Source: an uncultured Clostridium sp. (GTDB taxonomy: Bacteria > Bacillota > Clostridia > TANB77 > CAG-508). Taken from it: 64,000 nucleotides of DNA. The position numbers were made by a program, and so were the translations under genes. Of the stretch, positions 1-64,000 are shown in pieces. Every line of letters starts with the position of its first letter. Position 1 is the first letter of the stretch. Location of the stretch: positions 15,215-79,214 of the forward strand of contig CAOKGO010000001.1 of the NCBI GenBank assembly GCA_948468045.1. The letters are read 5' to 3'. The notes beneath the pieces were generated by a model that worked only from the letters and a program-made list of their open reading frames with translations, did not search any database and had not been told where the DNA came from.

Positions 1-1
1 G

Positions 2-706
2 CAATTAATTGGAGGTATTGCACACAACTTAAAAACACCTATAATGTCAATTTCAGGTGCAGCTGAGGGGTTAACTGACCTAATAAAAGAATATGACAAT
101 TCAATTGAAGACCCAGAAGTAAATAGTAACGACCACCATGACATTGCAAAAGATATGGAAACATGGGTATCAAAAATAAAAACCCATACAGAATATATGT
201 CAGATGTTATTACTGCTGTTAAAGGGCAAGCTGTTACCCTAAATAATGAAGAAGCAATGACCTTTACAATAGAAGAACTTTTAAAAAGAGTTAATATCCT
301 AATGCGTCACGAACTAAAAAATGCCATCGTTTACTTAAACACATCTATGAAAACAGATGAAAGTACAACAATACATGGTGATGTTAATAGTTTAGTACAA
401 GTTATAAATAACATGATTTCAAACTCTATCCAATCTTATAATGGAAAACCAGAACAAAACATAGATTTAATTGTTGAAAAAGAAGAAAACAATATAATTA
501 TATCTATTAAAGATTATGGAGCTGGTATGCCTAAAAATGTAAAAAACAAATTATTTAAAGAAATGATTACTACAAAAGGTAAAAATGGTACTGGGCTTGG
601 TTTATATATGTCCTACTCTACTATTCGTGCTCACTTTAATGGAAACATCACAGTAGACTCTGAAGAAGGACTAGGCACAACATTCCATATATATTTACCA
701 TTATAA
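2..706 (+). CDS. Sensor histidine kinase, C-terminal part (5' end lies upstream of the window)
   Basis: Frame of ORF 44..706 stays open back to nt 2 and reads QLIGGIAHNLKTPI (H-box). The C-terminus has HATPase_c boxes (KDYGAGMP, GKNGTGLGLY). Confidence 0.85.
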   Translation, partial: QLIGGIAHNLKTPIMSISGAAEGLTDLIKEYDNSIEDPEVNSNDHHDIAKDMETWVSKIKTHTEYMSDVITAVKGQAVTLNNEEAMTFTIEELLKRVNILMRHELKNAIVYLNTSMKTDESTTIHGDVNSLVQVINNMISNSIQSYNGKPEQNIDLIVEKEENNIIISIKDYGAGMPKNVKNKLFKEMITTKGKNGTGLGLYMSYSTIRAHFNGNITVDSEEGLGTTFHIYLPL

Positions 707-799
707 CGTCCCTATTTTATATTTTTTATTAAAACTCTTGCTTTTTGTTGTTTTTATTAATATAATGTAGGAAATTGTATAAAATATGAGGTTGTTAAA

Positions 800-1861
800 A
801 TGAGAAAAGGATTACAAAATTTAGAAAATAATGAAAATAGAAATTACAAAATCATTGCAGTAGATGATGAAGAAGGAATTATCGATTCTTTGTCTATCTT
901 TTTAAAAAGGTCTGGATATGAATTTACAGGTGTTACTGACCCAATGGAAGCAGTTGAAAGAGTGAAATCAGAACATTTTGATTTAATGATTTTGGACTTT
1001 ATTATGACTCCTATTCATGGTGATCAAGTTGTTGAGGAAATTAGAAAATTTAATAAAGAGCTATATATATTGTTGCTTACAGGTCACAAAGATTTAGCCC
1101 CACCTCTTGATACAATTAGAAGACTTGATATTCAAGGCTATTGTGAAAAAAGTGATAAGTTTGACCAATTGTTATTGCTAATTGAATCTGGTATTAAGTC
1201 AATTGCTCAAATGAATGAAATTAAGAAAATTAATGAGCAACTAAAAAATACTAATGATATGTTAGAAAAAGCTTATTTAGAAAGTATTCAAACTCTTCGC
1301 TATACTGTTGAGGCAAAAGATACATACACAAGAGGTCATTCTGATAGGGTTTCTCAATTTTCTGTTTTAATTGGTAAACATTTGAATTTATCTGAGGCAG
1401 AATTAAAAAACCTAGAAATAGGTGGTTTGTTCCACGATATTGGAAAAATTGGTGTTCCTGATAGTATCTTGTTAAAAGAAAGTAAGCTAACAGATGATGA
1501 ATATTCTGAAATTAAAAATCACCCATCTATTGGAGCTCATATATTGTCAACTGCAACTATTTTTAAAGATATTCTTTCAATTGTGAAACATCATCATGAA
1601 CGTTTTGATGGTCATGGATACCCTGGTCAATTAAAAGGTAATGATATTCCATTTTTGGCTAGAATTGCAGCTATTGCAGATAGTTTTGATGCTATGACTT
1701 CTCGTAGAACTTATCGTGATTCTTTGCCTTTAGATGTTGTTATTTCTGAGTTTGAAAAGTGCAAAGGTACTCAATTTGACCCAGAAATAGCTGATGCTTT
1801 CTTGGATATTTTGAGAAATAATTTTGATGAGATAAAAGCAATTCAAGAAAAGTTTGCTTAA
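800..1861 (+). CDS. Response regulator with receiver domain fused to an HD-GYP domain (c-di-GMP phosphodiesterase type)
   Basis: N-terminal REC-like IIAVDDEEGI...DLMILDF. C-terminal HDIGKIGVPD and HHERFDGHGYPG motifs. Confidence 0.85.
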   Translation: MRKGLQNLENNENRNYKIIAVDDEEGIIDSLSIFLKRSGYEFTGVTDPMEAVERVKSEHFDLMILDFIMTPIHGDQVVEEIRKFNKELYILLLTGHKDLAPPLDTIRRLDIQGYCEKSDKFDQLLLLIESGIKSIAQMNEIKKINEQLKNTNDMLEKAYLESIQTLRYTVEAKDTYTRGHSDRVSQFSVLIGKHLNLSEAELKNLEIGGLFHDIGKIGVPDSILLKESKLTDDEYSEIKNHPSIGAHILSTATIFKDILSIVKHHHERFDGHGYPGQLKGNDIPFLARIAAIADSFDAMTSRRTYRDSLPLDVVISEFEKCKGTQFDPEIADAFLDILRNNFDEIKAIQEKFA

Positions 1862-1862
1862 A

Positions 1863-1898
1863 AATGAGACAGTAGGGACAGGTCCTATTTGTCTCATT
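1863..1898. terminator. Hairpin of the GGGAC-core family (stem AATGAGACA/TGTCTCATT, core GGGACAGGTC), A-run before and T-run after
   Basis: Inverted repeat read directly; lies immediately after the stop of the HD-GYP gene. Confidence 0.65.
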
Positions 1899-2047
1899 TT
1901 TTTAATTTATTGATACTGTGTTTTATATATTAGAGAACCCTCTTTATGGAGCTAGGTATAAAACTCGGATTCCATAAGAGGGTTTAATGACATTACTTAG
2001 ATATGGTTATAATAGTTTTCATAATATATTTCATTTTTAACAAAAAA

Positions 2048-2077
2048 ATAGGATTTTAGGGCATCCCTAAATCCTAT
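2048..2077. terminator. Palindromic hairpin ATAGGATTT..AAATCCTAT with GGGCATCCC centre
   Basis: Perfect inverted repeat flanked by A-run and T-run, between convergent genes. Confidence 0.55.
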
Positions 2078-2086
2078 TTTTATTTT

Positions 2087-2116
2087 GAGACAACCAAGAC
2101 CTGTCCCTACTGTCTC
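2087..2116 (-). terminator. GGGAC-core hairpin (GAGACA/TGTCTC, core CCTGTCCC on plus strand) overlapping the tex stop codon
   Basis: Inverted repeat. The tex stop TGA is the first 3 nt of TGAGACA on the minus strand. Confidence 0.5.
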
Positions 2117-4298
2117 AGACTTTCATTGAAAGTCCAACTTTTTGTCTTTCTTGGTCTATTTTTATTACCTTAACTTTTACAACATCACCTACTGAAACAA
2201 TATCAGACGGATTTTTGATGAATTTGTCACTCATTTCAGAAATATGTACTAGACCATCATGTTTTACCCCAATATCTACAAATGCTCCAAAGTCAATTAC
2301 ATTTCTAACAGTTCCACTTAGTACCATTCCTTCTCTTAAGTCCTCTAATTTTAGAACATCACTACGAAGTATTGGTTTTGGCATATCCTCACGAGGGTCT
2401 CTACCTGGTTTTGCTAATTCTGCTATTATATCTGATAATGTCATTTCACCTACTTCTAAGTCTTTTGCCATTTCTCCAGTGTTTACAGTTTTTAATTTAG
2501 TTCTTAATTCTTCTAATTTTTCTTTATCTTTTAGGTCTTTTATATCAAAACCTAATTTTTCTAGTAATTTTTCTGCTTTTTCATAACTTTCTGGGTGAAC
2601 TGCTGTAATTTCTAATGGGTTATCTCCATCTAATATCCTTAAGAAACCTGCACATTGTTCAAATGCAACCTTACCAAGCTTTGGAACCTTTAATAATTGT
2701 TTTCTATTTTTTAGTTTTCCGTTTTCATCTCTATATTTTACAATATTTTTAGCTATTGTATTGTTAATTCCTGAAACATATGATAATAAAGATGGTGTAG
2801 CTGTGTTTACATCAACACCCACTTTATTAACACTGTCTTCTACTACTCCTGTAAGGCTTTCTGCTAATCTTTTTTGATTTACATCATGTTGATATTGACC
2901 TACTCCAATGGCTTTGGGGTCAATTTTTACTAGTTCTGCTAATGGGTCTTGAAGTCTTCTTGCAATAGAAATTGCACCTCTAATAGATACATTTATGTCT
3001 GGATATTCTTCTGTTGCAAGCTTTGATGCTGAATAAACAGAAGCTCCTGCTTCACTAACAATTACATAGTGTACATCTCTTGATGTTTCTTTTATCATGT
3101 CTGATACAAACATTTCAGATTCCCTTGATGCTGTTCCATTTCCTATTGCTATCATATCTACTTCGTCTTTTTCTATTAATTTTAAAAGTTCTTTTTTTGC
3201 ACCCTCTACATCATTTTGAGGTTCTGTTGGGTATACAGTTGTATAATCTAATACTTTACCTGTTTCATCAATAATTGCTATTTTACAACCAGTTCTGTAA
3301 GCTGGGTCAAACCCCATAACAGTTTTTCCCTTAATTGGTGCTCCTAGCAATAATTGTTTTGAATTTTGTCCAAATACTTTAATTGCCTTTTCTTCTGCTT
3401 TTTCGGTCAAATCACTTCTAATTTCTCTTTCAATAGATGGCTCAATTAGCCTTTTAAAGCTGTCTTGTATAGTTTCTTTTAACATTTGTGTAAATTGAGT
3501 CTCTCCTTTTATTACGTCTCTTTCAATATATGAAAGTATTTTATCCTCTGGCTTTTCTAGCTTAACCTTTAAAAATTCCTCTTTTTCTCCTCTATTAATT
3601 GCCAAAATTCTATGACTTGGGATATATTTAATTGCTTCTATATATTCATAATACATCTCATAATTTGATTTTTCTTCTGGTTTTGCTGCTTTAGTTGCAA
3701 TTTGCCCTTCACGGTAGCATTGTCTTTTAATTTCTTTTCTGTATCTTGGTTCATCTGAAATATCTTCTGCTATTATGTCTAATGCTCCTTGAATTGCATC
3801 TTCTGCACTTGCTACAACTTTATCTTTGTTTTTCTTATCCTCTTCTGATAAAGTTTCAATATTAACATATTCCTTAGCAATTTCTTCAATAGGTTTAGTT
3901 TCCTTTTGTTCTCTTATAATTTGTGCTAATGGCTCTAAACCTTTAGCTTTAGCAACTGTTGCTCTAGTCTTTTTCTTTTGTTTATAAGGTCTATATATAT
4001 CTTCAACCTCTGCTAATGTTTTCGCAATTGCAACAGCTTGCAAAATCTCATCTGTTAGCTTTCCTTGCTCATCTATTGATTTGATTACCTCTTCTTTTCT
4101 TTGTTCTAGGTTTCTTAAATAGTTTAGTCTGTCTCCTAAATCCCTTAAAATTTCGTCTGATAACCCTCCTGTAACTTCTTTACGGTATCTCGCAATAAAT
4201 GGAATTGTATTTCCCTCATCAATTAATTTTATAGTATTTTCTACTTGTGATGGCTTAATATTTAATTCCTCTGCTATTAGTTTGATTATTTTTTCCAT
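2115..4298 (-). CDS. tex: Tex-like transcription accessory protein with C-terminal S1 RNA-binding domain
   Basis: 727 aa. N-terminal IAEELNIKPSQVENTIKLIDEGNTIPFIARYRKE and C-terminal S1 (GTVRNVIDFGAFVDIGVKHDGLVHISE). Confidence 0.9.
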   Translation of the reverse strand: MEKIIKLIAEELNIKPSQVENTIKLIDEGNTIPFIARYRKEVTGGLSDEILRDLGDRLNYLRNLEQRKEEVIKSIDEQGKLTDEILQAVAIAKTLAEVEDIYRPYKQKKKTRATVAKAKGLEPLAQIIREQKETKPIEEIAKEYVNIETLSEEDKKNKDKVVASAEDAIQGALDIIAEDISDEPRYRKEIKRQCYREGQIATKAAKPEEKSNYEMYYEYIEAIKYIPSHRILAINRGEKEEFLKVKLEKPEDKILSYIERDVIKGETQFTQMLKETIQDSFKRLIEPSIEREIRSDLTEKAEEKAIKVFGQNSKQLLLGAPIKGKTVMGFDPAYRTGCKIAIIDETGKVLDYTTVYPTEPQNDVEGAKKELLKLIEKDEVDMIAIGNGTASRESEMFVSDMIKETSRDVHYVIVSEAGASVYSASKLATEEYPDINVSIRGAISIARRLQDPLAELVKIDPKAIGVGQYQHDVNQKRLAESLTGVVEDSVNKVGVDVNTATPSLLSYVSGINNTIAKNIVKYRDENGKLKNRKQLLKVPKLGKVAFEQCAGFLRILDGDNPLEITAVHPESYEKAEKLLEKLGFDIKDLKDKEKLEELRTKLKTVNTGEMAKDLEVGEMTLSDIIAELAKPGRDPREDMPKPILRSDVLKLEDLREGMVLSGTVRNVIDFGAFVDIGVKHDGLVHISEMSDKFIKNPSDIVSVGDVVKVKVIKIDQERQKVGLSMKV

Positions 4299-4313
4299 TG
4301 TTTTCTTCCTTTC

Positions 4314-4790
4314 CTAATATTCCAACGAATCATCATTCTTAATCCAATTTTCTACCTGTTCTACTCTATATTCAGTTTTTGTATCTCTCATAATCACTTC
4401 TTTTATGCCACTATTAATTAACATTCGTTTGCAAAATGTACATGGCTCATTATCTGTTACATATTCATTATTTCTTTGATTTATACCAACTAAATATAAT
4501 GTAGCACCTATCATGTCTTTTCTAGCTGCACTTAGCATGGCATTTTGTTCACTATGAACTGACCTGCATTTGTCATATCCCTTGCCACTTGGCATATCAC
4601 TTTTTTTCCTTTGACAAACTCCTAAATCTAAGCAGTTCTTTCTTCCTCTTGGAGCTCCAGAATATCCTGTTGAAATAATTTCATCATTTTTGACAATTAT
4701 ACTTCCATAGTTATTTCTTAAGCAAGTTCCTCTTTCTGCCACTGTCTGTGCAATATTTAAATAATAATTAATTTTATCTACTCTATCCAT
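4314..4790 (-). CDS. dCMP/cytidine deaminase family protein (ComEB type)
   Basis: Zinc-binding deaminase motifs HSEQNA and PCTFC. Confidence 0.75.
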   Translation of the reverse strand: MDRVDKINYYLNIAQTVAERGTCLRNNYGSIIVKNDEIISTGYSGAPRGRKNCLDLGVCQRKKSDMPSGKGYDKCRSVHSEQNAMLSAARKDMIGATLYLVGINQRNNEYVTDNEPCTFCKRMLINSGIKEVIMRDTKTEYRVEQVENWIKNDDSLEY

Positions 4791-4807
4791 ATTAGCAATT
4801 CTCCTTT

Positions 4808-4839
4808 TGAGACAAGAGGGACAGGTCTCATTTGTCTCA
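4808..4839. terminator. GGGAC-core hairpin (TGAGACA/TGTCTCA, core GGGACAGGTC)
   Basis: Inverted repeat seen directly in the intergenic gap. Confidence 0.55.
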
Positions 4840-4911
4840 TTGTTTACAACTTTATTATAACTACATTTATTGTCCTCTAATCAGAAATTATGACATTTTT
4901 CTTCAATATAT

Positions 4912-4945
4912 ATGAAACAAATTAGACCTGTCCCTCTTGTCTCAT
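4912..4945 (-). terminator. GGGAC-core hairpin (ATGAAACA/TGTCTCAT, core CCTGTCCC) overlapping the stop of the ABC-F gene
   Basis: Inverted repeat with one mismatch. Confidence 0.5.
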
Positions 4946-6534
4946 TCTATACCTAAGTATTGGTTGTATGTAACTTCTTTGTCTATTACTTGCCCATTTT
5001 CTTTGATGTCAATTATTCTGTTTGCTACTGTTTGGGTTAATTCATGGTCATGTGATGTAAATAAAATGTTTCCGATAAATTTCTTCATTCCTTCGTTTAT
5101 GGCTGTTATACTTTCCATGTCTAGGTGGTTTGTTGGTTCGTCAAATGTTAAGAAATTTGCACCAGATAGCATCATTTTTGATAAGACACATCTTACCTTT
5201 TCTCCTCCTGATAGGACTTTTACTTCTTTTAATGCTTCGTCCCCTGAAAATAACATTCTTCCTAAAAAGCTTCTTACATAAGTTTCGTCTGGGTCTTTTG
5301 AGTATTTTCTAAGCCATTCTGTTACATTTTCTTCTGTTTCGAATAGATAGTTGTTGTCTTTTGGGAAGTAGTTTTGTGTAATTGTTGTTCCCCATACTAA
5401 TTCTCCACTATCTGCTTCTATCTCTCCATTAATTATTTGAAATAGTACTGTTTTTGCTATTTCATTGTCTGCTAGAAATGCTATTTTGTCTCCTTGTTTT
5501 ACATCAAATGATATGTTATCAAGTATTTTTACTCCCTCTAATGTTTTTGTAATGTTTTTTACTTGTAATATTTCTTTTCCTGGTTCTCTGTCTGGCTTAA
5601 AGTCTATATATGGATATTTTCTGTTTGATGGTTTGATTTCATCTAATTCTATTTTTTCTAGTGTTTTCTTTCTTGATGTTGCTTGTTTTGATTTTGAAGC
5701 ATTTGCACTAAATCTTGCAATAAAGTCTTGTAGTTCTTTGATTTTTTCTTCTTTCTTTTTGTTTTGTTCTCTTGCTTGTTTTAATGCAAGTTGGCTAGAT
5801 TCATACCAAAAGTCATAGTTTCCTGGATAAACTTTAATTTTTCCAAAGTCTACATCTGCTATGTGTGTACATACTTTATTTAAGAAGTATCTATCATGTG
5901 ATACAACTATAACTGTGTTTTCAAAGTCCATTAAAAAGTCTTGCAACCAATTGATACTTTTTAAGTCTAAATCGTTTGTAGGCTCGTCTAATAGTAATAC
6001 ATCTGGGTTTCCAAATAGACTTTGTGCTAACAACACTTTTACTTTGTCTTTTGCTTCTATTTCTTTCATTAATTTATAGTGGTTTTCTGGCACAATTCCT
6101 AAGTCATTTAATAATATGGCTGCATCTGATTCTGCATTCCAACCATCTAATTCTGCAAACCTTTCTTCTAATTTTGCAGCTTTCATACCATCTTCTTCAG
6201 AAAAGTCTAGCTTTGCATAAATTTCATCTTTTTCTTTCATGATGTCATATAGTTCTTTGTTTCCCATTATAACTGTATCCATAACAGTAAATTCTTCAAA
6301 AGCAAAGTGGTCTTGTTTTAATATTGATAGTCTTTCTCCTTTATCTAAGCTGACATCTCCTTTGCTTGGCTCTATTTCTCCTGATAGAACTTTTAAAAAT
6401 GTTGATTTTCCTGCTCCATTTGCTCCAATTATTCCATAACAGTTTCCTTTTCCAAATTTGATATTTACATCTTCAAATAATATTCTTTTTCCAAATCTTA
6501 CAGTTACGCCATTTGTATTTAGCATTTTTTTCAT
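4942..6534 (-). CDS. ABC-F family ATPase (two ABC cassettes, no membrane domain)
   Basis: 530 aa with two Walker A sites (GANGAGKST and a second cassette), LSGGEKVR signature and a charged linker QAREQNKKKEEKIKELQ. Confidence 0.85.
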   Translation of the reverse strand: MKKMLNTNGVTVRFGKRILFEDVNIKFGKGNCYGIIGANGAGKSTFLKVLSGEIEPSKGDVSLDKGERLSILKQDHFAFEEFTVMDTVIMGNKELYDIMKEKDEIYAKLDFSEEDGMKAAKLEERFAELDGWNAESDAAILLNDLGIVPENHYKLMKEIEAKDKVKVLLAQSLFGNPDVLLLDEPTNDLDLKSINWLQDFLMDFENTVIVVSHDRYFLNKVCTHIADVDFGKIKVYPGNYDFWYESSQLALKQAREQNKKKEEKIKELQDFIARFSANASKSKQATSRKKTLEKIELDEIKPSNRKYPYIDFKPDREPGKEILQVKNITKTLEGVKILDNISFDVKQGDKIAFLADNEIAKTVLFQIINGEIEADSGELVWGTTITQNYFPKDNNYLFETEENVTEWLRKYSKDPDETYVRSFLGRMLFSGDEALKEVKVLSGGEKVRCVLSKMMLSGANFLTFDEPTNHLDMESITAINEGMKKFIGNILFTSHDHELTQTVANRIIDIKENGQVIDKEVTYNQYLGIE

Positions 6535-6737
6535 TCCTTGTTAATATATTTAGGTTTTTATGGCTTTACCTATAAACCTTGGTTATTATATAATATTTTC
6601 CTCTATTTTTCAAGCTTTTTACAAATTCAAGTTTCAACTTTTGTAATCCCATTGACAATTTATTATTCATATATATCATAAATTTTGCTTGCTTTTATTT
6701 TTATGATATTTTATAATTTATTAGAGGTGTTTAAGTA

Positions 6738-8049
6738 ATGAGAAGAAATCAAAGGGGTTATAGAAAAAACAAAAAATCAATTCGTGACATACAAGACAAA
6801 AAATTCATTAAAAACTTGTCTATTGCCATTCTTTTACTTGTGATTTTATTAGTATTTATATCAGTTGTTTATGCAATATGCCAAGTAGTTGAACACAATA
6901 AATTTTTAAATTCTGTAAATGAGGAATTAGAGCAAGCTAAATCAGAAATTTCTGATGTTCAAGAAGAACCCAAAAAAGAAGAAAAAACCGATATTAGTTT
7001 CACTCTAACTGCTATTGGTGATATAATGTGCCATAATACACAATATATGGATGCATTTAATTCTGAAACTAATGAATATGATTTTTCTTATGTATTTAAA
7101 GATATTAGCAATTACACAAAACTTCGGAGATATTGCAATTGGAAGTTTAGAAACTAGTTTTGCTGGAAGTGCTAAAGGATATAGTAATTATCCTACTTTT
7201 AATTCTCCAGATAGCTTGGCTTATGATTTAAAGAAAATTGGTATAGATGTTTTGTCTACTGCTGGTAATCATTGCCTAGACATGGGGTTTTCTGGGCTTT
7301 CTAGAACAATTGATGTTTTAAATGATGCTGATATTTCTCATTTAGGTACTTATAAATCTCAAGAAGATAGAGATACTATTTTAGTTAAAAATGTTAAAGG
7401 TGCAAATATTGCTTTTATAAATTATACATATGGAACTAATGGCATTCCAATTCCTAGTGGTCAAGAGTTTTGTGTGAATTTAATTGATAAAGAATTAATA
7501 AAAAGTGATATTGCAAAAGCTAAAGAACAAAATGTTGATTTAATTGTTGCTTGTATGCACTGGGGAACTGAATATCGCACAACTGCTAACCAAGAACAAG
7601 AAGAGCTTGCAGATTTTTTATTCCAAAATGGAGTTGATATTATTTTAGGAAATCACCCTCATGTGCTAGAACCAATGGAAAAAAGAACTATCACTTTAGA
7701 AGATGGTACAACAAAAGATGTATTTGTTATTTATGCTTTAGGAAATTTTATTTGTGACCAAAATGCTGAAAATTCTAGAAATTCTATCATCTTAAATTTG
7801 AAGATGACAAAACATATTGATAATAAAATTACTATTGATAAGGTTGATTATGTGCCTATTTATATGTATAAAGATAATTCTTCAGGTGTGCAAAAAATGA
7901 GATTATTAGATATTCAAAAAAATATTGATAATTATGAAATAGATATAAATAATGGTGTAAAACCTGCTATTTCTCAATCACTTTATAATAACTTAAAAAC
8001 ACAATTAGAAAAAATCAGAAAAATAGTTGAACCAATGGAAAATATTTAA
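6738..8049 (+). CDS. CapA-family (metallophosphatase-like) membrane-anchored protein; one reading frame only if C7125 of an in-frame CGG is skipped
   Basis: ORFs 6738..7157 and 7051..8049 overlap. AAA CTT [C]GGA GAT gives ..NYTKL-G-DIAIGSLETSFAG.., continuing into GNHCLD, MHWGTEY and GNHPH motifs. Confidence 0.8.
7125..7127 (+). other. In-frame CGG at +1 frame-change site (CapA-like gene)
   Basis: (7125-6738) is divisible by 3. GGA at 7126 is in frame with ORF 7051..8049. Confidence 0.85.
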
Positions 8050-8166
8050 TATAGTATAATTTTAACTTTTCTTGTTGGCTTTCTGTAAATTTGTTTGTGT
8101 GCTAAATAAAAATTAGTATCTAAAAAGGAGCGATTAGTAATATTCTCAATTGCTCCTTTTTAAATA

Positions 8167-9126
8167 TTAACTTAGCATATCTTTTCTTTTTAGCCACCAT
8201 GTAACTAATAATGTTAGTGTAACTGATATTAGTACCATCATTACAAAACCATAAGGGCTATGTTCAAATGGCAAACCTACATTCATTCCCCAAAAACTTG
8301 ATACCATTGTTGGTATTGCAAGTACTATTGTTATTGAGGTTAAAAATTTCATCACTCCATTTAGGTTGTTTGAAATTATTGAAGCATATGCATCCATTGT
8401 TCCTGTTAATATGTTACTATATATTTGTGCCATTTCAATAGCTTGTCTGTTTTCTATTATGGCATCTTCTAGTATTTCTTCGTCGTCTTCATATAGTTTT
8501 ACTATTTTTCCTCTCATGGTTTTTTCCATGACTAATTCATTTGATTTTAGAGAAGTTGTAAAGTATACTAAACCTTTTTCTAAGCTTAGCAATTTTAAAA
8601 GTTCTTTATTTTTCATTGAATTTTTTAGTATATATTCCGCTATTTCTGTTTCTTTGTTTATTTGTTTTAGATAACTTAAATAATATGAAGAGTTTAGGTA
8701 TAAAATTTGAAATATAAATCTTGTTTTTTTGTATGTTTGCAAATTTTTTATTTTTTTCTTTTCAAAATCTTCTATTATTTTATTTTTCTTTAATGATACT
8801 GTTACAAAAAAGTCGTCTCTTACAACTATCATTCCTAATGGCATTGTTGTGTAAATGTCGTTTTCTTCGCTTTTTTCAATAATTGGTACATCTACTATAA
8901 AAAGAGTTGTGTTGTCATCTTCTTCTTGATCTATTCTGGCTTTTTCTTCGTCATCTAAGGCGTCACGTATAAAGTCCTCTTGAATTCCTATGTTTTCACA
9001 AACCTTTTTTATTTCGCTTTCCGACGGATTTACTAAATTAATCCATGCTCCTTTTTTGAATTCTTTAATTTCTTCAATTTTGTTTGTTTCTATATTAGTA
9101 TTATATATTTTTAGCAAATCCATCAC
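8167..9126 (-). CDS. corA: CorA-family magnesium/cobalt transporter
   Basis: C-terminal two TM segments with the GMN motif (SFWGMNVGLPF). Confidence 0.85.
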   Translation of the reverse strand: MMDLLKIYNTNIETNKIEEIKEFKKGAWINLVNPSESEIKKVCENIGIQEDFIRDALDDEEKARIDQEEDDNTTLFIVDVPIIEKSEENDIYTTMPLGMIVVRDDFFVTVSLKKNKIIEDFEKKKIKNLQTYKKTRFIFQILYLNSSYYLSYLKQINKETEIAEYILKNSMKNKELLKLLSLEKGLVYFTTSLKSNELVMEKTMRGKIVKLYEDDEEILEDAIIENRQAIEMAQIYSNILTGTMDAYASIISNNLNGVMKFLTSITIVLAIPTMVSSFWGMNVGLPFEHSPYGFVMMVLISVTLTLLVTWWLKRKDMLS

Positions 9127-9283
9127 CCCTTTTTTCTATTTCAACACTATTATTTTAGCCTTTTTCTTCGATTTTGTCAATATTGCTTTTTTATTAAAAA
9201 AGTGGTATAGTTAATATATTGAAAAGTTAATTTTGCATTTTATTAAATCTTATTAGAGCATTACTGCTCAAAGGAGGTTTTTT

Positions 9284-9922
9284 ATGAAGTTTTTTGACTT
9301 TTTTAAGAATAAAAAAAGTGATTTACCAAAAGTAGAAGTTGAACAGCTACAAAAAAAGGAGTCTGACATTAAATATTCTTATACTAAAAATGGTTTTTTT
9401 ACAATACATTTTTATGATGATGAGATAGATTTTGCTCAATCCTATGATAATACAAAATTAGTTGTAAATACTACTCCTTTAAATTTTGCAAATGAAGATG
9501 TATATGAATGTAATGTTGTATGGTATACTGATAATAGTTGTTCTCCATATTCTAGTGATGAACCTAAAGTGATAGATCAACAATGTGTTTTAATACAATT
9601 TGATTTACCATTATCAAGATTAGATCCTGAATATGCTTATATATTAATGAAAAAAATATTGAATAAAAATAATGTAATTGGACACCTTGAAGATGGATTA
9701 AAAGAAACTCCTGCTACGCCTTGTGGTAATTATGTTGGCGGTATAATAGTAAATGATGCCACAGGAGAATATCAAGAGTATTTTTCAAAAGAAGTAGGAA
9801 AAGCGGTCCATAATTCTCCTAAAATGGTAGAATGTAGGGAAAGATTTAGAAATCAATTTCAAGAAAAAGCTTCCAAATTTAATTACAGTAGTAGTCATCA
9901 AATTGATGCTTTTTCTCGATAA
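9284..9922 (+). CDS. Hypothetical protein
   Basis: 212-aa ORF preceded by AAAGGAGG; no motif recognised. Confidence 0.5.
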   Translation: MKFFDFFKNKKSDLPKVEVEQLQKKESDIKYSYTKNGFFTIHFYDDEIDFAQSYDNTKLVVNTTPLNFANEDVYECNVVWYTDNSCSPYSSDEPKVIDQQCVLIQFDLPLSRLDPEYAYILMKKILNKNNVIGHLEDGLKETPATPCGNYVGGIIVNDATGEYQEYFSKEVGKAVHNSPKMVECRERFRNQFQEKASKFNYSSSHQIDAFSR

Positions 9923-9960
9923 ATCTCTTTGTATTTTATAAGTTACACATTACATGACCC

Positions 9961-10146
9961 CTACTATACACAAATTCAGAGCAAAAGAGGCATGATTAAA
10001 ATTTTATGACCTTTTAAGATTACTCTTCATGCCTCGTCTTTGTTCGCCCGCGAAAATTGCAAAGCAATTTTTTCGTGGAACGCTTGATATTATAGGAAGT
10101 TTAGAGAACTTTCCTATAATATGAAATAAATTTGTGTATAGTAAAG
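9961..10146. repeat. Composite three-hairpin intergenic repeat, copy 1, bounded by 13-bp inverted ends CTATACACAAATT / AATTTGTGTATAG
   Basis: H1 is GAGGCATGA..TCATGCCTC, H2 is GAAAATTGC-AAA-GCAATTTTT, H3 is TATAGGAAGTT..AACTTTCCTATA. The same module order recurs at 32264 and 42432 (twice). Confidence 0.65.
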
Positions 10147-10162
10147 GGCTTTTGCTTTTTGT

Positions 10163-10936
10163 TTAATTATTTTCTATTTTCCTTTTTTGTACCATATATG
10201 TTATTTTACTAATTAGTGGTGTAGGTGTTAATTTTGCACCTATTTTTGCTAGTTTTACATCAATTCCTGGAACAATATAAAATTTTCCTTGTTCCATCTT
10301 TTTTACAGCATATTTTGCAACTTGCATACTATTTGCTTCTCTCATATGGAATTTTACATTTGCAACTTTATTAAAGTTCGTACTAACTGGTCCTGGACAT
10401 AAGATACTAATTTGTACATTTGATTTTTCTTTTTTTAATTCTTCTCTTATACTTTCTGAAATTCTTACAATATATGCTTTTGTTGCATAATAAGTAGACA
10501 TCAGAGGTCCTGGCATAAATCCTGCTATTGAAGCAACATTTAAAATTTTTCCACTACCTTTTGCTTTCATATCGATTAAATATAATTTCATTAAAATGTG
10601 GTAAGCAACTATATTTGTATTTATCATAGAAATTTCTTTGTCTAATGATGTTTTTGTAAAGTTTCCACAATCTCCAAAACCTGCATTATTAACTAAAATG
10701 TCTACATTTTGTACTTTTTTGTGGAGTTCTTTGCAATTTTCTATTTTTGATAAATCCATTGCAATTGTTTCTACTTCAATTTTATTTTTTTCTTTTAATT
10801 CCTTAGCTAATTTTTTTAATTCCTCTTCATTTCTTGCAACTAATACTAAATTATATCCACGTTTTGCAAGTTCCCTTGCTATGTCTTTTCCAATTCCTGA
10901 GGAACTACCTGTAACTAATGCTTTCAAGAAAATCAC
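10163..10936 (-). CDS. Short-chain dehydrogenase/reductase (SDR) family oxidoreductase
   Basis: TGSSSGIG cofactor motif, NNAG, and catalytic YxxxK (YYATKAY). Confidence 0.85.
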   Translation of the reverse strand: MIFLKALVTGSSSGIGKDIARELAKRGYNLVLVARNEEELKKLAKELKEKNKIEVETIAMDLSKIENCKELHKKVQNVDILVNNAGFGDCGNFTKTSLDKEISMINTNIVAYHILMKLYLIDMKAKGSGKILNVASIAGFMPGPLMSTYYATKAYIVRISESIREELKKEKSNVQISILCPGPVSTNFNKVANVKFHMREANSMQVAKYAVKKMEQGKFYIVPGIDVKLAKIGAKLTPTPLISKITYMVQKRKIENN

Positions 10937-10945
10937 CTCTAATAT

Positions 10946-11509
10946 CTAATTTTTACTAAATTTATTTAATATTATACCAACTTTATGAACTATTTTAGTA
11001 GATTGGCTATTTGCAACACCTTTTCCTAATGCTTTCCCTCCTACTGTCATTGCTGCAACTAATGCGCTTAGTAAAAATTGTAAATCAAAATTCAAATTGA
11101 ATTGCTCTGTTATTTTCATAGCAATTAATGCACTTATTGCTCCACTTAAAACACCACAAATGTCTCCAATAACGTCTGCACAGATATTTGCAACTTTTGG
11201 GGCATTTCTGATTAGTTTGATTGAATCTTTTGACCCTTTAACTTTTTTTGTTGCTTTGGCATGAAATTCATGTTCATTTGCAACTGTTACTGCTACTCCT
11301 ATAATATCAAAAAATATTCCTATTGCTATTACTAATATTAAAATTAGTATTGCTGATACTAGATTTAAATGTGATACTCCATTAGCTGATATATATGAAA
11401 ATATCATTGATAATATAAAAGTCATTATAAATACTTCTATAAACCATTTTGTATTCGAGTGTTCTTTTTTTCCTTTTTGATTTTCTTTGGTCTCTTGAGT
11501 GTTGTTCAT
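10946..11509 (-). CDS. Small integral membrane protein with about four TM segments; possible OapA-like partner of the upstream large RNA
   Basis: 187 aa with four hydrophobic stretches and a conserved-looking ICADVIGDICGVLSGA segment. Lies immediately downstream of the ncRNA candidate. Confidence 0.6.
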   Translation of the reverse strand: MNNTQETKENQKGKKEHSNTKWFIEVFIMTFILSMIFSYISANGVSHLNLVSAILILILVIAIGIFFDIIGVAVTVANEHEFHAKATKKVKGSKDSIKLIRNAPKVANICADVIGDICGVLSGAISALIAMKITEQFNLNFDLQFLLSALVAAMTVGGKALGKGVANSQSTKIVHKVGIILNKFSKN

Positions 11510-11551
11510 TTTTTTATCCTTTCTTTACACTATGAAATTATTTGTATTTAC

Positions 11552-12164
11552 ATAAAAATGTCGCAAGAGAAACGTCCCCAATGCGACATTAGATGGTAAA
11601 AGCCTAAGTAAATTTTACAGTTTAGGTCTAGTTGAATTTCTCTATTTCCCGCTTAGCATTACTGCTAGAACCGTTTCCGTTTAAGGGAAATATCTATTAG
11701 TTTTAATAGACACCAGATCGCCACTTAAATCTGTACCTTAATCCCTAGACTTCCTAGCTAATTTTCAATAGCAAACATTCTAGAAGTTTTCCTTAACATA
11801 CTTTTTGCTCTTTACTAGTCTTTTTTGCAAAAGCAATTTCATAATCAGAAAATAAAATTGATTTGGCCAAAATTAATTTTATTTTGTTTAAGATAATCCC
11901 AATACTTTCACTCAAGACAGGCTACTCTATGTATTTTGTGTCTTGGCACGCAACATAGGTTTTACTTAAAAATGTTTATTTTAAGCCTCCACGAAACTAG
12001 GGGCTCTTATGTATGCCATTACATAATACCCTAATTTCTTTACTCCCTGCCTACACACAAAACTGGCATTTCGCGCATAAACAAGAAACTTCAACGATGT
12101 GCCCTTTAGTGGATTTTTAGCCCCACCCTCGTAAAGGTTGTATGACTAGAATAATGCACCATCG
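11552..12164 (-). ncRNA. Large (about 610 nt) candidate structured non-coding RNA, OLE-like by size and context
   Basis: The 850-nt gap has no ORF. Minus-strand promoter is TTGGAA-17-TATAAT with an extended TG (-10 at 12171..12176). A hairpin plus U-run terminator is at 11558..11589. The region is locally more G+C-rich with many internal stems (e.g. CAAGACA..TGTCTTG, TTATGTA..TACATAA). Confidence 0.5.
11558..11589 (-). terminator. GGGAC-core hairpin (ATGTCGC/GCGACAT, core GGGGACGTTTC on minus strand)
   Basis: Inverted repeat followed by a U-run on the minus strand. Near-identical copies are at 39077 and 46494. Confidence 0.65.
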
Positions 12165-12365
12165 GTATATATTATACATTTTTTGGTTAAATATTCCAAA
12201 TTGTTTGTGTGTTTGTTTTTGTCTTATTTGTGTTTTCTTGTGAATTAAAATTGTTGAATTCTATTGTAATCACATTTTTACTCTTTTTTTCTCGTTTTTT
12301 CTTGTGTTGTTGTTAAATATATATCTTATATAAATAACATCTTTTCATTGTATGTTTTAGTTTTT

Positions 12366-13037
12366 TTATAAATGTTTTTTTACTTCTTTGTATATTTCTT
12401 CATGAATATCTTCTATTGTTCTTATTTGTTCTTCTTTTACGCAATAAACCTCATACCAATTATAGATTTTTGCAACTTCACAAGCTGCATTATATGCATC
12501 TATTAAATGTTTTTCATCACTTTCATGAATGTCTTTTTGTTCATTATGTGTAAATTTATTTTCTCTATTTTTAATTAATTCTAGTGATTTTTCAACTGGC
12601 ATATTTAAGAAAAATATATTAGTTGGAACAGGTAATCCGTATAAATTAAATTCAAAATCCCATAACCAATCTAAAAATTTTTTTCTTTCATTTTTATCAT
12701 GTATCTTTCCAGCTTGATGTACCATATTAGCAGTAGTGTATCTGTCTGCAAGTATTATACCACCATTATCATAATATTGTTTATATTCTGTTTGAAATGT
12801 TGCATATCTGTCAACTGCATAAAATGTTGATGCAATATATGGACTTATTTTTTTTGCATCTTTTCCAAATTCTCCTGATAAATACATTTTTACTAAAGAA
12901 GAGCTTGGACTTTCATAATTTGGAAAACTGACTACTTTATAATCTATTCCATCTTTTGTTAGTCTTTCTTTTAATTTTTCAAATTGTGTTTGTTTTCCAC
13001 TTCCATCTGTTCCATCAATTACAAATAATTTTCCCAC
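12366..13037 (-). CDS. tmk: Thymidylate (dTMP) kinase family protein
   Basis: N-terminal P-loop FVIDGTDGSGKQTQ and a DRY-type motif (LADRYTTAN). Confidence 0.75.
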   Translation of the reverse strand: MGKLFVIDGTDGSGKQTQFEKLKERLTKDGIDYKVVSFPNYESPSSSLVKMYLSGEFGKDAKKISPYIASTFYAVDRYATFQTEYKQYYDNGGIILADRYTTANMVHQAGKIHDKNERKKFLDWLWDFEFNLYGLPVPTNIFFLNMPVEKSLELIKNRENKFTHNEQKDIHESDEKHLIDAYNAACEVAKIYNWYEVYCVKEEQIRTIEDIHEEIYKEVKKHL

Positions 13038-13255
13038 TTTTAATTGTTCCCTTTCTTAATATATTTTTATTAACTTTAACTTGAAAAATTTATATTTTTT
13101 AATTTTCTAATAATTCGTGGGGACCAGCAAATTATAGAATGTTTGCAATTTTTATTTTAGATAAAAATTTGTTTTACAGTCTATTATGTAGCTGTGAATT
13201 AAAAAATTAAAAATAATAAATTTGCTGTTTAAAGTTTTATGAATATGTACTTACT

Positions 13256-13504
13256 TTACGCAAGTGATATGATGATTACCATACTAATATATAAAAATAG
13301 GCAAATACTTACTCCAATAATTCCTGTTATTAAGCCTGCTTTAGCTATTTTACTTCCTGTTTTGTGACAACTAATTGCTCCAAATATTATGGCTAATATT
13401 CCTGATGGTAAACTAATATAATAAAATATTGCTGTGCAAATTGATATTATTCCTAACACTAAACTACTTATTCCTAGTGCTGTTTTGTTTTTCTTTTCTT
13501 GCAT
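13256..13504 (-). CDS. Small membrane protein (three hydrophobic segments)
   Basis: 82-aa ORF, almost entirely hydrophobic. Confidence 0.5.
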   Translation of the reverse strand: MQEKKNKTALGISSLVLGIISICTAIFYYISLPSGILAIIFGAISCHKTGSKIAKAGLITGIIGVSICLFLYISMVIIISLA

Positions 13505-13567
13505 TTTCCACTTTCCTTTCTTTTTAATTTTTATTTATTTATAATTTCATTTTAATTGTATATCTTC

Positions 13568-15562
13568 TTAATTGCTTTTGTTTATTTCAAGTTGTGATAT
13601 TTCTTGTAAATCTTCTAATTTGTTTACTTTAATGTAGTCTTCTGATATTGTATATAAATTGTTTTCTATGTACAGACCTCTTAATAGCCTTGTTTCTAAA
13701 TTATATCTATTTTTCTTTTGATTTTTGTTATGTGTAATTGTTCCTTTTAGTTTAAATCCATCTGTTAAGTTGATATTATAAACAAAATATCCTTCTGATA
13801 TATAATCTTTTTTGTAATTTTTATAACTGTTTATCATGCTATTATAGTTATTACTATAACTTTCTGCATTAAAATCTTCTGTATAATTATTAACTGGTAT
13901 TGCAATTATTTGTTTTTCTTTTGAAAATAGCAATGCTTTATGGTTTGTTAATATGCTTGATGTTGTTCTTCTATCTCCTATTATTGTGTCAGATATTTGA
14001 ACTGGATTTTGCACATCTGTTACATCAAATAGTGCCATTTTCATTCCTGTTATTATTGCTGTTGTAGAAATTACTTTTCCACTTGAATTTCTATTTACTT
14101 TTTCTTCTGTTTGCATACCAATTCCTATGATATGGTTTTCATCATAAGGGTGTAAGTATGTACTATATCCTGGTATTTTTAACTCTCCTAATACATTTGG
14201 TGTTCTAGGATTACTTAGGTCTACTACAAATAGTGGGTCTATTGTTTTATATGTTACTAAATATGCCTTTTCTCCTAAAAACCTTGATGAATACATCTTT
14301 TCCCCTTTTGCTAAGTTTGTAGTTTCTCCTATTTTCTTCATTTCATCGTCTAAAATTATGATTTTTGAACCTTTATTGTTATCTTGTAATGCTACTCTTA
14401 AGTTATTTTTATATTCGTCTATTGAAAATTGATTAATGGTTTTTCCTTTTTCTAATGCTTTATTTGCAAATTTTATATTCCCATCTTCTAATAAGTTGAA
14501 TTTATAAATTTCTGTATAATAGCCATTTTCTTCTGAGTTGTATTCATAATCTAATATTCCTAATAATCCTTTTAATCCAAATATGTCAGTTATTTTAGGG
14601 CTTTTAGTTTTGTATTTTTCATTTATTAGATATATGTTATTTTCTGAAACATAACAATTGCTAATGTTCATTAGGTATGAATTTACATTTACTTTGCTTT
14701 CTGTATTGTTTAAATCGAAATTTGATAGAATAGTTTGATATTTGGTATTTATGTCTTTTATTTTGTTTATGTTTTTTGTTCCTTTGTCTATTTGTTGTTC
14801 ATCTTCATAGTAATATGTTACAATTTTGTCTTTTTCTTTTTTTAATGTTCCACAAGATATTACATATAATTTTCCATCTATACATCTTGATGTGTAATAT
14901 GGTTGCTCTAACTCATAATTTTTTATTTTTTTTGGTTTTTCTGGTGTTGTTACATCATATATTGCTACATATGTTGCATTTTTGTTGTTATTATAGTAAT
15001 CTTTTGATTCTTGATATATTACTGCTAATTTGTGATTATATAAAATTAAATCTTCTGGTACTTTATTGCTATTTTCTGAGATTTTTGCTATTATTTTTAT
15101 TTCTTCTGGTTTTTTTACATCTGTTATAATAACTTGGTTTTCTGATAATGAATAAATATAGTCTCCATCTGTTTTTGTTACATCTGCTTCATCAACATTT
15201 TCTACTTGTATGTTTGTTGTTGAATATTCTTTTGTGCTTTCTTCTAGTACTTTTGCTGTATCTGTTGTTGCTGCATTTGAAAAATTATTTGGCATTGTTT
15301 TTAAGTCACTTTCAATTGACATTGATGAATCATAATTTGTTACATAATATTTGGGTGTATTTCTTAATAGGCTAAATGGTAATTTTAGCATTGTACTAAG
15401 TTTTGTTTCTTCTGATGTTCCTTTATCATAAATTTTTTCTAGTTCTTTTATTGATGAAATTTGTGTTATTTCGTCTTGTTCCTTTTTGTTTGATATTACT
15501 AATGTAATTGTTATTATTGCAAGTATTGTAATTGGTATGATGATTTTTAAGGCTTTTTTCAT
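13568..15562 (-). CDS. Secreted/anchored beta-propeller domain protein
   Basis: N-terminal TM/signal segment. C-terminal region YSSRFLGEKAYLVTYKTIDPLFVVDLSNPRTPNVLGELKIPGYSTYLHPY resembles the bacterial Beta_propel family. Confidence 0.65.
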   Translation of the reverse strand: MKKALKIIIPITILAIITITLVISNKKEQDEITQISSIKELEKIYDKGTSEETKLSTMLKLPFSLLRNTPKYYVTNYDSSMSIESDLKTMPNNFSNAATTDTAKVLEESTKEYSTTNIQVENVDEADVTKTDGDYIYSLSENQVIITDVKKPEEIKIIAKISENSNKVPEDLILYNHKLAVIYQESKDYYNNNKNATYVAIYDVTTPEKPKKIKNYELEQPYYTSRCIDGKLYVISCGTLKKEKDKIVTYYYEDEQQIDKGTKNINKIKDINTKYQTILSNFDLNNTESKVNVNSYLMNISNCYVSENNIYLINEKYKTKSPKITDIFGLKGLLGILDYEYNSEENGYYTEIYKFNLLEDGNIKFANKALEKGKTINQFSIDEYKNNLRVALQDNNKGSKIIILDDEMKKIGETTNLAKGEKMYSSRFLGEKAYLVTYKTIDPLFVVDLSNPRTPNVLGELKIPGYSTYLHPYDENHIIGIGMQTEEKVNRNSSGKVISTTAIITGMKMALFDVTDVQNPVQISDTIIGDRRTTSSILTNHKALLFSKEKQIIAIPVNNYTEDFNAESYSNNYNSMINSYKNYKKDYISEGYFVYNINLTDGFKLKGTITHNKNQKKNRYNLETRLLRGLYIENNLYTISEDYIKVNKLEDLQEISQLEINKSN

Positions 15563-15712
15563 TTTTAATCATTCCTTTCATTAAATGATTTACTCTTTTA
15601 AATTTAGTCTGTTACAATATAGTTATCCTATAATTTTTTAAAAGTATTACTACTTATTATTTCTTAAGAAAATCTCGTTTGACAAAAATAAAAAATCTGT
15701 GTATAATATAGA

Positions 15713-15806
15713 TAGAAAATGAGATTTACAGACAATGTGGCTACCACATATTATTGTAATAACAACACATTACTCCGTCAAAAGCAAATGTGTTGTTTTA
15801 TTTATT
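15713..15806 (+). ncRNA. Candidate antitoxin-type small RNA of convergent module 1
   Basis: Promoter is TTGACA (15679..15684), a 17-nt spacer ending in TGTG, then TATAAT (15702..15707). Terminator is AACAACACAT..ATGTGTTGTT plus a T-run (15761..15806), shared with the opposing peptide gene. Confidence 0.55.
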
Positions 15807-15903
15807 CCTTATTAATCCAAATTATGTATATAATCGTCAATAAGGCTACGTTTACAGTTAGGGAAAATCCCAAAGTATATATTAAAAATAATATAAATCC
15901 CAT
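15802..15903 (-). CDS. 33-aa hydrophobic peptide, type I toxin-like (MGFILFLIYTLGFSLTVNVALLTIIYIIWINKE)
   Basis: Strong SD GAGGTGGTG 5 nt before the ATG. Own promoter is TTGCAT-17-TATAGT (16009..16014 / 15986..15991). Convergent with the sRNA. Paralogues are at 16769 and 53162. Confidence 0.6.
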   Translation of the reverse strand: MGFILFLIYTLGFSLTVNVALLTIIYIIWINKE

Positions 15904-16487
15904 AAACACCACCTCACTCTCTCATAGCCAAAGCTATGTAGTAAAGTGGCAACACACATTGCTTGTCCCATTTCCTATATCTAATACTATATATTATTTA
16001 AATATAGAATGCAAGCAAACAATGTGAATTTATACAATTATTTGTAATTTTATAAGTAAAAAACAATAACTAAAGAAATCATCTATTCCTTTTATTTAAA
16101 TGGCAATATATACAAAGTTAATGAAATATATTAATCTTCTAGCATTTTATATGTATATTGTAATAGTTTAGTTCTCTTTCAAAATTCACTACTTTATTTA
16201 AAATTTAATATATTAAATTTTAACTTGTATCAAGAAACCTTATTAATCAACTCCTTGCAATATCATTTAGCAGTCTCATTTGATATTGCTAAAATGATAT
16301 CATAAATATACATATTTATTAAATAAGATTTCATAATATTTTTTGACATTCTCATAAAAGTTTTTTATACATATAAAATCATTTTTTGATTTTTCAAGTG
16401 ATGAAACCCTTGAAAATACTGCATTCTTATTTCAACATCAAATATATAAAAAACCGAGAAAACATTGATATTTCAACGTTTTCTCGA

Positions 16488-16504
16488 TTTTTCTTTGGAG
16501 GCGA
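16488..16504. repeat. 17-nt direct repeat TTTTTCTTTGGAGGCGA (distal copy of the tRNA-Cys 3' end)
   Basis: Identical to 18094..18110, which covers the last 9 nt of tRNA-Cys plus 8 nt of flank. Confidence 0.7.
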
Positions 16505-16681
16505 CAGTCTACACGACTAACCTCAAACCTATTCCTACAACTAGCTTTCAAAATTTATTATCCACTTTTTATAACAATTTTATAACATTTGATTTAATTT
16601 TATATACCATAGTGTAACACACTATAACACACCTTTTAAAATCATATTTGACATTTATTAAAATTCTGTGTATAATAGAGA

Positions 16682-16775
16682 TAGAAAATAAGAACGTACA
16701 GAAATGTGCGTTACCAAATATCATTGATATACACCACATTGCCGACCAAAGCAAAATGTGGTGTATTTTTATTGT
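16682..16775 (+). ncRNA. Candidate antitoxin-type small RNA of convergent module 2
   Basis: Promoter is TTGACA (16648..16653), 17 nt, TATAAT (16671..16676). Terminator is ATACACCACAT..ATGTGGTGTAT plus a T-run. Confidence 0.55.
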
Positions 16776-16876
16776 TCCCTATTAGATAGCATTATGTATA
16801 TAACACTTAATAAGGCAACGTTTATAGTTATTGAAATCATAAATCCTATTATTAAGAACGCTAAAAAATCTAACAT
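16769..16876 (-). CDS. 35-aa hydrophobic peptide, type I toxin-like (MLDFLAFLIIGFMISITINVALLSVIYIMLSNREQ)
   Basis: SD GGAGGTGGTG. Promoter is TTGTAT-17-TATAGT (16986..16991 / 16963..16968). Shares the NVALL motif with the 15802 and 53162 peptides. Confidence 0.6.
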   Translation of the reverse strand: MLDFLAFLIIGFMISITINVALLSVIYIMLSNREQ

Positions 16877-17093
16877 ATAAACACCACCTCCAATCTCCCA
16901 ACAAAAGTTGAGGAATTAAAGGTAACACTCACATCTACTTTTCTTATTTTCTATTAACATTTACTATATACTATATTTTTATAAAATACAAGCGAACAAA
17001 CTAAATAATTTAATCTCAATTTATTCTATTTAGCTTGCTATTTTACATTCTTTAAATTTTATTATATAATGTGATATAAAAAGGTGATTAATA

Positions 17094-17940
17094 ATGGAAA
17101 GTTTAATAAGTGGTGATGTATTAGAACCAATTAGTGATTTAGGAATTGTATTACTAGATAAAATAGAAAAAGCAACTGGATGGATTTTTTTCTACTACAA
17201 CAGCTAAAAAAGAAGGATATAAAAATATAATTGAAGAAATATCTAAAAGAGATGATATAAATCCAATAGATAGAGCAGTCATAATAAGTAATTTTAGAAA
17301 GATAAAAAGAGAACATAAAAATAAAACTCAAATAGTTGATAAAGCTATCTTATTGTTAGAAAAAGGAGATAACCCTGAAAAATTAGATAATGATTGGGTA
17401 TTAAGATTTTTTGAATTTTGTAAGAATGTAAGTAATGAAGATTTACAATATGTATGGGCTAAAATATTGGCTAATGAGTGTAAAGAAAATTCTAATAATT
17501 CATTTAAACTTTTAAATACAATATCTGAAATTTCAAATAATGAAATTAATCTGATAAGAAAGATATTAAAAGAATGTAATTATGGCATAAGAAATTTTGA
17601 AGCTATAGGTATTATTTGTATAAAAAATGAATATTTAGAAGACATAGATATAAAATATGATGAAATTATAAAGCTTGAAGACTTTGGGATAATGAAAAGA
17701 GAAATTACTACATTGCAAGATGAAATTTCATTTGACTTAGAAAATGAAATAATAAAGTTTATTAGAAAGCCAAAAAAGAAAGGCCATTTAAATCTTATTA
17801 AATATGCTAATTTTTATAGATTTACTCATATAGGTATGGAGATAATAGAACTAATAAATGAAGAAATAAGTGGAAACCAATTTAAAAAATTAGAGAAAGC
17901 TTTTGACTATGAATACAATGTAATGTTAGAAAAGAAATAA
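17094..17940 (+). pseudogene. DUF2806-like protein gene interrupted by a +1 shift inside a T7 run (17185..17191)
   Basis: ATG 17094 reads MESLISGDVLEPISDLGIVLLDKIEKATGWIF and then stops. The next frame continues STTTAKKEGYKNIIEE.. into ORF 17353..17940 (DNDWVLRFFEFCKNVSNEDLQYVWAKILANE). No CGG is involved. Confidence 0.55.
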
Positions 17941-18093
17941 TTTTATAACATTTTTTAACATATTCGATTTGTTTTTTATAACAATTTTATAACATCTAGT
18001 TTGAACCTTTAAAACTAATGTGATAATAATGTGATAAATATAAAAACAGTATTCATTTCAAAACCTTGAAATATGCTGTTTTTGCTTGTTTGG

Positions 18094-18110
18094 TTTTTCT
18101 TTGGAGGCGA
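18094..18110. repeat. 17-nt direct repeat TTTTTCTTTGGAGGCGA (proximal copy, overlaps the tRNA-Cys 3' end)
   Basis: Identical to 16488..16504. Confidence 0.7.
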
Positions 18111-18175
18111 GTGTGGGAGTCGGACCCACCATCAGAGTTTTGCAGACTCGTGCCTTACCGCTTGGCTAACTCGCC
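18102..18175 (-). tRNA. tRNA-Cys (anticodon GCA), CCA encoded
   Basis: Manual cloverleaf: acceptor GGCGAGT/ACTCGCC, anticodon loop CTGCAAA, T-stem GTGGG/CCCAC, 74 nt. The T-loop reads TCCGACT (C at position 55). Confidence 0.85.
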
Positions 18176-18199
18176 AAATACTACTACCATAGCAGTTTT

Positions 18200-18273
18200 T
18201 GGAGCAGGTAACGAGAATCGAACTCGTAACTAAACCTTGGCAAGGTTTCATTTTACCACTAAACTATACCTGC
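18200..18273 (-). tRNA. tRNA-Gly (anticodon GCC), CCA encoded
   Basis: Acceptor GCAGGTA/TACCTGC, anticodon arm AAACC-TTGCCAA-GGTTT, T-arm ACGAG-TTCGATT-CTCGT, 74 nt. Confidence 0.9.
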
Positions 18274-18472
18274 ACTTTTATAAAATTTTCAAAGATTGAC
18301 TTTCGCCTTGCCAAGGCTACGTTTTTCTTCTACTAATTCCATTGTATTCATGATTAAGCTGTTTTATTCCTAATGCATTCATAATAATAACAAATTTATG
18401 AACAATTGTCAAGGAAACAACTATTTAACTTTTATTTTTTAATTAAACAGTTGTAACCTTTCTCAAAAAATT

Positions 18473-18514
18473 CATTTTGGGCACTTCAGTGCCTGTCCCA
18501 ATTATGCCCAAATG
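18473..18514 (-). terminator. GGGAC-core hairpin with a different stem (CATTTTGGGCA/TGCCCAAATG, core CCTGTCCC on plus strand), terminator of topA
   Basis: Inverted repeat followed by a U-run on the minus strand. Confidence 0.6.
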
Positions 18515-18522
18515 TGTTTTAG

Positions 18523-20616
18523 TTATTTCTTTTTGGTTCTTTTTTTAGCTGTCTTAGTTGTTTTGGATGTTTTTGTTGTTTTTCTTGGCTTTTTGGTTGT
18601 TTCTTTTTTTATTTCTTCTGCTTCTTCTGGATTCCACTTTTCTCCTTTTTTTGGCTTGTTCCATGAGATGTAGTCACATGATGCTGGGTTGTTTTCACAT
18701 ATGTAGTAATTTCTTTTTCTTTTTGTTTTTCTTACTTGTACTGTTGCTCCACATTTTGGACATGGTACGTCTATTGTTTCTATTATTGGTTTTGCGTTTT
18801 TACATTCAGGATATCCTGGACATGCTAAAAATTTGCCATATCTTCCAAATTTGTATACCATCATTCTTCCGCATTTTTCGCATTGTACGTCTGATACTTC
18901 GTCTACTAATTCTACGTGTTCTAGTTCTTTTTCTACTTTTTCTATTTCTTTTTCAAATGGCCCATAGAATTCTCTTATCATTTTTTTCCATTGTTCTTTT
19001 CCATTTGCTATTTCATCAAATTCGTTTTCTATTTTTGCTGTGAATTCTACATTTATTACGTCTGTGAAGTTTTCTGTTAATAGTTTGTTTACAATTCTTC
19101 CAAGCTCTGTTGGATGTAATTGTTTTTGTACTTTTTCTATATATCTTCTTTCTAGTATTGTTGTGATAGTTGGCGAGTATGTACTTGGTCTACCTATTTC
19201 TTTTTCTTCTAATGCTTTTACTAAGCTTGCTTCTGTGTATCTTGGTGGTGGTTCTGTAAAGCTTTGTTTTGGATTTAGTTTTTTTAGTAATAACTCTTGT
19301 TTTTCTTTTAGGTCTGGTAACATTCCTTGCATTTCTTGCTCTTGTGCATCTGTCCCCTCTACATATAAAGTCATAAATCCTTGAAAACGTATGGTTTGTC
19401 CGTTTGCTTTAAATGTATAATTGTTTGCATCTATTGAAACTGCCATCGTGTCATATATTGCTGCTGACATTTGACTTGCCATAAAACGATTGTATATTAG
19501 TTTGTATAGTTTGTATTGATCTTTGCTTAAATAGTCTTTTATGCTTTCTGGTTCTAAGTCTGCATAAGTAGGTCTTATACCCTCATGTGCATCTTGTGCA
19601 TCTTTATTGGTTTTGTAATATCTATTTTCATAGTATTTTTCACCATAGGTTGCTACTATATGGCTTTTTGCTGCTGCTCTTGCTTCTTCTGATATTCTTG
19701 TTGAGTCTGTTCTCATGTATGTTATTAAACCAACTGTGCCTTTTTCTGGCATTTTGACTCCTTCATATAGACCTTGTGCTATTGACATTGTTTTCTTTAG
19801 TGTAAATCCTAGTTTTCTTGATGCTTCTTGTTGCATTGTACTTGTTGTAAATGGTGGAGCAGGATTTCTTTTCTTTTCTCCTCTTTTTACTTCTTGTACT
19901 ATATATTTGGCTTGTTTTAAGTCTTTTAAAATTTTATTCATTTCTTCCTCAGAGTGAACTTCTAGCTTTTTTCCGTCTTTTCCATGAAATCTTGATTCAA
20001 ATTCTTTTTTGCTGTCTTTGTCTTGTAGATTTGCATATAAATTCCAGTATTCTTCTGGTTTGAAGTTTTCTATTTCTTCTTCTCTGTCTACTATTAATTT
20101 TACTGCTACTGATTGTACTCTTCCAGCTGATAGACCTCTTCTTACTTTTTTCCATAATACTGGACTCATTTTGTAACCTACTATTCTATCTAATACACGC
20201 CTTGCTTGTTGTGCATCTACTAAGTTGATGTCAATGTCTCTTGGTTCTTTTATTGCTTTTTGTACAGCATTTTTTGTTATTTCGTTAAATGTTACTCTTG
20301 TTATCTTATTTTTTTCCTCGTCTAATAAAGTGGCTAAATGCCATGCTATTGCTTCCCCCTCACGGTCAGGGTCAGTTGCGATATATATTTTTTTTGCTTG
20401 TTTAGCATCTTTTTTTAGGCTTTTTATTAAATCTCCTTTTCCTCTAATGTTGATGTATTCTGGTTCAAAGTCATGTTCTATATCTATTCCCATTTTTGAT
20501 TTTGGTAAGTCTCTGATGTGTCCCATAGATGCTACTACTTTTGTGCTTCCACCTAAGAATTTTTTTATGGTATTAGCTTTTGCTGGTGATTCCACTATTA
20601 CTAATTTATCTGCCAT
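18523..20616 (-). CDS. topA: DNA topoisomerase I
   Basis: 697 aa. TOPRIM start MADKLVIVESPAKA, C-terminal zinc ribbons (CEKCGRMMV.., CPKCG..) and a lysine-rich tail. Confidence 0.95.
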   Translation of the reverse strand: MADKLVIVESPAKANTIKKFLGGSTKVVASMGHIRDLPKSKMGIDIEHDFEPEYINIRGKGDLIKSLKKDAKQAKKIYIATDPDREGEAIAWHLATLLDEEKNKITRVTFNEITKNAVQKAIKEPRDIDINLVDAQQARRVLDRIVGYKMSPVLWKKVRRGLSAGRVQSVAVKLIVDREEEIENFKPEEYWNLYANLQDKDSKKEFESRFHGKDGKKLEVHSEEEMNKILKDLKQAKYIVQEVKRGEKKRNPAPPFTTSTMQQEASRKLGFTLKKTMSIAQGLYEGVKMPEKGTVGLITYMRTDSTRISEEARAAAKSHIVATYGEKYYENRYYKTNKDAQDAHEGIRPTYADLEPESIKDYLSKDQYKLYKLIYNRFMASQMSAAIYDTMAVSIDANNYTFKANGQTIRFQGFMTLYVEGTDAQEQEMQGMLPDLKEKQELLLKKLNPKQSFTEPPPRYTEASLVKALEEKEIGRPSTYSPTITTILERRYIEKVQKQLHPTELGRIVNKLLTENFTDVINVEFTAKIENEFDEIANGKEQWKKMIREFYGPFEKEIEKVEKELEHVELVDEVSDVQCEKCGRMMVYKFGRYGKFLACPGYPECKNAKPIIETIDVPCPKCGATVQVRKTKRKRNYYICENNPASCDYISWNKPKKGEKWNPEEAEEIKKETTKKPRKTTKTSKTTKTAKKRTKKK

Positions 20617-20682
20617 GTAATCCTCCTTATTTTTGCTTCTTCTTAGTATTCTAGCTTACTTTTCTACATTTTGCAAGCTTTT

Positions 20683-20997
20683 TTATGCAAATTTCACATT
20701 AAAGTCACTTAATACATCTTCTACTGCTACTGGTGTAACTTCACTTTCCTTTAATATTTTTAGTAATTTTTCTATTTTTGTTTCGTCATTTGTTAGGTAT
20801 TGTATCTTTTTATTTTCTATTCTTATACTTTCTTTTTTATATTCCGTTTTTACAATATAAATTCCAAATTTTGCTTTTTGTTGTTTTTCTGCTTCTTTAT
20901 TTGTAATTTTATAGTATGCTAGTTGAATGGGATAATGTATGCCAACCTCTTTTAATAATTTTGGATTCATAAATGTGCTACTGAAAAACGTTTTCAT
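20683..20997 (-). CDS. Hypothetical protein
   Basis: 104-aa ORF; no motif recognised. Confidence 0.45.
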   Translation of the reverse strand: MKTFFSSTFMNPKLLKEVGIHYPIQLAYYKITNKEAEKQQKAKFGIYIVKTEYKKESIRIENKKIQYLTNDETKIEKLLKILKESEVTPVAVEDVLSDFNVKFA

Positions 20998-21187
20998 TTA
21001 TTTTTCTCCTTTGTAAAAATTTTCCATCGTTTATGATACTACGTTTTATATCGCTTTTCAAGCACTTTTCACCGCAATTTTCGCTATAATATCTTCTCTT
21101 TTTACAATATTTTCCATTTTAATTGCGGATTCATGTTTTTATGACTTCGATTTGAATGTTTTGTATGTATGGTTTGACTTTTTATAT

Positions 21188-21258
21188 AAATTTGCTTTAG
21201 TAAATTTGTGTATAATGTATTGAGGTTATAGGAAAACCTAATTTTTTCCTATAACCTC
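21188..21258. repeat. Partial copy (H2 and H3 hairpins) of the composite intergenic repeat
   Basis: AAATTTGCTTTAGTAAATTT followed by GAGGTTATAGGAAAA..TTTTTCCTATAACCTC. Confidence 0.5.
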
Positions 21259-21287
21259 AAGATGGAGTTTTGCTATTAAAACTCTCT

Positions 21288-22154
21288 TTATTGTTGTTTC
21301 TTTAGTTGACAATATAATTCTGTAATTGTTGCTGCATTGTATGGATTGACATATAATATTCCTAATAATCCAAAAGTTAAAACTGATAAGAAGTACCATC
21401 CAAAAAAAGAGATGTCTAAAATAAATGTTTTCCATTTGTTTCCTTTCATCATTTGCTTAGAAAGTGCAAATGCTTCTTTTCTTGTGATTTTTGGGTTTTC
21501 TGCTAATATATATGGTATCATTCTGTATTCATATGTTTTTATAACTCCACCTATTATAGTTAAATACCAAAGTGCATTATATATATTCCTTAGAAGCATT
21601 ATACTTGCTATGTTCCACCAATGTTCTTTTTTAAATATTATTCCTATTACATTTATTTTAGTTCCACTTTCATTTCTTGCTTGTATGAAATATTTTCTGC
21701 CACCTACAATTAATGGATCTGCTATTAATATTGTAAAAGCAAAAGAAATTATAGCTCCAATACAAAGTAAAATTCCTAATTTTGTTTCATTTAGTTCAAA
21801 TAGATTTATGGCATCCCACACTTTAAAAATGTATTTTTGAGATTTTGTAACGCTGTTTAAATTTGCTTCAATAGCTTCAAGTGCTTTTATTTGTGTCTCA
21901 TTTAAAGTTTGTTTTATATTTTCTTCACTTAAAATTAATTCTGCTTCTCTTATGTCTTGTATTTGTGTTTTGCTTTTTTCTTTGTATAGTATATAATTAG
22001 GATTTATAGAGTCTTCTGATTGCCATACACCAATAATAGATGTTCCAAATTCGCCTGTTAGTAAGGCTAATAAGAAACATACTACAATTGCTGTCCAATA
22101 GTTTTTATATACTACTTTTTTTGCATTATCTTTTAGTTCTTTTCTATTCCACAT
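21288..22154 (-). CDS. DUF975-like integral membrane protein
   Basis: Start MWNRKELKDNAKKVVYKNYWTAIVVCFLLALL and multiple TM segments. Confidence 0.6.
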   Translation of the reverse strand: MWNRKELKDNAKKVVYKNYWTAIVVCFLLALLTGEFGTSIIGVWQSEDSINPNYILYKEKSKTQIQDIREAELILSEENIKQTLNETQIKALEAIEANLNSVTKSQKYIFKVWDAINLFELNETKLGILLCIGAIISFAFTILIADPLIVGGRKYFIQARNESGTKINVIGIIFKKEHWWNIASIMLLRNIYNALWYLTIIGGVIKTYEYRMIPYILAENPKITRKEAFALSKQMMKGNKWKTFILDISFFGWYFLSVLTFGLLGILYVNPYNAATITELYCQLKKQQ

Positions 22155-22166
22155 AGATTTCTCCTA

Positions 22167-22781
22167 TTATTTAAAAAATATATTTAATATATTGTTTTGA
22201 TACATTACTTTTCCTAAAGATGATTTATCTAAACTTTCATTTGCTATGTTATTAGGATTAATTTGTCCTGGTATTGATAAAATTAAAAGCATTACATATA
22301 TAATAAAAATTCCTCTTAAAATTCCATATATCATTCCACCTGTTTTGTTTAGTTGGTCAATAATTGGAAGTTTTGCAATAGCATCTGCAATAACTGTTAC
22401 AAATTTCAAAACTATTTGTACTACTACAAATAATACAATCATTGTACTTCCTCTTACTATATTTATTGATAAATTTTTTGCTGTTTGTGGTAACATACCA
22501 TTTTTTGCTGTTTCTAGTATTTCGTTTGCTTCTTCATTTTTACTTCCATTTTCTTGTATCATTTCATTCGCTTTTTCATAAATTGATTTTTCGATAGTTT
22601 CATCAATTTGTGTGTTATTTATTACAAAATTAGAAATCGGTTGATATAATACAAATGTTATTACTATTGAAATTACAAATGCACATAAACCTATTGCTAG
22701 TTTTACTAATCCCTTTTTGTATGCTAAAAAAGTTGATAGTAATACAATTCCTATAATTATTAAATCTACTATTATTCCCAT
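22167..22781 (-). CDS. CvpA-family membrane protein
   Basis: MGIIVDLIIIGIVLLSTFLAYKKGLVK.. with four TM segments. Confidence 0.65.
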   Translation of the reverse strand: MGIIVDLIIIGIVLLSTFLAYKKGLVKLAIGLCAFVISIVITFVLYQPISNFVINNTQIDETIEKSIYEKANEMIQENGSKNEEANEILETAKNGMLPQTAKNLSINIVRGSTMIVLFVVVQIVLKFVTVIADAIAKLPIIDQLNKTGGMIYGILRGIFIIYVMLLILSIPGQINPNNIANESLDKSSLGKVMYQNNILNIFFK

Positions 22782-22822
22782 TTTAATATCATCCTTTCTT
22801 TAATTGTAATTATTTTTCAACT

Positions 22823-24010
22823 CTATAAATTTATTATTTCAACCCTATCTTTATATATTATTCCTGCGATGTTGTTTGACATTACAATATTTGTAATTTC
22901 TTGGTTTGCAATGTAACGTTTTACTAGCCAACCATCTGTATTTATAAATTCTATTTCTGTTCCTAAGTTTAAAGCGATTATATTTCCATATGTATAAAGT
23001 TCTTTTGTTACTGCATTTACTGTATATTCTTTTGTTGTCTTATTGTCTGTTTGTATAATGCTAACTACTGAATCTGCTGTAAATAGTCCAGATGATTTTT
23101 CTTCGACTAATACAATATTGTCTGTTAGTTCTATTGATTGACAAATTACTTTTTTATTAGCATTTTCTGTTAGAACTGTATGCTCCTTACCATTTATAGA
23201 ATGAATTGTGTCAGTGTACATACAAATTAATTTTCCTTTGTCTTGATATTGAATGTTTGTTATTAATTTACCTGCTTCACTTTGAAATGTGTTGTCTAAG
23301 GAATTTGTTGCATCTGAGCTTGATGCTTTGTCAATTGAAATTGTTCTTATGCTAGATTGTATTATTGTTCCTGATGTGTCTACTTCTGCAATAGCCATAT
23401 ACTTATTGTCATTTGATATTGCTACATCTGTTGTTCTTGTTGATGAAAGATATGTTTTGAATTTTGATTTCCCTTTTCCTTCTGGGCTATACATTACTAC
23501 TACTGTTTTGTTGATATTGTCTGTTACAACTGCTGCTACATACCCATTTTTATTTACATGTACTTGTAGAATATTACCCTCTACTTCTGTTTCCCAAACT
23601 ATCTGTTTGTCTTCTATTAAATATAATTTTTTACCATTTTTTTCTGCCATTACTAAAAATCGGTTAGCAGAGTCATATATTGGATTAGATACTTGTACTT
23701 CTAAGTTTGTTTCTTCGTTTCCTAAGTTATTATATATAATAAAGTTATTTTTATTTAGAATTCCTATGTATTTGTTAAATGCATATATATTAGTACTTTT
23801 ATTTTCTTTTAGTTCTATATAATTTGCATTGTCTTGCCTTATTTCTTTTCTAAATATGTTTTTATCTACCCATTCTCTTACTGTGTTATTAGCAAAATAT
23901 ATTATTGATATTGTGATTAATATGATTGTTATTGTTGTTACTGTTATTATTGTTAGTATTTTCTTTTTGTCTAGTTTTTTTTCTTTTATTTCTTTCCAAT
24001 AGTCTTTCAT
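22823..24010 (-). CDS. Membrane-anchored hypothetical protein with a beta-rich ectodomain
   Basis: 395-aa ORF with a single N-terminal TM (ILTIITVTTITIILITISIIYF). Confidence 0.5.
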   Translation of the reverse strand: MKDYWKEIKEKKLDKKKILTIITVTTITIILITISIIYFANNTVREWVDKNIFRKEIRQDNANYIELKENKSTNIYAFNKYIGILNKNNFIIYNNLGNEETNLEVQVSNPIYDSANRFLVMAEKNGKKLYLIEDKQIVWETEVEGNILQVHVNKNGYVAAVVTDNINKTVVVMYSPEGKGKSKFKTYLSSTRTTDVAISNDNKYMAIAEVDTSGTIIQSSIRTISIDKASSSDATNSLDNTFQSEAGKLITNIQYQDKGKLICMYTDTIHSINGKEHTVLTENANKKVICQSIELTDNIVLVEEKSSGLFTADSVVSIIQTDNKTTKEYTVNAVTKELYTYGNIIALNLGTEIEFINTDGWLVKRYIANQEITNIVMSNNIAGIIYKDRVEIINL

Positions 24011-24233
24011 GGTTTTTCTCCATTTCTTATATATATTAAAATTGTGGTTATTTTTATACTTTTCTTTATTGTTTTTTGTTACTTATGTTATATCAGTTTT
24101 TTATGTTTTTTTCAAGGCTTTAGGGAATTTATTTTTTGATTTTTAGTTCAATTTTTATCTATTTTTTTGCTAACTACAATTTTTTCTAAAATAGGAGATA
24201 TAAAAATATTTGCATTCAAAAGGTAATTATGTT

Positions 24234-25268
24234 TTATTTCACTTTAAAATTGTTATTGCCTGCAAGCTTCAAAATCTGTACTAATCCTAAGTATCCAAAA
24301 ATAGGATACAACATACTAACTAAATTAGAAAAACCAATTTTAGAAACTAGTATAGATGTTATACACATAATTATCCCAACTTGTGTATAACTTTTTTTGT
24401 CTTTACATATATTTTGTAAAAAACTTGTTCCTAATGAAATTGATGTCGTAAATATTGAACCTAATATTATAAATCCATATCCATATTTTAATATTTTAAA
24501 ACTATTAGAAACCACATAGACTGCTGGCATTTCTAGCTTTGTTATATCAACATCAACTTTTACTAATAATAGAAAAATTATTAATGATAATATGCAAATA
24601 ATAAGGCTACTAATTGTTGTTATTTTTAAAATCTGTTTTCTATCTTTTAAATAATTTTTTAAAGTTATTAGTACTGGAATTAGTAAAATGCTATTATAAC
24701 TACTATATAAAATGCTACTTAAAATGAAACTTGATTGGTTTGCTTTTACAATGTAATCTTTTATATTTATAAAATTAATGCTTTGTAAGTTTATAATCCC
24801 TACAATGACTAAAAATCCTATTAAAATAGGAACTAATAATTCATTTGCTTTTACAACACCTTTTACACTTGTCATAAAAATAATAAAACTTGCTAATGCT
24901 AAAATCGAGCTTCCTATAAGACTATTAATACCTAATTCTTGTTCAAAATATGCTCCAAAACCTGCTATCATAATGAAAAATGTAATTAGAATAAAAATAT
25001 TTATAATAGTATTAATAATTGGTTTTAGTTTCTCACTTTTAGGAATTAATATATTTAAAAATTCTTTATAGTTTTTTACCCCATATTTGTTTACTATTTT
25101 TAGCGTTTTGAAAATTGTAAATCCCATAATTAAGCTAGAAATAAGTATTCCTATTAGCCCTTCTATTCCATAAGCAAAAAAGAACAAATACATTTCTTGA
25201 CCAGAGGCAAAACCTGCACCAATCATAGTTCCTATAATTACAAAAACAACTTTAAAAATATTTGACAT
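24234..25268 (-). CDS. YkvI-like polytopic membrane protein (transporter-like)
   Basis: N-terminus VFVIIGTMIGAGFASGQEMYLFF; about 10 TM segments. Confidence 0.6.
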   Translation of the reverse strand: MSNIFKVVFVIIGTMIGAGFASGQEMYLFFFAYGIEGLIGILISSLIMGFTIFKTLKIVNKYGVKNYKEFLNILIPKSEKLKPIINTIINIFILITFFIMIAGFGAYFEQELGINSLIGSSILALASFIIFMTSVKGVVKANELLVPILIGFLVIVGIINLQSINFINIKDYIVKANQSSFILSSILYSSYNSILLIPVLITLKNYLKDRKQILKITTISSLIICILSLIIFLLLVKVDVDITKLEMPAVYVVSNSFKILKYGYGFIILGSIFTTSISLGTSFLQNICKDKKSYTQVGIIMCITSILVSKIGFSNLVSMLYPIFGYLGLVQILKLAGNNNFKVK

Positions 25269-25284
25269 AGTGCTCCTATCTTTT

Positions 25285-25313
25285 TAGGATTTGGCGACGG
25301 CCCCATAATCCTA
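25285..25313 (-). terminator. Hairpin TAGGATT/AATCCTA with G/C-rich centre GGCGACGGCCCC
   Basis: Inverted repeat in the gap after the GldG-like gene; T-run on the plus-strand side. Confidence 0.5.
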
Positions 25314-25408
25314 TTTTAAAAAACCATACTCTTTCTAGTGTATGGTTTTTTTTGTTTTTTATTCATTTTGCCATTATTATTTAGACTTAAATCTGATTAA
25401 AAAATATC

Positions 25409-26935
25409 TTATTTTTTTCTTCTTCTTATTTGCCATATAATAATTCCTGCTATTATTATAATTATTGGTAATGTAAATATTATTGTCATTATTATTGTGT
25501 TTTGTTGTTCTGTAACTGTATATTTTACTGTCTCATAGTCTTTTCTAATTGTTATTGTGTTTTCTCTTTCTGTTAGGTATGCAATAGAGTTTAAAATTAG
25601 GTCTTTGTTGTTATATAGATTTACTGTTGACATTGCATAACCATTTATTTGTACCTGCATATCCATGGCAAATAGTTCGTTTCCAAAGATTATTAATTTT
25701 GATTTTTTGTTTTCTTCTATTGTTTTTGTTGCTATTGCTGCTATTGTTATAGTTTCTTCTTGCCCATCTTCTTGTGTTCTAGTTGGTGAGTTTTGTTCTA
25801 GGTTTGTTCTTACATAGGCTTTTTCACTTGTAGTTGCTAGAATTTCGTTTTCTACTCCTAATTCTTGTAATTTGTCTTGTTTGAATGTAATTTTGGCTGC
25901 ATCTACTAAGCATAGATTCATTGTCATATTTAGTTTGTTTGTTAAGCTATTGTCTCCTGTTTGTTCTATAATAAAGTCTGGATAACCAGCTACCATATGG
26001 TTACTGTCTCCTTCAAAGATTACTCCTTTTTCTATGGTTATTCCATATTCGTCTAATACTTTTTGGAAGTTGCTTAAATCAACATTTGCAATGTTTGGTC
26101 CACACATTAATAGTAATTTTCCACCATTTTTTATATATTCTATAATTCTATCTTTTTCTTGTTCTGTTATATCTTCTTTTAGTGTAGGAATTATTAAACA
26201 GTTACAGTCTGCTGGTATTTCTCCTTTTGCTAATATGTCTATTGATTCTATTTCATTTGCTTCTTTTTTTATTGATTCCATTATTGTTGAAAAATATTGT
26301 ATGTTATACATTGTGTGATTGCTCATAAAATATATTTTAGGCTTTTCGCCAGTTGTTACATCCATTATGGCATTTGTAATTGCTTCTTCCGTGACATCTA
26401 TTTGCTTTCCTGTTGAATAGTCATATGTGAATAGGTCAACGTCTGATAAAGTTTTTTCATTTTCTCCAGATTTTATTATAATTAAACTGTCTGTTGGATT
26501 TAATGAATATTTTTGCATTATATCTGCTCTTGCAGATAGGTCGTCTATTTTATCTATTTTTATGTGATTGTTCATTTCTATGTATCTTTCTACAAAGTTG
26601 ATTATTGATATATAGTTGCTATAATTTATTAATGTTATGTTTATGTCTTTTTCAATATTTCCTACTTTATCTTTTGTTTCTTGTGATAAAGAATATATTT
26701 TGTTTTCTGTGCAATCTATTTCTGGTAATACAACATTTTGTAATAATATGTTTATTCCTATATAAATGGCTATTACGATTGCTACTAATATAATTGTTTT
26801 TGTTCCATCTATTAACCATCTTTTCTTTAATGTGTTACCTATTTTTTGAAAGATTTTTTTGTTATCCCCTTTTTTCTTTTCTTTTGAGGAATTGTTTGTT
26901 TTTTCTGCTTTTTTATTTTTCACTTTTAATATCAT
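25409..26935 (-). CDS. GldG-like auxiliary component of an ABC-type transport system
   Basis: 508 aa with N- and C-terminal TM anchors. Gene order ATPase-permease-GldG matches GldA/F/G-type systems. Confidence 0.6.
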   Translation of the reverse strand: MILKVKNKKAEKTNNSSKEKKKGDNKKIFQKIGNTLKKRWLIDGTKTIILVAIVIAIYIGINILLQNVVLPEIDCTENKIYSLSQETKDKVGNIEKDINITLINYSNYISIINFVERYIEMNNHIKIDKIDDLSARADIMQKYSLNPTDSLIIIKSGENEKTLSDVDLFTYDYSTGKQIDVTEEAITNAIMDVTTGEKPKIYFMSNHTMYNIQYFSTIMESIKKEANEIESIDILAKGEIPADCNCLIIPTLKEDITEQEKDRIIEYIKNGGKLLLMCGPNIANVDLSNFQKVLDEYGITIEKGVIFEGDSNHMVAGYPDFIIEQTGDNSLTNKLNMTMNLCLVDAAKITFKQDKLQELGVENEILATTSEKAYVRTNLEQNSPTRTQEDGQEETITIAAIATKTIEENKKSKLIIFGNELFAMDMQVQINGYAMSTVNLYNNKDLILNSIAYLTERENTITIRKDYETVKYTVTEQQNTIIMTIIFTLPIIIIIAGIIIWQIRRRKK

Positions 26936-26974
26936 TCCTTTCTTTTAGCTTAATTCTGTTTAGAATTTACACTT

Positions 26975-27658
26975 TTATTTTACTAATTTTCTTCTTTGCA
27001 TAACAATTATTGTTAAGCCAATAAATAACATACTAAATAGTATTAAACTAATCATGTTTTCAAGCGAAATTACTCCTTGTGCAAAACTTGTGTAGAAATT
27101 TATTAATGCAAATCCTGAAAATATGCTACTTATGTCTGTTACAAATAGAGAAATAATTAAAAATGCTACTGTAATAATTCCTGCTATTATTTGGTTTTCT
27201 GTTAAACTAGAAGCAAACATTCCTACTGATAGAGATGCAATACTAATTAATATAAATCCTAACATTGCTGTTAGTACTTGAGTTATGCTTGGTTCTCCAA
27301 AAAATCTTACTATAAAGTAAAACAAAAATGATACTAATAGTGTGATTATGATAACACATAAGGCTGCCATTAATTTTCCAATTACAACTTGAAACATACT
27401 AGTTGGTGATGTTAAAAGTAATTGTTCAGTACCATTTTTTCTTTCTTCTGCAAACATTCTCATGGTTAGTATTGGTACTATTATTATTAGTCCATATAAT
27501 GCTGTATAGTAATATAATGCTCCTAAGTCAACACTTCCAGATGATAATACTGTTAAGTAAAAAAATACACTAAAACATAATAAGAAAATTCCTATTACTA
27601 CATATCCAATTGGGGATAAAAAATAACTTTTTAATTCTTTTTTTAAAATTGCTTTCAT
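26975..27658 (-). CDS. ABC-2 type transporter permease
   Basis: MKAILKKELKSYFLSPIGYVVIGIFLL.. with six TM segments, adjacent to the ATPase. Confidence 0.7.
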   Translation of the reverse strand: MKAILKKELKSYFLSPIGYVVIGIFLLCFSVFFYLTVLSSGSVDLGALYYYTALYGLIIIVPILTMRMFAEERKNGTEQLLLTSPTSMFQVVIGKLMAALCVIIITLLVSFLFYFIVRFFGEPSITQVLTAMLGFILISIASLSVGMFASSLTENQIIAGIITVAFLIISLFVTDISSIFSGFALINFYTSFAQGVISLENMISLILFSMLFIGLTIIVMQRRKLVK

Positions 27659-27777
27659 TTTATTAATATTCCTTTCTTAAATCTACAAATTTGAAATTTA
27701 TGAAATGTATTTATTCTACATTGATTAATTTTTAAATAAAATTTGCCTCTGCACAACACCAAATTTGTAATTATCTT

Positions 27778-28724
27778 TTAACCTTTTTCTCCTCCTTCGA
27801 TTAATTTCATAAAGGCATCTTCTAGTGTTGTGTCTGCTTTTTTCATTTCGAAAATTGTAATATTTTCTTTTGCAAGTTCTGCAAATATTGTTTTTCTTAG
27901 GTCTATGTCTCCTTTTGCTTCTATTATATATTGTTTTGTTCCGTCTTCATTTTCTTGGGCTAATTCTATTTTTTGTATGTCTTTGATTTTTTCTTGTATT
28001 GTTTTCATTTTGTTTTGTGGATCTTCAACTGTTACATATATACTATTGTTGCTTGTTACTTTGTTCTCTAAGTTTTCTGGTGTGTCTATTGCTATAATTT
28101 TACCCTTATTTATAATTACAACTTTATTGCATATTTGGCTTACTTCTGATAAGATATGTGAACTTAATATTACTGTATGTGTTTTTCCAAGTTCTTTTAT
28201 TAGGCTTCTTATTTCTGTTATTTGTTTTGGGTCTAGTCCTACTGTTGGCTCGTCTAAAATTAATATTTTAGGGTCTCCTACTAAGGCTCCTGCCATACTA
28301 ACTCTTTGTTTGTATCCTCTAGAAAGGTTTCTAATTAATTTTTTTTCTACTTCTTTTAGCCCTGTTTGTTCTATTATTTTTTGGATTTTTTCTTTTCTTG
28401 TTTTTCTATCTACTTTTTTTATTTCTGCCATGTATGTTACAAATTCTTTTACTGTTAAGTCTGTGTATAGTGGTACTCCTTCTGGCATATACCCAATTTC
28501 TTTTTTTGCTTTTTTGGGCTTTTTTAACATATCATAACCGGTCTACTATGATATTTCCGTGATGTTTGCTCGATAAATCCTGTTATCATATTCATTGTTG
28601 TACTTTTTCCAGCACCGTTTGGTCCAAGTAGCCCTACGATTTCTCCATCACCTATTGTGAAAGTGATATCATTTACTGCTACCGCTTTTCCATACTTTTT
28701 TGTAACGTTTTTTACTTCTATCAC
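27778..28724 (-). CDS. ABC transporter ATP-binding protein; continuous only if the C of two in-frame CGG codons is skipped
   Basis: Walker A GPNGAGKST is in ORF 28524..28724. Signature LSRGYKQRV and Walker B ILILDEP are in ORF 27778..28530. The junction reads ..GFIEQTS-G-NIIVD-G-YDMLKKPKKAKKEIGYMPEG. Confidence 0.85.
28538..28540 (-). other. In-frame CGG at +1 site (ABC ATPase, second site, GAC [C]GGT)
   Basis: In phase with GGA at 28558. GGT at 28539 is in phase with ORF 27778..28530. Confidence 0.85.
28557..28559 (-). other. In-frame CGG at +1 site (ABC ATPase, first site, TCA [C]GGA)
   Basis: (28724-28559) is divisible by 3. Confidence 0.85.
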
Positions 28725-28966
28725 AAAAAATTCCTCCTTTATTTTTTCTAATGTCCTATTGGTTTGCTTTTTTGGACATTTTTATGCTATTGGTTGCTTT
28801 TCATCTAGCAACATTTCCCTTTTAATCTTTACTATGTTATCATTTTATTTTTTTAATGTAAAGTACTTCACAAAAAATTTACAATTGGTTAAATTTAAAA
28901 TTTTTCTTGGAATATTTGCTTGACAGCTTATGTTTTTTGTGGTATTATTGTTGTTGTATTCTAAAT

Positions 28967-29043
<77 letters not shown>

Positions 29044-29173
29044 CGATATTATTATCCAAACCTTTTAAAAAGGGAATAAGCACAAAACATCTCAATTTAC
29101 AGTTACTGTACTTTGAGATGTTTTTGTTTACAATTTTATCTCTATATATATTAATTTATCTTTTAATATTTTT

Positions 29174-29487
29174 CTATTTTTTTAGAATATCTACCAATTC
29201 TTCATCAACATCTTTAATTTCACGATTTATTGCATTAAAAATAAACAGTCCATCTTTTTCAAGTATATCATATACTTTTTTCAGAACTTTTACTGCATCA
29301 CCTTTAGTAAAATGAACAAAAACTCTCCAACAAAAAACGGCTGAATACTTTTCATCAAACTCATTTTCTAAAACATTAAATTTAATTGTCTTTATACCTT
29401 TAGATTTTATCGAATTAATAAAATCTTCTGCTATATCACTTGCTGTTATCTCATATCCTAATTCTTCAATATATTTTGCATTTGTTT
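29174..29487 (-). pseudogene. 3' remnant of a class I SAM-dependent methyltransferase gene (no start codon; 5' part missing)
   Basis: The minus frame reads ..KYIEELGYEITASDIAEDFINSIKSKG..FDEKYSAVFCWRVFVHFTKGDAVKVLKKVYDILEKDGLFIFNAI..*. It opens abruptly next to convergent module 4. Confidence 0.55.
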
Positions 29488-29549
29488 GCTATTCAATAAT
29501 ATTATTGAATATAAGTTGACTTTTTTATTTTTTTTCAGTATAATAATTA

Positions 29550-29648
29550 TAGAAGATGAACGACCACAGTAATGTGGCGTGTCGCTAAATATTGTTTAAA
29601 AAATTTTTAAATACATCTCTAACGACCAAGCAGAGATGTGTTTTTTTC
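29550..29648 (+). ncRNA. Candidate antitoxin-type small RNA of convergent module 4
   Basis: Promoter is TTGACT (29516..29521), 17 nt, TATAAT (29539..29544). Terminator is ACATCTCT..AGAGATGT plus T7 (about 29613..29648). Confidence 0.5.
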
Positions 29649-29771
29649 GTTGTCTAATTTTCTTATTGTAACAAAAAGTGCCACAAATAAGGCAACAGCG
29701 ACAACAGTTACCATTGCAAGTTCTATAAATAGTATGTATATAAAAGCCAAATAAACTTGTTCAAATAACAT
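29619..29771 (-). CDS. 50-aa hydrophobic peptide, type I toxin-like (MLFEQVYLAFIYILFIELAMVTVVAVALFVALFVTIRKLDNEKNTSLLGR)
   Basis: SD GAAAGGGGG. Promoter is TTGACT-17-TATAAT (29860..29865 / 29837..29842). The 3' end overlaps the sRNA terminator. Confidence 0.55.
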   Translation of the reverse strand: MLFEQVYLAFIYILFIELAMVTVVAVALFVALFVTIRKLDNEKNTSLLGR

Positions 29772-30025
29772 ATGCATCGCCCCCTTTCATCAAGAAAGCG
29801 ACACTCCACACTCTGTTTTGCTCATCTTCTAGTAAAATTATACAATAGTCATACATCGAAGTCAATCTAATTTACGAAAATTTGTTTTTATAATTATAAT
29901 ATGACCATATTTTGATAATTTGATCTTTCCTATACAATAAGCTCTATCTAATATATTTTCAATTTATTATCTTCTTTTTTCATTTCACTGCGATATACGA
30001 GCAATTTAGTATTTATATCTGTAAA

Positions 30026-31517
30026 TTAATAAAATTTAACTGTCAGTGAATAAATATTGGTTTTTGCAAGTTTTCCTAAAATATTAGTAGTTCCTATATA
30101 TAAATCATTTCTTAGATTATCAATATTTATCGTATAAGAAGTAACATCATAATAAGTAGCATTTCCCCATGGTTGACTAACTTCAGCATACATTTCAGGC
30201 CAAGAAGATATAGAAGATGGATTAGTTGATGAAGCAAAAAATACTGGGCAGCTGTTTTTCTTATATCCATTCCAGTCACTACCAAAAGTCACATTAATTG
30301 TACAATTACGAGATAGTACAGGAACTTTCCAAAATACAGATGTGTGATTTGTTTTTGAGTCACCATATAATCCTATCTGAAGAAATTGAGATGAATACGT
30401 GTTATCTGCTTCAGGATATCGATTGTATTGATAAGTGATACTATCAGAAAGTATAGGTGCCCCTAAAGGTGTCTGATTAGCAGAAACATATGTTAGTGTT
30501 TTAGATTCAACTAATACTGATGAATACGATATTGTTTCCCTCTTGTTCCCTGCCTTGTCTACTGACAGAACATGCAAATAATAGGTTCCTGATGTTGGAC
30601 AATCTAATGTCAATGTATCGTTTGTTTCTGTTTTAAAACTGCCTGTATATTTGAATAAGTCTGCATCTGTTATGCCAAGTGCTGTACTTTCTATGGTAAA
30701 TGCATATTTACAGTTTTTTATATCAATTCCACTTAAAGTATCACTTTGTGAAACCGTCGCTGTAACTGTTTCTCCTAGTGTTGCAGATGTTGTATTAAAG
30801 CTAATTGTTGCTTCATTTGGCTCTTCTTTATCGATATTTCCTACATTTCCTGTTGCTTCACATACTACTTCATACAACTCATTTAGTAATTTTGCATAGA
30901 TTGCTCCATTTTCTTCCATAGTTATTTCTTTTCCGATATTTATTCCAACTTACACCATCTCTTGAATATTGTATTTCATAGGCTTCTGACACGTTACTTG
31001 AAGCTTTTATACTAACTGCTACATTCCCATTTGTCCATGTTTCGTTTGCTGGAGATGGGTTATAGGTAAAAATAATATTACTTTCTTCTAACTTTGGATT
31101 TTCACTTTCTCCTTGTTTTCCTACATATTTCACTTCATTTTCTGTTATTTTATAACCATATCCTTCTTTTGTTATCACAATAATGGTTTCATCGTTTCTT
31201 CGATTAACTTGGGAACCATCAAATTCTTGGTTTTTGGGAATTTCTTCTTCAAATTTATCTAAATAGGTTTTTGTACTCCAATTATTAATAACCTTATTTG
31301 GTTTTAACCCATTTCCTATGATTTTTAAAATCTCTTCATAATTTTTCTTTTTGGTTTCTTCTCCTGCTGTATTTGCTTTATTTAAAATCCCATTATCTCC
31401 TGTTAATGTCACAATTGAGATTCCTGCTAAGATTAATAATATAATAATTGTTATTACTAATGATATTAATGTTATACCCTTGTTTGCTTTTTTTATTTCT
31501 CTTATATTTTTCATCAA
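30026..31517 (-). CDS. Large pilin-like protein (prepilin-type N-terminal hydrophobic segment plus Ig-like repeats); continuous only if the C of an in-frame CGG is skipped
   Basis: N-terminus KGITLISLVITIIILLILAGISI. Junction TAT [C]GGA gives ..VSWNKY-G-KEITMEENGAIYAKLLNELYEV, parallel to the paralogue's ..KWTNYEKPILVGQNGPIFARLINELDEI. Confidence 0.7.
30933..30935 (-). other. In-frame CGG at +1 site (pilin-like gene 1)
   Basis: (31517-30935) is divisible by 3. GGA at 30934 is in phase with ORF 30026..30919. Confidence 0.8.
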
Positions 31518-32058
31518 CTAAATCCTCCCATATTTCTTTTGTTCTAATATAAAATTTTTATTATTATTTACTTCTTTTAAAATTAGTATACATTGCTTTT
31601 CAATTTGTTGTATTATATGAAATCAACTACATTTCACTTATACTTAAATAAGAGTTTTATTTCAATTTAAATTGTTATACTATTTTCAAAATAGTTTTAA
31701 TAATTTCTTTGATTATTTTATCAATAATTATTTTTGTTGTCAACGAGTTTGCATAATCACTTATTACCCGACAGTTTTGCTTAAATTGACATTTCAACTC
31801 ACAATTTAAGACACACTTTTAGAACTAGATTTATTGAATCTGAAATAGCTCCTGTTTTGGCTATCTTATATATCAATATAATTGGTATCTGTACAGAAAG
31901 GTTTATTTTTATTGCCTATGAATTTTCTTTGAAACTAAAAAACAAAAGACATTACCAATTACTTACTGATAATATCTTTTATATCTTTCATTATTTAACG
32001 CTTTAAATAATTCTTGCTTTTGAGTTAGATATCGCTTCTATCCACTTTTATATAAAAA

Positions 32059-32247
32059 TCAAGCAAATACTAATGCTTTTTTAGGACAAAAATTAGAACA
32101 TTTTCCACATTTTATACATTTTTGATAGTCTATTTTTGGTGCTTCGAATTCTTTTTGTGTTAATGCTCCTACTGGACATACATTTATAGCAGGACATTTG
32201 TGATTTTGTGGACATTTTTGTATTATTATTTTTAATTTCTTTTCCAT
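32059..32247 (-). CDS. Small 4Fe-4S ferredoxin-type protein
   Basis: Cys clusters CPQNHKCPAINVCP and CIKCGKCSNFCP. Confidence 0.7.
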   Translation of the reverse strand: MEKKLKIIIQKCPQNHKCPAINVCPVGALTQKEFEAPKIDYQKCIKCGKCSNFCPKKALVFA

Positions 32248-32263
32248 TTACTCCTCCTTAACT

Positions 32264-32365
32264 AAAGAGGCATGATTAAAAAATTGTAACCTTTTAGATT
32301 GCTCTTCATGCCTAGTCTTTGTTTGTCTTTCAAATTTGCTTTAGCAAATTTTTGTAGAATGTGTT
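32264..32365. repeat. Composite intergenic repeat, copy 2 (H1 and H2 hairpins)
   Basis: AAAGAGGCATGATTAAAAAATTGTAACCTTTTAGATTGCTCTTCATGCCT.. followed by CAAATTTGCTTTAGCAAATTT. Confidence 0.6.
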
Positions 32366-32538
32366 TTTATTGTATATTTTATAATATTCTCTTAGTTAAT
32401 AGTATAGCACATTTTTTGATGATTTCAATAAATTATATTTTAGTTATAATTTTCTTTATTAATCAATATATTATAACTTTTATATAATATATTGATTTTA
32501 AAAACTGAAGCTTAAAATTATTAAGGTTTTTGTTGAAT

Positions 32539-33078
32539 TTATGATGTGAATTTGTTCCACCATTTTTTCTCTTTTAATATTGCATTTACTAGTTTGAATA
32601 TTGCAAAACCAATTATGCCACCTAAAATGTTTGTTATAATATCATCAATATCAGAGAAACGTCCTATAAAATACTGCAAAAATTCAACACTAAATGTCAT
32701 GTAAAATGATATTAATACTGTTTTGTATAATTTCCTTTTGTTTTTGAATACTGCTGGTATGAAAAATCCTAATGGAATAAATAATATTATATTTGGTACT
32801 TTTTCAACCATAATTTGGTCAAAAATGTCATTTGTTGTTTCTATCCAATTAAATGGTTTTAGGTTTAAAATATGTTGTTCTGGATTAAATGTAATTGGCA
32901 TATATAAAATAGTTGCAAATATAATTAGAAATATTGAACATATTAGGCCAATATAGCTTAATTGCCTAATTACACTTTTACCTTTTTTCTTTAAATATAA
33001 TAATATAGGTATGTATAAAATACTTATAATTAAAATAAATATTAGTGCTAATCTAATATATGATTCTATTCTATGCAA
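32539..33078 (-). CDS. VanZ-family membrane protein
   Basis: NIILFIPLGFFIPAVF and DIDDIITNILGGIIGF motifs. Confidence 0.75.
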   Translation of the reverse strand: MHRIESYIRLALIFILIISILYIPILLYLKKKGKSVIRQLSYIGLICSIFLIIFATILYMPITFNPEQHILNLKPFNWIETTNDIFDQIMVEKVPNIILFIPLGFFIPAVFKNKRKLYKTVLISFYMTFSVEFLQYFIGRFSDIDDIITNILGGIIGFAIFKLVNAILKEKKWWNKFTS

Positions 33079-33241
33079 AATAATACCTCCTTATAAGTAT
33101 AGCTTGATTTTTTAGTCGATTTTTAGCTTTTACTTATTTTTAATTTTACCATATTTTATAAATTGAATAAATACATTTAAGGAAATATTAATTTTATTGA
33201 TAGATAAGTGTTATTTACTTTTTTGAAATTGTATTTAACCT

Positions 33242-33997
33242 TTATTTCTCAATTTTTAAGTTATCTTTTAAATAATTCTTTCTTTTAAATTTATAAATTG
33301 GGGCTGGTTCTCTTTTATGTTTGGATTTTTGGAACATATCTAAAATCTTTCGTTTTGCTTGTTCTTCTGTATTTCCTGTTTCTATCATTTGTGTAATTTG
33401 TTTGTATGTTATTCCCATTTTTTCTTCATCTGTTTGGTCACCTAGTCCATCACTTGGGGCTTTTTTTAGTATTTTTTCTGGCACTTCTAAATATTTTCCA
33501 ATTTCTAATACTTCTTCTACTGTAAAATTTCCTATTGGATTGAAGTCATATGCACTATCTCCCCATTTTGTTGTATATCCTACCATTGATTCACAAAGAT
33601 TTCCTGTTCCTATTACTAAATAGTCCATTGTTTGTGCTATTCCATACAATGTTGTCATTCTTAATCTTGGTTTAATATTGATTGTTGCTTCTTTTGATAG
33701 TTGTATATTTTTCTGTATTTCATCTTCCATTTTTTTATAACAGCTACTTAAATCTACTGTTATATGTTCTACACCAAATTTGTTTGCTACTAATTTTGCG
33801 TCTTCAAAGTCTTCTTTTTTTGAATAACATGGCATAGATACAGCAACTACTTTTTCTTTTCCAAGTGCTTTTACTGCCATTGCAAGCACTGTGGCTGAAT
33901 CTTTTCCACCACTGTTTCCTATAACTACTCCTTTTGCTCCTGCATTTTCTACATATTTTTTTATCCATTGGATAGCATTATTTGCTTCTTCTATCAT
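33242..33997 (-). CDS. nadE: NH3-dependent NAD+ synthetase
   Basis: PP-loop GNSGGKDSATV; 251 aa; adjacent to nadD. Confidence 0.85.
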   Translation of the reverse strand: MIEEANNAIQWIKKYVENAGAKGVVIGNSGGKDSATVLAMAVKALGKEKVVAVSMPCYSKKEDFEDAKLVANKFGVEHITVDLSSCYKKMEDEIQKNIQLSKEATINIKPRLRMTTLYGIAQTMDYLVIGTGNLCESMVGYTTKWGDSAYDFNPIGNFTVEEVLEIGKYLEVPEKILKKAPSDGLGDQTDEEKMGITYKQITQMIETGNTEEQAKRKILDMFQKSKHKREPAPIYKFKRKNYLKDNLKIEK

Positions 33998-34012
33998 TTT
34001 AATTTTTTCCTT

Positions 34013-34612
34013 TCAATTGTATAATTTATTTTGTTCTATATACTTTTCTACTTCATTTGGAGTTAAGTATTTTATGCTTTTTTTGTTTTTTAATTGTGTT
34101 CTTGCATATGTAGAACTTAAGTTACTTTTTATTTGATTTTCAACCCTTTGAAATGCTTGCTTGTTTTTTCTTAAAAATTCATTTGACATGATTATTTCTT
34201 CTATATTATCTATTCCTCTTTCAAAAACATATATTTTAAAGTTTTTTACTATTTCTTGTGCTTGATTCCATGTTTCTAATTCTTTTAAGTTGTCTGTGCC
34301 AGTAGTAAAACATATTTCATTTTTTGGGTATTGTTCTTTTATTTTATTTAATGTTTCTATTGTATGTAATTGTCTTGGAAAGTCAATTTCTATTCTTGAT
34401 ACGTCAAATTTATCGTTTTTGTCACATACCAATTTTAGCATTTGGTATCTATGTTCATTTTCAATTAAGTCTGCTTTTTGATATTTGCTACTTGCTGGCA
34501 TAAATATTATTTTTTCTATTTGCTTATGTTCATTTATTAATTCTTGGGCAAGTGAAAAATGAGAATTTAATGGTGGATTGAAACATCCACCAAATACTAC
34601 TATTTCATTCAT
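34013..34612 (-). CDS. nadD: Nicotinate-nucleotide adenylyltransferase
   Basis: N-terminal VFGGCFNPPLNSH nucleotidyltransferase motif; 199 aa. Confidence 0.8.
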   Translation of the reverse strand: MNEIVVFGGCFNPPLNSHFSLAQELINEHKQIEKIIFMPASSKYQKADLIENEHRYQMLKLVCDKNDKFDVSRIEIDFPRQLHTIETLNKIKEQYPKNEICFTTGTDNLKELETWNQAQEIVKNFKIYVFERGIDNIEEIIMSNEFLRKNKQAFQRVENQIKSNLSSTYARTQLKNKKSIKYLTPNEVEKYIEQNKLYN

Positions 34613-34695
34613 ATTAATTTAATTCCTTCCTAAGGCACTAGTTGGAACATTACTTTCAACCTTGTTTTTCATATTTTTCGCCTATTATATCATAA

Positions 34696-36921
34696 CTATT
34701 TTTCATATTCAAATATCTCTTCTTTTGTGTTTTCTGAATTTGCTCCTACAAATACTTTAAATTCTCCATTTTCTGTTTTATATTCTAAATTTTCATTCCA
34801 AAATTTTAACATCTCTTGTGTTATTTGAAATGTGATTTCTTTTTCTTGGAATGCTTCAAAATAGACTTTTTTAAAGTCTTTTAATTCTTTTGTAGGTCTT
34901 ACTACACTTCCTACTAAGTCTTGTATATATAGTTGTATTACTTCTTTTCCTGGAATTGTGCTATTGTTTTTGACTTTTATTTTTACTGTAATTGGGGTAT
35001 TTTTTGTCATTTTTTTACTACTTATTTTTATGTCAGAATATTCAAAATTAGAGTATGATAAACCATAACCAAATGTATAATAACTTTGTGTTGGTATGTC
35101 TTGGTAACGTGATACATATCGAGTGTTGTTTATATGTGGTCTTCCTGTGTTGTAGTGGTTATAATAAATAGGACATTGGCCAACTGCTTGTGGAAAGCTC
35201 ATTGTTAATCTGCCAGATGGGTTTACTTCTCCAAATATGACATCTGTTATTGCATTTGCCCCTTCTGTTCCTGGAAACCATACTTCTAGCAATGCGTCTA
35301 CGTTTTTAGCTATGTTGTTTAATACAAGTGGTCTACCATTAAATAAGATTGCAACAATTTTTTTGTTTAGTTTTTTTAGCTCTTTTAATAGGTTTTGTTG
35401 TATTTTTGATATTTCTATATCTGCTCTTGAACAAGCTTCTCCTGTTTGTTTGTAATGTTCTCCTATTGCGAGTACGATAATATCTGCTTTTTTTGCAACT
35501 TGGATTGCTTGTTTTAGTAGTTTTGCTTCTATTTCTTTTTCGTTTTCTGTATGGATTTGTTCTAATCCTTCTGCCATTAAAATTTGGTTAATTTCTTTTT
35601 CTTCTAGGATTTGACTTCCTTTTGCACAAAAAAGATTTTCTTTTCCAATTTTATTTTCAAATGCTTCTTTTAGTGTTTGTATTTTTGCTTTGTCTGAAAA
35701 CATAGACCATGAACCAAGTATTGCAATATTATCTGTATATGGCCCAATTAGTGCTATTTTACTGTTTTGGTTTAATGGTAAAGTTTGATTTTCATTTTTT
35801 AATAGCACAAATGTGTCAGATGTTAATTTCCTTGCTTGTTCTAAGTTTTCTTTGCTTTTTAATATTTTCTTTTCTCTTTGTTCATCTATATTTTTATAGG
35901 GATTTTCAAATAAACCTAATTTGTTTTTTAAACTAAGTACTCTAAGTACTGCTTCATCTACTAATTTTAAAGGAACTTTGTTTTCTTCTACTAATTCTTT
36001 TAAGTTGTTTGTATATACATTTGACATCATGTCAATGTCTACTCCTGCCATAATTGCTTTATATGCCGCTTCTTTTTTATCTTTTGATACTCCATGGTTT
36101 ATGGTTTCTTCTATTGCTGAATAGTCTGAAATAATAATTCCTTTAAAACCTAGTTCTTTTCTTAATAAATCTCTTAATAGCCATTTATTAACAGTTGCTG
36201 GAACTCCATTTATTGTGTTAAATGATGTCATTACCATTTGTGCTCCATTGTCTATTCCCTCTTTATATGCTGGTAAATAATATTGTCTGAATTCTCTTTG
36301 TGACATGTCTACTGTGTTATAGTCTCTGCCACTTTCTACTGCTCCATATCCTGCAAAATGCTTGATACAAGCTACTGCATTTCCTAATTTTGAAATGTCT
36401 TGTCCCTGATATGCCTCTACCATTGTTTTTGCATATACTTTTCCTAAATATGGGTCCTCTCCACCTATTGCTTCCATTACTCTTCCCCATCTTGCATCTC
36501 TAACTAAGTCAACCATTGGCGAAAAATTAACATTTGCTCCTGCATTTCCTGCTTCTTCAATTGATATTCTTGTACATTTACGAACTACCTCTATGTCCCA
36601 TGAACATCCTTGTGCAATTGGAATTGGGAAAATAGTTCTATATCCATTTATGACATCTGCCATAAATAAAAGTGGTATTTTTAATCTGTTTTTAGATAAG
36701 TACTCTTCTTGTACTTTCCTAATTTTTTCACATCCTACAATGTTTAAAATAGAGCCTACATTATATAACATTTCATTTGATAATTTTAAGTTTTTCAAAG
36801 GTCCTGTTTGTGTATCTACATTGTCCATTAAGAAGACTTCTCCTGCAACTTGAACTAGTTGACCTATCTTCTCATCTAATGTCATTTCATTTAATAACTC
36901 TAATAGTTTTTCAGTTTTCAT
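34696..36921 (-). CDS. Glycoside hydrolase family 3 beta-glucosidase
   Basis: 741 aa with MTLDEKIGQL, KHFAGYG and GIIISDY motifs and a C-terminal fibronectin-like domain. Confidence 0.9.
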   Translation of the reverse strand: MKTEKLLELLNEMTLDEKIGQLVQVAGEVFLMDNVDTQTGPLKNLKLSNEMLYNVGSILNIVGCEKIRKVQEEYLSKNRLKIPLLFMADVINGYRTIFPIPIAQGCSWDIEVVRKCTRISIEEAGNAGANVNFSPMVDLVRDARWGRVMEAIGGEDPYLGKVYAKTMVEAYQGQDISKLGNAVACIKHFAGYGAVESGRDYNTVDMSQREFRQYYLPAYKEGIDNGAQMVMTSFNTINGVPATVNKWLLRDLLRKELGFKGIIISDYSAIEETINHGVSKDKKEAAYKAIMAGVDIDMMSNVYTNNLKELVEENKVPLKLVDEAVLRVLSLKNKLGLFENPYKNIDEQREKKILKSKENLEQARKLTSDTFVLLKNENQTLPLNQNSKIALIGPYTDNIAILGSWSMFSDKAKIQTLKEAFENKIGKENLFCAKGSQILEEKEINQILMAEGLEQIHTENEKEIEAKLLKQAIQVAKKADIIVLAIGEHYKQTGEACSRADIEISKIQQNLLKELKKLNKKIVAILFNGRPLVLNNIAKNVDALLEVWFPGTEGANAITDVIFGEVNPSGRLTMSFPQAVGQCPIYYNHYNTGRPHINNTRYVSRYQDIPTQSYYTFGYGLSYSNFEYSDIKISSKKMTKNTPITVKIKVKNNSTIPGKEVIQLYIQDLVGSVVRPTKELKDFKKVYFEAFQEKEITFQITQEMLKFWNENLEYKTENGEFKVFVGANSENTKEEIFEYEK

Positions 36922-36966
36922 ACAATGTTCACCTCTTTTACTTAATTACTGCTTGAGTAATTAACT

Positions 36967-38196
36967 TTATACAACAATATCATTAACTTTAATGTTAGCT
37001 TTTTCTGTTATATTTAGCTTTTCTAATCCATTTTGTACATATTCATTTTTCATAAAATATTCCCAAATTAGACCACTTAAATAGTTTTCTATCATTATCA
37101 TTGAAATTCCTTTGTCAATTCCAATGCATTCTTTTGCATACCATGGTTTTTTTCCATCTAAGTTATATGCATCTTTAAATCCGTATTTTCCCCAAAATTT
37201 TGAATAATGTGCATAATGTGTTAATGCGTTAATTGATAGTTCTGGTGTAAATACTATTGAACCTGCTGCACCACTAGGAGAGATTGTTCCATCGTTTTCT
37301 TCTAATGTACTAAAAGCTGGCATTGCTCCAAACCCGCCATTATAGCCTTTTGGCCCAATACATGCAGTTAGTCCCCATGAATTTTCTCCAAATGTTTTAT
37401 ATTTTTCTTTGTTTTCTATGCAATATTCTCGGTTTGCTAATGTTGCTTTTATTGAGTTTTCAAACCAGTCAATTCCTTGCTCATCTTTTCTGTTTCTAAA
37501 GTCTATCCAAGCATGAGAATATTGGTATGTAAATAGTGTTCCACAATATGTATAAACTATATTTTTTATTTGTTTGTAGTCTGTTACTGGTTTTTGAAAA
37601 TCTTTATATGTACTAACTTCTACTGGAAAAGTAGGTGATGCTACTGCTAAAATGTATAACATTAATTGTTCTGCATACATATCCCAATGTCCAGAAAATC
37701 CACTTTCTGGTAAATATCCCATATAAAATTGATTTGTGCTTTTGTCTAAGTACCATTCCCAATTTATGTTTTTATAGAGTTTTGTTGCTTTTTCTTTTAC
37801 AGTTCCTCCAAAATATTCTCCTGATAGTAATGCTCCACATATAAAAATTGCTGTGTCAATTATTGAAACTTCTGATTTCCATTCTCTTTTTGCTGTTTCT
37901 AAGTTGATAAAGTGATAGAAAAATCCATTTGTTGATTCCATGTTATTTAAAAAAGTATCTAATGTTTTGCTTACTCTTTCATAGGCTTTAGGAAATGTAA
38001 TCCAGTTTCTTTCTACTCCTATTACTAAAGCTGATAATCCATATCCAACAGATGCAATGCTTGCAATTTTGGGTGATAATACTGATTTGTCCCTAATTAG
38101 TCCATAACCTTTACTGTTTTTGTTTTTGTTCGCTTCTTTAATAAAGAATTTGTAACATCCTCTTAATTCTTTTTTTAAAAGTTCTTTTGCTCTCAT
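36967..38196 (-). CDS. Glucoamylase-family / beta-1,2-glucanase-like glycoside hydrolase (start probably ATG 38196 rather than 38244)
   Basis: Family resemblance (GLIRDKS.., IASVGYGLSALVIG..). AGAGGTGGG precedes the internal ATG. Adjacent to the GH3 gene. Confidence 0.55.
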   Translation of the reverse strand: MRAKELLKKELRGCYKFFIKEANKNKNSKGYGLIRDKSVLSPKIASIASVGYGLSALVIGVERNWITFPKAYERVSKTLDTFLNNMESTNGFFYHFINLETAKREWKSEVSIIDTAIFICGALLSGEYFGGTVKEKATKLYKNINWEWYLDKSTNQFYMGYLPESGFSGHWDMYAEQLMLYILAVASPTFPVEVSTYKDFQKPVTDYKQIKNIVYTYCGTLFTYQYSHAWIDFRNRKDEQGIDWFENSIKATLANREYCIENKEKYKTFGENSWGLTACIGPKGYNGGFGAMPAFSTLEENDGTISPSGAAGSIVFTPELSINALTHYAHYSKFWGKYGFKDAYNLDGKKPWYAKECIGIDKGISMIMIENYLSGLIWEYFMKNEYVQNGLEKLNITEKANIKVNDIVV

Positions 38197-38252
38197 ATAC
38201 CCACCTCTTATTTTATTATAAACTCTAGATTTGTATAAAAGCAATGGAAAAA

Positions 38253-38283
38253 AGAGGATTTAGGGACGGCCCCAAAATCCTCT
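38253..38283 (-). terminator. Hairpin AGAGGATT/AATCCTCT with core GGGACGGCCCC
   Basis: Inverted repeat followed by a U-run on the minus strand. Confidence 0.55.
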
Positions 38284-38421
38284 TTTATTTTTATTTTTTA
38301 ATTTTTCTTCCATTTTGTCTAACTCTAACTGCGATAATTCTTTTGCAGAATAATAGTCGCCATGACTTACACAAGCTATGATTTGTCTTAAAAATTCTAT
38401 ATATTTTTCATCTTCTATCAT
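38260..38421 (-). CDS. Possible 53-aa small protein (MIEDEKYIEFLRQIIACVSHGDYYSAKELSQLELDKMEEKLKNKNKRGFWGRP)
   Basis: ORF below the track cut-off. Weak SD AAGGGA. Divergent from the XRE regulator gene. Its 3' end runs into the hairpin. Confidence 0.3.
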   Translation of the reverse strand: MIEDEKYIEFLRQIIACVSHGDYYSAKELSQLELDKMEEKLKNKNKRGFWGRP

Positions 38422-38662
38422 ATTTCTACATCCCTTTATTTTGTTTTTTTATGCTCTTAATAATATTTTTCGTTTTTATTGGTAACACTAATAGTTGTAT
38501 ATTAATTTTGTCTATCATATCATATTTAACTTGTAAATTCAAGCATTTTTCAAAAAAATAATGTCATTTTATTTCATACCTATCCATAGTAATAATGTGT
38601 TCAACATTTTTAGGCAAGTTGTTATACTAATATTAATACTTTGGATTGTATGGAGGTAGCAA

Positions 38663-39001
38663 ATGAGTTCTATTTCAAAATCTGACATTGATAAAAATTT
38701 TGGCAAAATATTAAGAGATTTTCGTATTAAAAATAAACTAACTCAAGAACAACTATCTGAAAAATTAGGCATTTCTTTAAAATATATTTCTAGAATTGAA
38801 AATGGAAATAATGGCGTAAAGACACAAACTTTGATTAATTATATGAATATTTTAGGTATTACTCCAAATACTATTTTTGCTTCTTTTATTTCTAACCCTG
38901 AATTAGTTAAAAATATTCAGATTTCTGAAAAGATTGCTTGTCTTTCTGATGAGAAAAAAGATTTTTTAAATTCTATTCTCGATTTATTAGAAACTTTATA
39001 G
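38663..39001 (+). CDS. XRE-family helix-turn-helix transcriptional regulator
   Basis: LRDFRIKNKLTQEQLSEKLGISLKYISRIENG. Confidence 0.8.
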   Translation: MSSISKSDIDKNFGKILRDFRIKNKLTQEQLSEKLGISLKYISRIENGNNGVKTQTLINYMNILGITPNTIFASFISNPELVKNIQISEKIACLSDEKKDFLNSILDLLETL

Positions 39002-39076
39002 ATATTTAATTTTTAAAAACCCTATGCAAAATCCTATATTAGGATAATGCTTAGGGTTTTTATTTAACTTTACATA

Positions 39077-39114
39077 ATAATGTCGCAAAAGAAACGTCCC
39101 CAACACGACATTAT
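39077..39114 (-). terminator. GGGAC-core hairpin (ATAATGTCG/CGACATTAT, core ACGTCCCC on plus strand) overlapping the aminopeptidase stop codon
   Basis: Inverted repeat; sibling of 11558 and 46494. Confidence 0.55.
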
Positions 39115-40508
39115 TCTTTCCAAAATGCTTTGTATGTTTCATATGCTGAGTAAATATCGTATTTGCTTGTTACTTCATAAGGTGCATGCATACTAAGTAC
39201 AGGTACTCCACAGTCGATTACATCTGTACCTTTATTAGCTAAGATGTATGCAATTGTTCCTCCTCCACCAACATCTACTTTTCCTAGTTCTGTTAGTTGA
39301 TATTTGATATTATTTTTTTCTAATACATTTCTTACCCATGCTACATATTCTGCATTTGCATCAGATGCTCCTGATTTTCCTCTTACTCCTGTGTATTTTA
39401 CAAGGGCGATTCCATTTCCTAAAAATCCTGCATTTGTTTTGTCTGAAACAGATGCATATATTGGGTCATATCCTGCGTCTACGTCAGATGATAACATTTT
39501 TGAAAAGCAAAATACTTTGTCTAATAAGTTTGGTTTGTTTACTTGTAGTTTATTTAATATTTCTGAAATGAAAAAGTCAAACATATGTGATTCCATTCCC
39601 GTATTACCCATGCTTCCTATTTCTTCTTTGTCTGATAATATACAAACTGCTGTGTTTTTTACATTGTCTAATTCCATCATTGCTGTAAGTGATGTATATG
39701 CACATACTTTGTCATCTTGACCATAGGCTGCTACCATGCTTTCGTCAAATCCTAAACTTCTTGCTCTAAATGCTGGTACTAATTCTATTTCACTACTTGT
39801 TAAGTCTACTTCTGTTATTCCATATTTTTGGTTTAATATATTTAAAATGTTTAGTTTTACTTTTTCTGTTACTTTTTTATCTTGGTATGGAATGCTTCCT
39901 ATTAGTAAATTTAAGTCTTCTCCATCAATTGCATTTCTCATTTTTTTATCCATTTGGTCATATGCTAGATGTGGCAATAGGTCTGTAATTGTGAAGATCG
40001 GGTCATTTTCATCTTCTCCTATATTTATTTCTATTTTTTCTCCATTAGCTTTTACTATTACTCCATGAATACTAAGTGGAATTGTTGTCCATTGATATTT
40101 TTTTATTCCACCATAATAGTGTGTTTTTAAATATGCCATTCCTGTGTCTTCATATAATGGGTTTGGTTTCAAGTCTAGTCTTGGTGAATCTACATGTGAA
40201 CCAATAATATGCATTCCATTTTCTATGTTTTCTTCTCCAATTATTGCTAAGTACATACTTTTTTCTCTATTTACAAAATATACTTTGTCTCCTGGTTTTA
40301 ATGTTTCAAATTCTATAATATCTCTAAAGCCATTGGTGTCAGCCAATTTCCTTGCTTGTTTAATGAATTCTCTTTCTGTTTTTGCTTGGTTAAGAAAATC
40401 CATATAATTTGTAGACAATTTAAATATTTTTTCTTTTTGAGTGTCATCTGCACAATCCCATCCATTTTCTTTTTTGTTAAATAGTTTTTCTTTTAGTTCT
40501 TCTCCCAT
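39111..40508 (-). CDS. M18-family aminopeptidase (start probably ATG 40508; the ORF-track start 40550 lies inside a hairpin)
   Basis: IIGSHVDSPRLDLKPNP, a GGGGT cluster and SMHAPYE motifs. Confidence 0.75.
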   Translation of the reverse strand: MGEELKEKLFNKKENGWDCADDTQKEKIFKLSTNYMDFLNQAKTEREFIKQARKLADTNGFRDIIEFETLKPGDKVYFVNREKSMYLAIIGEENIENGMHIIGSHVDSPRLDLKPNPLYEDTGMAYLKTHYYGGIKKYQWTTIPLSIHGVIVKANGEKIEINIGEDENDPIFTITDLLPHLAYDQMDKKMRNAIDGEDLNLLIGSIPYQDKKVTEKVKLNILNILNQKYGITEVDLTSSEIELVPAFRARSLGFDESMVAAYGQDDKVCAYTSLTAMMELDNVKNTAVCILSDKEEIGSMGNTGMESHMFDFFISEILNKLQVNKPNLLDKVFCFSKMLSSDVDAGYDPIYASVSDKTNAGFLGNGIALVKYTGVRGKSGASDANAEYVAWVRNVLEKNNIKYQLTELGKVDVGGGGTIAYILANKGTDVIDCGVPVLSMHAPYEVTSKYDIYSAYETYKAFWKE

Positions 40509-40539
40509 GTTTTTATCATTCCTTTCTCCTGTTTTATAA

Positions 40540-40577
40540 AAATGAGACATTTGAGACCTGTCCCTACTGTGTCATTT
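40540..40577. terminator. GGGAC-core hairpin (AAATGAGACA/TGTGTCATTT, core CCTGTCCC)
   Basis: Inverted repeat between divergent genes. Confidence 0.5.
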
Positions 40578-40660
40578 TATCATACTAATATTTATTTTTC
40601 CAGTTTTTTTATAATTTATTCCTAAAAATTGGTTATACTATATTATATTATACGAAAGGA

Positions 40661-42175
40661 ATGAAAAAAATGAATTCTTTGTGGTTAGATTCTGATTTAA
40701 AAAGGCCTGCCTTTCCTACTCTTTCTGAGGATGTTGAAGCTGATGTTTGTATTATAGGGGCTGGTATTTTTGGTATTACTTGTGCATATTATTTGAGTTC
40801 TTTAGGTTTTAAGGTAGTTGTTCTTGAAAAAGATGATATAGGTAGAAAGACTACTGGTCATACAACCGCCAAAATTACTAGTCAGCATGATTTGTTTTAT
40901 AATTACTTAGTTTCTTCTTATGGAAATGGATTTGCTAAGGATTACTTAGAAGCAAATGAACAGGCTATTCAGAATATTAAAGATATTATAGATAAAGAAA
41001 AAATTAAGTGTGATTTTGAATATCAAAATAATTATGTTTATGCTACTAAAAAAACTGATTTACCAGCAATAAAAAAGGAGATCTCTAGCTTAGAGTCTAT
41101 TGGTTTTCCTTGTGAGTTGGTTACAAAAACAGGTCTTCCTTTTGAAATTGCAGGTGCAGTTTGCTTTAAAAATCAAGCTCAATTTCATCCTTTAAAATAT
41201 CTTTATGGTTTGGCTAAAAGCATTACTTCTTGTAATGGCAAAATTTATACAAATACTACTGCTACTAATTTAGAACAAAATTTAGATTCTTCTTATACTG
41301 TTTTTGCTAATGATTCTAAAGTTAAATGCAATTTTGTTGTAGTTGCTAGTCATTATCCTTTTATTAATTTTCCTGGTTTTTACTTCTTAAAGATGTATCA
41401 ATCCACATCTTATCTTATTGCTGTGGATACTAAGAAAACTCTTTTTAATGGTATGTATATTAGTTACAGTGACCCTATATTTTCTTATAGAACTGCTAAA
41501 TTTCAAGGAAAAAATTTGTTGCTAATTGGTGGTGGGGAGCATAAAACTGGTCAACCCTCTTGTTTTGAAGATACTTATGGTATTTTAGAAAATGAGGCAA
41601 AAAAGTTCTATCCAGATGCTAAAGTCTTATTTCGTTGGAATACAAGGGATTGTATTTCTCTTGATAAGTTGCCATATGTTGGTAGCTATTCTAATTATAT
41701 GCCTAGAGTATATGTTGGTACAGGTTTTAAAAAATGGGGAATGACTTTGTCTAATGTTGCAAGCTCTATTGTAGTGGATGCTATTTGTGAAAAGGAAAAT
41801 AAGTATGCTTATTTGTTTAATCCGTCTCGTTTAAAACCTATTAAAAATAGAGATGAAATGAAAAATATGTTGGTTCAGTCAACAAATTCTTTGTTATTAG
41901 ATAAGTTTAGACCTGCCAATATGCCTTTTGATGAAGTTCAAAATAATTCTGGTAGTATTATTGATGTTAATGGACAAAAGGTTGGTATATATAAAAATAG
42001 TGATGGCAAAATTTATGCTGTTAAGCCTTTTTGTACACATTTAGGTTGTCAGCTTTCTTGGAATGATGTAGATAAAACTTGGGATTGCCCTTGCCATGGC
42101 TCTCGTTTTGATTATAATGGTAAAAATCTATATGATCCTGCTTTTAAGGATTTAGAAACTTATAATTTGAATTAA
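40661..42175 (+). CDS. FAD-dependent oxidoreductase fused to a C-terminal Rieske [2Fe-2S] domain
   Basis: DVCIIGAGIFGITCAYYL dinucleotide fold. Rieske motif CTHLGCQL..CPCHGSRF. Confidence 0.8.
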   Translation: MKKMNSLWLDSDLKRPAFPTLSEDVEADVCIIGAGIFGITCAYYLSSLGFKVVVLEKDDIGRKTTGHTTAKITSQHDLFYNYLVSSYGNGFAKDYLEANEQAIQNIKDIIDKEKIKCDFEYQNNYVYATKKTDLPAIKKEISSLESIGFPCELVTKTGLPFEIAGAVCFKNQAQFHPLKYLYGLAKSITSCNGKIYTNTTATNLEQNLDSSYTVFANDSKVKCNFVVVASHYPFINFPGFYFLKMYQSTSYLIAVDTKKTLFNGMYISYSDPIFSYRTAKFQGKNLLLIGGGEHKTGQPSCFEDTYGILENEAKKFYPDAKVLFRWNTRDCISLDKLPYVGSYSNYMPRVYVGTGFKKWGMTLSNVASSIVVDAICEKENKYAYLFNPSRLKPIKNRDEMKNMLVQSTNSLLLDKFRPANMPFDEVQNNSGSIIDVNGQKVGIYKNSDGKIYAVKPFCTHLGCQLSWNDVDKTWDCPCHGSRFDYNGKNLYDPAFKDLETYNLN

Positions 42176-42431
42176 TCTACAAAATACTTAAATATATTAA
42201 GTTTTTTGTAAAAACAAAATAATTGTAATAGATATTATGTATTTTATAATTATTGTTATGTTAGTATAATTTAAACTTTTTTGCCGTTTTTGCTTGACTA
42301 AGCTGGTTTTTTTTGCTACAATTTCTTTAATAATCATATATTTATATGTTTTATTTTTTGTTTATTGAACTAGATTTCTCCTTAACAAAGTAATCTAGTT
42401 CTATTTTTTGTGTAAAACTATTATTTAATAG

Positions 42432-42716
42432 AACAAAAGAGGCATGATTAAAATTTTTTGACCTTTTAGATAACTTTTCATGCCTCGTCTTTGTTCGCCT
42501 GCCAAATTTGCTTTAGCAAATTTGTGTAGAATGTATTGATGTTATAGAAAAATCTTTGATTTTTTCTATAACAGAACAAAAGAGGCATGATTAAAATTTT
42601 TTGACCTTTTAGATAACTTTTCATGCCTCGTCTTTGTTCGCTCGCGAAAATTGCAAAGCAATTTTCTGTGGAACTCTTTATATTATAGGAAGTTCGGAGA
42701 ACTTTTCTATAATATA
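42432..42716. repeat. Two tandem copies of the composite three-hairpin intergenic repeat
   Basis: AACAAAAGAGGCATGATTAAAATTTTTTGACCTTTTAGATAACTTTTCATGCCTCGTCTTTGTTCGC occurs twice (42432 and 42574). H2/H3 differ between the copies but keep their pairing. Confidence 0.7.
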
Positions 42717-42720
42717 ACAA

Positions 42721-42758
42721 AAATGAGACAGTTTAGACCTGTCCCTACTGTCTCATTT
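42721..42758 (-). terminator. GGGAC-core hairpin (AAATGAGACA/TGTCTCATTT) overlapping the last codons of the glycosylase gene
   Basis: Inverted repeat. The gene ends ..EMRQ* within the right arm. Confidence 0.5.
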
Positions 42759-43617
42759 CTCTTCTCCAATAAAATAAATATTGCTGTGCTAGTCCTGCTA
42801 AATCACCAAATTTCTTTGTTGCTATTTGTTCTATTTGCCTTTTTGTTACTTTTGTTTCATCTAAATTTTTAAAATATAAGTCATTCATTACTCTTCTTAC
42901 CCATACATCAATAGGAAATACTTCAAATCTTTTTAATGTAGAAAATAGTAATATGCAGTCTGCAACTTTTGGACCTATTCCAGATAATGTTAGTAATTGT
43001 TCTCTTACTTCTATGGTATTTGGGTTGTTTTGCATTTTTCTTAAGTCTACTTTTTTATTTAAAATCATTTGGGTTGTTTCATATATCCTTTTGTCTCTAA
43101 ATCCTAATCCTAAGTCTCTGTATTCTTGTACTGTTACGTCTTTTAGTTCTTCTGGTGTTGGGAATGTGTAGTATTTCTCACCTTTAAATGTGATTTCTTT
43201 TCCATATGCTTTTGATAGTCTTTCAATAATTCCTTTTATTCTTGGTATGTTGTTGTTTGCTGAAATTATAAATGATATTATTGTTTCCCATAAGTCTTGG
43301 TTTAAAATTCGAATTCCTTTACCATATTTTATGCTTGTTTCCATGTTTTTGTCTATTTTTGATAATGTTTCTTTTATTTTTTTATAATCTCTTTTTAGGT
43401 CAAAGTATTGTTCTACTGTTTCTTCTAAGTCTTTTTTGCAAATTCCTTCTACTATAATTTCTTCTTTTTCCTTTTTTATATTTAATACATTTTGCCCAAA
43501 TATTCCTGTATAACTTCCGTCTTTTTGTATGTTCCAACGAAAACATTGGCCACATTCAAATATGTCTTTTGGTTCAAATGAATCTATATTTTTTAATATT
43601 ATTTTTTGTTCTTTCAT
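42745..43617 (-). CDS. HhH-GPD superfamily DNA glycosylase (8-oxoguanine glycosylase type)
   Basis: LSGIGPKVADCILLF helix-hairpin-helix and PIDVWVRR. Confidence 0.8.
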   Translation of the reverse strand: MKEQKIILKNIDSFEPKDIFECGQCFRWNIQKDGSYTGIFGQNVLNIKKEKEEIIVEGICKKDLEETVEQYFDLKRDYKKIKETLSKIDKNMETSIKYGKGIRILNQDLWETIISFIISANNNIPRIKGIIERLSKAYGKEITFKGEKYYTFPTPEELKDVTVQEYRDLGLGFRDKRIYETTQMILNKKVDLRKMQNNPNTIEVREQLLTLSGIGPKVADCILLFSTLKRFEVFPIDVWVRRVMNDLYFKNLDETKVTKRQIEQIATKKFGDLAGLAQQYLFYWRREMRQ

Positions 43618-43713
43618 TTTTGTTTCTCTCCTTTAAAGTGATTATACTACATTTTGTTTTATTTTTAAATATTTAATAATATATTTTTGTTATGATTTGA
43701 AAATTTGACACTT

Positions 43714-44552
43714 TTATGTTTTTTTAAATCCTAACCCTAATACTTCTCTTGAGTTTGTTATTACTATGAAGCATTTTGGATCTATTTTTCTTGCAATCAT
43801 TTTGATTTTTGCAATGTCTCCTCTTGAAGCTGCACACATTAAAATTAGCTTTTTTTCGTTTGTGTACATTCCTTTTCCAAAAAGCCCGTGTTGTTCCTCT
43901 TTTTATCTTTTCTCCTATTTTTTGGGCTATTTCTTCATTTTTATCTGATACAATTAGCAATAATTTAGTAAAATATATGCCCTCAAATAAAATGTCTATC
44001 ATTTTACCCATTAAATAAATCGTGATTGCTGAATATAAACCAATTTCAATTTCTTTAAAGAAGAATACATTTAAACTAACAATTACTACATCTATTAAAA
44101 TAATTGTTCTGCTCATACTAATTGTTGGCTTATATTCTTTGGCAATATAGCTAATTAGGTCTGTTCCTCCTGTTGAAGAATTTACTTTTAAAATTATTGC
44201 TGTTCCGAAGTCCTATTATAATTCCACCATAAATACAAGCTAGAAATCTGTCATTTGTTAATGGTTGTATTTTATCTAGTATATCAATAAATATTGATAA
44301 TGATATTGTTCCTATCATTGATTTTATGAAAAAGTTTTTTCCTATTTTGTAAATTGCTATGATAAATAATGGGATATTGATAATTACTATCATTATTCCC
44401 ATTGGTATTTTTAGCAAGTAATATGTTATTGTTGCTATACCTGTTATTCCACCTGATGATAGTTGATTAGGTAGTAAAAATAATGCTACTGCTATTGACA
44501 TTATGAATGAGCCAAGTATTGTTCCTGTAATTTCTAATATTGTTTTTTTCAT
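43714..44552 (-). CDS. YitT-family membrane protein with DUF2179 C-terminal domain; continuous only if the C of two in-frame CGG codons is skipped
   Basis: CTT [C]GGA gives ..GIIIGL-G-TAIILKVNSSTGGTDLISYIAKEYKPTISMSRTII... ACA [C]GGG gives ..KIKRGTT-G-LFGKGMYTNEKKLILMCAASRGDIAKIKMIARKIDPKCFIVITNSREVLGLGFKKT*. RBS AAGGTGG precedes ATG 44552. Confidence 0.8.
43886..43888 (-). other. In-frame CGG at +1 site (YitT gene, second site, hidden inside ORF 43724..44116)
   Basis: (44116-43888) is divisible by 3. The 0 frame gives low-complexity basic sequence. The +1 frame gives the conserved DUF2179 tail ending at 43714. Confidence 0.8.
44205..44207 (-). other. In-frame CGG at +1 site (YitT gene, first site)
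   Basis: (44564-44207) is divisible by 3. GGA at 44206 is in phase with ORF 43724..44116. Confidence 0.85.
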
Positions 44553-44623
44553 ACAAAAAACCACCTTTATAGTAGTTTTTACAAATATTGGTGGCTTTAT
44601 ACATATTTGTTATAGATTTGATA

Positions 44624-45679
44624 TTATTCTTCTAAAAAGTCTTGGTATGTTTTTGTTACTTCTATTTTTGATTTTCCTTGTTTTATAGCTTCATCTTGTT
44701 TTAATATTAAATCTACATCATATGTTTCTTTTAATTTTAAAATGTTTTCTTTTTTATGTCCAATTACATTGTTACTGTCAATTGGGTTTATTGTTACTTC
44801 TACTTCTTTTACTTTAACATTTAATTTCTTTATTTTTCCAACAATTGCATCATACCACGCAGCAGATTCTACTAATTGCCTAAATGCTGGATGATAAGGG
44901 CCTGCTACTACTTCACTTTGTTTACTTTCTGGTTCTGCTATTTCGTCTGTGTTTTGAAGTCCTACTCTAATTACCTCAATTTTTTTGTCTGCAAACATTC
45001 TAACTAATTCTTTGCAAATTTCAACTGCTTGGACTAATGGTAATGGCTCATATTTTCCTTGCTCTAGTTCTTTTTCAAGTGGTGTGTTTTTTATTACTAG
45101 TACAGGATATATTCTTACCATTTTTGGTTTTAGTTTTATTAGGGCTTTTGCTGTGTTGATTTCATCAATTCTTGTGCTTTCTGGTAATCCTACCATCATT
45201 TGATGACCTAGTTTAAAACCGTTCCAACGTATCATTTTAGATGCCTTTTTTACATCATTGAAGTTATGACCTCTATTGCTTCTTTTTAAAATGTAGTCAT
45301 TTGCTGATTGAACTCCTAGTTCTATTGTTTTTACTTTGTATTTTTTTAGTCTTTTTAATATTTCTTTGTTTATTGCATCTGGTCTTGTTGATATTCTAAT
45401 TGATTCTACTTTTCCATCTTTAATATATTCATATGCTGTTTCTAATAATTCTTCTTGTATTTTCTCTTCTATTGCTGTAAAACTTCCTCCATAAAATGCG
45501 ATTTCTACTGTTGCTTCTTCGTTTACAATACTTTTTAAGTAGTCATCTATTATTTTTTTTGCTTCTTCTTTTGTCATGTTCTTTTTTTGCCCACTTATGG
45601 ATTTTTGGTTACAAAATATACAATCATTTGGACAACCTAAATGTGGTACAAATATTGGTATGATATATTGTTTTTTCAT
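44624..45679 (-). CDS. Radical SAM domain protein
   Basis: CPNDCIFC (CxxxCxxC) near the N-terminus; 351 aa. Confidence 0.75.
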   Translation of the reverse strand: MKKQYIIPIFVPHLGCPNDCIFCNQKSISGQKKNMTKEEAKKIIDDYLKSIVNEEATVEIAFYGGSFTAIEEKIQEELLETAYEYIKDGKVESIRISTRPDAINKEILKRLKKYKVKTIELGVQSANDYILKRSNRGHNFNDVKKASKMIRWNGFKLGHQMMVGLPESTRIDEINTAKALIKLKPKMVRIYPVLVIKNTPLEKELEQGKYEPLPLVQAVEICKELVRMFADKKIEVIRVGLQNTDEIAEPESKQSEVVAGPYHPAFRQLVESAAWYDAIVGKIKKLNVKVKEVEVTINPIDSNNVIGHKKENILKLKETYDVDLILKQDEAIKQGKSKIEVTKTYQDFLEE

Positions 45680-45728
45680 AATAATTTCATTCCTTCTTTC
45701 TGCATATATTGGTTGAAAAATTATTTTT

Positions 45729-46397
45729 CTATTTTAAATCTTCTAATGCCTTTTTAGCTGCTTCCATATGTGCTTCTTTTTTACTTTTACCCTCTCCACT
45801 TGCAAGTAGTTTTCCATTACAACTTACTTGTGCTTCAAAGTATTTATCATGGTCTGGTCCTTTTTCTTGTGTTATTTTATATTCTATTTTTACTTCTCCA
45901 TGTTCTTGAAGTTTTTCTTGTAGTACTGTTTTGTAATCTCTATCTCCTACATGTTTTGTGGCTTGCTCAATTTCATCTTTTAAATTGTCTATAATGAATT
46001 TTTCTGCCTTTTCTATGCCTCCATCTAAGAAAATTGCAGCAATTACTGCTTCTACACTATCTGCTAAAATTGCTGGTCGCTTTTCTCCACCTGTTTTTTT
46101 CTCTGATTTACCTAAATATAAGAAATCACTAAAATTATGCAGTGTAGCTATTTTATATAAACTCTTTTCGCAAACAACTGCTGCTCTAACTTTAGTCATT
46201 TCTCCTTCTTGTAATTTTGGATAGGTTTTAAAAAGATATTTGCTAGAGATAAACTCTAATATGCTGTCACCTAGAAATTCTAGTTTTTCATTACTGTCTA
46301 CTTTGTTTTCATATGCATAAGATGTGTGTGTTAATGCTTTTTTTAGTAAGTTTTTGTCTTTAAATACATATCCTATACTTTCTTCTATTTTGTCCAT
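45729..46397 (-). CDS. rnc: Ribonuclease III
   Basis: NEKLEFLGDSILE signature and a C-terminal dsRBD (GPDHDKYFEAQV..GEGKSKKEAHMEAAKKAL). Confidence 0.9.
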   Translation of the reverse strand: MDKIEESIGYVFKDKNLLKKALTHTSYAYENKVDSNEKLEFLGDSILEFISSKYLFKTYPKLQEGEMTKVRAAVVCEKSLYKIATLHNFSDFLYLGKSEKKTGGEKRPAILADSVEAVIAAIFLDGGIEKAEKFIIDNLKDEIEQATKHVGDRDYKTVLQEKLQEHGEVKIEYKITQEKGPDHDKYFEAQVSCNGKLLASGEGKSKKEAHMEAAKKALEDLK

Positions 46398-46493
46398 TTT
46401 TTCACCTCGCTTATATTATATACTATTTTGTGAATTTTGCAAGTGGCAATTGCTTCAAGTTTTTATTTTCCGCAATCAAAGGTTACATAAAAA

Positions 46494-46523
46494 TGTCGCA
46501 AAAGAAACGTCCCCAACGCGACA
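46494..46523. terminator. GGGAC-core hairpin (TGTCGC/GCGACA, core ACGTCCCC) followed by tandem AACGCGACAC x2
   Basis: Inverted repeat; sibling of 11558 and 39077. Confidence 0.5.
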
Positions 46524-46629
46524 CAACGCGACACGTAATGAAACTGTAAAGAACATTTAATATTACTGAAATAGATTATTTGGCTTTTTGTAGTATAATT
46601 AATTTAGTTTATACTAAGGAGATTTGTAT

Positions 46630-47733
46630 ATGAATGTTGAAACAGAATTAAAAAAAGATGGAATTGAAGTTATAGAAATGTTAAATACATTGAAGATTAA
46701 TTCTATTGCAAGAAGTATATCTCAAAAAATTTGTGATGCTTTCCCTGAATATGGTTTTAATCAAAATGATTTGTTTATTAAATTATCTAGGCTTAATATG
46801 TATAAGGCGAAAATGCCTGATGGGATGGCTGAAGCTAATTATTTTTATAAAAATACCTCAATTTATTTTAATGAACATATTGCAGATGAGGATTTAGAAG
46901 AATTTGCTATTCATGAGTGTATTCATTATCTTCAAGAGGTAAAAGATAAGAAGAATTATTTAATTAGAATGGGACTTTGTGATTATACTGAATTTAAGGT
47001 TTATGGATTGGGACTAAATGAAGCTGCTGTTCAATTGATTTCTTCTAAAATTAATGGTATTCCTAAAGAGTATGTTAAATATTTTGGTATTAATTTTGAA
47101 ACAAATAGTCCATCTTACTATCCTTTGGAGTGTTGTTTGGTTAATCAATTGGCTTATATTGTAGGTGAAGATGTTCTTTTTGAAAGTACTTTAAAAAGTA
47201 CAGATAGTTTTAAATTGGCTTTTTCTGAACTTACTTCTCCTAAGGTATATATGGCTATTCAAAATGCTGTTGATGACATTCTTTACCATGAAGAAGAAAT
47301 TATTAAGATTAATAATAAGATTGCTCAAATTGATGATAGAAATAAAAGAGTTGATGGCATGATTAAGAAAATTGATGAATTAAAAAATGAAATCACTTTG
47401 ACTTTTATGAGAACTCAAAATTTAATTATTTCTAGCTATTTTGATACTGCCTTTGAGCGTATTGTAGATTTAGAGGGTGTTGAGGCATTTAGAAAAAAAT
47501 TATATACATTTAGAGATTATCTTGGGTTTACAGAGGGTTATACTTTTTTTAATGATTATTATATTTCAAAGATGGAAGAGTTGGAAGCTAAATATAATTT
47601 AATAGAAAATGGACAATTTGAGACTGCTTTAAAAGTTATTACTAAAAGAGATAATATGTTTATTCGTATTTTAAAGGCTTTCAAGAAACTTATTGGTGTT
47701 AGCCAAAAAGAAAAAGAAAATATACCTAATTAA
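46630..47733 (+). CDS. Hypothetical protein with an HExxH motif (possible metallopeptidase)
   Basis: AIHECIHYLQ. AGGAG is 8 nt before ATG 46630. Confidence 0.5.
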   Translation: MNVETELKKDGIEVIEMLNTLKINSIARSISQKICDAFPEYGFNQNDLFIKLSRLNMYKAKMPDGMAEANYFYKNTSIYFNEHIADEDLEEFAIHECIHYLQEVKDKKNYLIRMGLCDYTEFKVYGLGLNEAAVQLISSKINGIPKEYVKYFGINFETNSPSYYPLECCLVNQLAYIVGEDVLFESTLKSTDSFKLAFSELTSPKVYMAIQNAVDDILYHEEEIIKINNKIAQIDDRNKRVDGMIKKIDELKNEITLTFMRTQNLIISSYFDTAFERIVDLEGVEAFRKKLYTFRDYLGFTEGYTFFNDYYISKMEELEAKYNLIENGQFETALKVITKRDNMFIRILKAFKKLIGVSQKEKENIPN

Positions 47734-47753
47734 GTTACAAAACAAAAGGATGG

Positions 47754-48755
47754 GTGGAGATTGCTTTGAAAAATTTTAAAGTTGCTATTGTTGGTGCAAC
47801 AGGTCTTGTAGGTAGGTCTGTTATACAAGTATTAAATGAGAAAAATTTGCCTATTGAAAGTTTTGGTTTATTTGCTACTAAAAAATCTGCTGGAGAATTT
47901 TTTTCTATTTGTGGTAAAGAATATGTTGTTGAAGAATTAACTGAAAATTCTTTTGATAGTGGTTTTGATTTTGCTATTTTTTCAGCTGGTGGAGAAACTT
48001 CTAAAAAGTTTGCTCCAATTGCTGCTTCAAAGGATTGTATTGTTGTTGATAATAGCAGCTATTTTCGTATGAATGATGATGTGCCTCTTGTAGTTCCAGA
48101 AGTTAATTTAGAAGATGCTTTTTTAAATCATGGAATTATTGCTAATCCTAATTGTTCAACTATTCAAGCAATGCTTCCTTTGAAAGCATTGGAAGATAAA
48201 TATCGCATTAAAAGAGTGGTTTATTCTACTTACCAAGCTGTATCTGGGGCTGGAAAAGACGCTTTATGTGATTTGGAAAATATCGATAATAGTAAGCCTT
48301 TGAAAAAGTTTCCATATCCTATTTTTAATAATTGTTTGCCACATATTGATGTATTTGTGGAAAATGGTTATTCAAAAGAAGAAATGAAAATGATTGAAGA
48401 AACTAAAAAAATTTTGCATAGGCCAGATTTAAAGGTTACTGCTACAACTGTAAGGGTTCCTGTTCAAAATTCTCATTCTGAATCAATTAATTTGGAATTT
48501 GAAAAAGATTTTGAGATGTCTGATTTGCTTTCTACTTTAAGAAGTTTTCCTAATTTGATTTTACAAGATGATTTAAGTCAAAATTTATACCCTATGGCTA
48601 TTAATGCAACTGGTCATGATGAGGTTTTTGTTGGTAGGGTTCGTCGTGATGAAAGTATAAGTTCTGGCATAAACCTTTGGGTTGTTGCTGATAATATTCG
48701 CAAAGGGGCTGCTAGTAATGCAATTCAAATTGTGGAAAAATTGATGGAGAGATAG
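47754..48755 (+). CDS. asd: Aspartate-semialdehyde dehydrogenase (start uncertain: GTG 47754 or TTG 47766)
   Basis: VAIVGATGLVG, NPNCSTI and SGAG motifs. Confidence 0.9.
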   Translation: MEIALKNFKVAIVGATGLVGRSVIQVLNEKNLPIESFGLFATKKSAGEFFSICGKEYVVEELTENSFDSGFDFAIFSAGGETSKKFAPIAASKDCIVVDNSSYFRMNDDVPLVVPEVNLEDAFLNHGIIANPNCSTIQAMLPLKALEDKYRIKRVVYSTYQAVSGAGKDALCDLENIDNSKPLKKFPYPIFNNCLPHIDVFVENGYSKEEMKMIEETKKILHRPDLKVTATTVRVPVQNSHSESINLEFEKDFEMSDLLSTLRSFPNLILQDDLSQNLYPMAINATGHDEVFVGRVRRDESISSGINLWVVADNIRKGAASNAIQIVEKLMER

Positions 48756-48827
48756 TTTTCTTGTATGTTTTATAATAAACCTCTTAAATTATGAAAAGTT
48801 TTATAATTCATAATTTAAGAGGTTATT

Positions 48828-50592
48828 TTATATAGCAGTTAAAGTTACTGGAGCTTTAATAGAAACTCCATAGGTGCTGTTAGTTCTTTGTAATTCAATA
48901 CGAATATAATGTTTTCCTAAAAGTGAAGAAACATCTAAGTCTAAAGATATATTAGCATCCTCGCGACTATCATACCAATTAAAATCTTGATATATACTTC
49001 TTTCAACATTCCCTGCTGAATTTAGAGCCTTTAAAGTAATTTTTCCTGCACTCCCTGTATCTGACCATCCAATACATCTTAATTTTATAAAAGCAAAATT
49101 TGTTAAATCAAACATTTCATTACTTTGCATATAAGCTAAATTTTCTGTTGAATATAAATTTATACCATATTTAGTATCCTCCTCATGACTCCAACCATCT
49201 GGCCATTTGTCATATTTACCGTGGAGATATCCCGCTTCTATAAGAAAGACTAAATATGGAAACTGTTTGAGCAAAATATACACCATTTGATACTGTTTCT
49301 GTTTTATTTTCTTCATTATCACAACTTAATATATGCAAATACAAACTTCCTCTTGTAGTTGATGTTATAGGAATACTTGATGTTATTCCTGATAGTGTTG
49401 AAGCTGTATCCCAGTTGCTTGCATTAATTCCTAATTTACTTTCTGAATTGTTTATAATGTATTTGCAATTTTCTATATTTATACCACTTTGGTCATCACT
49501 TACTTCTACTGTTGCTGTTACTGTATTTCCTATATCTACTCTTGTTGATGTTAATGTTATTTTTGCATCATTTGGTGGCGTTTTATCAACTTCGTTTACA
49601 ATAATTGCTTGTTTTGATATAGATTCCTTTTTATTTCCTGCATTATCTACTGTTAAGATATGCAAGTAATAAGCTCCTGGATTTTCACATTTTAAAGTTA
49701 AATCTTCTGGATTTGTTGTAAAGTTTCCACCTGTGTATTCATTTTCATTTGTTCCAATTTCTTCTTTTTGGGTTGTATATATCCACATACAATTTTTTAT
49801 ATTTACATTGCTTACTCCGTTATCGCTTTGACTTACTGTTGCTGTAATGGCTTTTGCTGTGTTTGTTATTTTCCCACTAAAATTAATTGTTGCATCATTG
49901 GGAAGTTCTTTGTCAATATTTGTTATATTTTCTGTTGCATTTCCACCTATCTCGTCTAGCTCATTTATTAATCTTGCAAAGATTGGACCATTTTGTCCTA
50001 CTAATATTGGTTTTTCATAATTTGTCCATTTGCTTCCATCTGTTGAATACTGCAAAGTATATTTTTTTAGTTCTATGTTGACTATTATTTCTACTGTTAT
50101 ATCTTTATTTGTGTATTTTTCTTTTGGAATTAGGTTAAATGTTATATCACTTTCTTGTAAGTCTGGTGGTGGATTTTGTCCTTGCGTTCCTATGTATTTT
50201 ATTTCATTTTCTGTTATTTTATATACATATTTTTCTTTTGTTACTACATTTATAATTTCATCATTTTTTCTATTAACTTCCGATTCTTTAAATTTATCTT
50301 CTTTTTTTATTTCTTTTGTAAATTCATCTAAATATGTTTTTGTATCCCAATTATTTATAATTTTATTTGGTTGAAGTCCATTTCCTATTATTTTTAGAAT
50401 TTCTTCATATTCTTTCTTGTTGGTTTCTTCTTTAGCTATAGTTGACTTTGATAAAATTCCATTTTCTCCTGTTATGCTCACAATTGATATTCCTGCAAGT
50501 ATTAGCAATACTATTATTGTAATCACTAATGCTATTAAAGTAATACCTTTGCTTGTTTTTTCTTCGTTTTTTGTTTTTATTACATTAATCAT
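48828..50592 (-). CDS. Large pilin-like protein, paralogue of 30026..31517; continuous only if the C of an in-frame CGG is skipped
   Basis: N-terminus KGITLIALVITIIVLLILAGISI. CCA [C]GGT gives ..SYRSGISP-G-KYDKWPDGWSHEEDTKYG.. joining ORFs 49216..50592 and 48828..49322. Confidence 0.7.
49219..49221 (-). other. In-frame CGG at +1 site (pilin-like gene 2; 0 frame reads CGG TAA)
   Basis: (50592-49221) is divisible by 3. GGT at 49220 is in phase with ORF 48828..49322. Confidence 0.75.
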
Positions 50593-50933
50593 TAATATAA
50601 TTCTCCTTTATTTCTTTTGTTCTACTATTTTTAGAAAATAGCTGTAATAATTTCTTTAAATATTGTATCAATATTCAAAATTATGTCAATAAGTTTTTAT
50701 GCCTTGTCTTGTTCTCTCAAAAATTGCCCAATAATTAAAAAGAATATTTGGATTTATGTGTGAGACTAACAATTTTAGTGATATAATACAGTAAAAGAAA
50801 AAAATTATTCATAATAAGAGGGTATCCTAAAATGAACTCTTACCATTATAGTTAAATAAAACGAAAATTTATGGCATACTAAAATTCATCCATAAATCTT
50901 CGTTCTTGTAAATTAATAGGCTATATTTATTTT

Positions 50934-52108
50934 TCATTTTATTAATTTTTCATGTAGTTCTTCTATTATTGTATTTTCTATTTTTTTAACTATTATTTCT
51001 ATTTTTGATTGGGTTAAGTTCATATCTGTTATTTGTATGTTATGTTTTTGTAGAATTTTTATTGCTCTATTTAATACTGTATTGTCTTGTGTTATTCCAT
51101 AACCTACAATGCTTAGTTTTTCAATTTCTTTTTGCCTTAACAAATAATTTGGATAACTACTGTCTAATAGTTCTTGTACTTTGTTTTGTTCTGATTTTTT
51201 TATTCTAAATTCAATTTTTTGCTTTTCTTTTTGGAAGTTTTCTACAATTATATTGTTTTGTAATAAATTTTGATAGATATTATAAAATTCTTTTTCTTCT
51301 ATTTCTTCTTCTTTTTGCATTTCGATAATTACTAGTTGGTTACTTTTTACTATACTTTTTACTTCTGAACTTTCAATTTGTTCACAGATTTTTGTTCCGG
51401 CCTTTGTTTGTGAATGTTGATTTTGCAATTATACTACAATTGAATTTTTTTCCCATTTGTATACATCTGTTGTGCAAAACTTTTGCTCCACTGTCTGAGA
51501 TTTCCTGCATTTCGTCAAATGATATTTCGTCTAATCTTTTTGCCATTGTAATCATATTTGGGTCTGCTGAATAAATTCCGTCTACATCTGAAAATATATA
51601 GCATTTGTCTGCTTTTAATGCTACTTGCAATGCTACTGCTGTTGTGTCTGAACCTCCTCTTCCTAATGTTGTGATATCATCTTTTTCGTCAATGCCTTGA
51701 AATCCTGCTACTACTATGATGTTTCCTTTTTCAAGTTCTTGTTCCATTCTGTTTATTGCAATTTGCTCAATTTTTGCACTTGTATGTACTGAATTGGTTT
51801 TTATTCCAGCTTGCCATCCTGTTAATGATACTGCTCCGATATCCTTTTCGGTTTAGTAATATTGCTAGTTTTGATGCTGTTATTTGCTCTCCTGTCGATA
51901 AGAGCATATCCATTTCTCTTTCATTTGGAATTGCTGATAGTTCTTGTGCTTCTTTTATTAGTTGATTTGTTGTTTTTCCTTGTGCAGATACGACAACTGC
52001 TACATTTTTTACTTCTTTTTTTATGCTAATGATTTTTTCTGCAACAACATTTAATTTTATGTTGTCTGCTACTGAGGTTCCTCCGAATTTTAATATGACT
52101 GTGTTCAT
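50934..52108 (-). CDS. lysC: Aspartate kinase; continuous only if the C of two in-frame CGG codons is skipped
   Basis: The gene is split into three ORFs. KFGGTSV start, junctions ..NRKGY-G-AVSLTGWQAGIKT.. and ..STFTNKG-G-TKICEQIES.., GRGGSDTTA motif, C-terminal ACT region. RBS AAAGGTG precedes ATG 52108. Confidence 0.85.
51397..51399 (-). other. In-frame CGG at +1 site (lysC, second site, GGC [C]GGA)
   Basis: (51747-51399) is divisible by 3. GGA at 51398 is in phase with ORF 50934..51428. Confidence 0.85.
51836..51838 (-). other. In-frame CGG at +1 site (lysC, first site, TAT [C]GGA)
   Basis: (52117-51838) is divisible by 3. GGA at 51837 is in phase with ORF 51382..51747. Confidence 0.85.
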
Positions 52109-52656
52109 TTTCGTCACACCTTTGTTATTTTAAGTTACTAAAATGTAATATGATGTTTAGTAATTGCTTTTTACTTTTTAGTTACTTAATAAAACTCTAT
52201 CTAATTTTAAATAGTGTTATTCTTCTGTTGCTATTATAGTATATTTTTTATTTAGTTTCAAGGATTAACAAAAAATTAACAAAAAACTATTCTGCTTTAA
52301 ATTCTCCTGTAAGAATACTTCCTTTTGTTACTGTTCCTTGTCCTCCTGCTCCTCCACCAGTTGCTTGTCCTGCTATACCAATTAATCCTTTAGATGCATT
52401 TCCACCATTAGCTGTAATTGTATCAATATTCAAAATTATGTCAATGAATTTTTACCTCTTCTCTTATTTCTCGCAAAAAGAAATAGGTTTGGAGGCGTAA
52501 ACAAAATCAGAAGAACCTATAAATTCAGTAAAATAGCCATATTCAAGACTTCGTATTCCTTAACGTACAGCTATTGTACAGCATATTTTAAAATTATTGC
52601 TTAAAAACAGTATAAAGCATTACTTTAGTATATTTATTAGTTTTTTTCTTCATAAT

Positions 52657-52965
52657 TTAGCTTAACCTTTTCACTCCATTATACTTATGGCAGTTTTCGT
52701 TTCCCCGACAACTTATTTTAGCCTTGTAAAATATATCTCCGTCAATACATACGTTTGGGCATTTTTGAATTTGTTCTATTTTATTACCTTCCTTTGCACC
52801 ATGAAAGTAAAGTAAAATATCATTTCCATTCTTTTTTATTCCAAAAGAAACTGGCACAATATATGGATAGTCATTTCCTCTAAAAGCAATTCTTAATACA
52901 TTACATCTTTCTAATACATCAACTATTTTGTTAAAATCATTAATTTCACGACTTTTTAATCTCAT
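52657..52965 (-). CDS. Pyridoxamine 5'-phosphate oxidase-family protein, apparently C-terminally truncated
   Basis: MRLKSREINDFNKIVDVLERCNVLRIAF..PYIVPVSFG..LYFHGAKEGNKI. All three frames stop within about 15 codons after the in-frame CGG at 52705..52707. Confidence 0.55.
   Translation of the reverse strand: MRLKSREINDFNKIVDVLERCNVLRIAFRGNDYPYIVPVSFGIKKNGNDILLYFHGAKEGNKIEQIQKCPNVCIDGDIFYKAKISCRGNENCHKYNGVKRLS
52705..52707 (-). other. In-frame CGG (PNPOx-family remnant); frame choice not decidable
   Basis: (52965-52707) is divisible by 3. The 0 and +1 frames both end shortly afterwards. Confidence 0.5.
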
Positions 52966-53065
52966 GATATAGCTCTCCTATAATTTTTTTATACTAATGC
53001 TTTTTAGTTAGTTAGTTATTTCAAAAATCATTTGACTTTTCCTAAAAATCTGTGTATAATATAGA

Positions 53066-53166
53066 TAGAAAATGAGAAACCATAGTCAAATATGGTTACC
53101 ACTTGTAAAAAGTAATAACGGCACATTCCCTTAGGTCAAAAAGTAGAATGTGCTGTTATTTTTATT
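53066..53166 (+). ncRNA. Candidate antitoxin-type small RNA of convergent module 3
   Basis: Promoter is TTGACT (53032..53037), 17 nt ending in TGTG, TATAAT (53055..53060). Terminator is AATAACGGCACATT..AATGTGCTGTTATT plus a T-run. Confidence 0.55.
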
Positions 53167-53275
53167 CCTTATCTATAATTTTATTAACATATTGTATGTA
53201 ACAAACTGTCAATAAGGCTACGTTTAGAGTAACTGATGCCATTAAGGCTAATATTAAGAATAGTATAAAACTCAT
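53162..53275 (-). CDS. 37-aa hydrophobic peptide, type I toxin-like (MSFILFLILALMASVTLNVALLTVCYIQYVNKIIDKE)
   Basis: SD GAGGTGGTG. Promoter is TTGTAT-17-TATAGT (53380..53385 / 53357..53362). Paralogue of 15802 and 16769. Confidence 0.6.
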   Translation of the reverse strand: MSFILFLILALMASVTLNVALLTVCYIQYVNKIIDKE

Positions 53276-53736
53276 AAACACCACCTCACTTTCTGATAGC
53301 AAGCTATCTAAGTCAAAGTGGCAACACAACTACTTATCTCATTTCTATCTTTAACTACTATACTACATATTTTATAATAATACAAGCGAACAAAAACAAA
53401 ATTTCGCATATTTTTATATTCCAATAAAGTAATAAATTTAATTTACAAAGTATACTATCAAAAAATCTAAATAAAGAGCAAGAAACTATTAAATAATAAT
53501 ATAGATATACAATAATTTATTAATAGTTATACTATAAGAATTTGCTTACATCAAAGTACAACAATTATACAGCAAATTTTTACTGAACTGTGGTAATCTA
53601 TGATAGACATCTATCTTCTAAAACAAAAATACTCCCTTAAAAAGAGAGTATTTCTGAAAAGAGAGTATTTCTGCATTTTGTACCTTTATGCAATAATATA
53701 TACTATTATATGATAATTGCTTAAAAGTACAGATTA

Positions 53737-53754
53737 TTGGAGGCCGTCCCCAAA
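53737..53754 (-). terminator. Short G/C hairpin TTGGAGG-CCG-TCCCCAA (core GGGGACGGCC on minus strand) just after the gdpP stop
   Basis: Imperfect inverted repeat; no clear U-run. Confidence 0.35.
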
Positions 53755-53756
53755 TC

Positions 53757-55772
53757 CTAATTTTCTAATTCTGATAAGTATTCGTTTATTCTGTTGATTA
53801 GTTCCTGTTTTGTTTCTTCCATTGTCATATCTTCTACCTGTGCACCAGCAAGTGTTATGTGCCCTCCACCACCTAGTTTTTCTAGTATTACTTGTACGTT
53901 TATGTCTCCTATGGAACGTCCACTTATACAAACTTTGTCTCCTAGTTGCCCTATTACAAATGATGCTGTTACTTCACTTATTGTTAATAGTTCATCTGCT
54001 GCTTTTGCACATAAAACATTTACATCTTTTGATTTTTCTTCACATATTGAGATTGCTATTGTGTCATTTACTATTTCTGCTATTTTTACAATTTCAGCTA
54101 TTTTGTTAAAGCTTTCTAAGTCACTTTGGAACCATTTTTTTACACGTATGATTTCAACTCCACATCTACGTAAGTATGCCGCTGCTTCAAATGTTCTTAC
54201 TCCTGTTTTGAATGTGAAGTTTTTGGTGTCCATCATTATTCCTGCATATAGGCTTTCTGCTTCTATTGTTTTTAGTTCTATTTTTTCTTCAACATATTGT
54301 AATAGTTCTGTTACTAATTCTGCAGTAGATGATGCATAGACTTCTTGGAATGTAAGTGTTGCATTTTCTATAAAATCTGCACTTCTTCTGTGATGGTCTA
54401 TTATTACTATTTTTTTAACTTTGTCTAATATTTCGGATGATTCTATGTAATTTGATTTATGTGTGTCTACTATTACTAATAGTGTGTCTTCATCTATATT
54501 TTCTAATGCTACTTCTTTGTTTATTATTACATCTTCATATTCTTCGTCTTTTTCAATAAATTGTCTAAAGGCATCTAATGTTGGATTTTTTATGTCCATT
54601 ACAATATATGTGTTTTTTTCTAATGATTTGGCTAGACGATAAATTCCCAAACTTGCTCCTACACAGTCCATGTCTGGATTGATATGTCCCATTATCATTA
54701 CTTTTTTAGATTCTTTTATTAGGTTTTCTAAGCTTTTGGCTACAATTCTTGCTTTTACTTTTGTCCTTTTTTCTACTTCTTGCGCTCTTCCACCAAAGAA
54801 TTTGTATATTTCATTTTCTCTAATAACTGCTTGGTCTCCACCTCGCCCTAAAACAATGTCCATAGCTGCTTGCGCAGATTTGTATTTTTCTTTGTCAGTT
54901 CTTCCCTCATTTGAAACTGCAATACTTAATGTGAATTGTACTTTTTCTTTGATGTCAACATCTTTTATTTTGTCTAATATACTAAATTTGTCTTCTTTTA
55001 TGCTGTCTAAGTATCTTTGCTCAAAAAAGTAAATATATCTGTCTTTTTCTGTTTTTATTAAAACTCCATTTGTACTATCTGACCATTCATAAATGTATTT
55101 GTCAATTTCTGCAATGGCTTGAGGTTTTTCTTCACTTTCTAGCATTTGCATTGTTTCTTCGTAGTTGTCTATCATAAGAATGGCAACACAGGCTTTTGAG
55201 TCTTGATATTCTCTTTGTAATTTGATGTTTTCTGTGTCATCTATAAAGTAAATGATAACCATGTATTCTTTTTTGCTTTTTTTACTGTTTACGTATCTTC
55301 CAACTATACGATAAGTTTTATTGTCAATTTCTACTTGTTTTATTATTTCTTGATTTGTTTTTTCTTTGTTATGGTTTTGTCTTTCTATTTCACTTTTTAT
55401 GTCAATGCTTAATTCTTTGATATAACTATTAATATCAATGTTTGCAAATTCAGAAACAAACCTTGCACTTCTCCACACTATGTTTCCGTCTGTTTCTAGT
55501 ATTACAAGTGGAAATGGAGAGTTTATTAAACTTGTTTTTGCTGCTGTGTCCACTTTTAATGTTAGGTCTTGCAATGTTTCTGATATTTCACTTTTTCTTT
55601 TATTATTGGTGTAGTAACTATATATTACTATTAATAAGAATATTACTGCTGATGGTAATATCATATATTTATTTTGAATTGCTATGTATGCTAGTAATAT
55701 GAAAATAATGCTTAAGTATATTTTTGTTCTAGATACGAGTGTTTCTAAAACTTTTCGGTTGGTTTTCTGCAT
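53757..55772 (-). CDS. gdpP: GdpP-type DHH/DHHA1 phosphodiesterase (c-di-AMP phosphodiesterase family)
   Basis: Two N-terminal TM segments, DHH motifs (HINPDMDCVGAS, IIDHHRR) and DHHA1 GGGGH. Confidence 0.85.
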   Translation of the reverse strand: MQKTNRKVLETLVSRTKIYLSIIFILLAYIAIQNKYMILPSAVIFLLIVIYSYYTNNKRKSEISETLQDLTLKVDTAAKTSLINSPFPLVILETDGNIVWRSARFVSEFANIDINSYIKELSIDIKSEIERQNHNKEKTNQEIIKQVEIDNKTYRIVGRYVNSKKSKKEYMVIIYFIDDTENIKLQREYQDSKACVAILMIDNYEETMQMLESEEKPQAIAEIDKYIYEWSDSTNGVLIKTEKDRYIYFFEQRYLDSIKEDKFSILDKIKDVDIKEKVQFTLSIAVSNEGRTDKEKYKSAQAAMDIVLGRGGDQAVIRENEIYKFFGGRAQEVEKRTKVKARIVAKSLENLIKESKKVMIMGHINPDMDCVGASLGIYRLAKSLEKNTYIVMDIKNPTLDAFRQFIEKDEEYEDVIINKEVALENIDEDTLLVIVDTHKSNYIESSEILDKVKKIVIIDHHRRSADFIENATLTFQEVYASSTAELVTELLQYVEEKIELKTIEAESLYAGIMMDTKNFTFKTGVRTFEAAAYLRRCGVEIIRVKKWFQSDLESFNKIAEIVKIAEIVNDTIAISICEEKSKDVNVLCAKAADELLTISEVTASFVIGQLGDKVCISGRSIGDINVQVILEKLGGGGHITLAGAQVEDMTMEETKQELINRINEYLSELEN

Positions 55773-55800
55773 ATTTTTTCTCCTTATTTTTATTAAAAGA

Positions 55801-55829
55801 TAGGATTTGGGGGCCGTCCCTAAATCCTA
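55801..55829 (-). terminator. Hairpin TAGGATTT/AAATCCTA with core GGGGGCCGTCCC overlapping the rpoC stop codon
   Basis: Inverted repeat read directly. Confidence 0.5.
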
Positions 55830-58800
55830 CATATTTTCTTCTTCTAGTTCATTTTCTGTGCTTATATGAATGTTTTGGTATCTTTGCATTCCTGTTCCTG
55901 CTGGTATTAGTTTACCTATTATAACGTTTTCTTTTAGTCCTACTAAGTCGTCTGTTTTTCCTTTTACTGCTGCTTCTGTTAGTACTCTTGTTGTTTCTTG
56001 GAATGATGCTGCTGATAAGAAACTGTCTGTTGCAAGTGATGCTTTTGTAATTCCTAGTAATACTCGTTTTCCTGTTGCTGGACGTTTTCCTTGTGATTCT
56101 ACTTCTTTGTTTTTTTCTTCAAATTCATACATATCTATTAATGAACCTGGGAACATGTCTGTGTCGGCATTGTCTTCTACTCTTACTTTTTTAAGCATTT
56201 GTCTTCCTATTACTTCGATGTGTTTGTCATTTATATCAACACCTTGGTTTCTATATACTTTTTGTACTTCAGATATTAAGTATTCATAAACTCCTTCTGG
56301 TCCTTTGATTTCTAAGATTTCACTTGGATTGATTGAACCCTCTATTAAGGCTTCTCCTGCTTCTACTAAGTCTCCATCTCTTACTTTCATTTTTGAACCA
56401 AATGGAATTGTGTATGTTTTAGAATTGTCATTAGATGTTACTATTACTTCTTTTTTCTTTTTTGTTTCTTTTATTTTTACTTTACCATCAATTTCAGAGA
56501 TTATTGCTAATCCTTTTGGTTTTCTAGCTTCAAATAGTTCTTCTACCCTTGGAAGACCTTGTGTTATGTCTGCTACACCTGCAACTCCGTCCTGAGTGAA
56601 TTGTTCTCATTGTTAGCTGTGTTCCTGGCTCTCCAATTGATTGGGCTGCAATTATACCTATCGCTTCTCCAATAGATACTAGGTCACGTCTTGCTAATCC
56701 CATACCATAACATTTTTGACATACACCATGTTTTGAACGACATCCTAATACTGAACGTACTTTTAGTTTTTCTATTCCTGCTTCTACTATTTTGTCTGCT
56801 ATATTTTCTGTAATCATTGTGTCTTTGTCTACTATTAGTTCTTTTGTTTTTGGATGTATTACATCTTCTATTGCAAACCTTCCGAAGTAGTCTTTCTTGC
56901 ATTTTTTCAATTATTTGGTTTCCGTCTTTGATGTCATATACTAATATACCATCTTGAGTTCCACAATTATCTTCTCTTACTATTATGTCTTGTGAAACGT
57001 CAACTAGTCTTCTTGTTAAGTAACCAGAGTCAGCTGTTCTTAAGGCTGTGTCTGAAAGTCCTTTACGTGCTCCATGGGCTGAAATGAAGTATTCTAGGGC
57101 ATCTAGTCCTTCTGCAAATGATGATTTGATTGGAATTTCTACTGCTTTACCTGTTGTACTTGCCATAAGTCCACGTATACCTGCAATTTGTCTTAATTGG
57201 TTCATATTACCACGGGCACCTGATTTAACCATCATGTATATTGGGTTTAGCTCGTCAAAGTTTTCTTCCATTGCTGTACTTACTTGTTTTGTAATTTCTT
57301 CCCATACATTGATTACTGCTTTATATCTTTCTTCGTCTGTTATTAGACCTCTTGCATATTGTTTTCTTATTGTTTCTACTTTTTTGTCTGCTTCTTGTAA
57401 TAAGTCTTTTTTTGCTGCTGGCACTTGTACATCATCCATTGAAAATGTGATTCCTGCTAATGTTGAATATTTGAATCCTAATGCTTTTATATAGTCTATT
57501 ACTTCAGCTGATTCTGAAAGTCCATGTGTTCTAATTACTCTTTCTATTATTGTTCCCATTGATTTTTTCATAACTGGGAAGTCAATTTCATATTGGAATG
57601 GATCTTTTTTTCTATCTATAAATCCTAAGTCTTGTGGTATTCCTTTGTTGAAGATTATTCTTCCAACACTTGTTTCAATTTTTTTGGATTTTATTTCTCC
57701 TTTAATTTCTTTTTCTATTCTTACAAAGATTTTAGCATGTATTCCTACATCGTGATTTTCAAATGCCATGATGGCTTCTTCTGGGTCTTTGAAGTATTTT
57801 CCCTCTCCTTTTTGCCCATCTATTGTCATTGTTAGGTAATAACTTCCTAAAATCATGTCTAGTCTAGGTACTGCAACTGGTTTACCATCTTGTGGTTTTA
57901 ATAGGTTGTTTGTTGATAACATTAAGTATCTTGATTCTGCTTGTGCTTCTGGTGATAATGGTAAGTGTACAGCCATTTGGTCACCATCGAAGTCAGCGTT
58001 AAATGCTTCACAAACTAATGGGTGAAGTTTTATTGCTCTTCCGTTCTACTAGTACTGGTTCGAAACTTTGAATTCCAAGTCTATGTAGTGTTGGAGCACG
58101 GTTTAGCATTACTGGATGGTCTTTTATAACTTCTTCTAATATTCCCCATACTTCTGGTCTTAGTCTTTCTACCATTCTTTTTGCGTTTTTGATGTTTTGT
58201 GCTATTCCTCTTCCTACTAATTCTCTCATTACAAATGGTTTGAATAGTTCTACTGCCATTTCTTTTGGAAGTCCACATTGGTAAATTTTTAGTTCTGGTC
58301 CTACTACTATAACTGAACGTCCTGAGTAGTCAACACGTTTTCCAAGTAGGTTTTGACGGAAACGTCCTTGTTTTCCTTTTAACATGTCTGATAGAGATTT
58401 TAATGGTCTGTTTCCTGCTCCTGTTACTGGTCTTCCTCTTCTTCCATTGTCTATTAGGGCATCTACTGATTCTTGTAACATTCTTTTTTCGTTTCTTACA
58501 ATGATTTCTGGTGCTCCTAATTCTAGTAGTCTTTTTAGTCTGTTGTTTCTGTTTATTACTCTTCTGTATAGGTCATTTAGGTCTGATGTTGCAAATCTAC
58601 CACCATCTAATTGTACCATTGGTCTTAGTTCTGGTGGGATTACTGGTACTACTTGCATAATCATCCATTCTGGTCTGTTTCCAGAAATACGGAAAGCTTC
58701 TACTGTGTCTAATCTTTTTACAAGTTTTACTCTTTTTTGTTCACTTGCGTTTTCTAGTTCTTTCCTAATTTCTGCTGATAGGGCTTCTAAGTCTACTTGT

Positions 58801-59342
58801 GATAATAGTTCTTTTAATGCTTCTGCTCCCATTTTTGCTTTAAATGAACCTTTTCCATATTGTTCTTCTGCTTCATGGTATTCTTTTTCGTTTAATACTT
58901 GGCATTTTTCTAGGTTACTTGTTCCTTTGTCTATTACTACATATGATGCAAAGTATATTACTTTTTCTAGGTTTCTTGGTGATATGTCTAGCATTAAGGC
59001 TATTCTGCTAGGTATTCCTTTGAAGTACCATATATGTGCTACTGGTGCTGCTAATTCAATGTGTCCCATTCTTTCACGTCTAACTTTTGCTTTTGTTACT
59101 TCAACTCCACAACGGTCACATACGATTCCTTTATATCTTACTCTCTTATATTTTCCACAGTGACATTCCCAGTCTTTTGTTGGCCCAAATATTCTTTCAC
59201 AGAATAAACCGTCTTTTTCTGGTTTTAGTGTTCTATAATTTATTGTTTCTGGCTTTTTTACTTCTCCTTTTGACCATTCTCTGACTTTTTCGTCTGATGC
59301 CACTCCTATTTTTAGTTTGTTAAAAATATCTAATTCGTCCAC
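55827..59342 (-). CDS. rpoC: DNA-directed RNA polymerase subunit beta'; continuous only if the C of three in-frame CGG codons is skipped
   Basis: The gene is split into four ORFs. The junctions restore [54 protein letters not shown] and [44 protein letters not shown] start follows GGGAGG. Confidence 0.95.
56587..56589 (-). other. In-frame CGG at +1 site (rpoC, third site, GGA [C]GGA)
   Basis: (56910-56589) is divisible by 3. GGA at 56588 is in phase with ORF 55827..56390. Confidence 0.9.
56882..56884 (-). other. In-frame CGG at +1 site (rpoC, second site, CTT [C]GGA)
   Basis: (57976-56884) is divisible by 3. GGA at 56883 is in phase with ORF 56530..56910. Confidence 0.9.
58041..58043 (-). 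other. In-frame CGG at +1 site (rpoC, first site, GAA [C]GGA)
   Basis: (59342-58043) is divisible by 3. GGA at 58042 is in phase with ORF 56684..57976. Confidence 0.9.
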
Positions 59343-59446
59343 TCTTTTTCCTCCCTTTTAATATTGGGTGTTTATTTCAAAACAGATTTCAAAGTCTTTC
59401 CATTGCTCGAACAATTCCTTGGGGTCGCTTTTTGTCTTTTTGAAAT

Positions 59447-59554
59447 TTATTTAGTTAGTTCTTTTTGTATAAATTCTTTAATAACTGGTATATCTTCAAT
59501 TGCTGTATAATACTTAAGCATATGTTTTAATATCGTGATATCTCTATTATCCAT
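59447..59554 (-). pseudogene. Truncated HEPN/DUF86-like toxin remnant (35 codons) overlapping the MNT gene stop (ATGGATAA)
   Basis: MDNRDITILKHMLKYYTAIEDIPVIKEF.. resembles DUF86 N-termini but stops after 35 aa. Full-length family members are about three to four times longer. Confidence 0.4.
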
Positions 59555-59879
59555 ATATCATCACTCTTTCTTTTTTTATGTTATCATAAAATTCTTGTTC
59601 CCAGTCTTCCATGTTATTTTCTTCAAAACATTCTTCTTCTATTAAATCAACTTCTTTTTGTAATGCTTGTTTTAAAGCTTCTAGAATGGCTCCTATTATT
59701 AATAAACTTCTTATGTTTTTAGCAACTATAATTATATCAATGTCACTATTTTCATTGTAGTCTCCTCTAGCATAAGAACCAAAAACATATGCTTTTTCAA
59801 CTCCATATTCTTTGAACACTGGCTCTGTTAGTTTTTTTATTTGAGTAATTGCCTCTTGATTTTTTTCACTATTTTTCAT
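59547..59879 (-). CDS. Nucleotidyltransferase-domain protein (MNT-type antitoxin)
   Basis: VFGSYARGDYNENSDIDIII minimal nucleotidyltransferase motif. Confidence 0.75.
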   Translation of the reverse strand: MKNSEKNQEAITQIKKLTEPVFKEYGVEKAYVFGSYARGDYNENSDIDIIIVAKNIRSLLIIGAILEALKQALQKEVDLIEEECFEENNMEDWEQEFYDNIKKERVMIYG

Positions 59880-60291
59880 AGGCTTTTCTCCTTAATTTAA
59901 ATAAAAATCTTTGTTATATATTGTTTTCCCATTAAAATTAATAATAAGTTCTTTCCTCTCAATTTCTGTGACCATCGATGGTCCTTTAGAGTATTTATCT
60001 GCACTAACCAACTTACTTGTTTCTATTTTAACTTTAAAACCAAAATGTATTAATATTGCTATAATTATCTCAAAAATTATAACTATTATAGCTCCTATAA
60101 TGATTTTTTTATATTCATTCTTGTTACTCTTTCATTACTCGACTAATTTTATAAAACGGAATAAATTAGGTATATTACTAGGCAATTCGGAAAGTAAAAC
60201 CGGAGGCGTACGTCTGTACGTTGAGGATTTTACTTTTCGAATTAACGACGTAAGATGCCTGATTTAGTTCGTTTTTACAAGGTTCGTTTTA

Positions 60292-63200
60292 CTAGATAAT
60301 ATCCTCATCATTATCAATATTGTCATTTGCTAGGTCACTATCAAATAGCATTTCATCGCCTTCATCTCCTAGTTCTTCAAAGAATTCGTCGCTGTCTTCT
60401 TCTATGGTGTTTGTTTCGTCATCTAGTAGTATGTCATCTTCAATTTCTTCGCTGTATCCATCTAAGTCTTCATCCATGATTACTTGGTCTTCTGATAGGA
60501 CTTTTTTGTCTTTTTCTGGGTCATATTCGATACCCTCTTCTATGTTTTCTTTTAGTTCTAGTTCTTGGTTGTCTTCTGAGTATAGACGAACGTCTAAACC
60601 TAGTGATTGTAGTTCTTTTACAAGAACTTTGAAGCTTTCTGGAACTCCTGGTTCTGGTACGTTTTCTCCTTTTACTATTGCTTCATAGGTTTTTACTCTT
60701 CCTACAATATCATCTGATTTTACTGTTAGCATTTCTTGTAATGTGTATGATGCACCATAAGCCTCTAATGCCCAAACTTCCATTTCTCCAAAACGTTGAC
60801 CACCAAATTGTGCTTTTCCTCCTAATGGTTGTTGTGTTACTAGTGAGTATGGTCCAGTTGAACGAGCATGGATTTTGTCGTCTACTAAGTGGTGTAGTTT
60901 TAACATATACATAACTCCGACTGTTATTGGTTTATCAAATGGATCTCCTGTTCTTCCATCATAAAGGATTGTTTTTCCATTTTCATTCATGTTTGCTTCT
61001 GCTAATAATTCTTGAACGTCTTTTTGAGTTGCTCCATCAAATACTGGTGTAGCAATTTTCCATCCTAGTGCTTTTGCTGCTCCTCCTAAGTGTACTTCTA
61101 AAACTTGACCTAAGTTCATACGTGATGGAACACCTAATGGGTTTAATAAGATGTCTATTGGTGTACCGTCTGGCATGAATGGCATGTCTTCTTCTGGTAA
61201 TACTCTTGATATAACACCTTTGTTACCATGACGTCCAGCCATTTTGTCTCCTACTGATATTTTTCTTTTTGTTGCTATATAGCATCTAATTATTTGGTTT
61301 ACACCTGGTCCTAATTCGTCTGAATTGTCTCTTGTGAATATTTTTACATCTACTATTGTTCCTTGTTCTCCATGTGGTACTCTTAGTGATGTGTCTCTTA
61401 CTTCTCTTGCTTTTTCACCAAATATTGCTCTTAATAGTCTTTCTTCTGCTGTTAGTTCTGTTTCTCCTTTTGGTGTAACTTTACCTACTAAGATGTCTCC
61501 TGGTCTTACTTCTGCTCCAATACGGATAATTCCGTTTTCGTCTAGGTCTTTTAGTGAGTCATCTCCAATGTTTGGTATGTCACGTGTAATTTCTTCTGCT
61601 CCTAGTTTTGTGTCACGACATTCACAGTCATATTCTTCTATATGGATAGATGTGAATACATCTTCTTTTACTAATTTTTCGTTTATTAGAATAGCGTCTT
61701 CGTAGTTGTATCCTTCCCATGTTGAGAATGCTACTAATACGTTTTTACCAAGTGCCATTTCTCCATTTTGTGTAGATGGCCCGTCTGCAATGGCATCTCC
61801 TTTTTTGACTTTTTCTCCTTTTTTAACAATTGGTTTTTGATTAATACATGTACCGCCATTTGTTCTTTTGAATTTGCGAAGTTTGTGTGTTATTGTTTTT
61901 CCACTATCGTATTTTACTGTAATTGCGTCTCCTGTTACTTTTTCAATTGTTCCATCTTCTTCTGCTAGTACTAGTATTCCAGAGTCTTTGGCTGCTCTAT
62001 ATTCAATTCCTGTTCCTACTATTGGACTTTCTGTTATCATTAATGGAACTGCTTGACGTTGCATGTTTGCTCCCATTAAGGCTCTTTTTGCGTCATCATG
62101 TTCTAAGAATGGTATCATGGCTGCTGCAATAGAAACTAATTGTTTTGGTGAAACGTCAACATATTGCACTTTTTCACTGTCTACTTCGATAACTTCGTTT
62201 TTAAATCTAACTCTGATACGTGGATTTACGAATTTTCCATTTTTGTCAACTGGTTCAGATGCTTGTGCAATTATGTAGTTGTCTTCTACGTCTGCACTCA
62301 TGTATTCTACTATGTCTGTTAGTTTGTGTGTTTTTGGGTCTACTTTTCTATATGGTGTTTCGATGAAACCATATTCGTTGATGTTTGCAAATGATGAAAG
62401 CGCTGATATTAACCCAATGTTTGGCCCTTCTGGTGATTCTATTGGACATAGTCTTCCATAATGGGTGTAGTGAACGTCACGAACCTCAAATCCTGCTCTT
62501 TCTCTTGTTAGTCCTCCTGGTCCTAATGCTGATATTCTTCTTTTATGTGTTAGTTCTGAAAGTGGGTTTGTTTGATCCATGAATTGTGATAGTTGTGAGC
62601 TTCCAAAGAATTCACGTATTGCTGATGTTATTGGTTTTGTGTTTATTAATGTTTGTGGTGTTACAACGTCTAAGTCTTGTATTGTCATTCTTTCACGCAC
62701 TACTCTTTCTAGTCTTGTTAGTCCTATTCTGAATTGGTTTTGTAATAGTTCTCCAACTTGACGAATTCTACGGTTTGATAAATGGTCTATGTCATCTGGT
62801 TTTCCTAGTCCATGTGATAGGTTTAATAAGTAGTTTATTGATGCTATCATGTCTTCTGTTGTTATGTATTTTGGCGTTAATTCACTTTGTCTTTCTTCTA
62901 TTATTTTTACTAGGTCTTTTTTGTCTGTGTTGTCAATGATATTTTTTAATATATTGTAATTAACCATTTCTCTGAAATGTAGTTTACTTAAGTCTACATT
63001 TGGTAGTATTTTGTGTATATTTACTGTGCTGTTTCCAATTACTCTTACTTTTCTTTCTCCAACTAAAATGTCTACTATGTTTATTCCAGAATTTTGGATG
63101 TTTTCAGCTATTTCTTCTTCGATTATTTCTCCTGCTTGTACAAAGACTTCCCCTGTTTCGCTGTCTATTATGTCGTTTGCTGCTATTTTGTCTTTTATTC

Positions 63201-64000
63201 TTCCTGCTAATCCTAGTTTTTGGTTGAATTTGTAACGTCCTACTTTGAATAGGTCATATCTTTTGTTGTCATAGAATAGACCATTAAATAAGTTTCTTGC
63301 AGCGTCTGCTGTTGGTAGTTCTCCTGGTCTTAGTTTTTTGTATATTTCTATTAGTGCTTCGTCTTGGTCTTTTATTGTGTCTTTTGCTAATGTTGCTGTT
63401 ATCATTTCTTCATCACCAAATAGTTCTCTTATTTGGTCGTCTGATATTATTCCTATTGCTCTTAATAGTGTTGTTACTGGGACTTTTCTTGTTCTGTCAA
63501 CACGTACATAGAAGATGTCGTTTCCGTCTGTTTCGTATTCAAGCCATGCACCACGTAGTGGCATTACTGTTGAGTTGTATGTTCTTTTTCCTGTTTTTGT
63601 GTCAAATTCTTCTCCATAGTAACATCCAGGTGAACGTACTAATTGGCTTACTACAACTCTTTCTGCTCCATTGATTACAAATGTTCCACTGTCTGTCATT
63701 AGTGGAAAGTCTCCTAAGTAGATTTCTTGTTCTTTGATTTCTCCAGTTTCACGGTTGATTAGTCTTACTTTTACGTGTAATCTAGTTGAGTATGTAGCGT
63801 CTCTTTCTTTTGCTTCTTCTACACTGTATTTGGTTTTGTCTTCCATGTAATAATCGAAAAATTCAAGAACTAAGTTTCCTGAGTAGTCCTCTATTGGTGA
63901 TATGTCTTTTAATACTTCTCCTAGTCCTTCTTCTACAAACCAGTCATATGAGTCTTTTTGTACTTTGATTAGGTTTGGCATTTCGATATAGTCCCCAACT
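60292..64000 (-). CDS. rpoB: DNA-directed RNA polymerase subunit beta (5' end outside the window)
   Basis: The frame stays open upstream of ATG 63981 (..[18 protein letters not shown]). Conserved blocks are present throughout (e.g. GRHGNKGV). Long acidic C-terminal tail. No in-frame CGG. Confidence 0.95.

Follow-up and report, generated by a model that had tools for sequence, protein, structure and literature searches.

A type I toxin-antitoxin-like cassette with a putative leader-mimicking sRNA, present in four copies in an uncultured Clostridium

The window analysed here, a 64-kb stretch of DNA from an uncultured Clostridium sp., carries four copies of a compact two-gene cassette. Three paralogous modules of ~345 bp apiece lie at 15679..16014, 16648..16991 and 53032..53385, as a preliminary description had proposed, whereas its count of three was incomplete, a fourth, divergent copy at 29516-29865 having been overlooked. 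Modules 1–3 are surrounded by housekeeping genes. They align with one another over ~370 nt at 78% mean column identity and have a common layout, with promoters, SDs and peptide ORFs reading exactly as first given: in each, an sRNA gene and a peptide gene converge on a single hairpin. Homology stops at the promoters, and in the family alignment conservation is bounded by the two promoters. The ORFs at 15719..16027 and 16569..16754, previously set aside as spurious, are present; they run across the sRNA genes and the strand antisense to the peptide genes.

On the plus strand, promoter scans and pattern searches locate consensus sigma-A promoters for the sRNA at 15679..15707 (module 1, TTGACA-17-TATAAT), 16648..16676 (module 2, TTGACA-17-TATAAT) and 53032..53060 (module 3, TTGACT-17-TATAAT), scoring 12/12, 12/12 and 11/12, respectively. 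The pattern TTGAC(A/T)-17(..TGTG)-TATAAT, together with ATAGAAAAT, has three matches against 0.00 expected, and the module promoters are the only sites of the form TTGAC[AT]-16..18-TATAAT in the whole window. Across the family, this promoter is perfect in 74 of 76 modules. From it we infer an sRNA of ~94 nt in module 1 (15713..15806, plus strand; covariance model R1, 89.6 bits, with fold and covariation), which would include the 5′ motif AUAGAAAAUGAG, hairpin 1, the box CUACCAC, a terminator hairpin at 15761-15797 and a U-tail. The predicted counterparts, supported by the same model and by folding, are of ~95 nt in module 2 (16682..16776, plus strand; 74.4 bits) and ~101 nt in module 3 (53066..53166, plus strand; 100.2 bits), the latter comprising hairpin 1 (AACCAUA/UAUGGUU), the box ACCACUU and a terminator at ~53115-53159. 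The earlier proposal of a ~95-nt RNA devoid of any credible ORF is strengthened by the family alignment, which describes a structured non-coding RNA with compensatory changes in 11 of 14 base pairs. Its covariation score (0.394, against 0.168 in shuffles) was reached by none of 500 shuffles, and both hairpins are supported by covariation, with 93.8% of cells paired compared with 80.6% in shuffles.

The minus strand carries the gene for a hydrophobic peptide. Its promoters, TTG(C/T)AT-17-TATAGT, are found at 15986..16014 (TTGCAT, module 1, also supported by family statistics), 16963-16991 and 53357-53385 (both TTGTAT, modules 2 and 3), and with the SD GAGGTGG read as originally described. The ORFs likewise stand unchanged: 15802..15903 encodes 33 aa (MGFILFLIYTLGFSLTVNVALLTIIYIIWINKE), 16769..16876 encodes 35 aa (MLDFLAFLIIGFMISITINVALLSVIYIMLSNREQ) and 53162..53275 encodes 37 aa (MSFILFLILALMASVTLNVALLTVCYIQYVNKIIDKE), the first two having family homologues and the third an identical copy in 13 species-representative MAGs. 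Variability by codon position (position 2 far below position 1, which is below position 3), a TAA stop codon in all 76 family ORFs and an invariant GGTGG core of the SD indicate, at the level of sequence, that this is a conserved coding gene. The C-terminal tails of the peptides are short and weakly charged.

Between promoter and ORF lies a leader in which the SD is predicted to be locked. In module 1 (15904..15981, minus strand; fold and pair counts) it contains the 5′ motif AUAGGAAAUGGG at 15967-15978, the anti-SD GCCACUUUAC at 15941-15950, an inner hairpin and the SD GAGGUGG at ~15909-15915. In module 2 (leader and promoter, 16877..16991, minus strand) the SD GGAGGUGG, at 16884-16891, folds within a hairpin of 16/17 bp, with the 5′ motif at 16943-16955; in module 3 (leader and promoter, 53276..53385, minus strand) the fold places the SD at 53281-53287, the anti-SD at 53315-53322 and the 5′ motif at 53338-53349. 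The proposed pairing of the anti-SD GCCACTTT with the SD appears in the minimum-free-energy fold of all three mRNAs, and is retained in 97.9% of cells across 63 distinct family members. The hairpin enclosed by this helix has compensatory changes in four of its five pairs, while the helix itself changes on one side only, because the SD is fixed.

The hairpin on which the two genes converge has, as was claimed, the better U-tail on the sRNA side (a mean of 5.4 U per 10 nt, against 3.2 on the peptide side). Its loop motif, (C)AAAG(C/U)A, is retained in 58 of 66 sequences, and 61 of 66 have a YUNR motif in the toxin-sense loop.

Module 4 and its relatives follow the design of modules 1–3, but differ in SD, anti-SD, sRNA box and peptide. 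A promoter search places its sRNA promoter, TTGACT-17-TATAAT, at 29516-29544 on the plus strand, and the sRNA side including this promoter (29516..29647) matches covariance model R1 at 40.3 bits (E 6e-5), with the 5′ motif UAGAAGAUGAAC, a hairpin CCACA/UGUGG, the box GUGUCGCU and a terminator followed by U7. Its toxin side (29619..29865, minus strand) starts from a promoter TTGACT-17-TATAAT at 29837-29865. Its leader shares the 5′ motif and box with the sRNA of this module and has the SD AAAGGGGG; the ORF, also on the minus strand, encodes 50-52 aa, M(HM)LFEQVYLAFIYILFIELAMVTVVAVALFVALFVTIRKLDNEKNTSLLGR, a peptide with 338 unannotated homologues.

Database searches recovered 114 protein clusters of the peptide family of modules 1–3, and 148 loci in gut Clostridia MAGs. 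Among 1.84 billion representatives, 63 clusters at 50% identity were found. By its sequences the family is real but narrow, and it is unnamed. The peptide gave no significant match to any family in Pfam, NCBIfam, Rfam or PDB, none to any known toxin family, and none by tblastn against 50,697 phage records and a plasmid collection. The modules are multi-copy, with divergent paralogues coexisting in one genome, and in other genomes they often adjoin recombinase or relaxase genes (Mob_Pre, TnpV, serine recombinase, Resolvase).

Taken together, the type I toxin-antitoxin (TA)-like reading is supported, with all its predictions that can be checked in sequence borne out, and we give a probability of roughly 0.68 to each module being such a cassette, of par/Fst-like layout, with an additional decoy layer set out below. 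A weak sigma-A promoter would drive an mRNA for a single-helix membrane peptide of 33-37 aa, the presumed toxin, whose SD would be locked by the anti-SD box GUUGCCACUUU in a leader stem-loop. The convergent promoter, of consensus strength, would produce the ~95-nt sRNA, which is the presumed antitoxin and whose terminator hairpin would be the exact complement of the hairpin at the 3′ end of the toxin mRNA. The two RNAs could therefore meet loop-to-loop and form a duplex which, by analogy with known systems, may promote decay, translational silencing, or both.

An alternative is that the peptide is a small membrane protein without toxicity, for instance one that regulates a membrane complex or belongs to it, and that the cis-antisense sRNA tunes its expression; the cassette would then be a regulated small-protein gene rather than one for an addiction or stress toxin. 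Its lack of homology to any validated toxin, its short and weakly charged C-terminus and the housekeeping surroundings of modules 1–3 all speak for this. We nevertheless consider it unlikely, as the cassette is self-contained, with homology ending at the promoters, occurs as several divergent paralogues in one genome, and is met again in unrelated surroundings as well as next to relaxase and recombinase genes. Double repression, by a cis SD lock and a very strong antisense promoter, is typical of products that have to be kept off.

The decoy layer of the preferred, TA-like reading arises from a same-sense likeness between sRNA and toxin leader, which the preliminary description had overlooked. 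Over their first ~40 nt the two are alike with a mean z of 5.7 (z > 3 in 96% of 68 modules), and the sRNA covariance model also matches the leaders of modules 1 and 2. The likeness lies in conserved blocks, the 5′ motif and the box, with diverged segments between. It follows that the 3′UTR of a read-through toxin transcript should pair with its own leader. The predicted duplex of leader and anti-sRNA has a mean energy of -35.5 kcal/mol (z -6.8), and in 97% of modules is 8 kcal/mol better than the mirror duplex. Mismatches between sRNA and leader are G.U-compatible in 171 cases against 24 of the reverse kind (40 against 12 site-classes). The Wilcoxon p-values are inflated because the sequences are phylogenetically non-independent. 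The mismatch and energy asymmetries could both originate in part from strand compositional bias, the leader being richer in G and U and the sRNA in A. Cognate duplexes of leader and 3′ hairpin were no better than non-cognate ones.

Accommodating these features, the TA-like reading would work as follows. In its first ~40 nt the sRNA would repeat the leader in the same sense, with the 5′ motif AUAGRAAAUGAR and an anti-SD-like box, and toxin transcripts passing the weak toxin-side terminator would carry the sRNA complement in their 3′UTR. This 3′UTR would pair with the leader and offer an SD-like decoy, GUGGUAAC, to the anti-SD, partly opening the real SD; the sRNA, a perfect complement of the read-through 3′UTR, would take the decoy out of this pairing and let the mRNA revert to its SD-closed state. 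The same-sense likeness, the two asymmetries, the duplex energies and modelling lend indirect support to the earlier suggestion that a read-through peptide mRNA would be antisense to the whole sRNA. In the model, the SD-unpaired probability is 0.22 in the free read-through form, 0.10 with the 3′UTR blocked and 0.08 in the terminated form, a modest change, with module 1 lacking the trend. A search for a conserved terminator of the read-through transcript found none.

Another scheme would have the sRNA box UUACCAC, acting like a tethered version of the leader anti-SD, pair in trans with the SD, silencing translation directly in the style of SprA1AS or RNA II and dispensing with the read-through 3′UTR. 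The box hardly varies and stays unpaired immediately 3′ of hairpin 1, and box, leader anti-SD and SD change together between the families of modules 1–3 and module 4. The scheme is distinctly improbable all the same: duplexes between the sRNA 5′ domain and the translation initiation region are at the level of dinucleotide shuffles (z -0.29), ~6-7 bp at most can form, the box of the 34-aa subfamily (GUCAC) pairs still more poorly, and the G.U asymmetry points to pairing of the leader with the antisense of the sRNA instead.

The likeness of the two ends could also be a relic or instrument of mobility or duplication, whether of MITE-like repeats or of an ancestral inverted duplication with gene conversion, and involve no RNA switch. 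The module is indeed a discrete unit, at ~90% identity within non-homologous flanks, gatC and gatA are in one case separated by an inserted member of the module 4 family, and both promoters lie within the repeats. Gene conversion would be expected to leave uniform rather than block-wise likeness, however, and the directional, G.U-type mismatches speak against simple homogenisation. Searches found no transposase or target-site duplication, nor any copies in IMG/VR, phages or plasmids, and conservation exceeds the repeats: it takes in the -35 elements of the promoters and, upstream of the one on the toxin side, also a GTTCGC box. This explanation is thus very improbable.

Comparison with curated type I TA families returned no significant match, and in layout the modules are closest to par/Fst-RNAII. 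As in par of Enterococcus pAD1, there are convergent promoters, one bidirectional intrinsic terminator giving complementary stem-loops, a leader stem-loop that sequesters the SD intramolecularly, and a single-TM toxin (here putative) of ~33 aa, most of whose ORF lies outside the antisense RNA (PMC7472228, PMC8594479). Many family peptides also share with Fst a W that separates the TM helix from an NK(E/Q) tail. Unlike par, the modules have no DRa/DRb-type complementarity to the translation initiation region, the 5′ ends being same-sense copies, their sRNAs are ~95 nt rather than ~40-65 nt, and the 5′ upstream helix is absent from their folds. Nor do the peptides carry the P/D/S/TxxxG(C) motif of Fst/Ldr or match Pfam Fst or Ldr, and hhalign gives a probability of 0.7% against E. 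coli LdrA. The modules may constitute a new family and, judging from their sequences, a new regulatory variant of type I TA, with toxin and transcripts putative.

[quoted passage not shown] Neither sequence comparison nor Rfam linked the modules to bsrG/SR4, and in the modules the coupling would instead depend on an sRNA that mimics the leader and on a decoy resembling the SD, located in the read-through 3′UTR. Pairing of the extreme 5′ leader with a 3′ part of the toxin transcript, predicted here, recalls hok/Sok and aapA1/IsoA1. There, the toxin mRNA stays inactive in its folded-back form until its 3′ end is trimmed, and the antisense RNA has its binding site in the 5′ region; in the modules, by contrast, folding back opens the SD slightly in the model, and the antisense RNA gene lies opposite the 3′ end.

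The antitoxin of TxpA/RatA overlaps the 3′ end, as in the modules. Rfam gave a weak RatA hit in the module 3 sRNA (24.5 bits, E 0.66), which was treated as chance, since it fell short of the gathering score of 49 and was confined to that module. The type I TA systems of Clostridioides difficile (CD2517.1-RCd8 and others) likewise occur in Clostridia, with convergent overlapping toxin and antitoxin genes, TM toxins of 34-53 aa, multiple copies and a link to mobile elements (PMC6563280). Their toxins differ from the module peptides in having lysine-rich tails and in being located in prophages or beside CRISPR arrays, and the module hosts belong to another lineage, of uncultured gut MAGs.

Modules 1, 2 and 3 (15679..16014, 16648..16991 and 53032..53385) each comprise a plus-strand small RNA (sRNA) gene facing a minus-strand gene for a short hydrophobic peptide, a presumed toxin, and direct reading of these regions with listing of their ORFs located every element that the preliminary description had placed there. 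Alignment of the three modules over ~370 nt gives a mean column identity of 78%. Three instances of the composite pattern TTGAC-N13-CTGTGTATAATANAGATAGAAAAT were counted where shuffles predict 0.00, and three of the DNA pattern encoding the NVALL core of the peptides where they predict 0.09. Scored by their fit to the sigma-70 consensus, the sRNA promoters reach 12/12, 12/12 and 11/12, and a regular-expression scan of the 64-kb window for TTGAC[AT]-16..18-TATAAT recovered module promoters only. The minus-strand promoters match the -35 consensus at 3/6 positions (TTGCAT or TTGTAT) and carry TATAGT as the -10 element, and are therefore predicted to be much weaker than those of the sRNAs. The ORFs 15719..16027 and 16569..16754, earlier called spurious, are present, running across the sRNA genes and the strand opposite the peptide genes; in practice, gene finders miss or mis-call the peptide genes and return spurious ORFs of 61-102 aa here. 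Upstream and sRNA-internal ORFs (one beginning MRNHSQIWL, the 102-aa ORF, and a mini-ORF AUG-AGA-UAA) were rejected as they are not conserved, module 2 having AUA where the mini-ORF start stands.

The peptides of modules 1-3 are 33-37 aa long, a run of ~25 hydrophobic residues leading into NKE, NREQ or NKIIDKE, and thus combine a predicted transmembrane (TM) helix with a polar, weakly charged C-terminal tail, as is general for type I toxins. The consensus of this NVALL family is M-x-(D/E)-F-L-x-F-L-I-x-G-F-M-I-S-x-T-x-N-V-A-L-L-x-x-I-Y-I-x-(W/Y)-x-N-K-(E/Q). A profile search of 5.8 billion proteins, with a 55-aa upstream-extended ORF as the first row of the query, gave 114 clusters, mostly of 33-38 aa and from gut metagenomes, with no Pfam hit among them and named at source only as "hypothetical protein" or "unknown [Clostridium sp. 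CAG:245]". Among 1.84 billion representatives, only 63 clusters at 50% identity came out of an exhaustive HMM search. Scanning 185,579 species-representative genomes yielded 148 confirmed loci, nearly all in metagenome-assembled genomes (MAGs) labelled uncultured Clostridia or Clostridium, and 79 loci together with the window provided 86 ORFs and 76 unique full modules. In pairwise comparisons codon position 2 varies least (750/230/1081 at positions 1/2/3 in the 34-aa group), the stop codon is TAA in all 76 family ORFs, (A/G)GTGAGGTGGTGTTT precedes the ATG in 66 of the 76 and GGAGGTGG in most others, and the Shine-Dalgarno (SD) core GGTGG is invariant across the family. No hit at E <= 10 was obtained for 31 family members in Pfam or NCBIfam, for PDB chains in the profile search, or by tblastn in phage and plasmid collections, and a pattern scan and tblastn found no relative in IMG/VR. 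The peptide is thus the product of a genuine gene, and its family is narrow and unnamed.

In the full-length alignment, conservation begins with a GTTCGC box, placed directly before the toxin -35 element, and stops at the sRNA -35 element, and the flanks are unrelated. The sRNA promoter, TTGAC(A/T)-17-TATAAT, is perfect in 74/76 modules, and the toxin-side TATAGT is kept in 56/76. The GTTCGC(TTG) box lies at 16015-16024, 16992-16999 and 53386-53394, and may be an operator or UP-like element.

From the inferred transcription start to the end of the U-tail, the sRNA measures 94-101 nt. RNAalifold predicts two hairpins from 76 sequences, with compensatory changes in 11 of 14 pairs and 93.8% of cells paired (80.6% in shuffles); the covariation score of 0.394, against 0.168 in shuffles, was reached by none of 500 shuffles, and sliding the register of the structure lowers pairing to 14-64%. 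Sequence conservation in terminator loops is rare, and here (C)AAAG(C/U)A is conserved on the 3' side of the loop in 58/66 sequences; read on the toxin strand the loop is U(G/A)CUUUG, with a YUNR motif in 61/66. The convergent sRNA gene has its terminator hairpin in common with the toxin gene and overlaps the stop codon, as befits an antisense antitoxin; because the sRNA U-tail meets the stop codon or runs over it, the 3' end of the toxin RNA and the sRNA terminator are complementary. The asymmetry of the U-runs at this shared hairpin, proposed at the outset, holds across the family, with a mean of 5.4/10 (mode 7-8) on the sRNA side and 3.2 on the toxin side. A strong intrinsic terminator for the toxin strand, with a 20-bp stem and a run of six U, stands at 16448-16493 (-), ~155 nt beyond the module 2 sRNA promoter, and could be where read-through toxin transcripts of module 2 end. 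No Rfam family matches the module RNA at gathering score; a full-length match of RatA to the module 3 sRNA only (53057-53140 (+)), at 24.5 bits against a gathering score of 49 and E 0.66, was treated as chance.

Sequestration of the SD by the toxin mRNA leader (its 5' UTR), also part of the preliminary description, gains considerable weight from the alignment. By RNAalifold and pair counting, 97.9% of cells are paired in the leader anti-SD:SD helix (GCCACU with GGUGG.U); this helix has one-sided changes and no others, because the SD is fixed. The hairpin that this helix encloses has compensatory changes in 4/5 pairs, and in module 2 a continuous 16/17-bp hairpin serves as the equivalent SD lock. 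On these predicted structures, sequestration is well supported. A further predicted pairing joins the leader segment AAGCAGAUGUGUGUUG to the 5' arm of the hairpin at the toxin 3' end, with -16.9 kcal/mol where shuffles give -10.8 +/- 2.7. As a co-evolving pair this was rejected, since cognate partners had no advantage over non-cognate partners (median rank 20 of 61); by predicted energy the complementarity is real, but co-variation could not be demonstrated.

The sRNA and the leader that it faces resemble each other in the same sense. AUAGRAAAUGAR opens both, GUU(A/G)CCAC follows ~20-30 nt later in both, and variants of the 5' motif match within a module, AUGAA with AUGAA and AUGAG with AUGAG. 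When every sRNA is aligned locally to its own leader, the mean z over dinucleotide shuffles is 5.7, and 96% of the 68 unique modules exceed z 3; the sRNA covariance model also matches the leaders of modules 1 and 2. As the genes are convergent, these shared segments are inverted repeats in the DNA. Matches to the -10 element plus UAGAAAAUGAG 5' motif also occur outside complete modules, at 29360-29384 (-) and 41576-41596 (+), and may be remnants or chance.

An sRNA bearing the GUU(A/G)CCAC box might act directly, as an anti-SD in trans. RNAduplex pairing of its 5' domain with the initiation region is no better than in shuffles (z -0.29), and this reading is therefore demoted to a rival. Pairing of the leader with the read-through 3'UTR, the toxin-strand RNA that continues past the shared hairpin and is antisense to the sRNA, is supported by mismatches and modelled duplexes. 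Leader and sRNA differ as leader G/sRNA A 131 times and leader U/sRNA C 40 times, against 24 for the reverse classes (spread over 40 vs 12 site-classes), counts that are limited by the phylogenetic relatedness of the sequences; such directionality is expected if the leader pairs, with tolerance of G.U, with RNA antisense to the sRNA. The predicted leader:anti-sRNA duplex has an energy of -35.5 kcal/mol (z -6.8, all modules below -3), and in 97% of modules it outdoes its mirror duplex by 8 kcal/mol. The same relatedness bears on this asymmetry, and a difference in base composition between the strands may account for part of it and of the mismatch directionality. Complemented, the sRNA box reads GUGGUAAC, which is SD-like. 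In the model, the SD is free of pairing with a probability of 0.08 when the mRNA is terminated, 0.22 when it reads through with a free 3'UTR and 0.10 when that 3'UTR is blocked, as the sRNA would do, a modest effect from which module 1 departs. The toxin 5' motif stays single-stranded in the folded terminated mRNA and pairs only in the read-through form.

Leader pairing with the read-through 3'UTR can be cast as a mechanism. The toxin mRNA would start at AUAGGAAAUGAG, with GUUGCCAC as its leader box, and the antitoxin sRNA would be a same-sense mimic of the leader. The anti-SD would toggle between two partners, translation being off when it lies on the SD and on when it lies on an SD-like decoy in the 3'UTR. 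The read-through 3'UTR, as the antisense of the sRNA, would thus supply an activating decoy that draws the anti-SD away from the SD. Being perfectly complementary to the decoy region, the sRNA would strip this decoy and repress by competing the leader off it, and its pairing with the toxin 3'UTR would probably trigger decay too. We know of no type I toxin-antitoxin (TA) family for which a three-partner RNA switch of this kind has been described. A precedent exists in bsrG mRNA, in which binding of SR4 at the 3' end lengthens an SD-sequestering helix from 4 to 8 bp (PMC3834814).

Running the sRNA covariance model over the whole window with filters off scored the sRNAs of modules 1-3 at 100, 90 and 74 bits and gave a fourth match at 29548-29657 (40.3 bits, E 6e-5). 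This lies in a divergent module, module 4 (29516-29865), which the preliminary description does not include. Its layout is that of modules 1-3. On the plus strand, TTGACT-17-TATAAT precedes an sRNA that has a CCACA/UGUGG hairpin and ends in a terminator with U7 behind it; on the minus strand, TTGACT-17-TATAAT precedes a leader with a sequestered SD (AAAGGGGG) and an ORF for a 50-52 aa peptide, MLFEQVYLAFIYILFIELAMVTVVAVALFVALFVTIRKLDNEKNTSLLGR. The peptide has 338 homologues, all unannotated, and hhalign detects no homology between it and the NVALL family (probability 1.4%). The module 4 family shows its own motifs common to sRNA and leader, UAGAAGAUGAG or UAUAGACAGAG, with the box GUGUCGCU or GUGUCC, matched within each module. 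The overall RNA scaffold is common to modules 1-3 and to relatives of module 4 in other genomes (L088-L094), and the two peptide families have in common a promoter box (GTTCGCTTG), the 5' motif, hairpin 1 and the terminator loop; the promoter box is absent from module 4 of the window. The GTTCGC(TTG) box is likewise found in modules 1-3 and L088-L094 and not in the window's module 4. A further match of the sRNA model, at 42684-42769, was discarded as an ordinary bidirectional terminator behind a 290-aa gene.

Conservation of one scaffold across two peptide families without detectable homology would imply that toxin ORFs are swappable within a single regulatory chassis. The joint reading, in which the sRNA, leader and 3'UTR decoy form a three-partner switch and toxin ORFs are exchanged on one chassis, is tentative, and we would give it a probability of about 0.3.

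Among known systems, the modules most resemble par, with its Fst toxin and RNA II antitoxin. They have convergent promoters and a shared bidirectional intrinsic terminator, the defining feature of par (PMC7472228), an intramolecular 5' stem-loop that sequesters the SD, a toxin of ~33 aa, and an antisense RNA that barely touches the ORF. Unlike par, in which the direct repeats DRa and DRb make the two RNAs complementary (PMC7472228), the modules lack DRa/DRb-like complementarity to the initiation region (duplex z -0.29), and their 5' ends are inverted repeats in DNA that give same-sense RNAs, the opposite arrangement. In par the extreme 5' end of the toxin RNA is also hidden by a 5' upstream helix; in the modules the corresponding motif is paired in the read-through form and not in the terminated one. 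The NVALL peptides carry SxTxNVALL rather than the P/D/S/TxxxG(C) (PxxxG) motif of Fst/Ldr toxins in the TM helix. Fst/Ldr toxins conserve a W between the TM helix and a charged C-terminus, to which the weakly charged W-x-N-K tail is a partial likeness, the W being found in the 33- and 34-aa subfamilies and in distant members (YIxWxNK) and replaced by Y or L in the 37- and 35-aa subfamilies. No profile similarity to the Fst/Ldr superfamily was detected, and homology to LdrA was rejected (hhalign probability 0.7%). The 13 T1TA families that constitute the Rfam type I antitoxin set (PMC8594479) gave no covariance-model match to the modules at gathering score. The type I toxins of Clostridioides difficile associated with prophages and CRISPR are widespread in phages, whereas the NVALL tail is not lysine-rich and the family has no match in phage or plasmid collections; on this comparison the NVALL modules are not related to them. 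The comparison with curated families suggested in the preliminary description thus returned nothing relevant from Pfam, NCBIfam, Rfam (gathering and E-value modes) or PDB. A par-like layout without family matches is the reason for filing the modules as a type I TA-like system, putatively a new family and a new regulatory variant, and the type I TA-like interpretation stands as far as sequence can take it.

Homology searches easily miss type I TA systems, and to our knowledge those of Clostridia have been validated only in C. difficile. The modules add a compact candidate system that is present in many uncultured gut Clostridia and for which an alignment of more than 76 natural sequence variants is already available; these variants are ready-made compensatory mutants, which makes the regulatory logic directly testable. 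If true, the leader-mimic and decoy arrangement would give an antisense RNA encoded at the 3' end a new means of controlling a ribosome-binding site far away, and would explain how antitoxin RNAs can originate, through inverted duplication of the toxin's own leader. The near-consensus promoters and small putative toxins could also become counter-selection tools for gut Firmicutes.

Modules 1 and 2 have a beta-propeller protein gene on one side and, on the other, a DUF2806/Abi-alpha-like gene, beyond which are tRNA-Cys, tRNA-Gly and topA, and this topA-tRNA site is occupied by modules in several other MAGs. The DUF2806 gene, with a weak match to Abi_alpha (abortive infection), is immediately adjacent at 17353-17940 (+), with the tRNA genes at 18102-18273, and the stretch from the beta-propeller gene to the tRNAs may be a small accessory islet. 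Module 3 is situated between a truncated Pyridox_ox_2 ORF and gdpP, and its type is ~90% identical among MAGs with non-aligning flanks. The 37-aa peptide encoded at 53162-53275 is found unchanged in 13 species-representative MAGs (L001-L013) whose flanks do not align, which suggests recent horizontal spread or very strong constraint. The P0101 subfamily of modules (88 contigs; L084-L087) is found among Mob_Pre relaxase, TnpV, large serine recombinase and PDDEXK_5 genes, a context that we take to resemble Tn4451-type mobilisable transposons, and the P0013 subfamily module (L080-L083) adjoins a small resolvase and hypothetical genes; members of both are thus in or beside small mobile elements. 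Module 4 lies ~470 nt downstream of tRNA-Arg (28967-29043), and its relatives are near a serine recombinase gene or HNH/HTH genes, or sit between gatC and gatA. The last arrangement, an insertion into the gatCAB operon, is seen in L092-L094, where the gene call fuses leader and peptide into a 64-aa protein.

Elsewhere in the window, several short minus-strand ORFs each match only part of a larger domain: AA_kinase (116 aa, 51767-52117), Pyridox_ox_2 (102 aa, 52657-52965) and RNA_pol_Rpb1_5 (187 aa, 55827-56390). They could be pseudogenes, frameshifts or assembly errors. A 187-aa ORF without a Pfam hit (10946-11509 (-)) adjoins a full-length OLE (ornate large extremophilic) RNA, which scores 351.7 bits at 11577-12178 (-).

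Follow-up and report, generated by a model that had tools for sequence, protein, structure and literature searches.

Why do the two convergent transcripts of each toxin-antitoxin module at this locus open with the same sequence? The window, by which we mean the whole 64,000-nt stretch of DNA analysed, contains four type I modules (M1 to M4) of a gut Clostridia genome, in each of which two mirror-image promoter-leader units enclose a central hairpin and the gene for a small hydrophobic peptide. On sequence reading, an inverted repeat lies directly 3' of each -10 box in all four, and because the DNA following the two -10 boxes is an inverted repeat, sRNA and toxin mRNA begin identically. An earlier note on this DNA had described this arrangement and had offered three ideas to account for it, namely a shared operator, a trans-acting mimic of the cis anti-Shine-Dalgarno (anti-SD) element and a 5'-3' fold-back of longer toxin transcripts; the repeat was recovered in every module upon re-reading of the coordinates, and the interpretation as a whole is partly supported by the results below.

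Architecture of the four modules

The M1 sRNA promoter (plus strand, 15679-15707; TTGACA, 17 nt, TATAAT, preceded by TGTG) matches the consensus at 12 of 12 positions and is followed by the sRNA arm (S arm, plus strand, 15710-15749, from sequence reading), which features a 5' motif, AGATAGAAAATGAGA (15710-15724), and a hairpin, ATGTGGCTACCACAT (15735-15749), with an anti-SD-like CTACCAC (15741-15747). The toxin promoter (minus strand, 15986-16014; TTGCAT, 17 nt, TATAGT, from reading and family alignment) leads into the toxin leader (T arm, minus strand, 15941-15982), where AGATATAGGAAATGGGA (reverse complement of 15966-15982), the segment AAGCAATGTGTGTT (T-mid) and the cis anti-SD GCCACTTTACT precede a Shine-Dalgarno (SD) region, GAGGTGGTG (minus strand, 15907-15915), that pairs with the cis anti-SD, as well as a 33-aa toxin ORF, MGFILFLIYTLGFSLTVNVALLTIIYIIWINKE (minus strand, 15802-15903), without match in Pfam and NCBIfam. 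The earlier note had placed the second copy of the motif correctly, but its start for the first was off by one. The central hairpin AACAACACATT...AAATGTGTTGTT (15761-15806) is common to both RNAs; its stem shows compensatory changes in 7 of 12 pairs in the family alignment, and a T4AT3ATT tract lies 3' of it on the sRNA (plus) strand only.

In M2, the sRNA promoter (16648-16676) and S arm span 16648-16720 on the plus strand, the arm running from ATAGAAAATAAGAA (16681-16694) through a hairpin, ACGTAC..GTGCGT, to GTTACC. Its 35-aa toxin ORF, MLDFLAFLIIGFMISITINVALLSVIYIMLSNREQ, lies at 16769-16876 and its toxin leader and promoter at 16900-16991 (both minus strand; -10 box TATAGT, 16963-16968; -35 box TTGTAT, 16986-16991), and the leader motif, the reverse complement of 16941-16954, is identical to the sRNA copy at 14 of 14 positions. 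The M3 sRNA promoter (53032-53060) and S arm (together 53032-53105, plus strand) comprise a motif copy at 53063-53077, then a hairpin, AACCATA..TATGGTT, and ACCAC; the opposite copy, AGATAGAAATGAGA (reverse complement of 53337-53350), lies within the toxin leader and promoter (minus strand, 53300-53390, from reading and family alignment), which serve a 37-aa ORF, MSFILFLILALMASVTLNVALLTVCYIQYVNKIIDKE (minus strand, 53162-53275).

The M4 sRNA promoter (29516-29544) and S arm occupy 29516-29590 (plus strand), the latter with TAGAAGATGA (29550-29559), a hairpin, GACCACAGTAATGTGG, and GTGTCGCT. On the minus strand, the toxin leader and promoter (29772-29865; promoter 29837-29865) carry the second TAGAAGATGA copy (reverse complement of 29822-29831) and an SD-sequestering hairpin of 13 pairs, GTGTCGCTTTC..GAAAGGGGGCGATGC (29774-29804), and the final codons of the 50-aa toxin ORF, MLFEQVYL...KNTSLLGR (29619-29771), extend into the central hairpin, of which they encode the 5' half as well as the loop. 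TAGAAGATGA is embedded in a 22-nt repeat of 82% identity, and a second repeat block, TGTGGCGTGTCGCT / AGCGACACTCCACA, is found at 29573-29586 and 29797-29810. Although this module had been regarded as unrelated to the others, its sRNA has the layout of the M1 to M3 sRNAs (5' motif, CCACAG..GUGG hairpin, anti-SD block), so that at the RNA level it is not unrelated.

As had been proposed, the likeness goes past the first 14 nt: it is about 40-45 nt long and takes in the purine-rich 5' motif, the part in the middle and the anti-SD block, with the sRNA 5' domain repeating the toxin 5' UTR in inverted orientation and in the same sense, down to its CCAC-type anti-SD. Inverted repeats of 14 nt are common by themselves in this DNA of 29% G+C (56 pairs in 1.5 kb); it is therefore not such a repeat per se but its fixed position, each copy in the window modules sitting 3' of a consensus-like promoter, and its recurrence that go beyond chance. 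The shared leader is present in about 65 relatives outside the window, all from uncultured gut Clostridia, which fall into two families without match in Pfam, NCBIfam or Rfam: "NVALL", with 49-51 non-redundant relatives of M1 to M3 and toxins of 33-37 aa, and "EQVYL", with 16-17 relatives of M4 and toxins of 50 aa. Identical modules occur within different flanking DNA.

The arms co-vary within modules

Across 49-51 non-redundant NVALL and 11 EQVYL modules, the longest exact stretch that toxin leader and sRNA 5' domain share in the same sense has a mean length of 10.3 and 9.6 nt, respectively, relative to 6.2 +/- 1.0 in shuffled sequence, and the 44-nt arm alignment scores 15.4 versus 4.4 +/- 1.8 for shuffled arms. 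Antisense matches between the arms (6.8 nt in NVALL, 5.9 nt in EQVYL) do not exceed those of shuffled sequence. Co-variation can be followed from position to position, and many changes are the same in the two arms of a module. What had been read from the window alone is confirmed statistically: NVALL arms score 15.4 within their own module versus 12.8 across modules (permutation p < 1e-4), and the EQVYL 5' motif 7.35 versus 4.87 (p < 5e-5); in 10 of 17 modules this motif finds its top match in the cognate arm. When the arms are written as a helix, standard pairs fill 95.0% of cells versus 90.5 +/- 0.5 in shuffles, and double-sided pair changes number 9 versus 4.4 +/- 1.3, a count equalled by 1 of 500 shuffles.

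Clean double changes, alike in both arms, include AAGTGAA (L055), TAAGAAATGAG (L076) and AATAAGAA (M2 of the window) in NVALL, as well as GAAGACAGA (L081; L118 has GAAGGCAGA / GAAGACAGA), GAAGTTAAGC (L120), AGATAAGC (L082, L085, L089) and GAACAA (L092) in EQVYL. Within the genome of the window itself, three motif variants (AAUGAGA, AAUAAGA and GAAGAUGA) are each carried by both arms of their module. Co-variation is strongest in the 5' motif, which is nearly alike in both toxin families (AUAGGAAAUGAGA and UAGAAGAUGAGC) and varies almost wholly by A/G transitions; differences between arms are likewise nearly all transitions (52 versus 3 transversions, and 49 versus 1 in the anti-SD block).

This design is the opposite of par/Fst, as the earlier note had stated, where a direct repeat makes the 5' ends complementary rather than same-sense: in a pAD1-type par locus, direct repeats reach 14 nt (GATTTAATGTCGTT) and same-sense matches no more than 5 nt. 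Co-changing same-sense leaders are thus a feature that par/Fst, known modules of like architecture, do not show, and one that is directly testable.

A possible fold-back of extended toxin transcripts

Among the three ideas offered, the fold-back fits the observations best, and we tentatively favour it while holding it somewhat short of an even chance. The central hairpin would terminate the sRNA but the toxin strand only poorly, such that toxin transcripts would run on through the stretch opposite the sRNA 5' domain. We infer that this extended 3' strand may pair with the mRNA's own leader, at the anti-SD block as well as the 5' motif, possibly altering stability or translation: the fold-back would hide the 5' end, partly free the SD in the EQVYL family and yield a 5'-3' long-distance helix of the kind described for hok and aapA mRNAs (PMC6733600), a counterpart of the 5' upstream helix of par RNA I (PMC7472228). 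The sRNA, as the exact antisense of the 3' strand, would compete with the leader for it and, once bound in a duplex of about 90 bp, would expose the 5' end again. An sRNA antisense to a leader-pairing strand necessarily resembles the leader in the same sense, and with such a helix arm co-variation becomes ordinary compensatory evolution.

Several results argue for this model. In toxin mRNA that stops at the central hairpin, nothing complementary to the 5' motif is found (mean z +0.28; near zero in EQVYL); the motif's sole partner is the toxin-strand sequence opposite the sRNA 5' domain. Arm duplexes are more stable for cognate than non-cognate pairs (-36.9 versus -31.2 kcal/mol in NVALL, -44.8 versus -37.1 in EQVYL; 0 of 5000 permutations in each). 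Pairability is higher for the helix on the toxin strand (95.0%) than on the sRNA strand (90.1%), as is predicted stability (-36.9 versus -28.8 kcal/mol, toxin strand favoured in 48 of 49 NVALL modules; -44.8 versus -37.9 in EQVYL, 14 of 16). However, non-cognate pairs show the asymmetry too (-31.2 versus -25.1 kcal/mol), so that it reflects few ancestral differences and could stem from constraints of another kind acting on the toxin leader, and for the 14-nt motif alone it is small, about 1 kcal/mol, and lacks significance in EQVYL.

The predicted unpaired probability of the first 12 nt falls from 0.72 in short mRNA to 0.05 once the transcript is extended, and returns to 0.73 if the extension is masked as it would be by bound sRNA. 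Predicted SD accessibility follows in EQVYL (0.19, 0.36 and 0.20), but is unaltered by fold-back in NVALL (0.15, 0.19 and 0.16), which counts against the model. So does the conservation of the motif, which goes beyond what a pure helix requires and points to an additional sequence-specific role. The outer edge of the repeat also tracks the expected start of the toxin promoter: with a toxin-side spacer of 7 nt, 27 of 38 modules have no extra match, and with 8 nt, 7 of 10 have 2 extra matching nucleotides, the edge then lying just 3 nt past the sRNA -10 box.

As to transcript ends, U content after the central hairpin favours the model, being 5.2/8 on the sRNA strand versus 3.1/8 on the toxin strand, with background at about 2.95. 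Further along the toxin strand, the complement of sRNA hairpin 1 and the pyrimidine-rich motif complement resemble a terminator (M4, 29578..29563), but the tail contains merely 4.5/8 U, a weak terminator at best. The central hairpin may moreover terminate toxin transcripts well enough, and polymerases reading through would meet a convergent sRNA promoter of consensus strength, with collision as a further argument against fold-back.

Alternative explanations

The matching could instead be functionless, with an old inverted duplication of promoter-leader units whose blocks are held by their own RNA function while occasional template switching or short-patch gene conversion spreads changes between them, an account that we rate as rather unlikely. 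The arms are evidently paralogous across about 45 nt, the -10 regions are alike too, and a mosaic of matching blocks around a differing middle is expected from patch repair between partly diverged repeats. Multi-nucleotide identical co-changes (GAAGACAGA in L081, the transversion GAAGTTAAGC in L120, an extra C in TGCTC in L084) are most simply single copying events, and L101 shows a recent single-base homogenisation, its sRNA arm having GGAGTGTCGC as its own toxin arm does, in place of the GGCGTGTCGC of close relatives. Yet the spacer between -10 box and motif is never homogenised (nearly every EQVYL sRNA arm has AATTA there, and no toxin arm does), the transition excess noted above is biased to types that the toxin strand can pair, which a DNA-level process does not predict, and short, imperfect arms about 250 bp apart are a poor recombination substrate.

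That the sRNA, tethered via its 3' overlap, closes the toxin ribosome-binding site in trans, the arms being alike since they have one common target, appears improbable, and plausible for the anti-SD block only. SprA1AS, a 3'-overlapping antitoxin working through a non-overlapping 5' domain (PMC4885055), provides a precedent, and cis anti-SD:SD pairing is evident (GCCACUUUACU with AGUGAGGUGGU, mean z -2.4; the 13-pair hairpin in M4). The sRNA block also tracks the ribosome-binding site across families (R-CCAC with GGUGGU, GUGUCGCU with GGCGAUGC), and its variation is entirely wobble-compatible with a G/U-only SD (GGUGGU). Nevertheless, pairing between sRNA and initiation region is 5-8 bp and scarcely above shuffles (mean z -0.66), without cognate advantage in EQVYL (-13.65 versus -13.81 kcal/mol), where the block belongs, as 3' strand, to a hairpin of the sRNA itself; L088 and L084 have altered blocks in both arms and an unaltered ribosome-binding site; and mimicry is silent on the 5' motif, where co-variation peaks.

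Even less probable is a purine-rich motif that lets one host factor (e.g. an Hfq-type chaperone, RNase or the 30S subunit) bind to or enter both RNAs, or that acts as operator or initial-transcribed element of both promoters. Its conservation across two toxin families, predicted single-strandedness in short transcripts, chiefly A/G exchange and fixed distance to the -10 box on each side would suit such a site. One factor, however, predicts no module-specific co-variation, and three two-armed variants coexist in this genome, which also makes the shared operator of the earlier note unlikely; nor is the motif enriched elsewhere in the window (35 near-matches versus 31 expected).

Finally, recombination sites flipping the toxin segment between a strong and a weak promoter, or terminal repeats of a miniature mobile element, are highly improbable despite the switch-like geometry (about 250 bp between inverted repeats) and the differing flanking DNA, given that among about 65 modules no flipped arrangement is seen, the sRNA side invariably has the TTGACA-17-TGTGTATAAT promoter and never one of the TGTTCGCTTG type, and the promoters, though outside the repeats, constantly accompany the module.

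Mirror-Image Leaders in Two Unannotated Toxin Families

The mirror-image relation between the leaders of the toxin and sRNA genes is real and spans two unannotated toxin families. The leader strings quoted in the earlier note were recovered at their sites, the forward-strand copy of module 1 lying one base off at 15710-15724. Short inverted repeats are frequent in this A+T-rich DNA (56 pairs per 1.5 kb; G+C content of the window, 28.8%), and the case is therefore built on position and recurrence. In the NVALL family (the toxins of modules 1 to 3 and their relatives), the distance from the -10 box to the start of the motif ATAGGAAATGA / ATAGAAAATGAGA is 7 nt on the toxin side in 39 of the 51 modules, and on the sRNA side it is 4 nt in 43 of them. 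Alignment of the toxin arm (the toxin 5' leader) to the sRNA arm (the sRNA 5' domain) extends over about 44 nt and scores 15.4, compared with 4.4 ± 1.8 for shuffled arms, and the elements follow in the same order in both arms: the 5' motif, a ..CAGAAATGTG..-like middle and the anti-SD block GTTGCCAC / GTTACCAC. The same-sense match between toxin leader and sRNA 5' domain averages 10.3 nt in NVALL and 9.6 nt in the EQVYL family (the module 4 toxin and its relatives), and the antisense match (6.8 and 5.9 nt, respectively) stays at the shuffled level of 6.2 ± 1.0.

As read from the sequence, the anatomy is identical at all four module sites (module 1, about 15679-16014; module 2, 16648-16991; module 3, 53032-53390; module 4, 29516-29865). 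The forward strand of each carries a near-consensus promoter (TTGACA or TTGACT, 17 nt, TATAAT) and a predicted sRNA of about 90 nt ending in a hairpin and U tract. On the reverse strand, another promoter is followed by a leader (about 75 nt), a strong Shine-Dalgarno sequence (SD) and a short hydrophobic ORF. The sRNA gene lies on the 3' side of the toxin gene in modules 1 to 4, and the toxin stop codon adjoins the central hairpin, which is common to both RNAs and is the predicted terminator of the sRNA, in modules 1 to 3 and falls inside it in module 4. The prediction of a convergent RNA of about 90 nt comes from its consensus promoter together with two covarying elements, a 5' hairpin and a terminator bearing a U tract. 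NVALL and EQVYL sRNAs follow one plan (motif, CCACAG..GUGG hairpin, anti-SD block), so that the two module families have one RNA scaffold. A search of the whole window against Rfam found no known antitoxin RNA family at gathering score, and between 15600 and 17100 the only matches at E <= 10 were the unrelated rox2 (E 3.5) and opuB (E 5.1), both well below their gathering scores.

The peptides of modules 1 to 3 (33-37 aa) have T-x-N-V-A-L-L in common, hence the name NVALL, and that of module 4 (50 aa, MLFEQVYL...KNTSLLGR) gives EQVYL its name. The putative toxin ORFs encode a hydrophobic core and a charged C-terminus with the tail NKE, IDKE or RKLDNEKN; no proline lies within the hydrophobic segment, and searches of Pfam and NCBIfam returned no match for any peptide at E <= 10. 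In one genome per GTDB species, queries with the three NVALL peptides led to 239 confirmed relatives, of which 80 were retrieved, all from uncultured gut Clostridia; together with the window these yielded 68 modules, 51 of them nonredundant. For EQVYL, a metagenome scan and exact-protein look-ups gave 16-17 usable, distinct modules. The module 4 toxin has 370 related protein clusters, none named and none with a Pfam domain, and a scan of viral contigs with it returned no match. Both toxin families are plentiful in gut Clostridia and lack annotation. Tandem paralogous modules are frequent, within about 1-1.4 kb of each other and in the same orientation, as at 15679-16014 and 16648-16991 and at the relatives' loci L024, L029, L030, L031, L034 and L043.

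Module-Specific Co-variation of the Two Arms

The earlier note had read co-variation of the two arms from a few modules, and a statistical test on aligned copies of both families bears it out, the match within a module exceeding that between modules. In NVALL, the sRNA arm scores 15.4 against its own toxin arm and 12.8 against those of other modules (permutation p < 1e-4). We also set the toxin arm against the complement of the sRNA arm, as a helix made up of the motif and anti-SD blocks: standard pairs fill 95.0% of cells (shuffled, 90.5 ± 0.5; reached by 0 of 500), 9 of the 21 pairs show two-sided changes (shuffled, 4.4 ± 1.3; reached by 1 of 500), and sliding the register lowers pairing to 38-48%. 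Kinship of the sequences inflates shuffle tests; what stands up to this is the number of pairs with double changes and the catalog of separate events. Among these events, both arms of L055 read AAGTGAA, against AAATGAA in its closest relatives; L076 carries TAAGAAATGAG on both, and module 2 of the window carries AATAAGAA on both, whereas the toxin and sRNA arms of its relative L024 have AGATGAGA and AATGAGAA, respectively.

The signal is stronger for the EQVYL 5' motif (cognate 7.35 versus noncognate 4.87, p < 5e-5), and 10 of 17 modules find their best match in the cognate arm. L081 has GAAGACAGA on both arms, where L118 has GAAGGCAGA / GAAGACAGA, and L120 has GAAGTTAAGC on both, a transversion; further co-changes are GAAGT(T)GAGC (L119), AGATAAGC (L082, L085, L089), GAAGG(A)TGAGA (L088) and GAACAA (L092). 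As three variants stand side by side in the genome of the window, the matching is module-specific rather than host-specific.

Pairing Partners of the Leader Blocks

Each block of the leader was examined for its pairing partners. The cis anti-SD GCCACUUUACU of the toxin leader pairs with AGUGAGGUGGU (mean z -2.4) in an intramolecular stem-loop that sequesters the SD, and in module 4 GUGUCGCUUUC..GAAAGGGGGCGAUGC forms a 13-pair SD-hiding hairpin. The codons of T-(I/V)-N-V-A-L-L (ACU AUA AAC GUA GCC UUA UU) are almost invariant at the nucleotide level (15802-15903, 16769-16876 and 53162-53275, reverse strand; L001-L080). In the consensus fold, UAUAAACG..GCC within these codons pairs with the translation start GGU..UGUUUAUG, a predicted pairing that would close off the SD and start codon a second time, from downstream.

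On the toxin strand, the 5' half and loop of the central hairpin (15776-15798, reverse strand) find a complement in the middle block of the NVALL toxin leader, AAGCAATGTGTGTT (15955-15968, reverse strand). This block repeats, in the same sense, the sRNA terminator's 3' half. Cognate pairing of this block reaches -15.9 kcal/mol compared with -14.0 for noncognate partners (z -2.66; 0 of 5000 permutations reach the cognate mean), with a compensatory exchange between AAGCAG/CUGCUU and AAGUAG/CUACUU (GCA/UGC to GUA/UAC), and the pairing is weaker in EQVYL (z -1.6). From its sequence, the block could act as an anti-terminator or a 5'-3' clamp. The middle of the sRNA instead forms its own covarying hairpin, at -7.0 kcal/mol in NVALL (z -2.8) and -9.0 in EQVYL (z -2.6), and the equivalent segment of the toxin leader has no such hairpin (z -0.07). 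RNAalifold on a MAFFT alignment of the sRNAs recovered the terminator alone because indels misalign hairpin 1, which was checked per sequence instead.

The anti-SD-like block of the sRNA pairs with the SD over only 5-8 bp, rarely 11 (mean z -0.66), and in EQVYL this pairing has no cognate advantage. For the 5' motif (first 14-16 nt, RNAduplex), no conserved site was found in the terminated toxin mRNA (mean z +0.28 in NVALL, about 0 in EQVYL), and long RNAduplex predictions between the 5' parts of the two RNAs were sprawling and uninformative. Three other roles for the motif were rejected: as a decoy start or mini-ORF, AUG-AGA-UAA/UAG being present in some toxin arms in reading frames that are not conserved; as a mimic of the start-codon context or of the purine run upstream of the SD, to which there are similarities in the main clade only and none in the module 2, L016 or EQVYL clades; and as a partner of the sRNA U tail, since the 8 bp are possible for any purine run and the C- or U-containing co-variants are left unexplained.

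Proposed Fold-Back of an Extended Toxin Transcript and Alternative Readings

The toxin 5' motif finds its sole complement opposite the sRNA arm, on the toxin strand. A toxin transcript running past the central hairpin could thus fold back onto its own 5' end, and the sRNA, as antisense of the leader's partner strand, would compete with the leader for this 3' fold-back strand. Under such a fold-back, the sRNA would resemble the leader because it is antisense to the leader's partner, and the co-variation of the arms would be compensatory.

Five kinds of evidence favor this fold-back. First, the terminators are asymmetric: the central hairpin has its U tract on the sRNA side only (5.2 versus 3.1 of 8 U, rough counts because the pattern scan missed central hairpins with loops above 8 nt), and in module 4 the toxin strand is terminator-like where the complement of hairpin 1 of the sRNA runs into the pyrimidine-rich motif complement, such tails having 4.5 of 8 U and 6.5-6.9 of 8 pyrimidines. 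Second, differences between the arms are nearly all transitions (52 to 3 and 49 to 1). Third, these differences favor pairing on the toxin strand (95.0% versus 90.1%), as does duplex energy, at -36.9 versus -28.8 kcal/mol for the toxin- and sRNA-strand helices in 48 of 49 NVALL modules and -44.8 versus -37.9 in 14 of 16 EQVYL modules. Fourth, the edge of the repeat follows the expected toxin start site, not that of the sRNA. Finally, the predicted unpaired probability of the first 12 nt falls from 0.72 to 0.05 in the extended transcript and returns to 0.73 if the extension is occupied as it would be by the sRNA.

Toxin-strand fold-back is accordingly the reading we favor, tentatively and at somewhat less than an even chance. 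Several weaknesses keep it there, among them the putative nature of the transcript ends. The strand asymmetry also appears between noncognate arms, which makes it an old, family-level feature with few events behind it; taken by itself, the motif shows it weakly. The motif is also more conserved in sequence than a helix needs, which points to some further role of its sequence, in factor binding or in the properties of the initial transcript, for example. In NVALL, the fold-back leaves predicted SD accessibility unchanged, and read-through should be hindered by the strong convergent promoter. That the antitoxin acts by mimicry, as a same-sense double of the toxin leader that competes for the 3' fold-back strand of the toxin transcript and in this way switches the message between a closed, protected form and an open form that would be degradable or translatable, we regard as possible but doubtful. 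If it does, a type I antitoxin would target a 5'-3' long-distance interaction rather than the ribosome-binding site; fold-back and mimicry together, if right, would constitute a new mode of antitoxin action and would show how a toxin's promoter and leader, duplicated in inverted orientation, can give rise to an antitoxin gene. The readings weighed here are not mutually exclusive, and under each of them an inverted duplication is probably the starting point.

The co-variation could also arise in the DNA, by template switching or short-patch conversion between inverted paralogous units. Such homogenization gives the best account of the multinucleotide identical changes and fits a recent single-base homogenization in L101, but it predicts neither the transition-only differences and strand bias nor the spacer beside the motif that is never homogenized, and we consider it rather unlikely. 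If right, it would offer a clean natural case of concerted evolution of short, distant inverted repeats. A trans-acting mimic of the cis anti-SD, modeled on SprA1/SprA1AS and with SprA1AS as precedent (PMC4885055), suits the anti-SD block but fails for the 5' motif, and fails again in L084 and L088, where both arms changed and the ribosome-binding site did not; it is an unlikely explanation of the arms. A shared protein site or operator would not predict module-specific matching and is improbable. An invertible switch or promoter, or the ends of a mobile element, can be set aside almost entirely, the flipped arrangement being present in 0 of about 65 modules.

Comparison with Known Type I Systems

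For the silencing of a lethal message by RNA folding and antisense RNA, the principal models are type I toxin-antitoxin systems. The common RNA layout of the NVALL and EQVYL families reverses the design of one of them, par/Fst (RNA I and RNA II of Enterococcus faecalis pAD1 and its family), in which the promoters are convergent, direct repeats DRa and DRb are present, a 5' stem-loop hides the SD, an upstream helix hides the 5' end, and the loops of a bidirectional terminator start the interaction (PMC7472228); RNA I is stabilized by its 5'-end helix (PMC7472228). Through DRa and DRb, the 5' regions of the two par RNAs are complementary over the translation start. The earlier note had set the modules apart from this arrangement, and the same match measure, applied as a control to one pAD1-type par locus, upholds the distinction: the longest direct-repeat (antisense) match there is 14 nt (GATTTAATGTCGTT) and the longest same-sense match 5 nt, whereas in the modules the repeats are inverted and the 5' regions alike. 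Par-like direct repeats were sought in the NVALL and EQVYL modules and rejected, their antisense match equaling the shuffled level. The modules resemble par/Fst in their convergent promoters, a toxin of about 33 aa, a common central hairpin with conserved loop, an SD-hiding intramolecular stem-loop and a predicted helix involving the 5' end of the toxin mRNA; they differ in toxins without the Fst/Ldr PXXXG motif or a Pfam match (Fst_toxin), and in the one-sided U tract of the central hairpin (5.2 versus 3.1 of 8 U by rough counts).

In the hok and aapA toxin mRNAs, 5'-3' long-distance pairing is established, with covariation of the strands across homologs as evidence (PMC6733600). [quoted passage not shown] As in hok/Sok and aapA/IsoA, the proposed full-length toxin mRNA would be closed by pairing of its ends, here by a predicted fold-back. 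Sok and IsoA, however, overlap their toxin mRNAs in the 5' portion or at the translation start, and those messages become active once the 3' end is trimmed; the sRNA here would instead be antisense to the 3' strand of the fold-back and compete with the leader.

Convergent genes with overlapping 3' RNA ends also link the modules to bsrG/SR4 and txpA/RatA of Bacillus subtilis and sprG/SprF of Staphylococcus aureus, whose convergent, 3'-overlapping antitoxins work through the 3' overlap and degradation, SR4 also altering the ribosome-binding site by induction (PMC6563280, PMC4885055). Pfam and NCBIfam show no relation to their toxins, and similarity between toxin and antitoxin leaders is not described for these three systems in the reviews consulted. 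SprA1AS of S. aureus overlaps its toxin RNA at the 3' end and contacts the toxin translation start through a nonoverlapping 5' domain (PMC4885055), which is complementary to the toxin 5' region in a par-like manner; the 5' domain of the present sRNA is same-sense, and its complementarity to the SD is <=5-8 bp, rarely 11. The arrangement differs from every described type I arrangement compared here.

Genomic Surroundings and Variant Modules

A conserved TGTTCGCTTG lies at and just upstream of the toxin -35 box in both families (16987-16996 and 53384-53393, reverse strand; L001-L097), and sRNA promoters of either family never bear it; judged from sequence, it may be a regulator site particular to the toxin side. 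A further promoter-like match on the reverse strand of module 1 (TTGACG-17-TACAAT, 10/12; 15753-15781), with its -35 box in the central hairpin loop, would transcribe the complement of the sRNA arm; we rejected it as a third promoter of this module, on the toxin strand, since such matches occur at chance level in A+T-rich DNA. A strong hairpin of 20 pairs, followed by a T tract, lies in the interval from module 1 to module 2 (16448-16493, reverse strand) and is probably the terminator of a neighboring transcript. A full-length OLE (ornate large extremophilic) RNA lies about 3.4 kb from module 1 (11577-12178, reverse strand, 351.7 bits), module 4 begins about 480 nt downstream of a tRNA gene (28967-29040, forward strand), and two more tRNA genes (18105-18273) lie about 1.1 kb from module 2.

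Identical toxins were also found within unrelated flanking DNA, with the spacer of the sRNA promoter diverged and the -35 box, -10 box and transcribed part kept. Toxin and toxin leader are likewise identical in L123 and L124 (alignment A4), where a deletion of about 85 bp in L123 takes out the sRNA 5' domain and -10 box, so that the central hairpin now adjoins the old -35 box; L123 is either a natural variant without the sRNA arm or an assembly artifact. L090 and L091 hold an EQVYL toxin remnant with no ATG and with foreign DNA upstream, and in L091 the 3' side of the remnant faces a convergent NVALL toxin leader and start in place of the sRNA arm, which looks like a rearranged or hybrid module.
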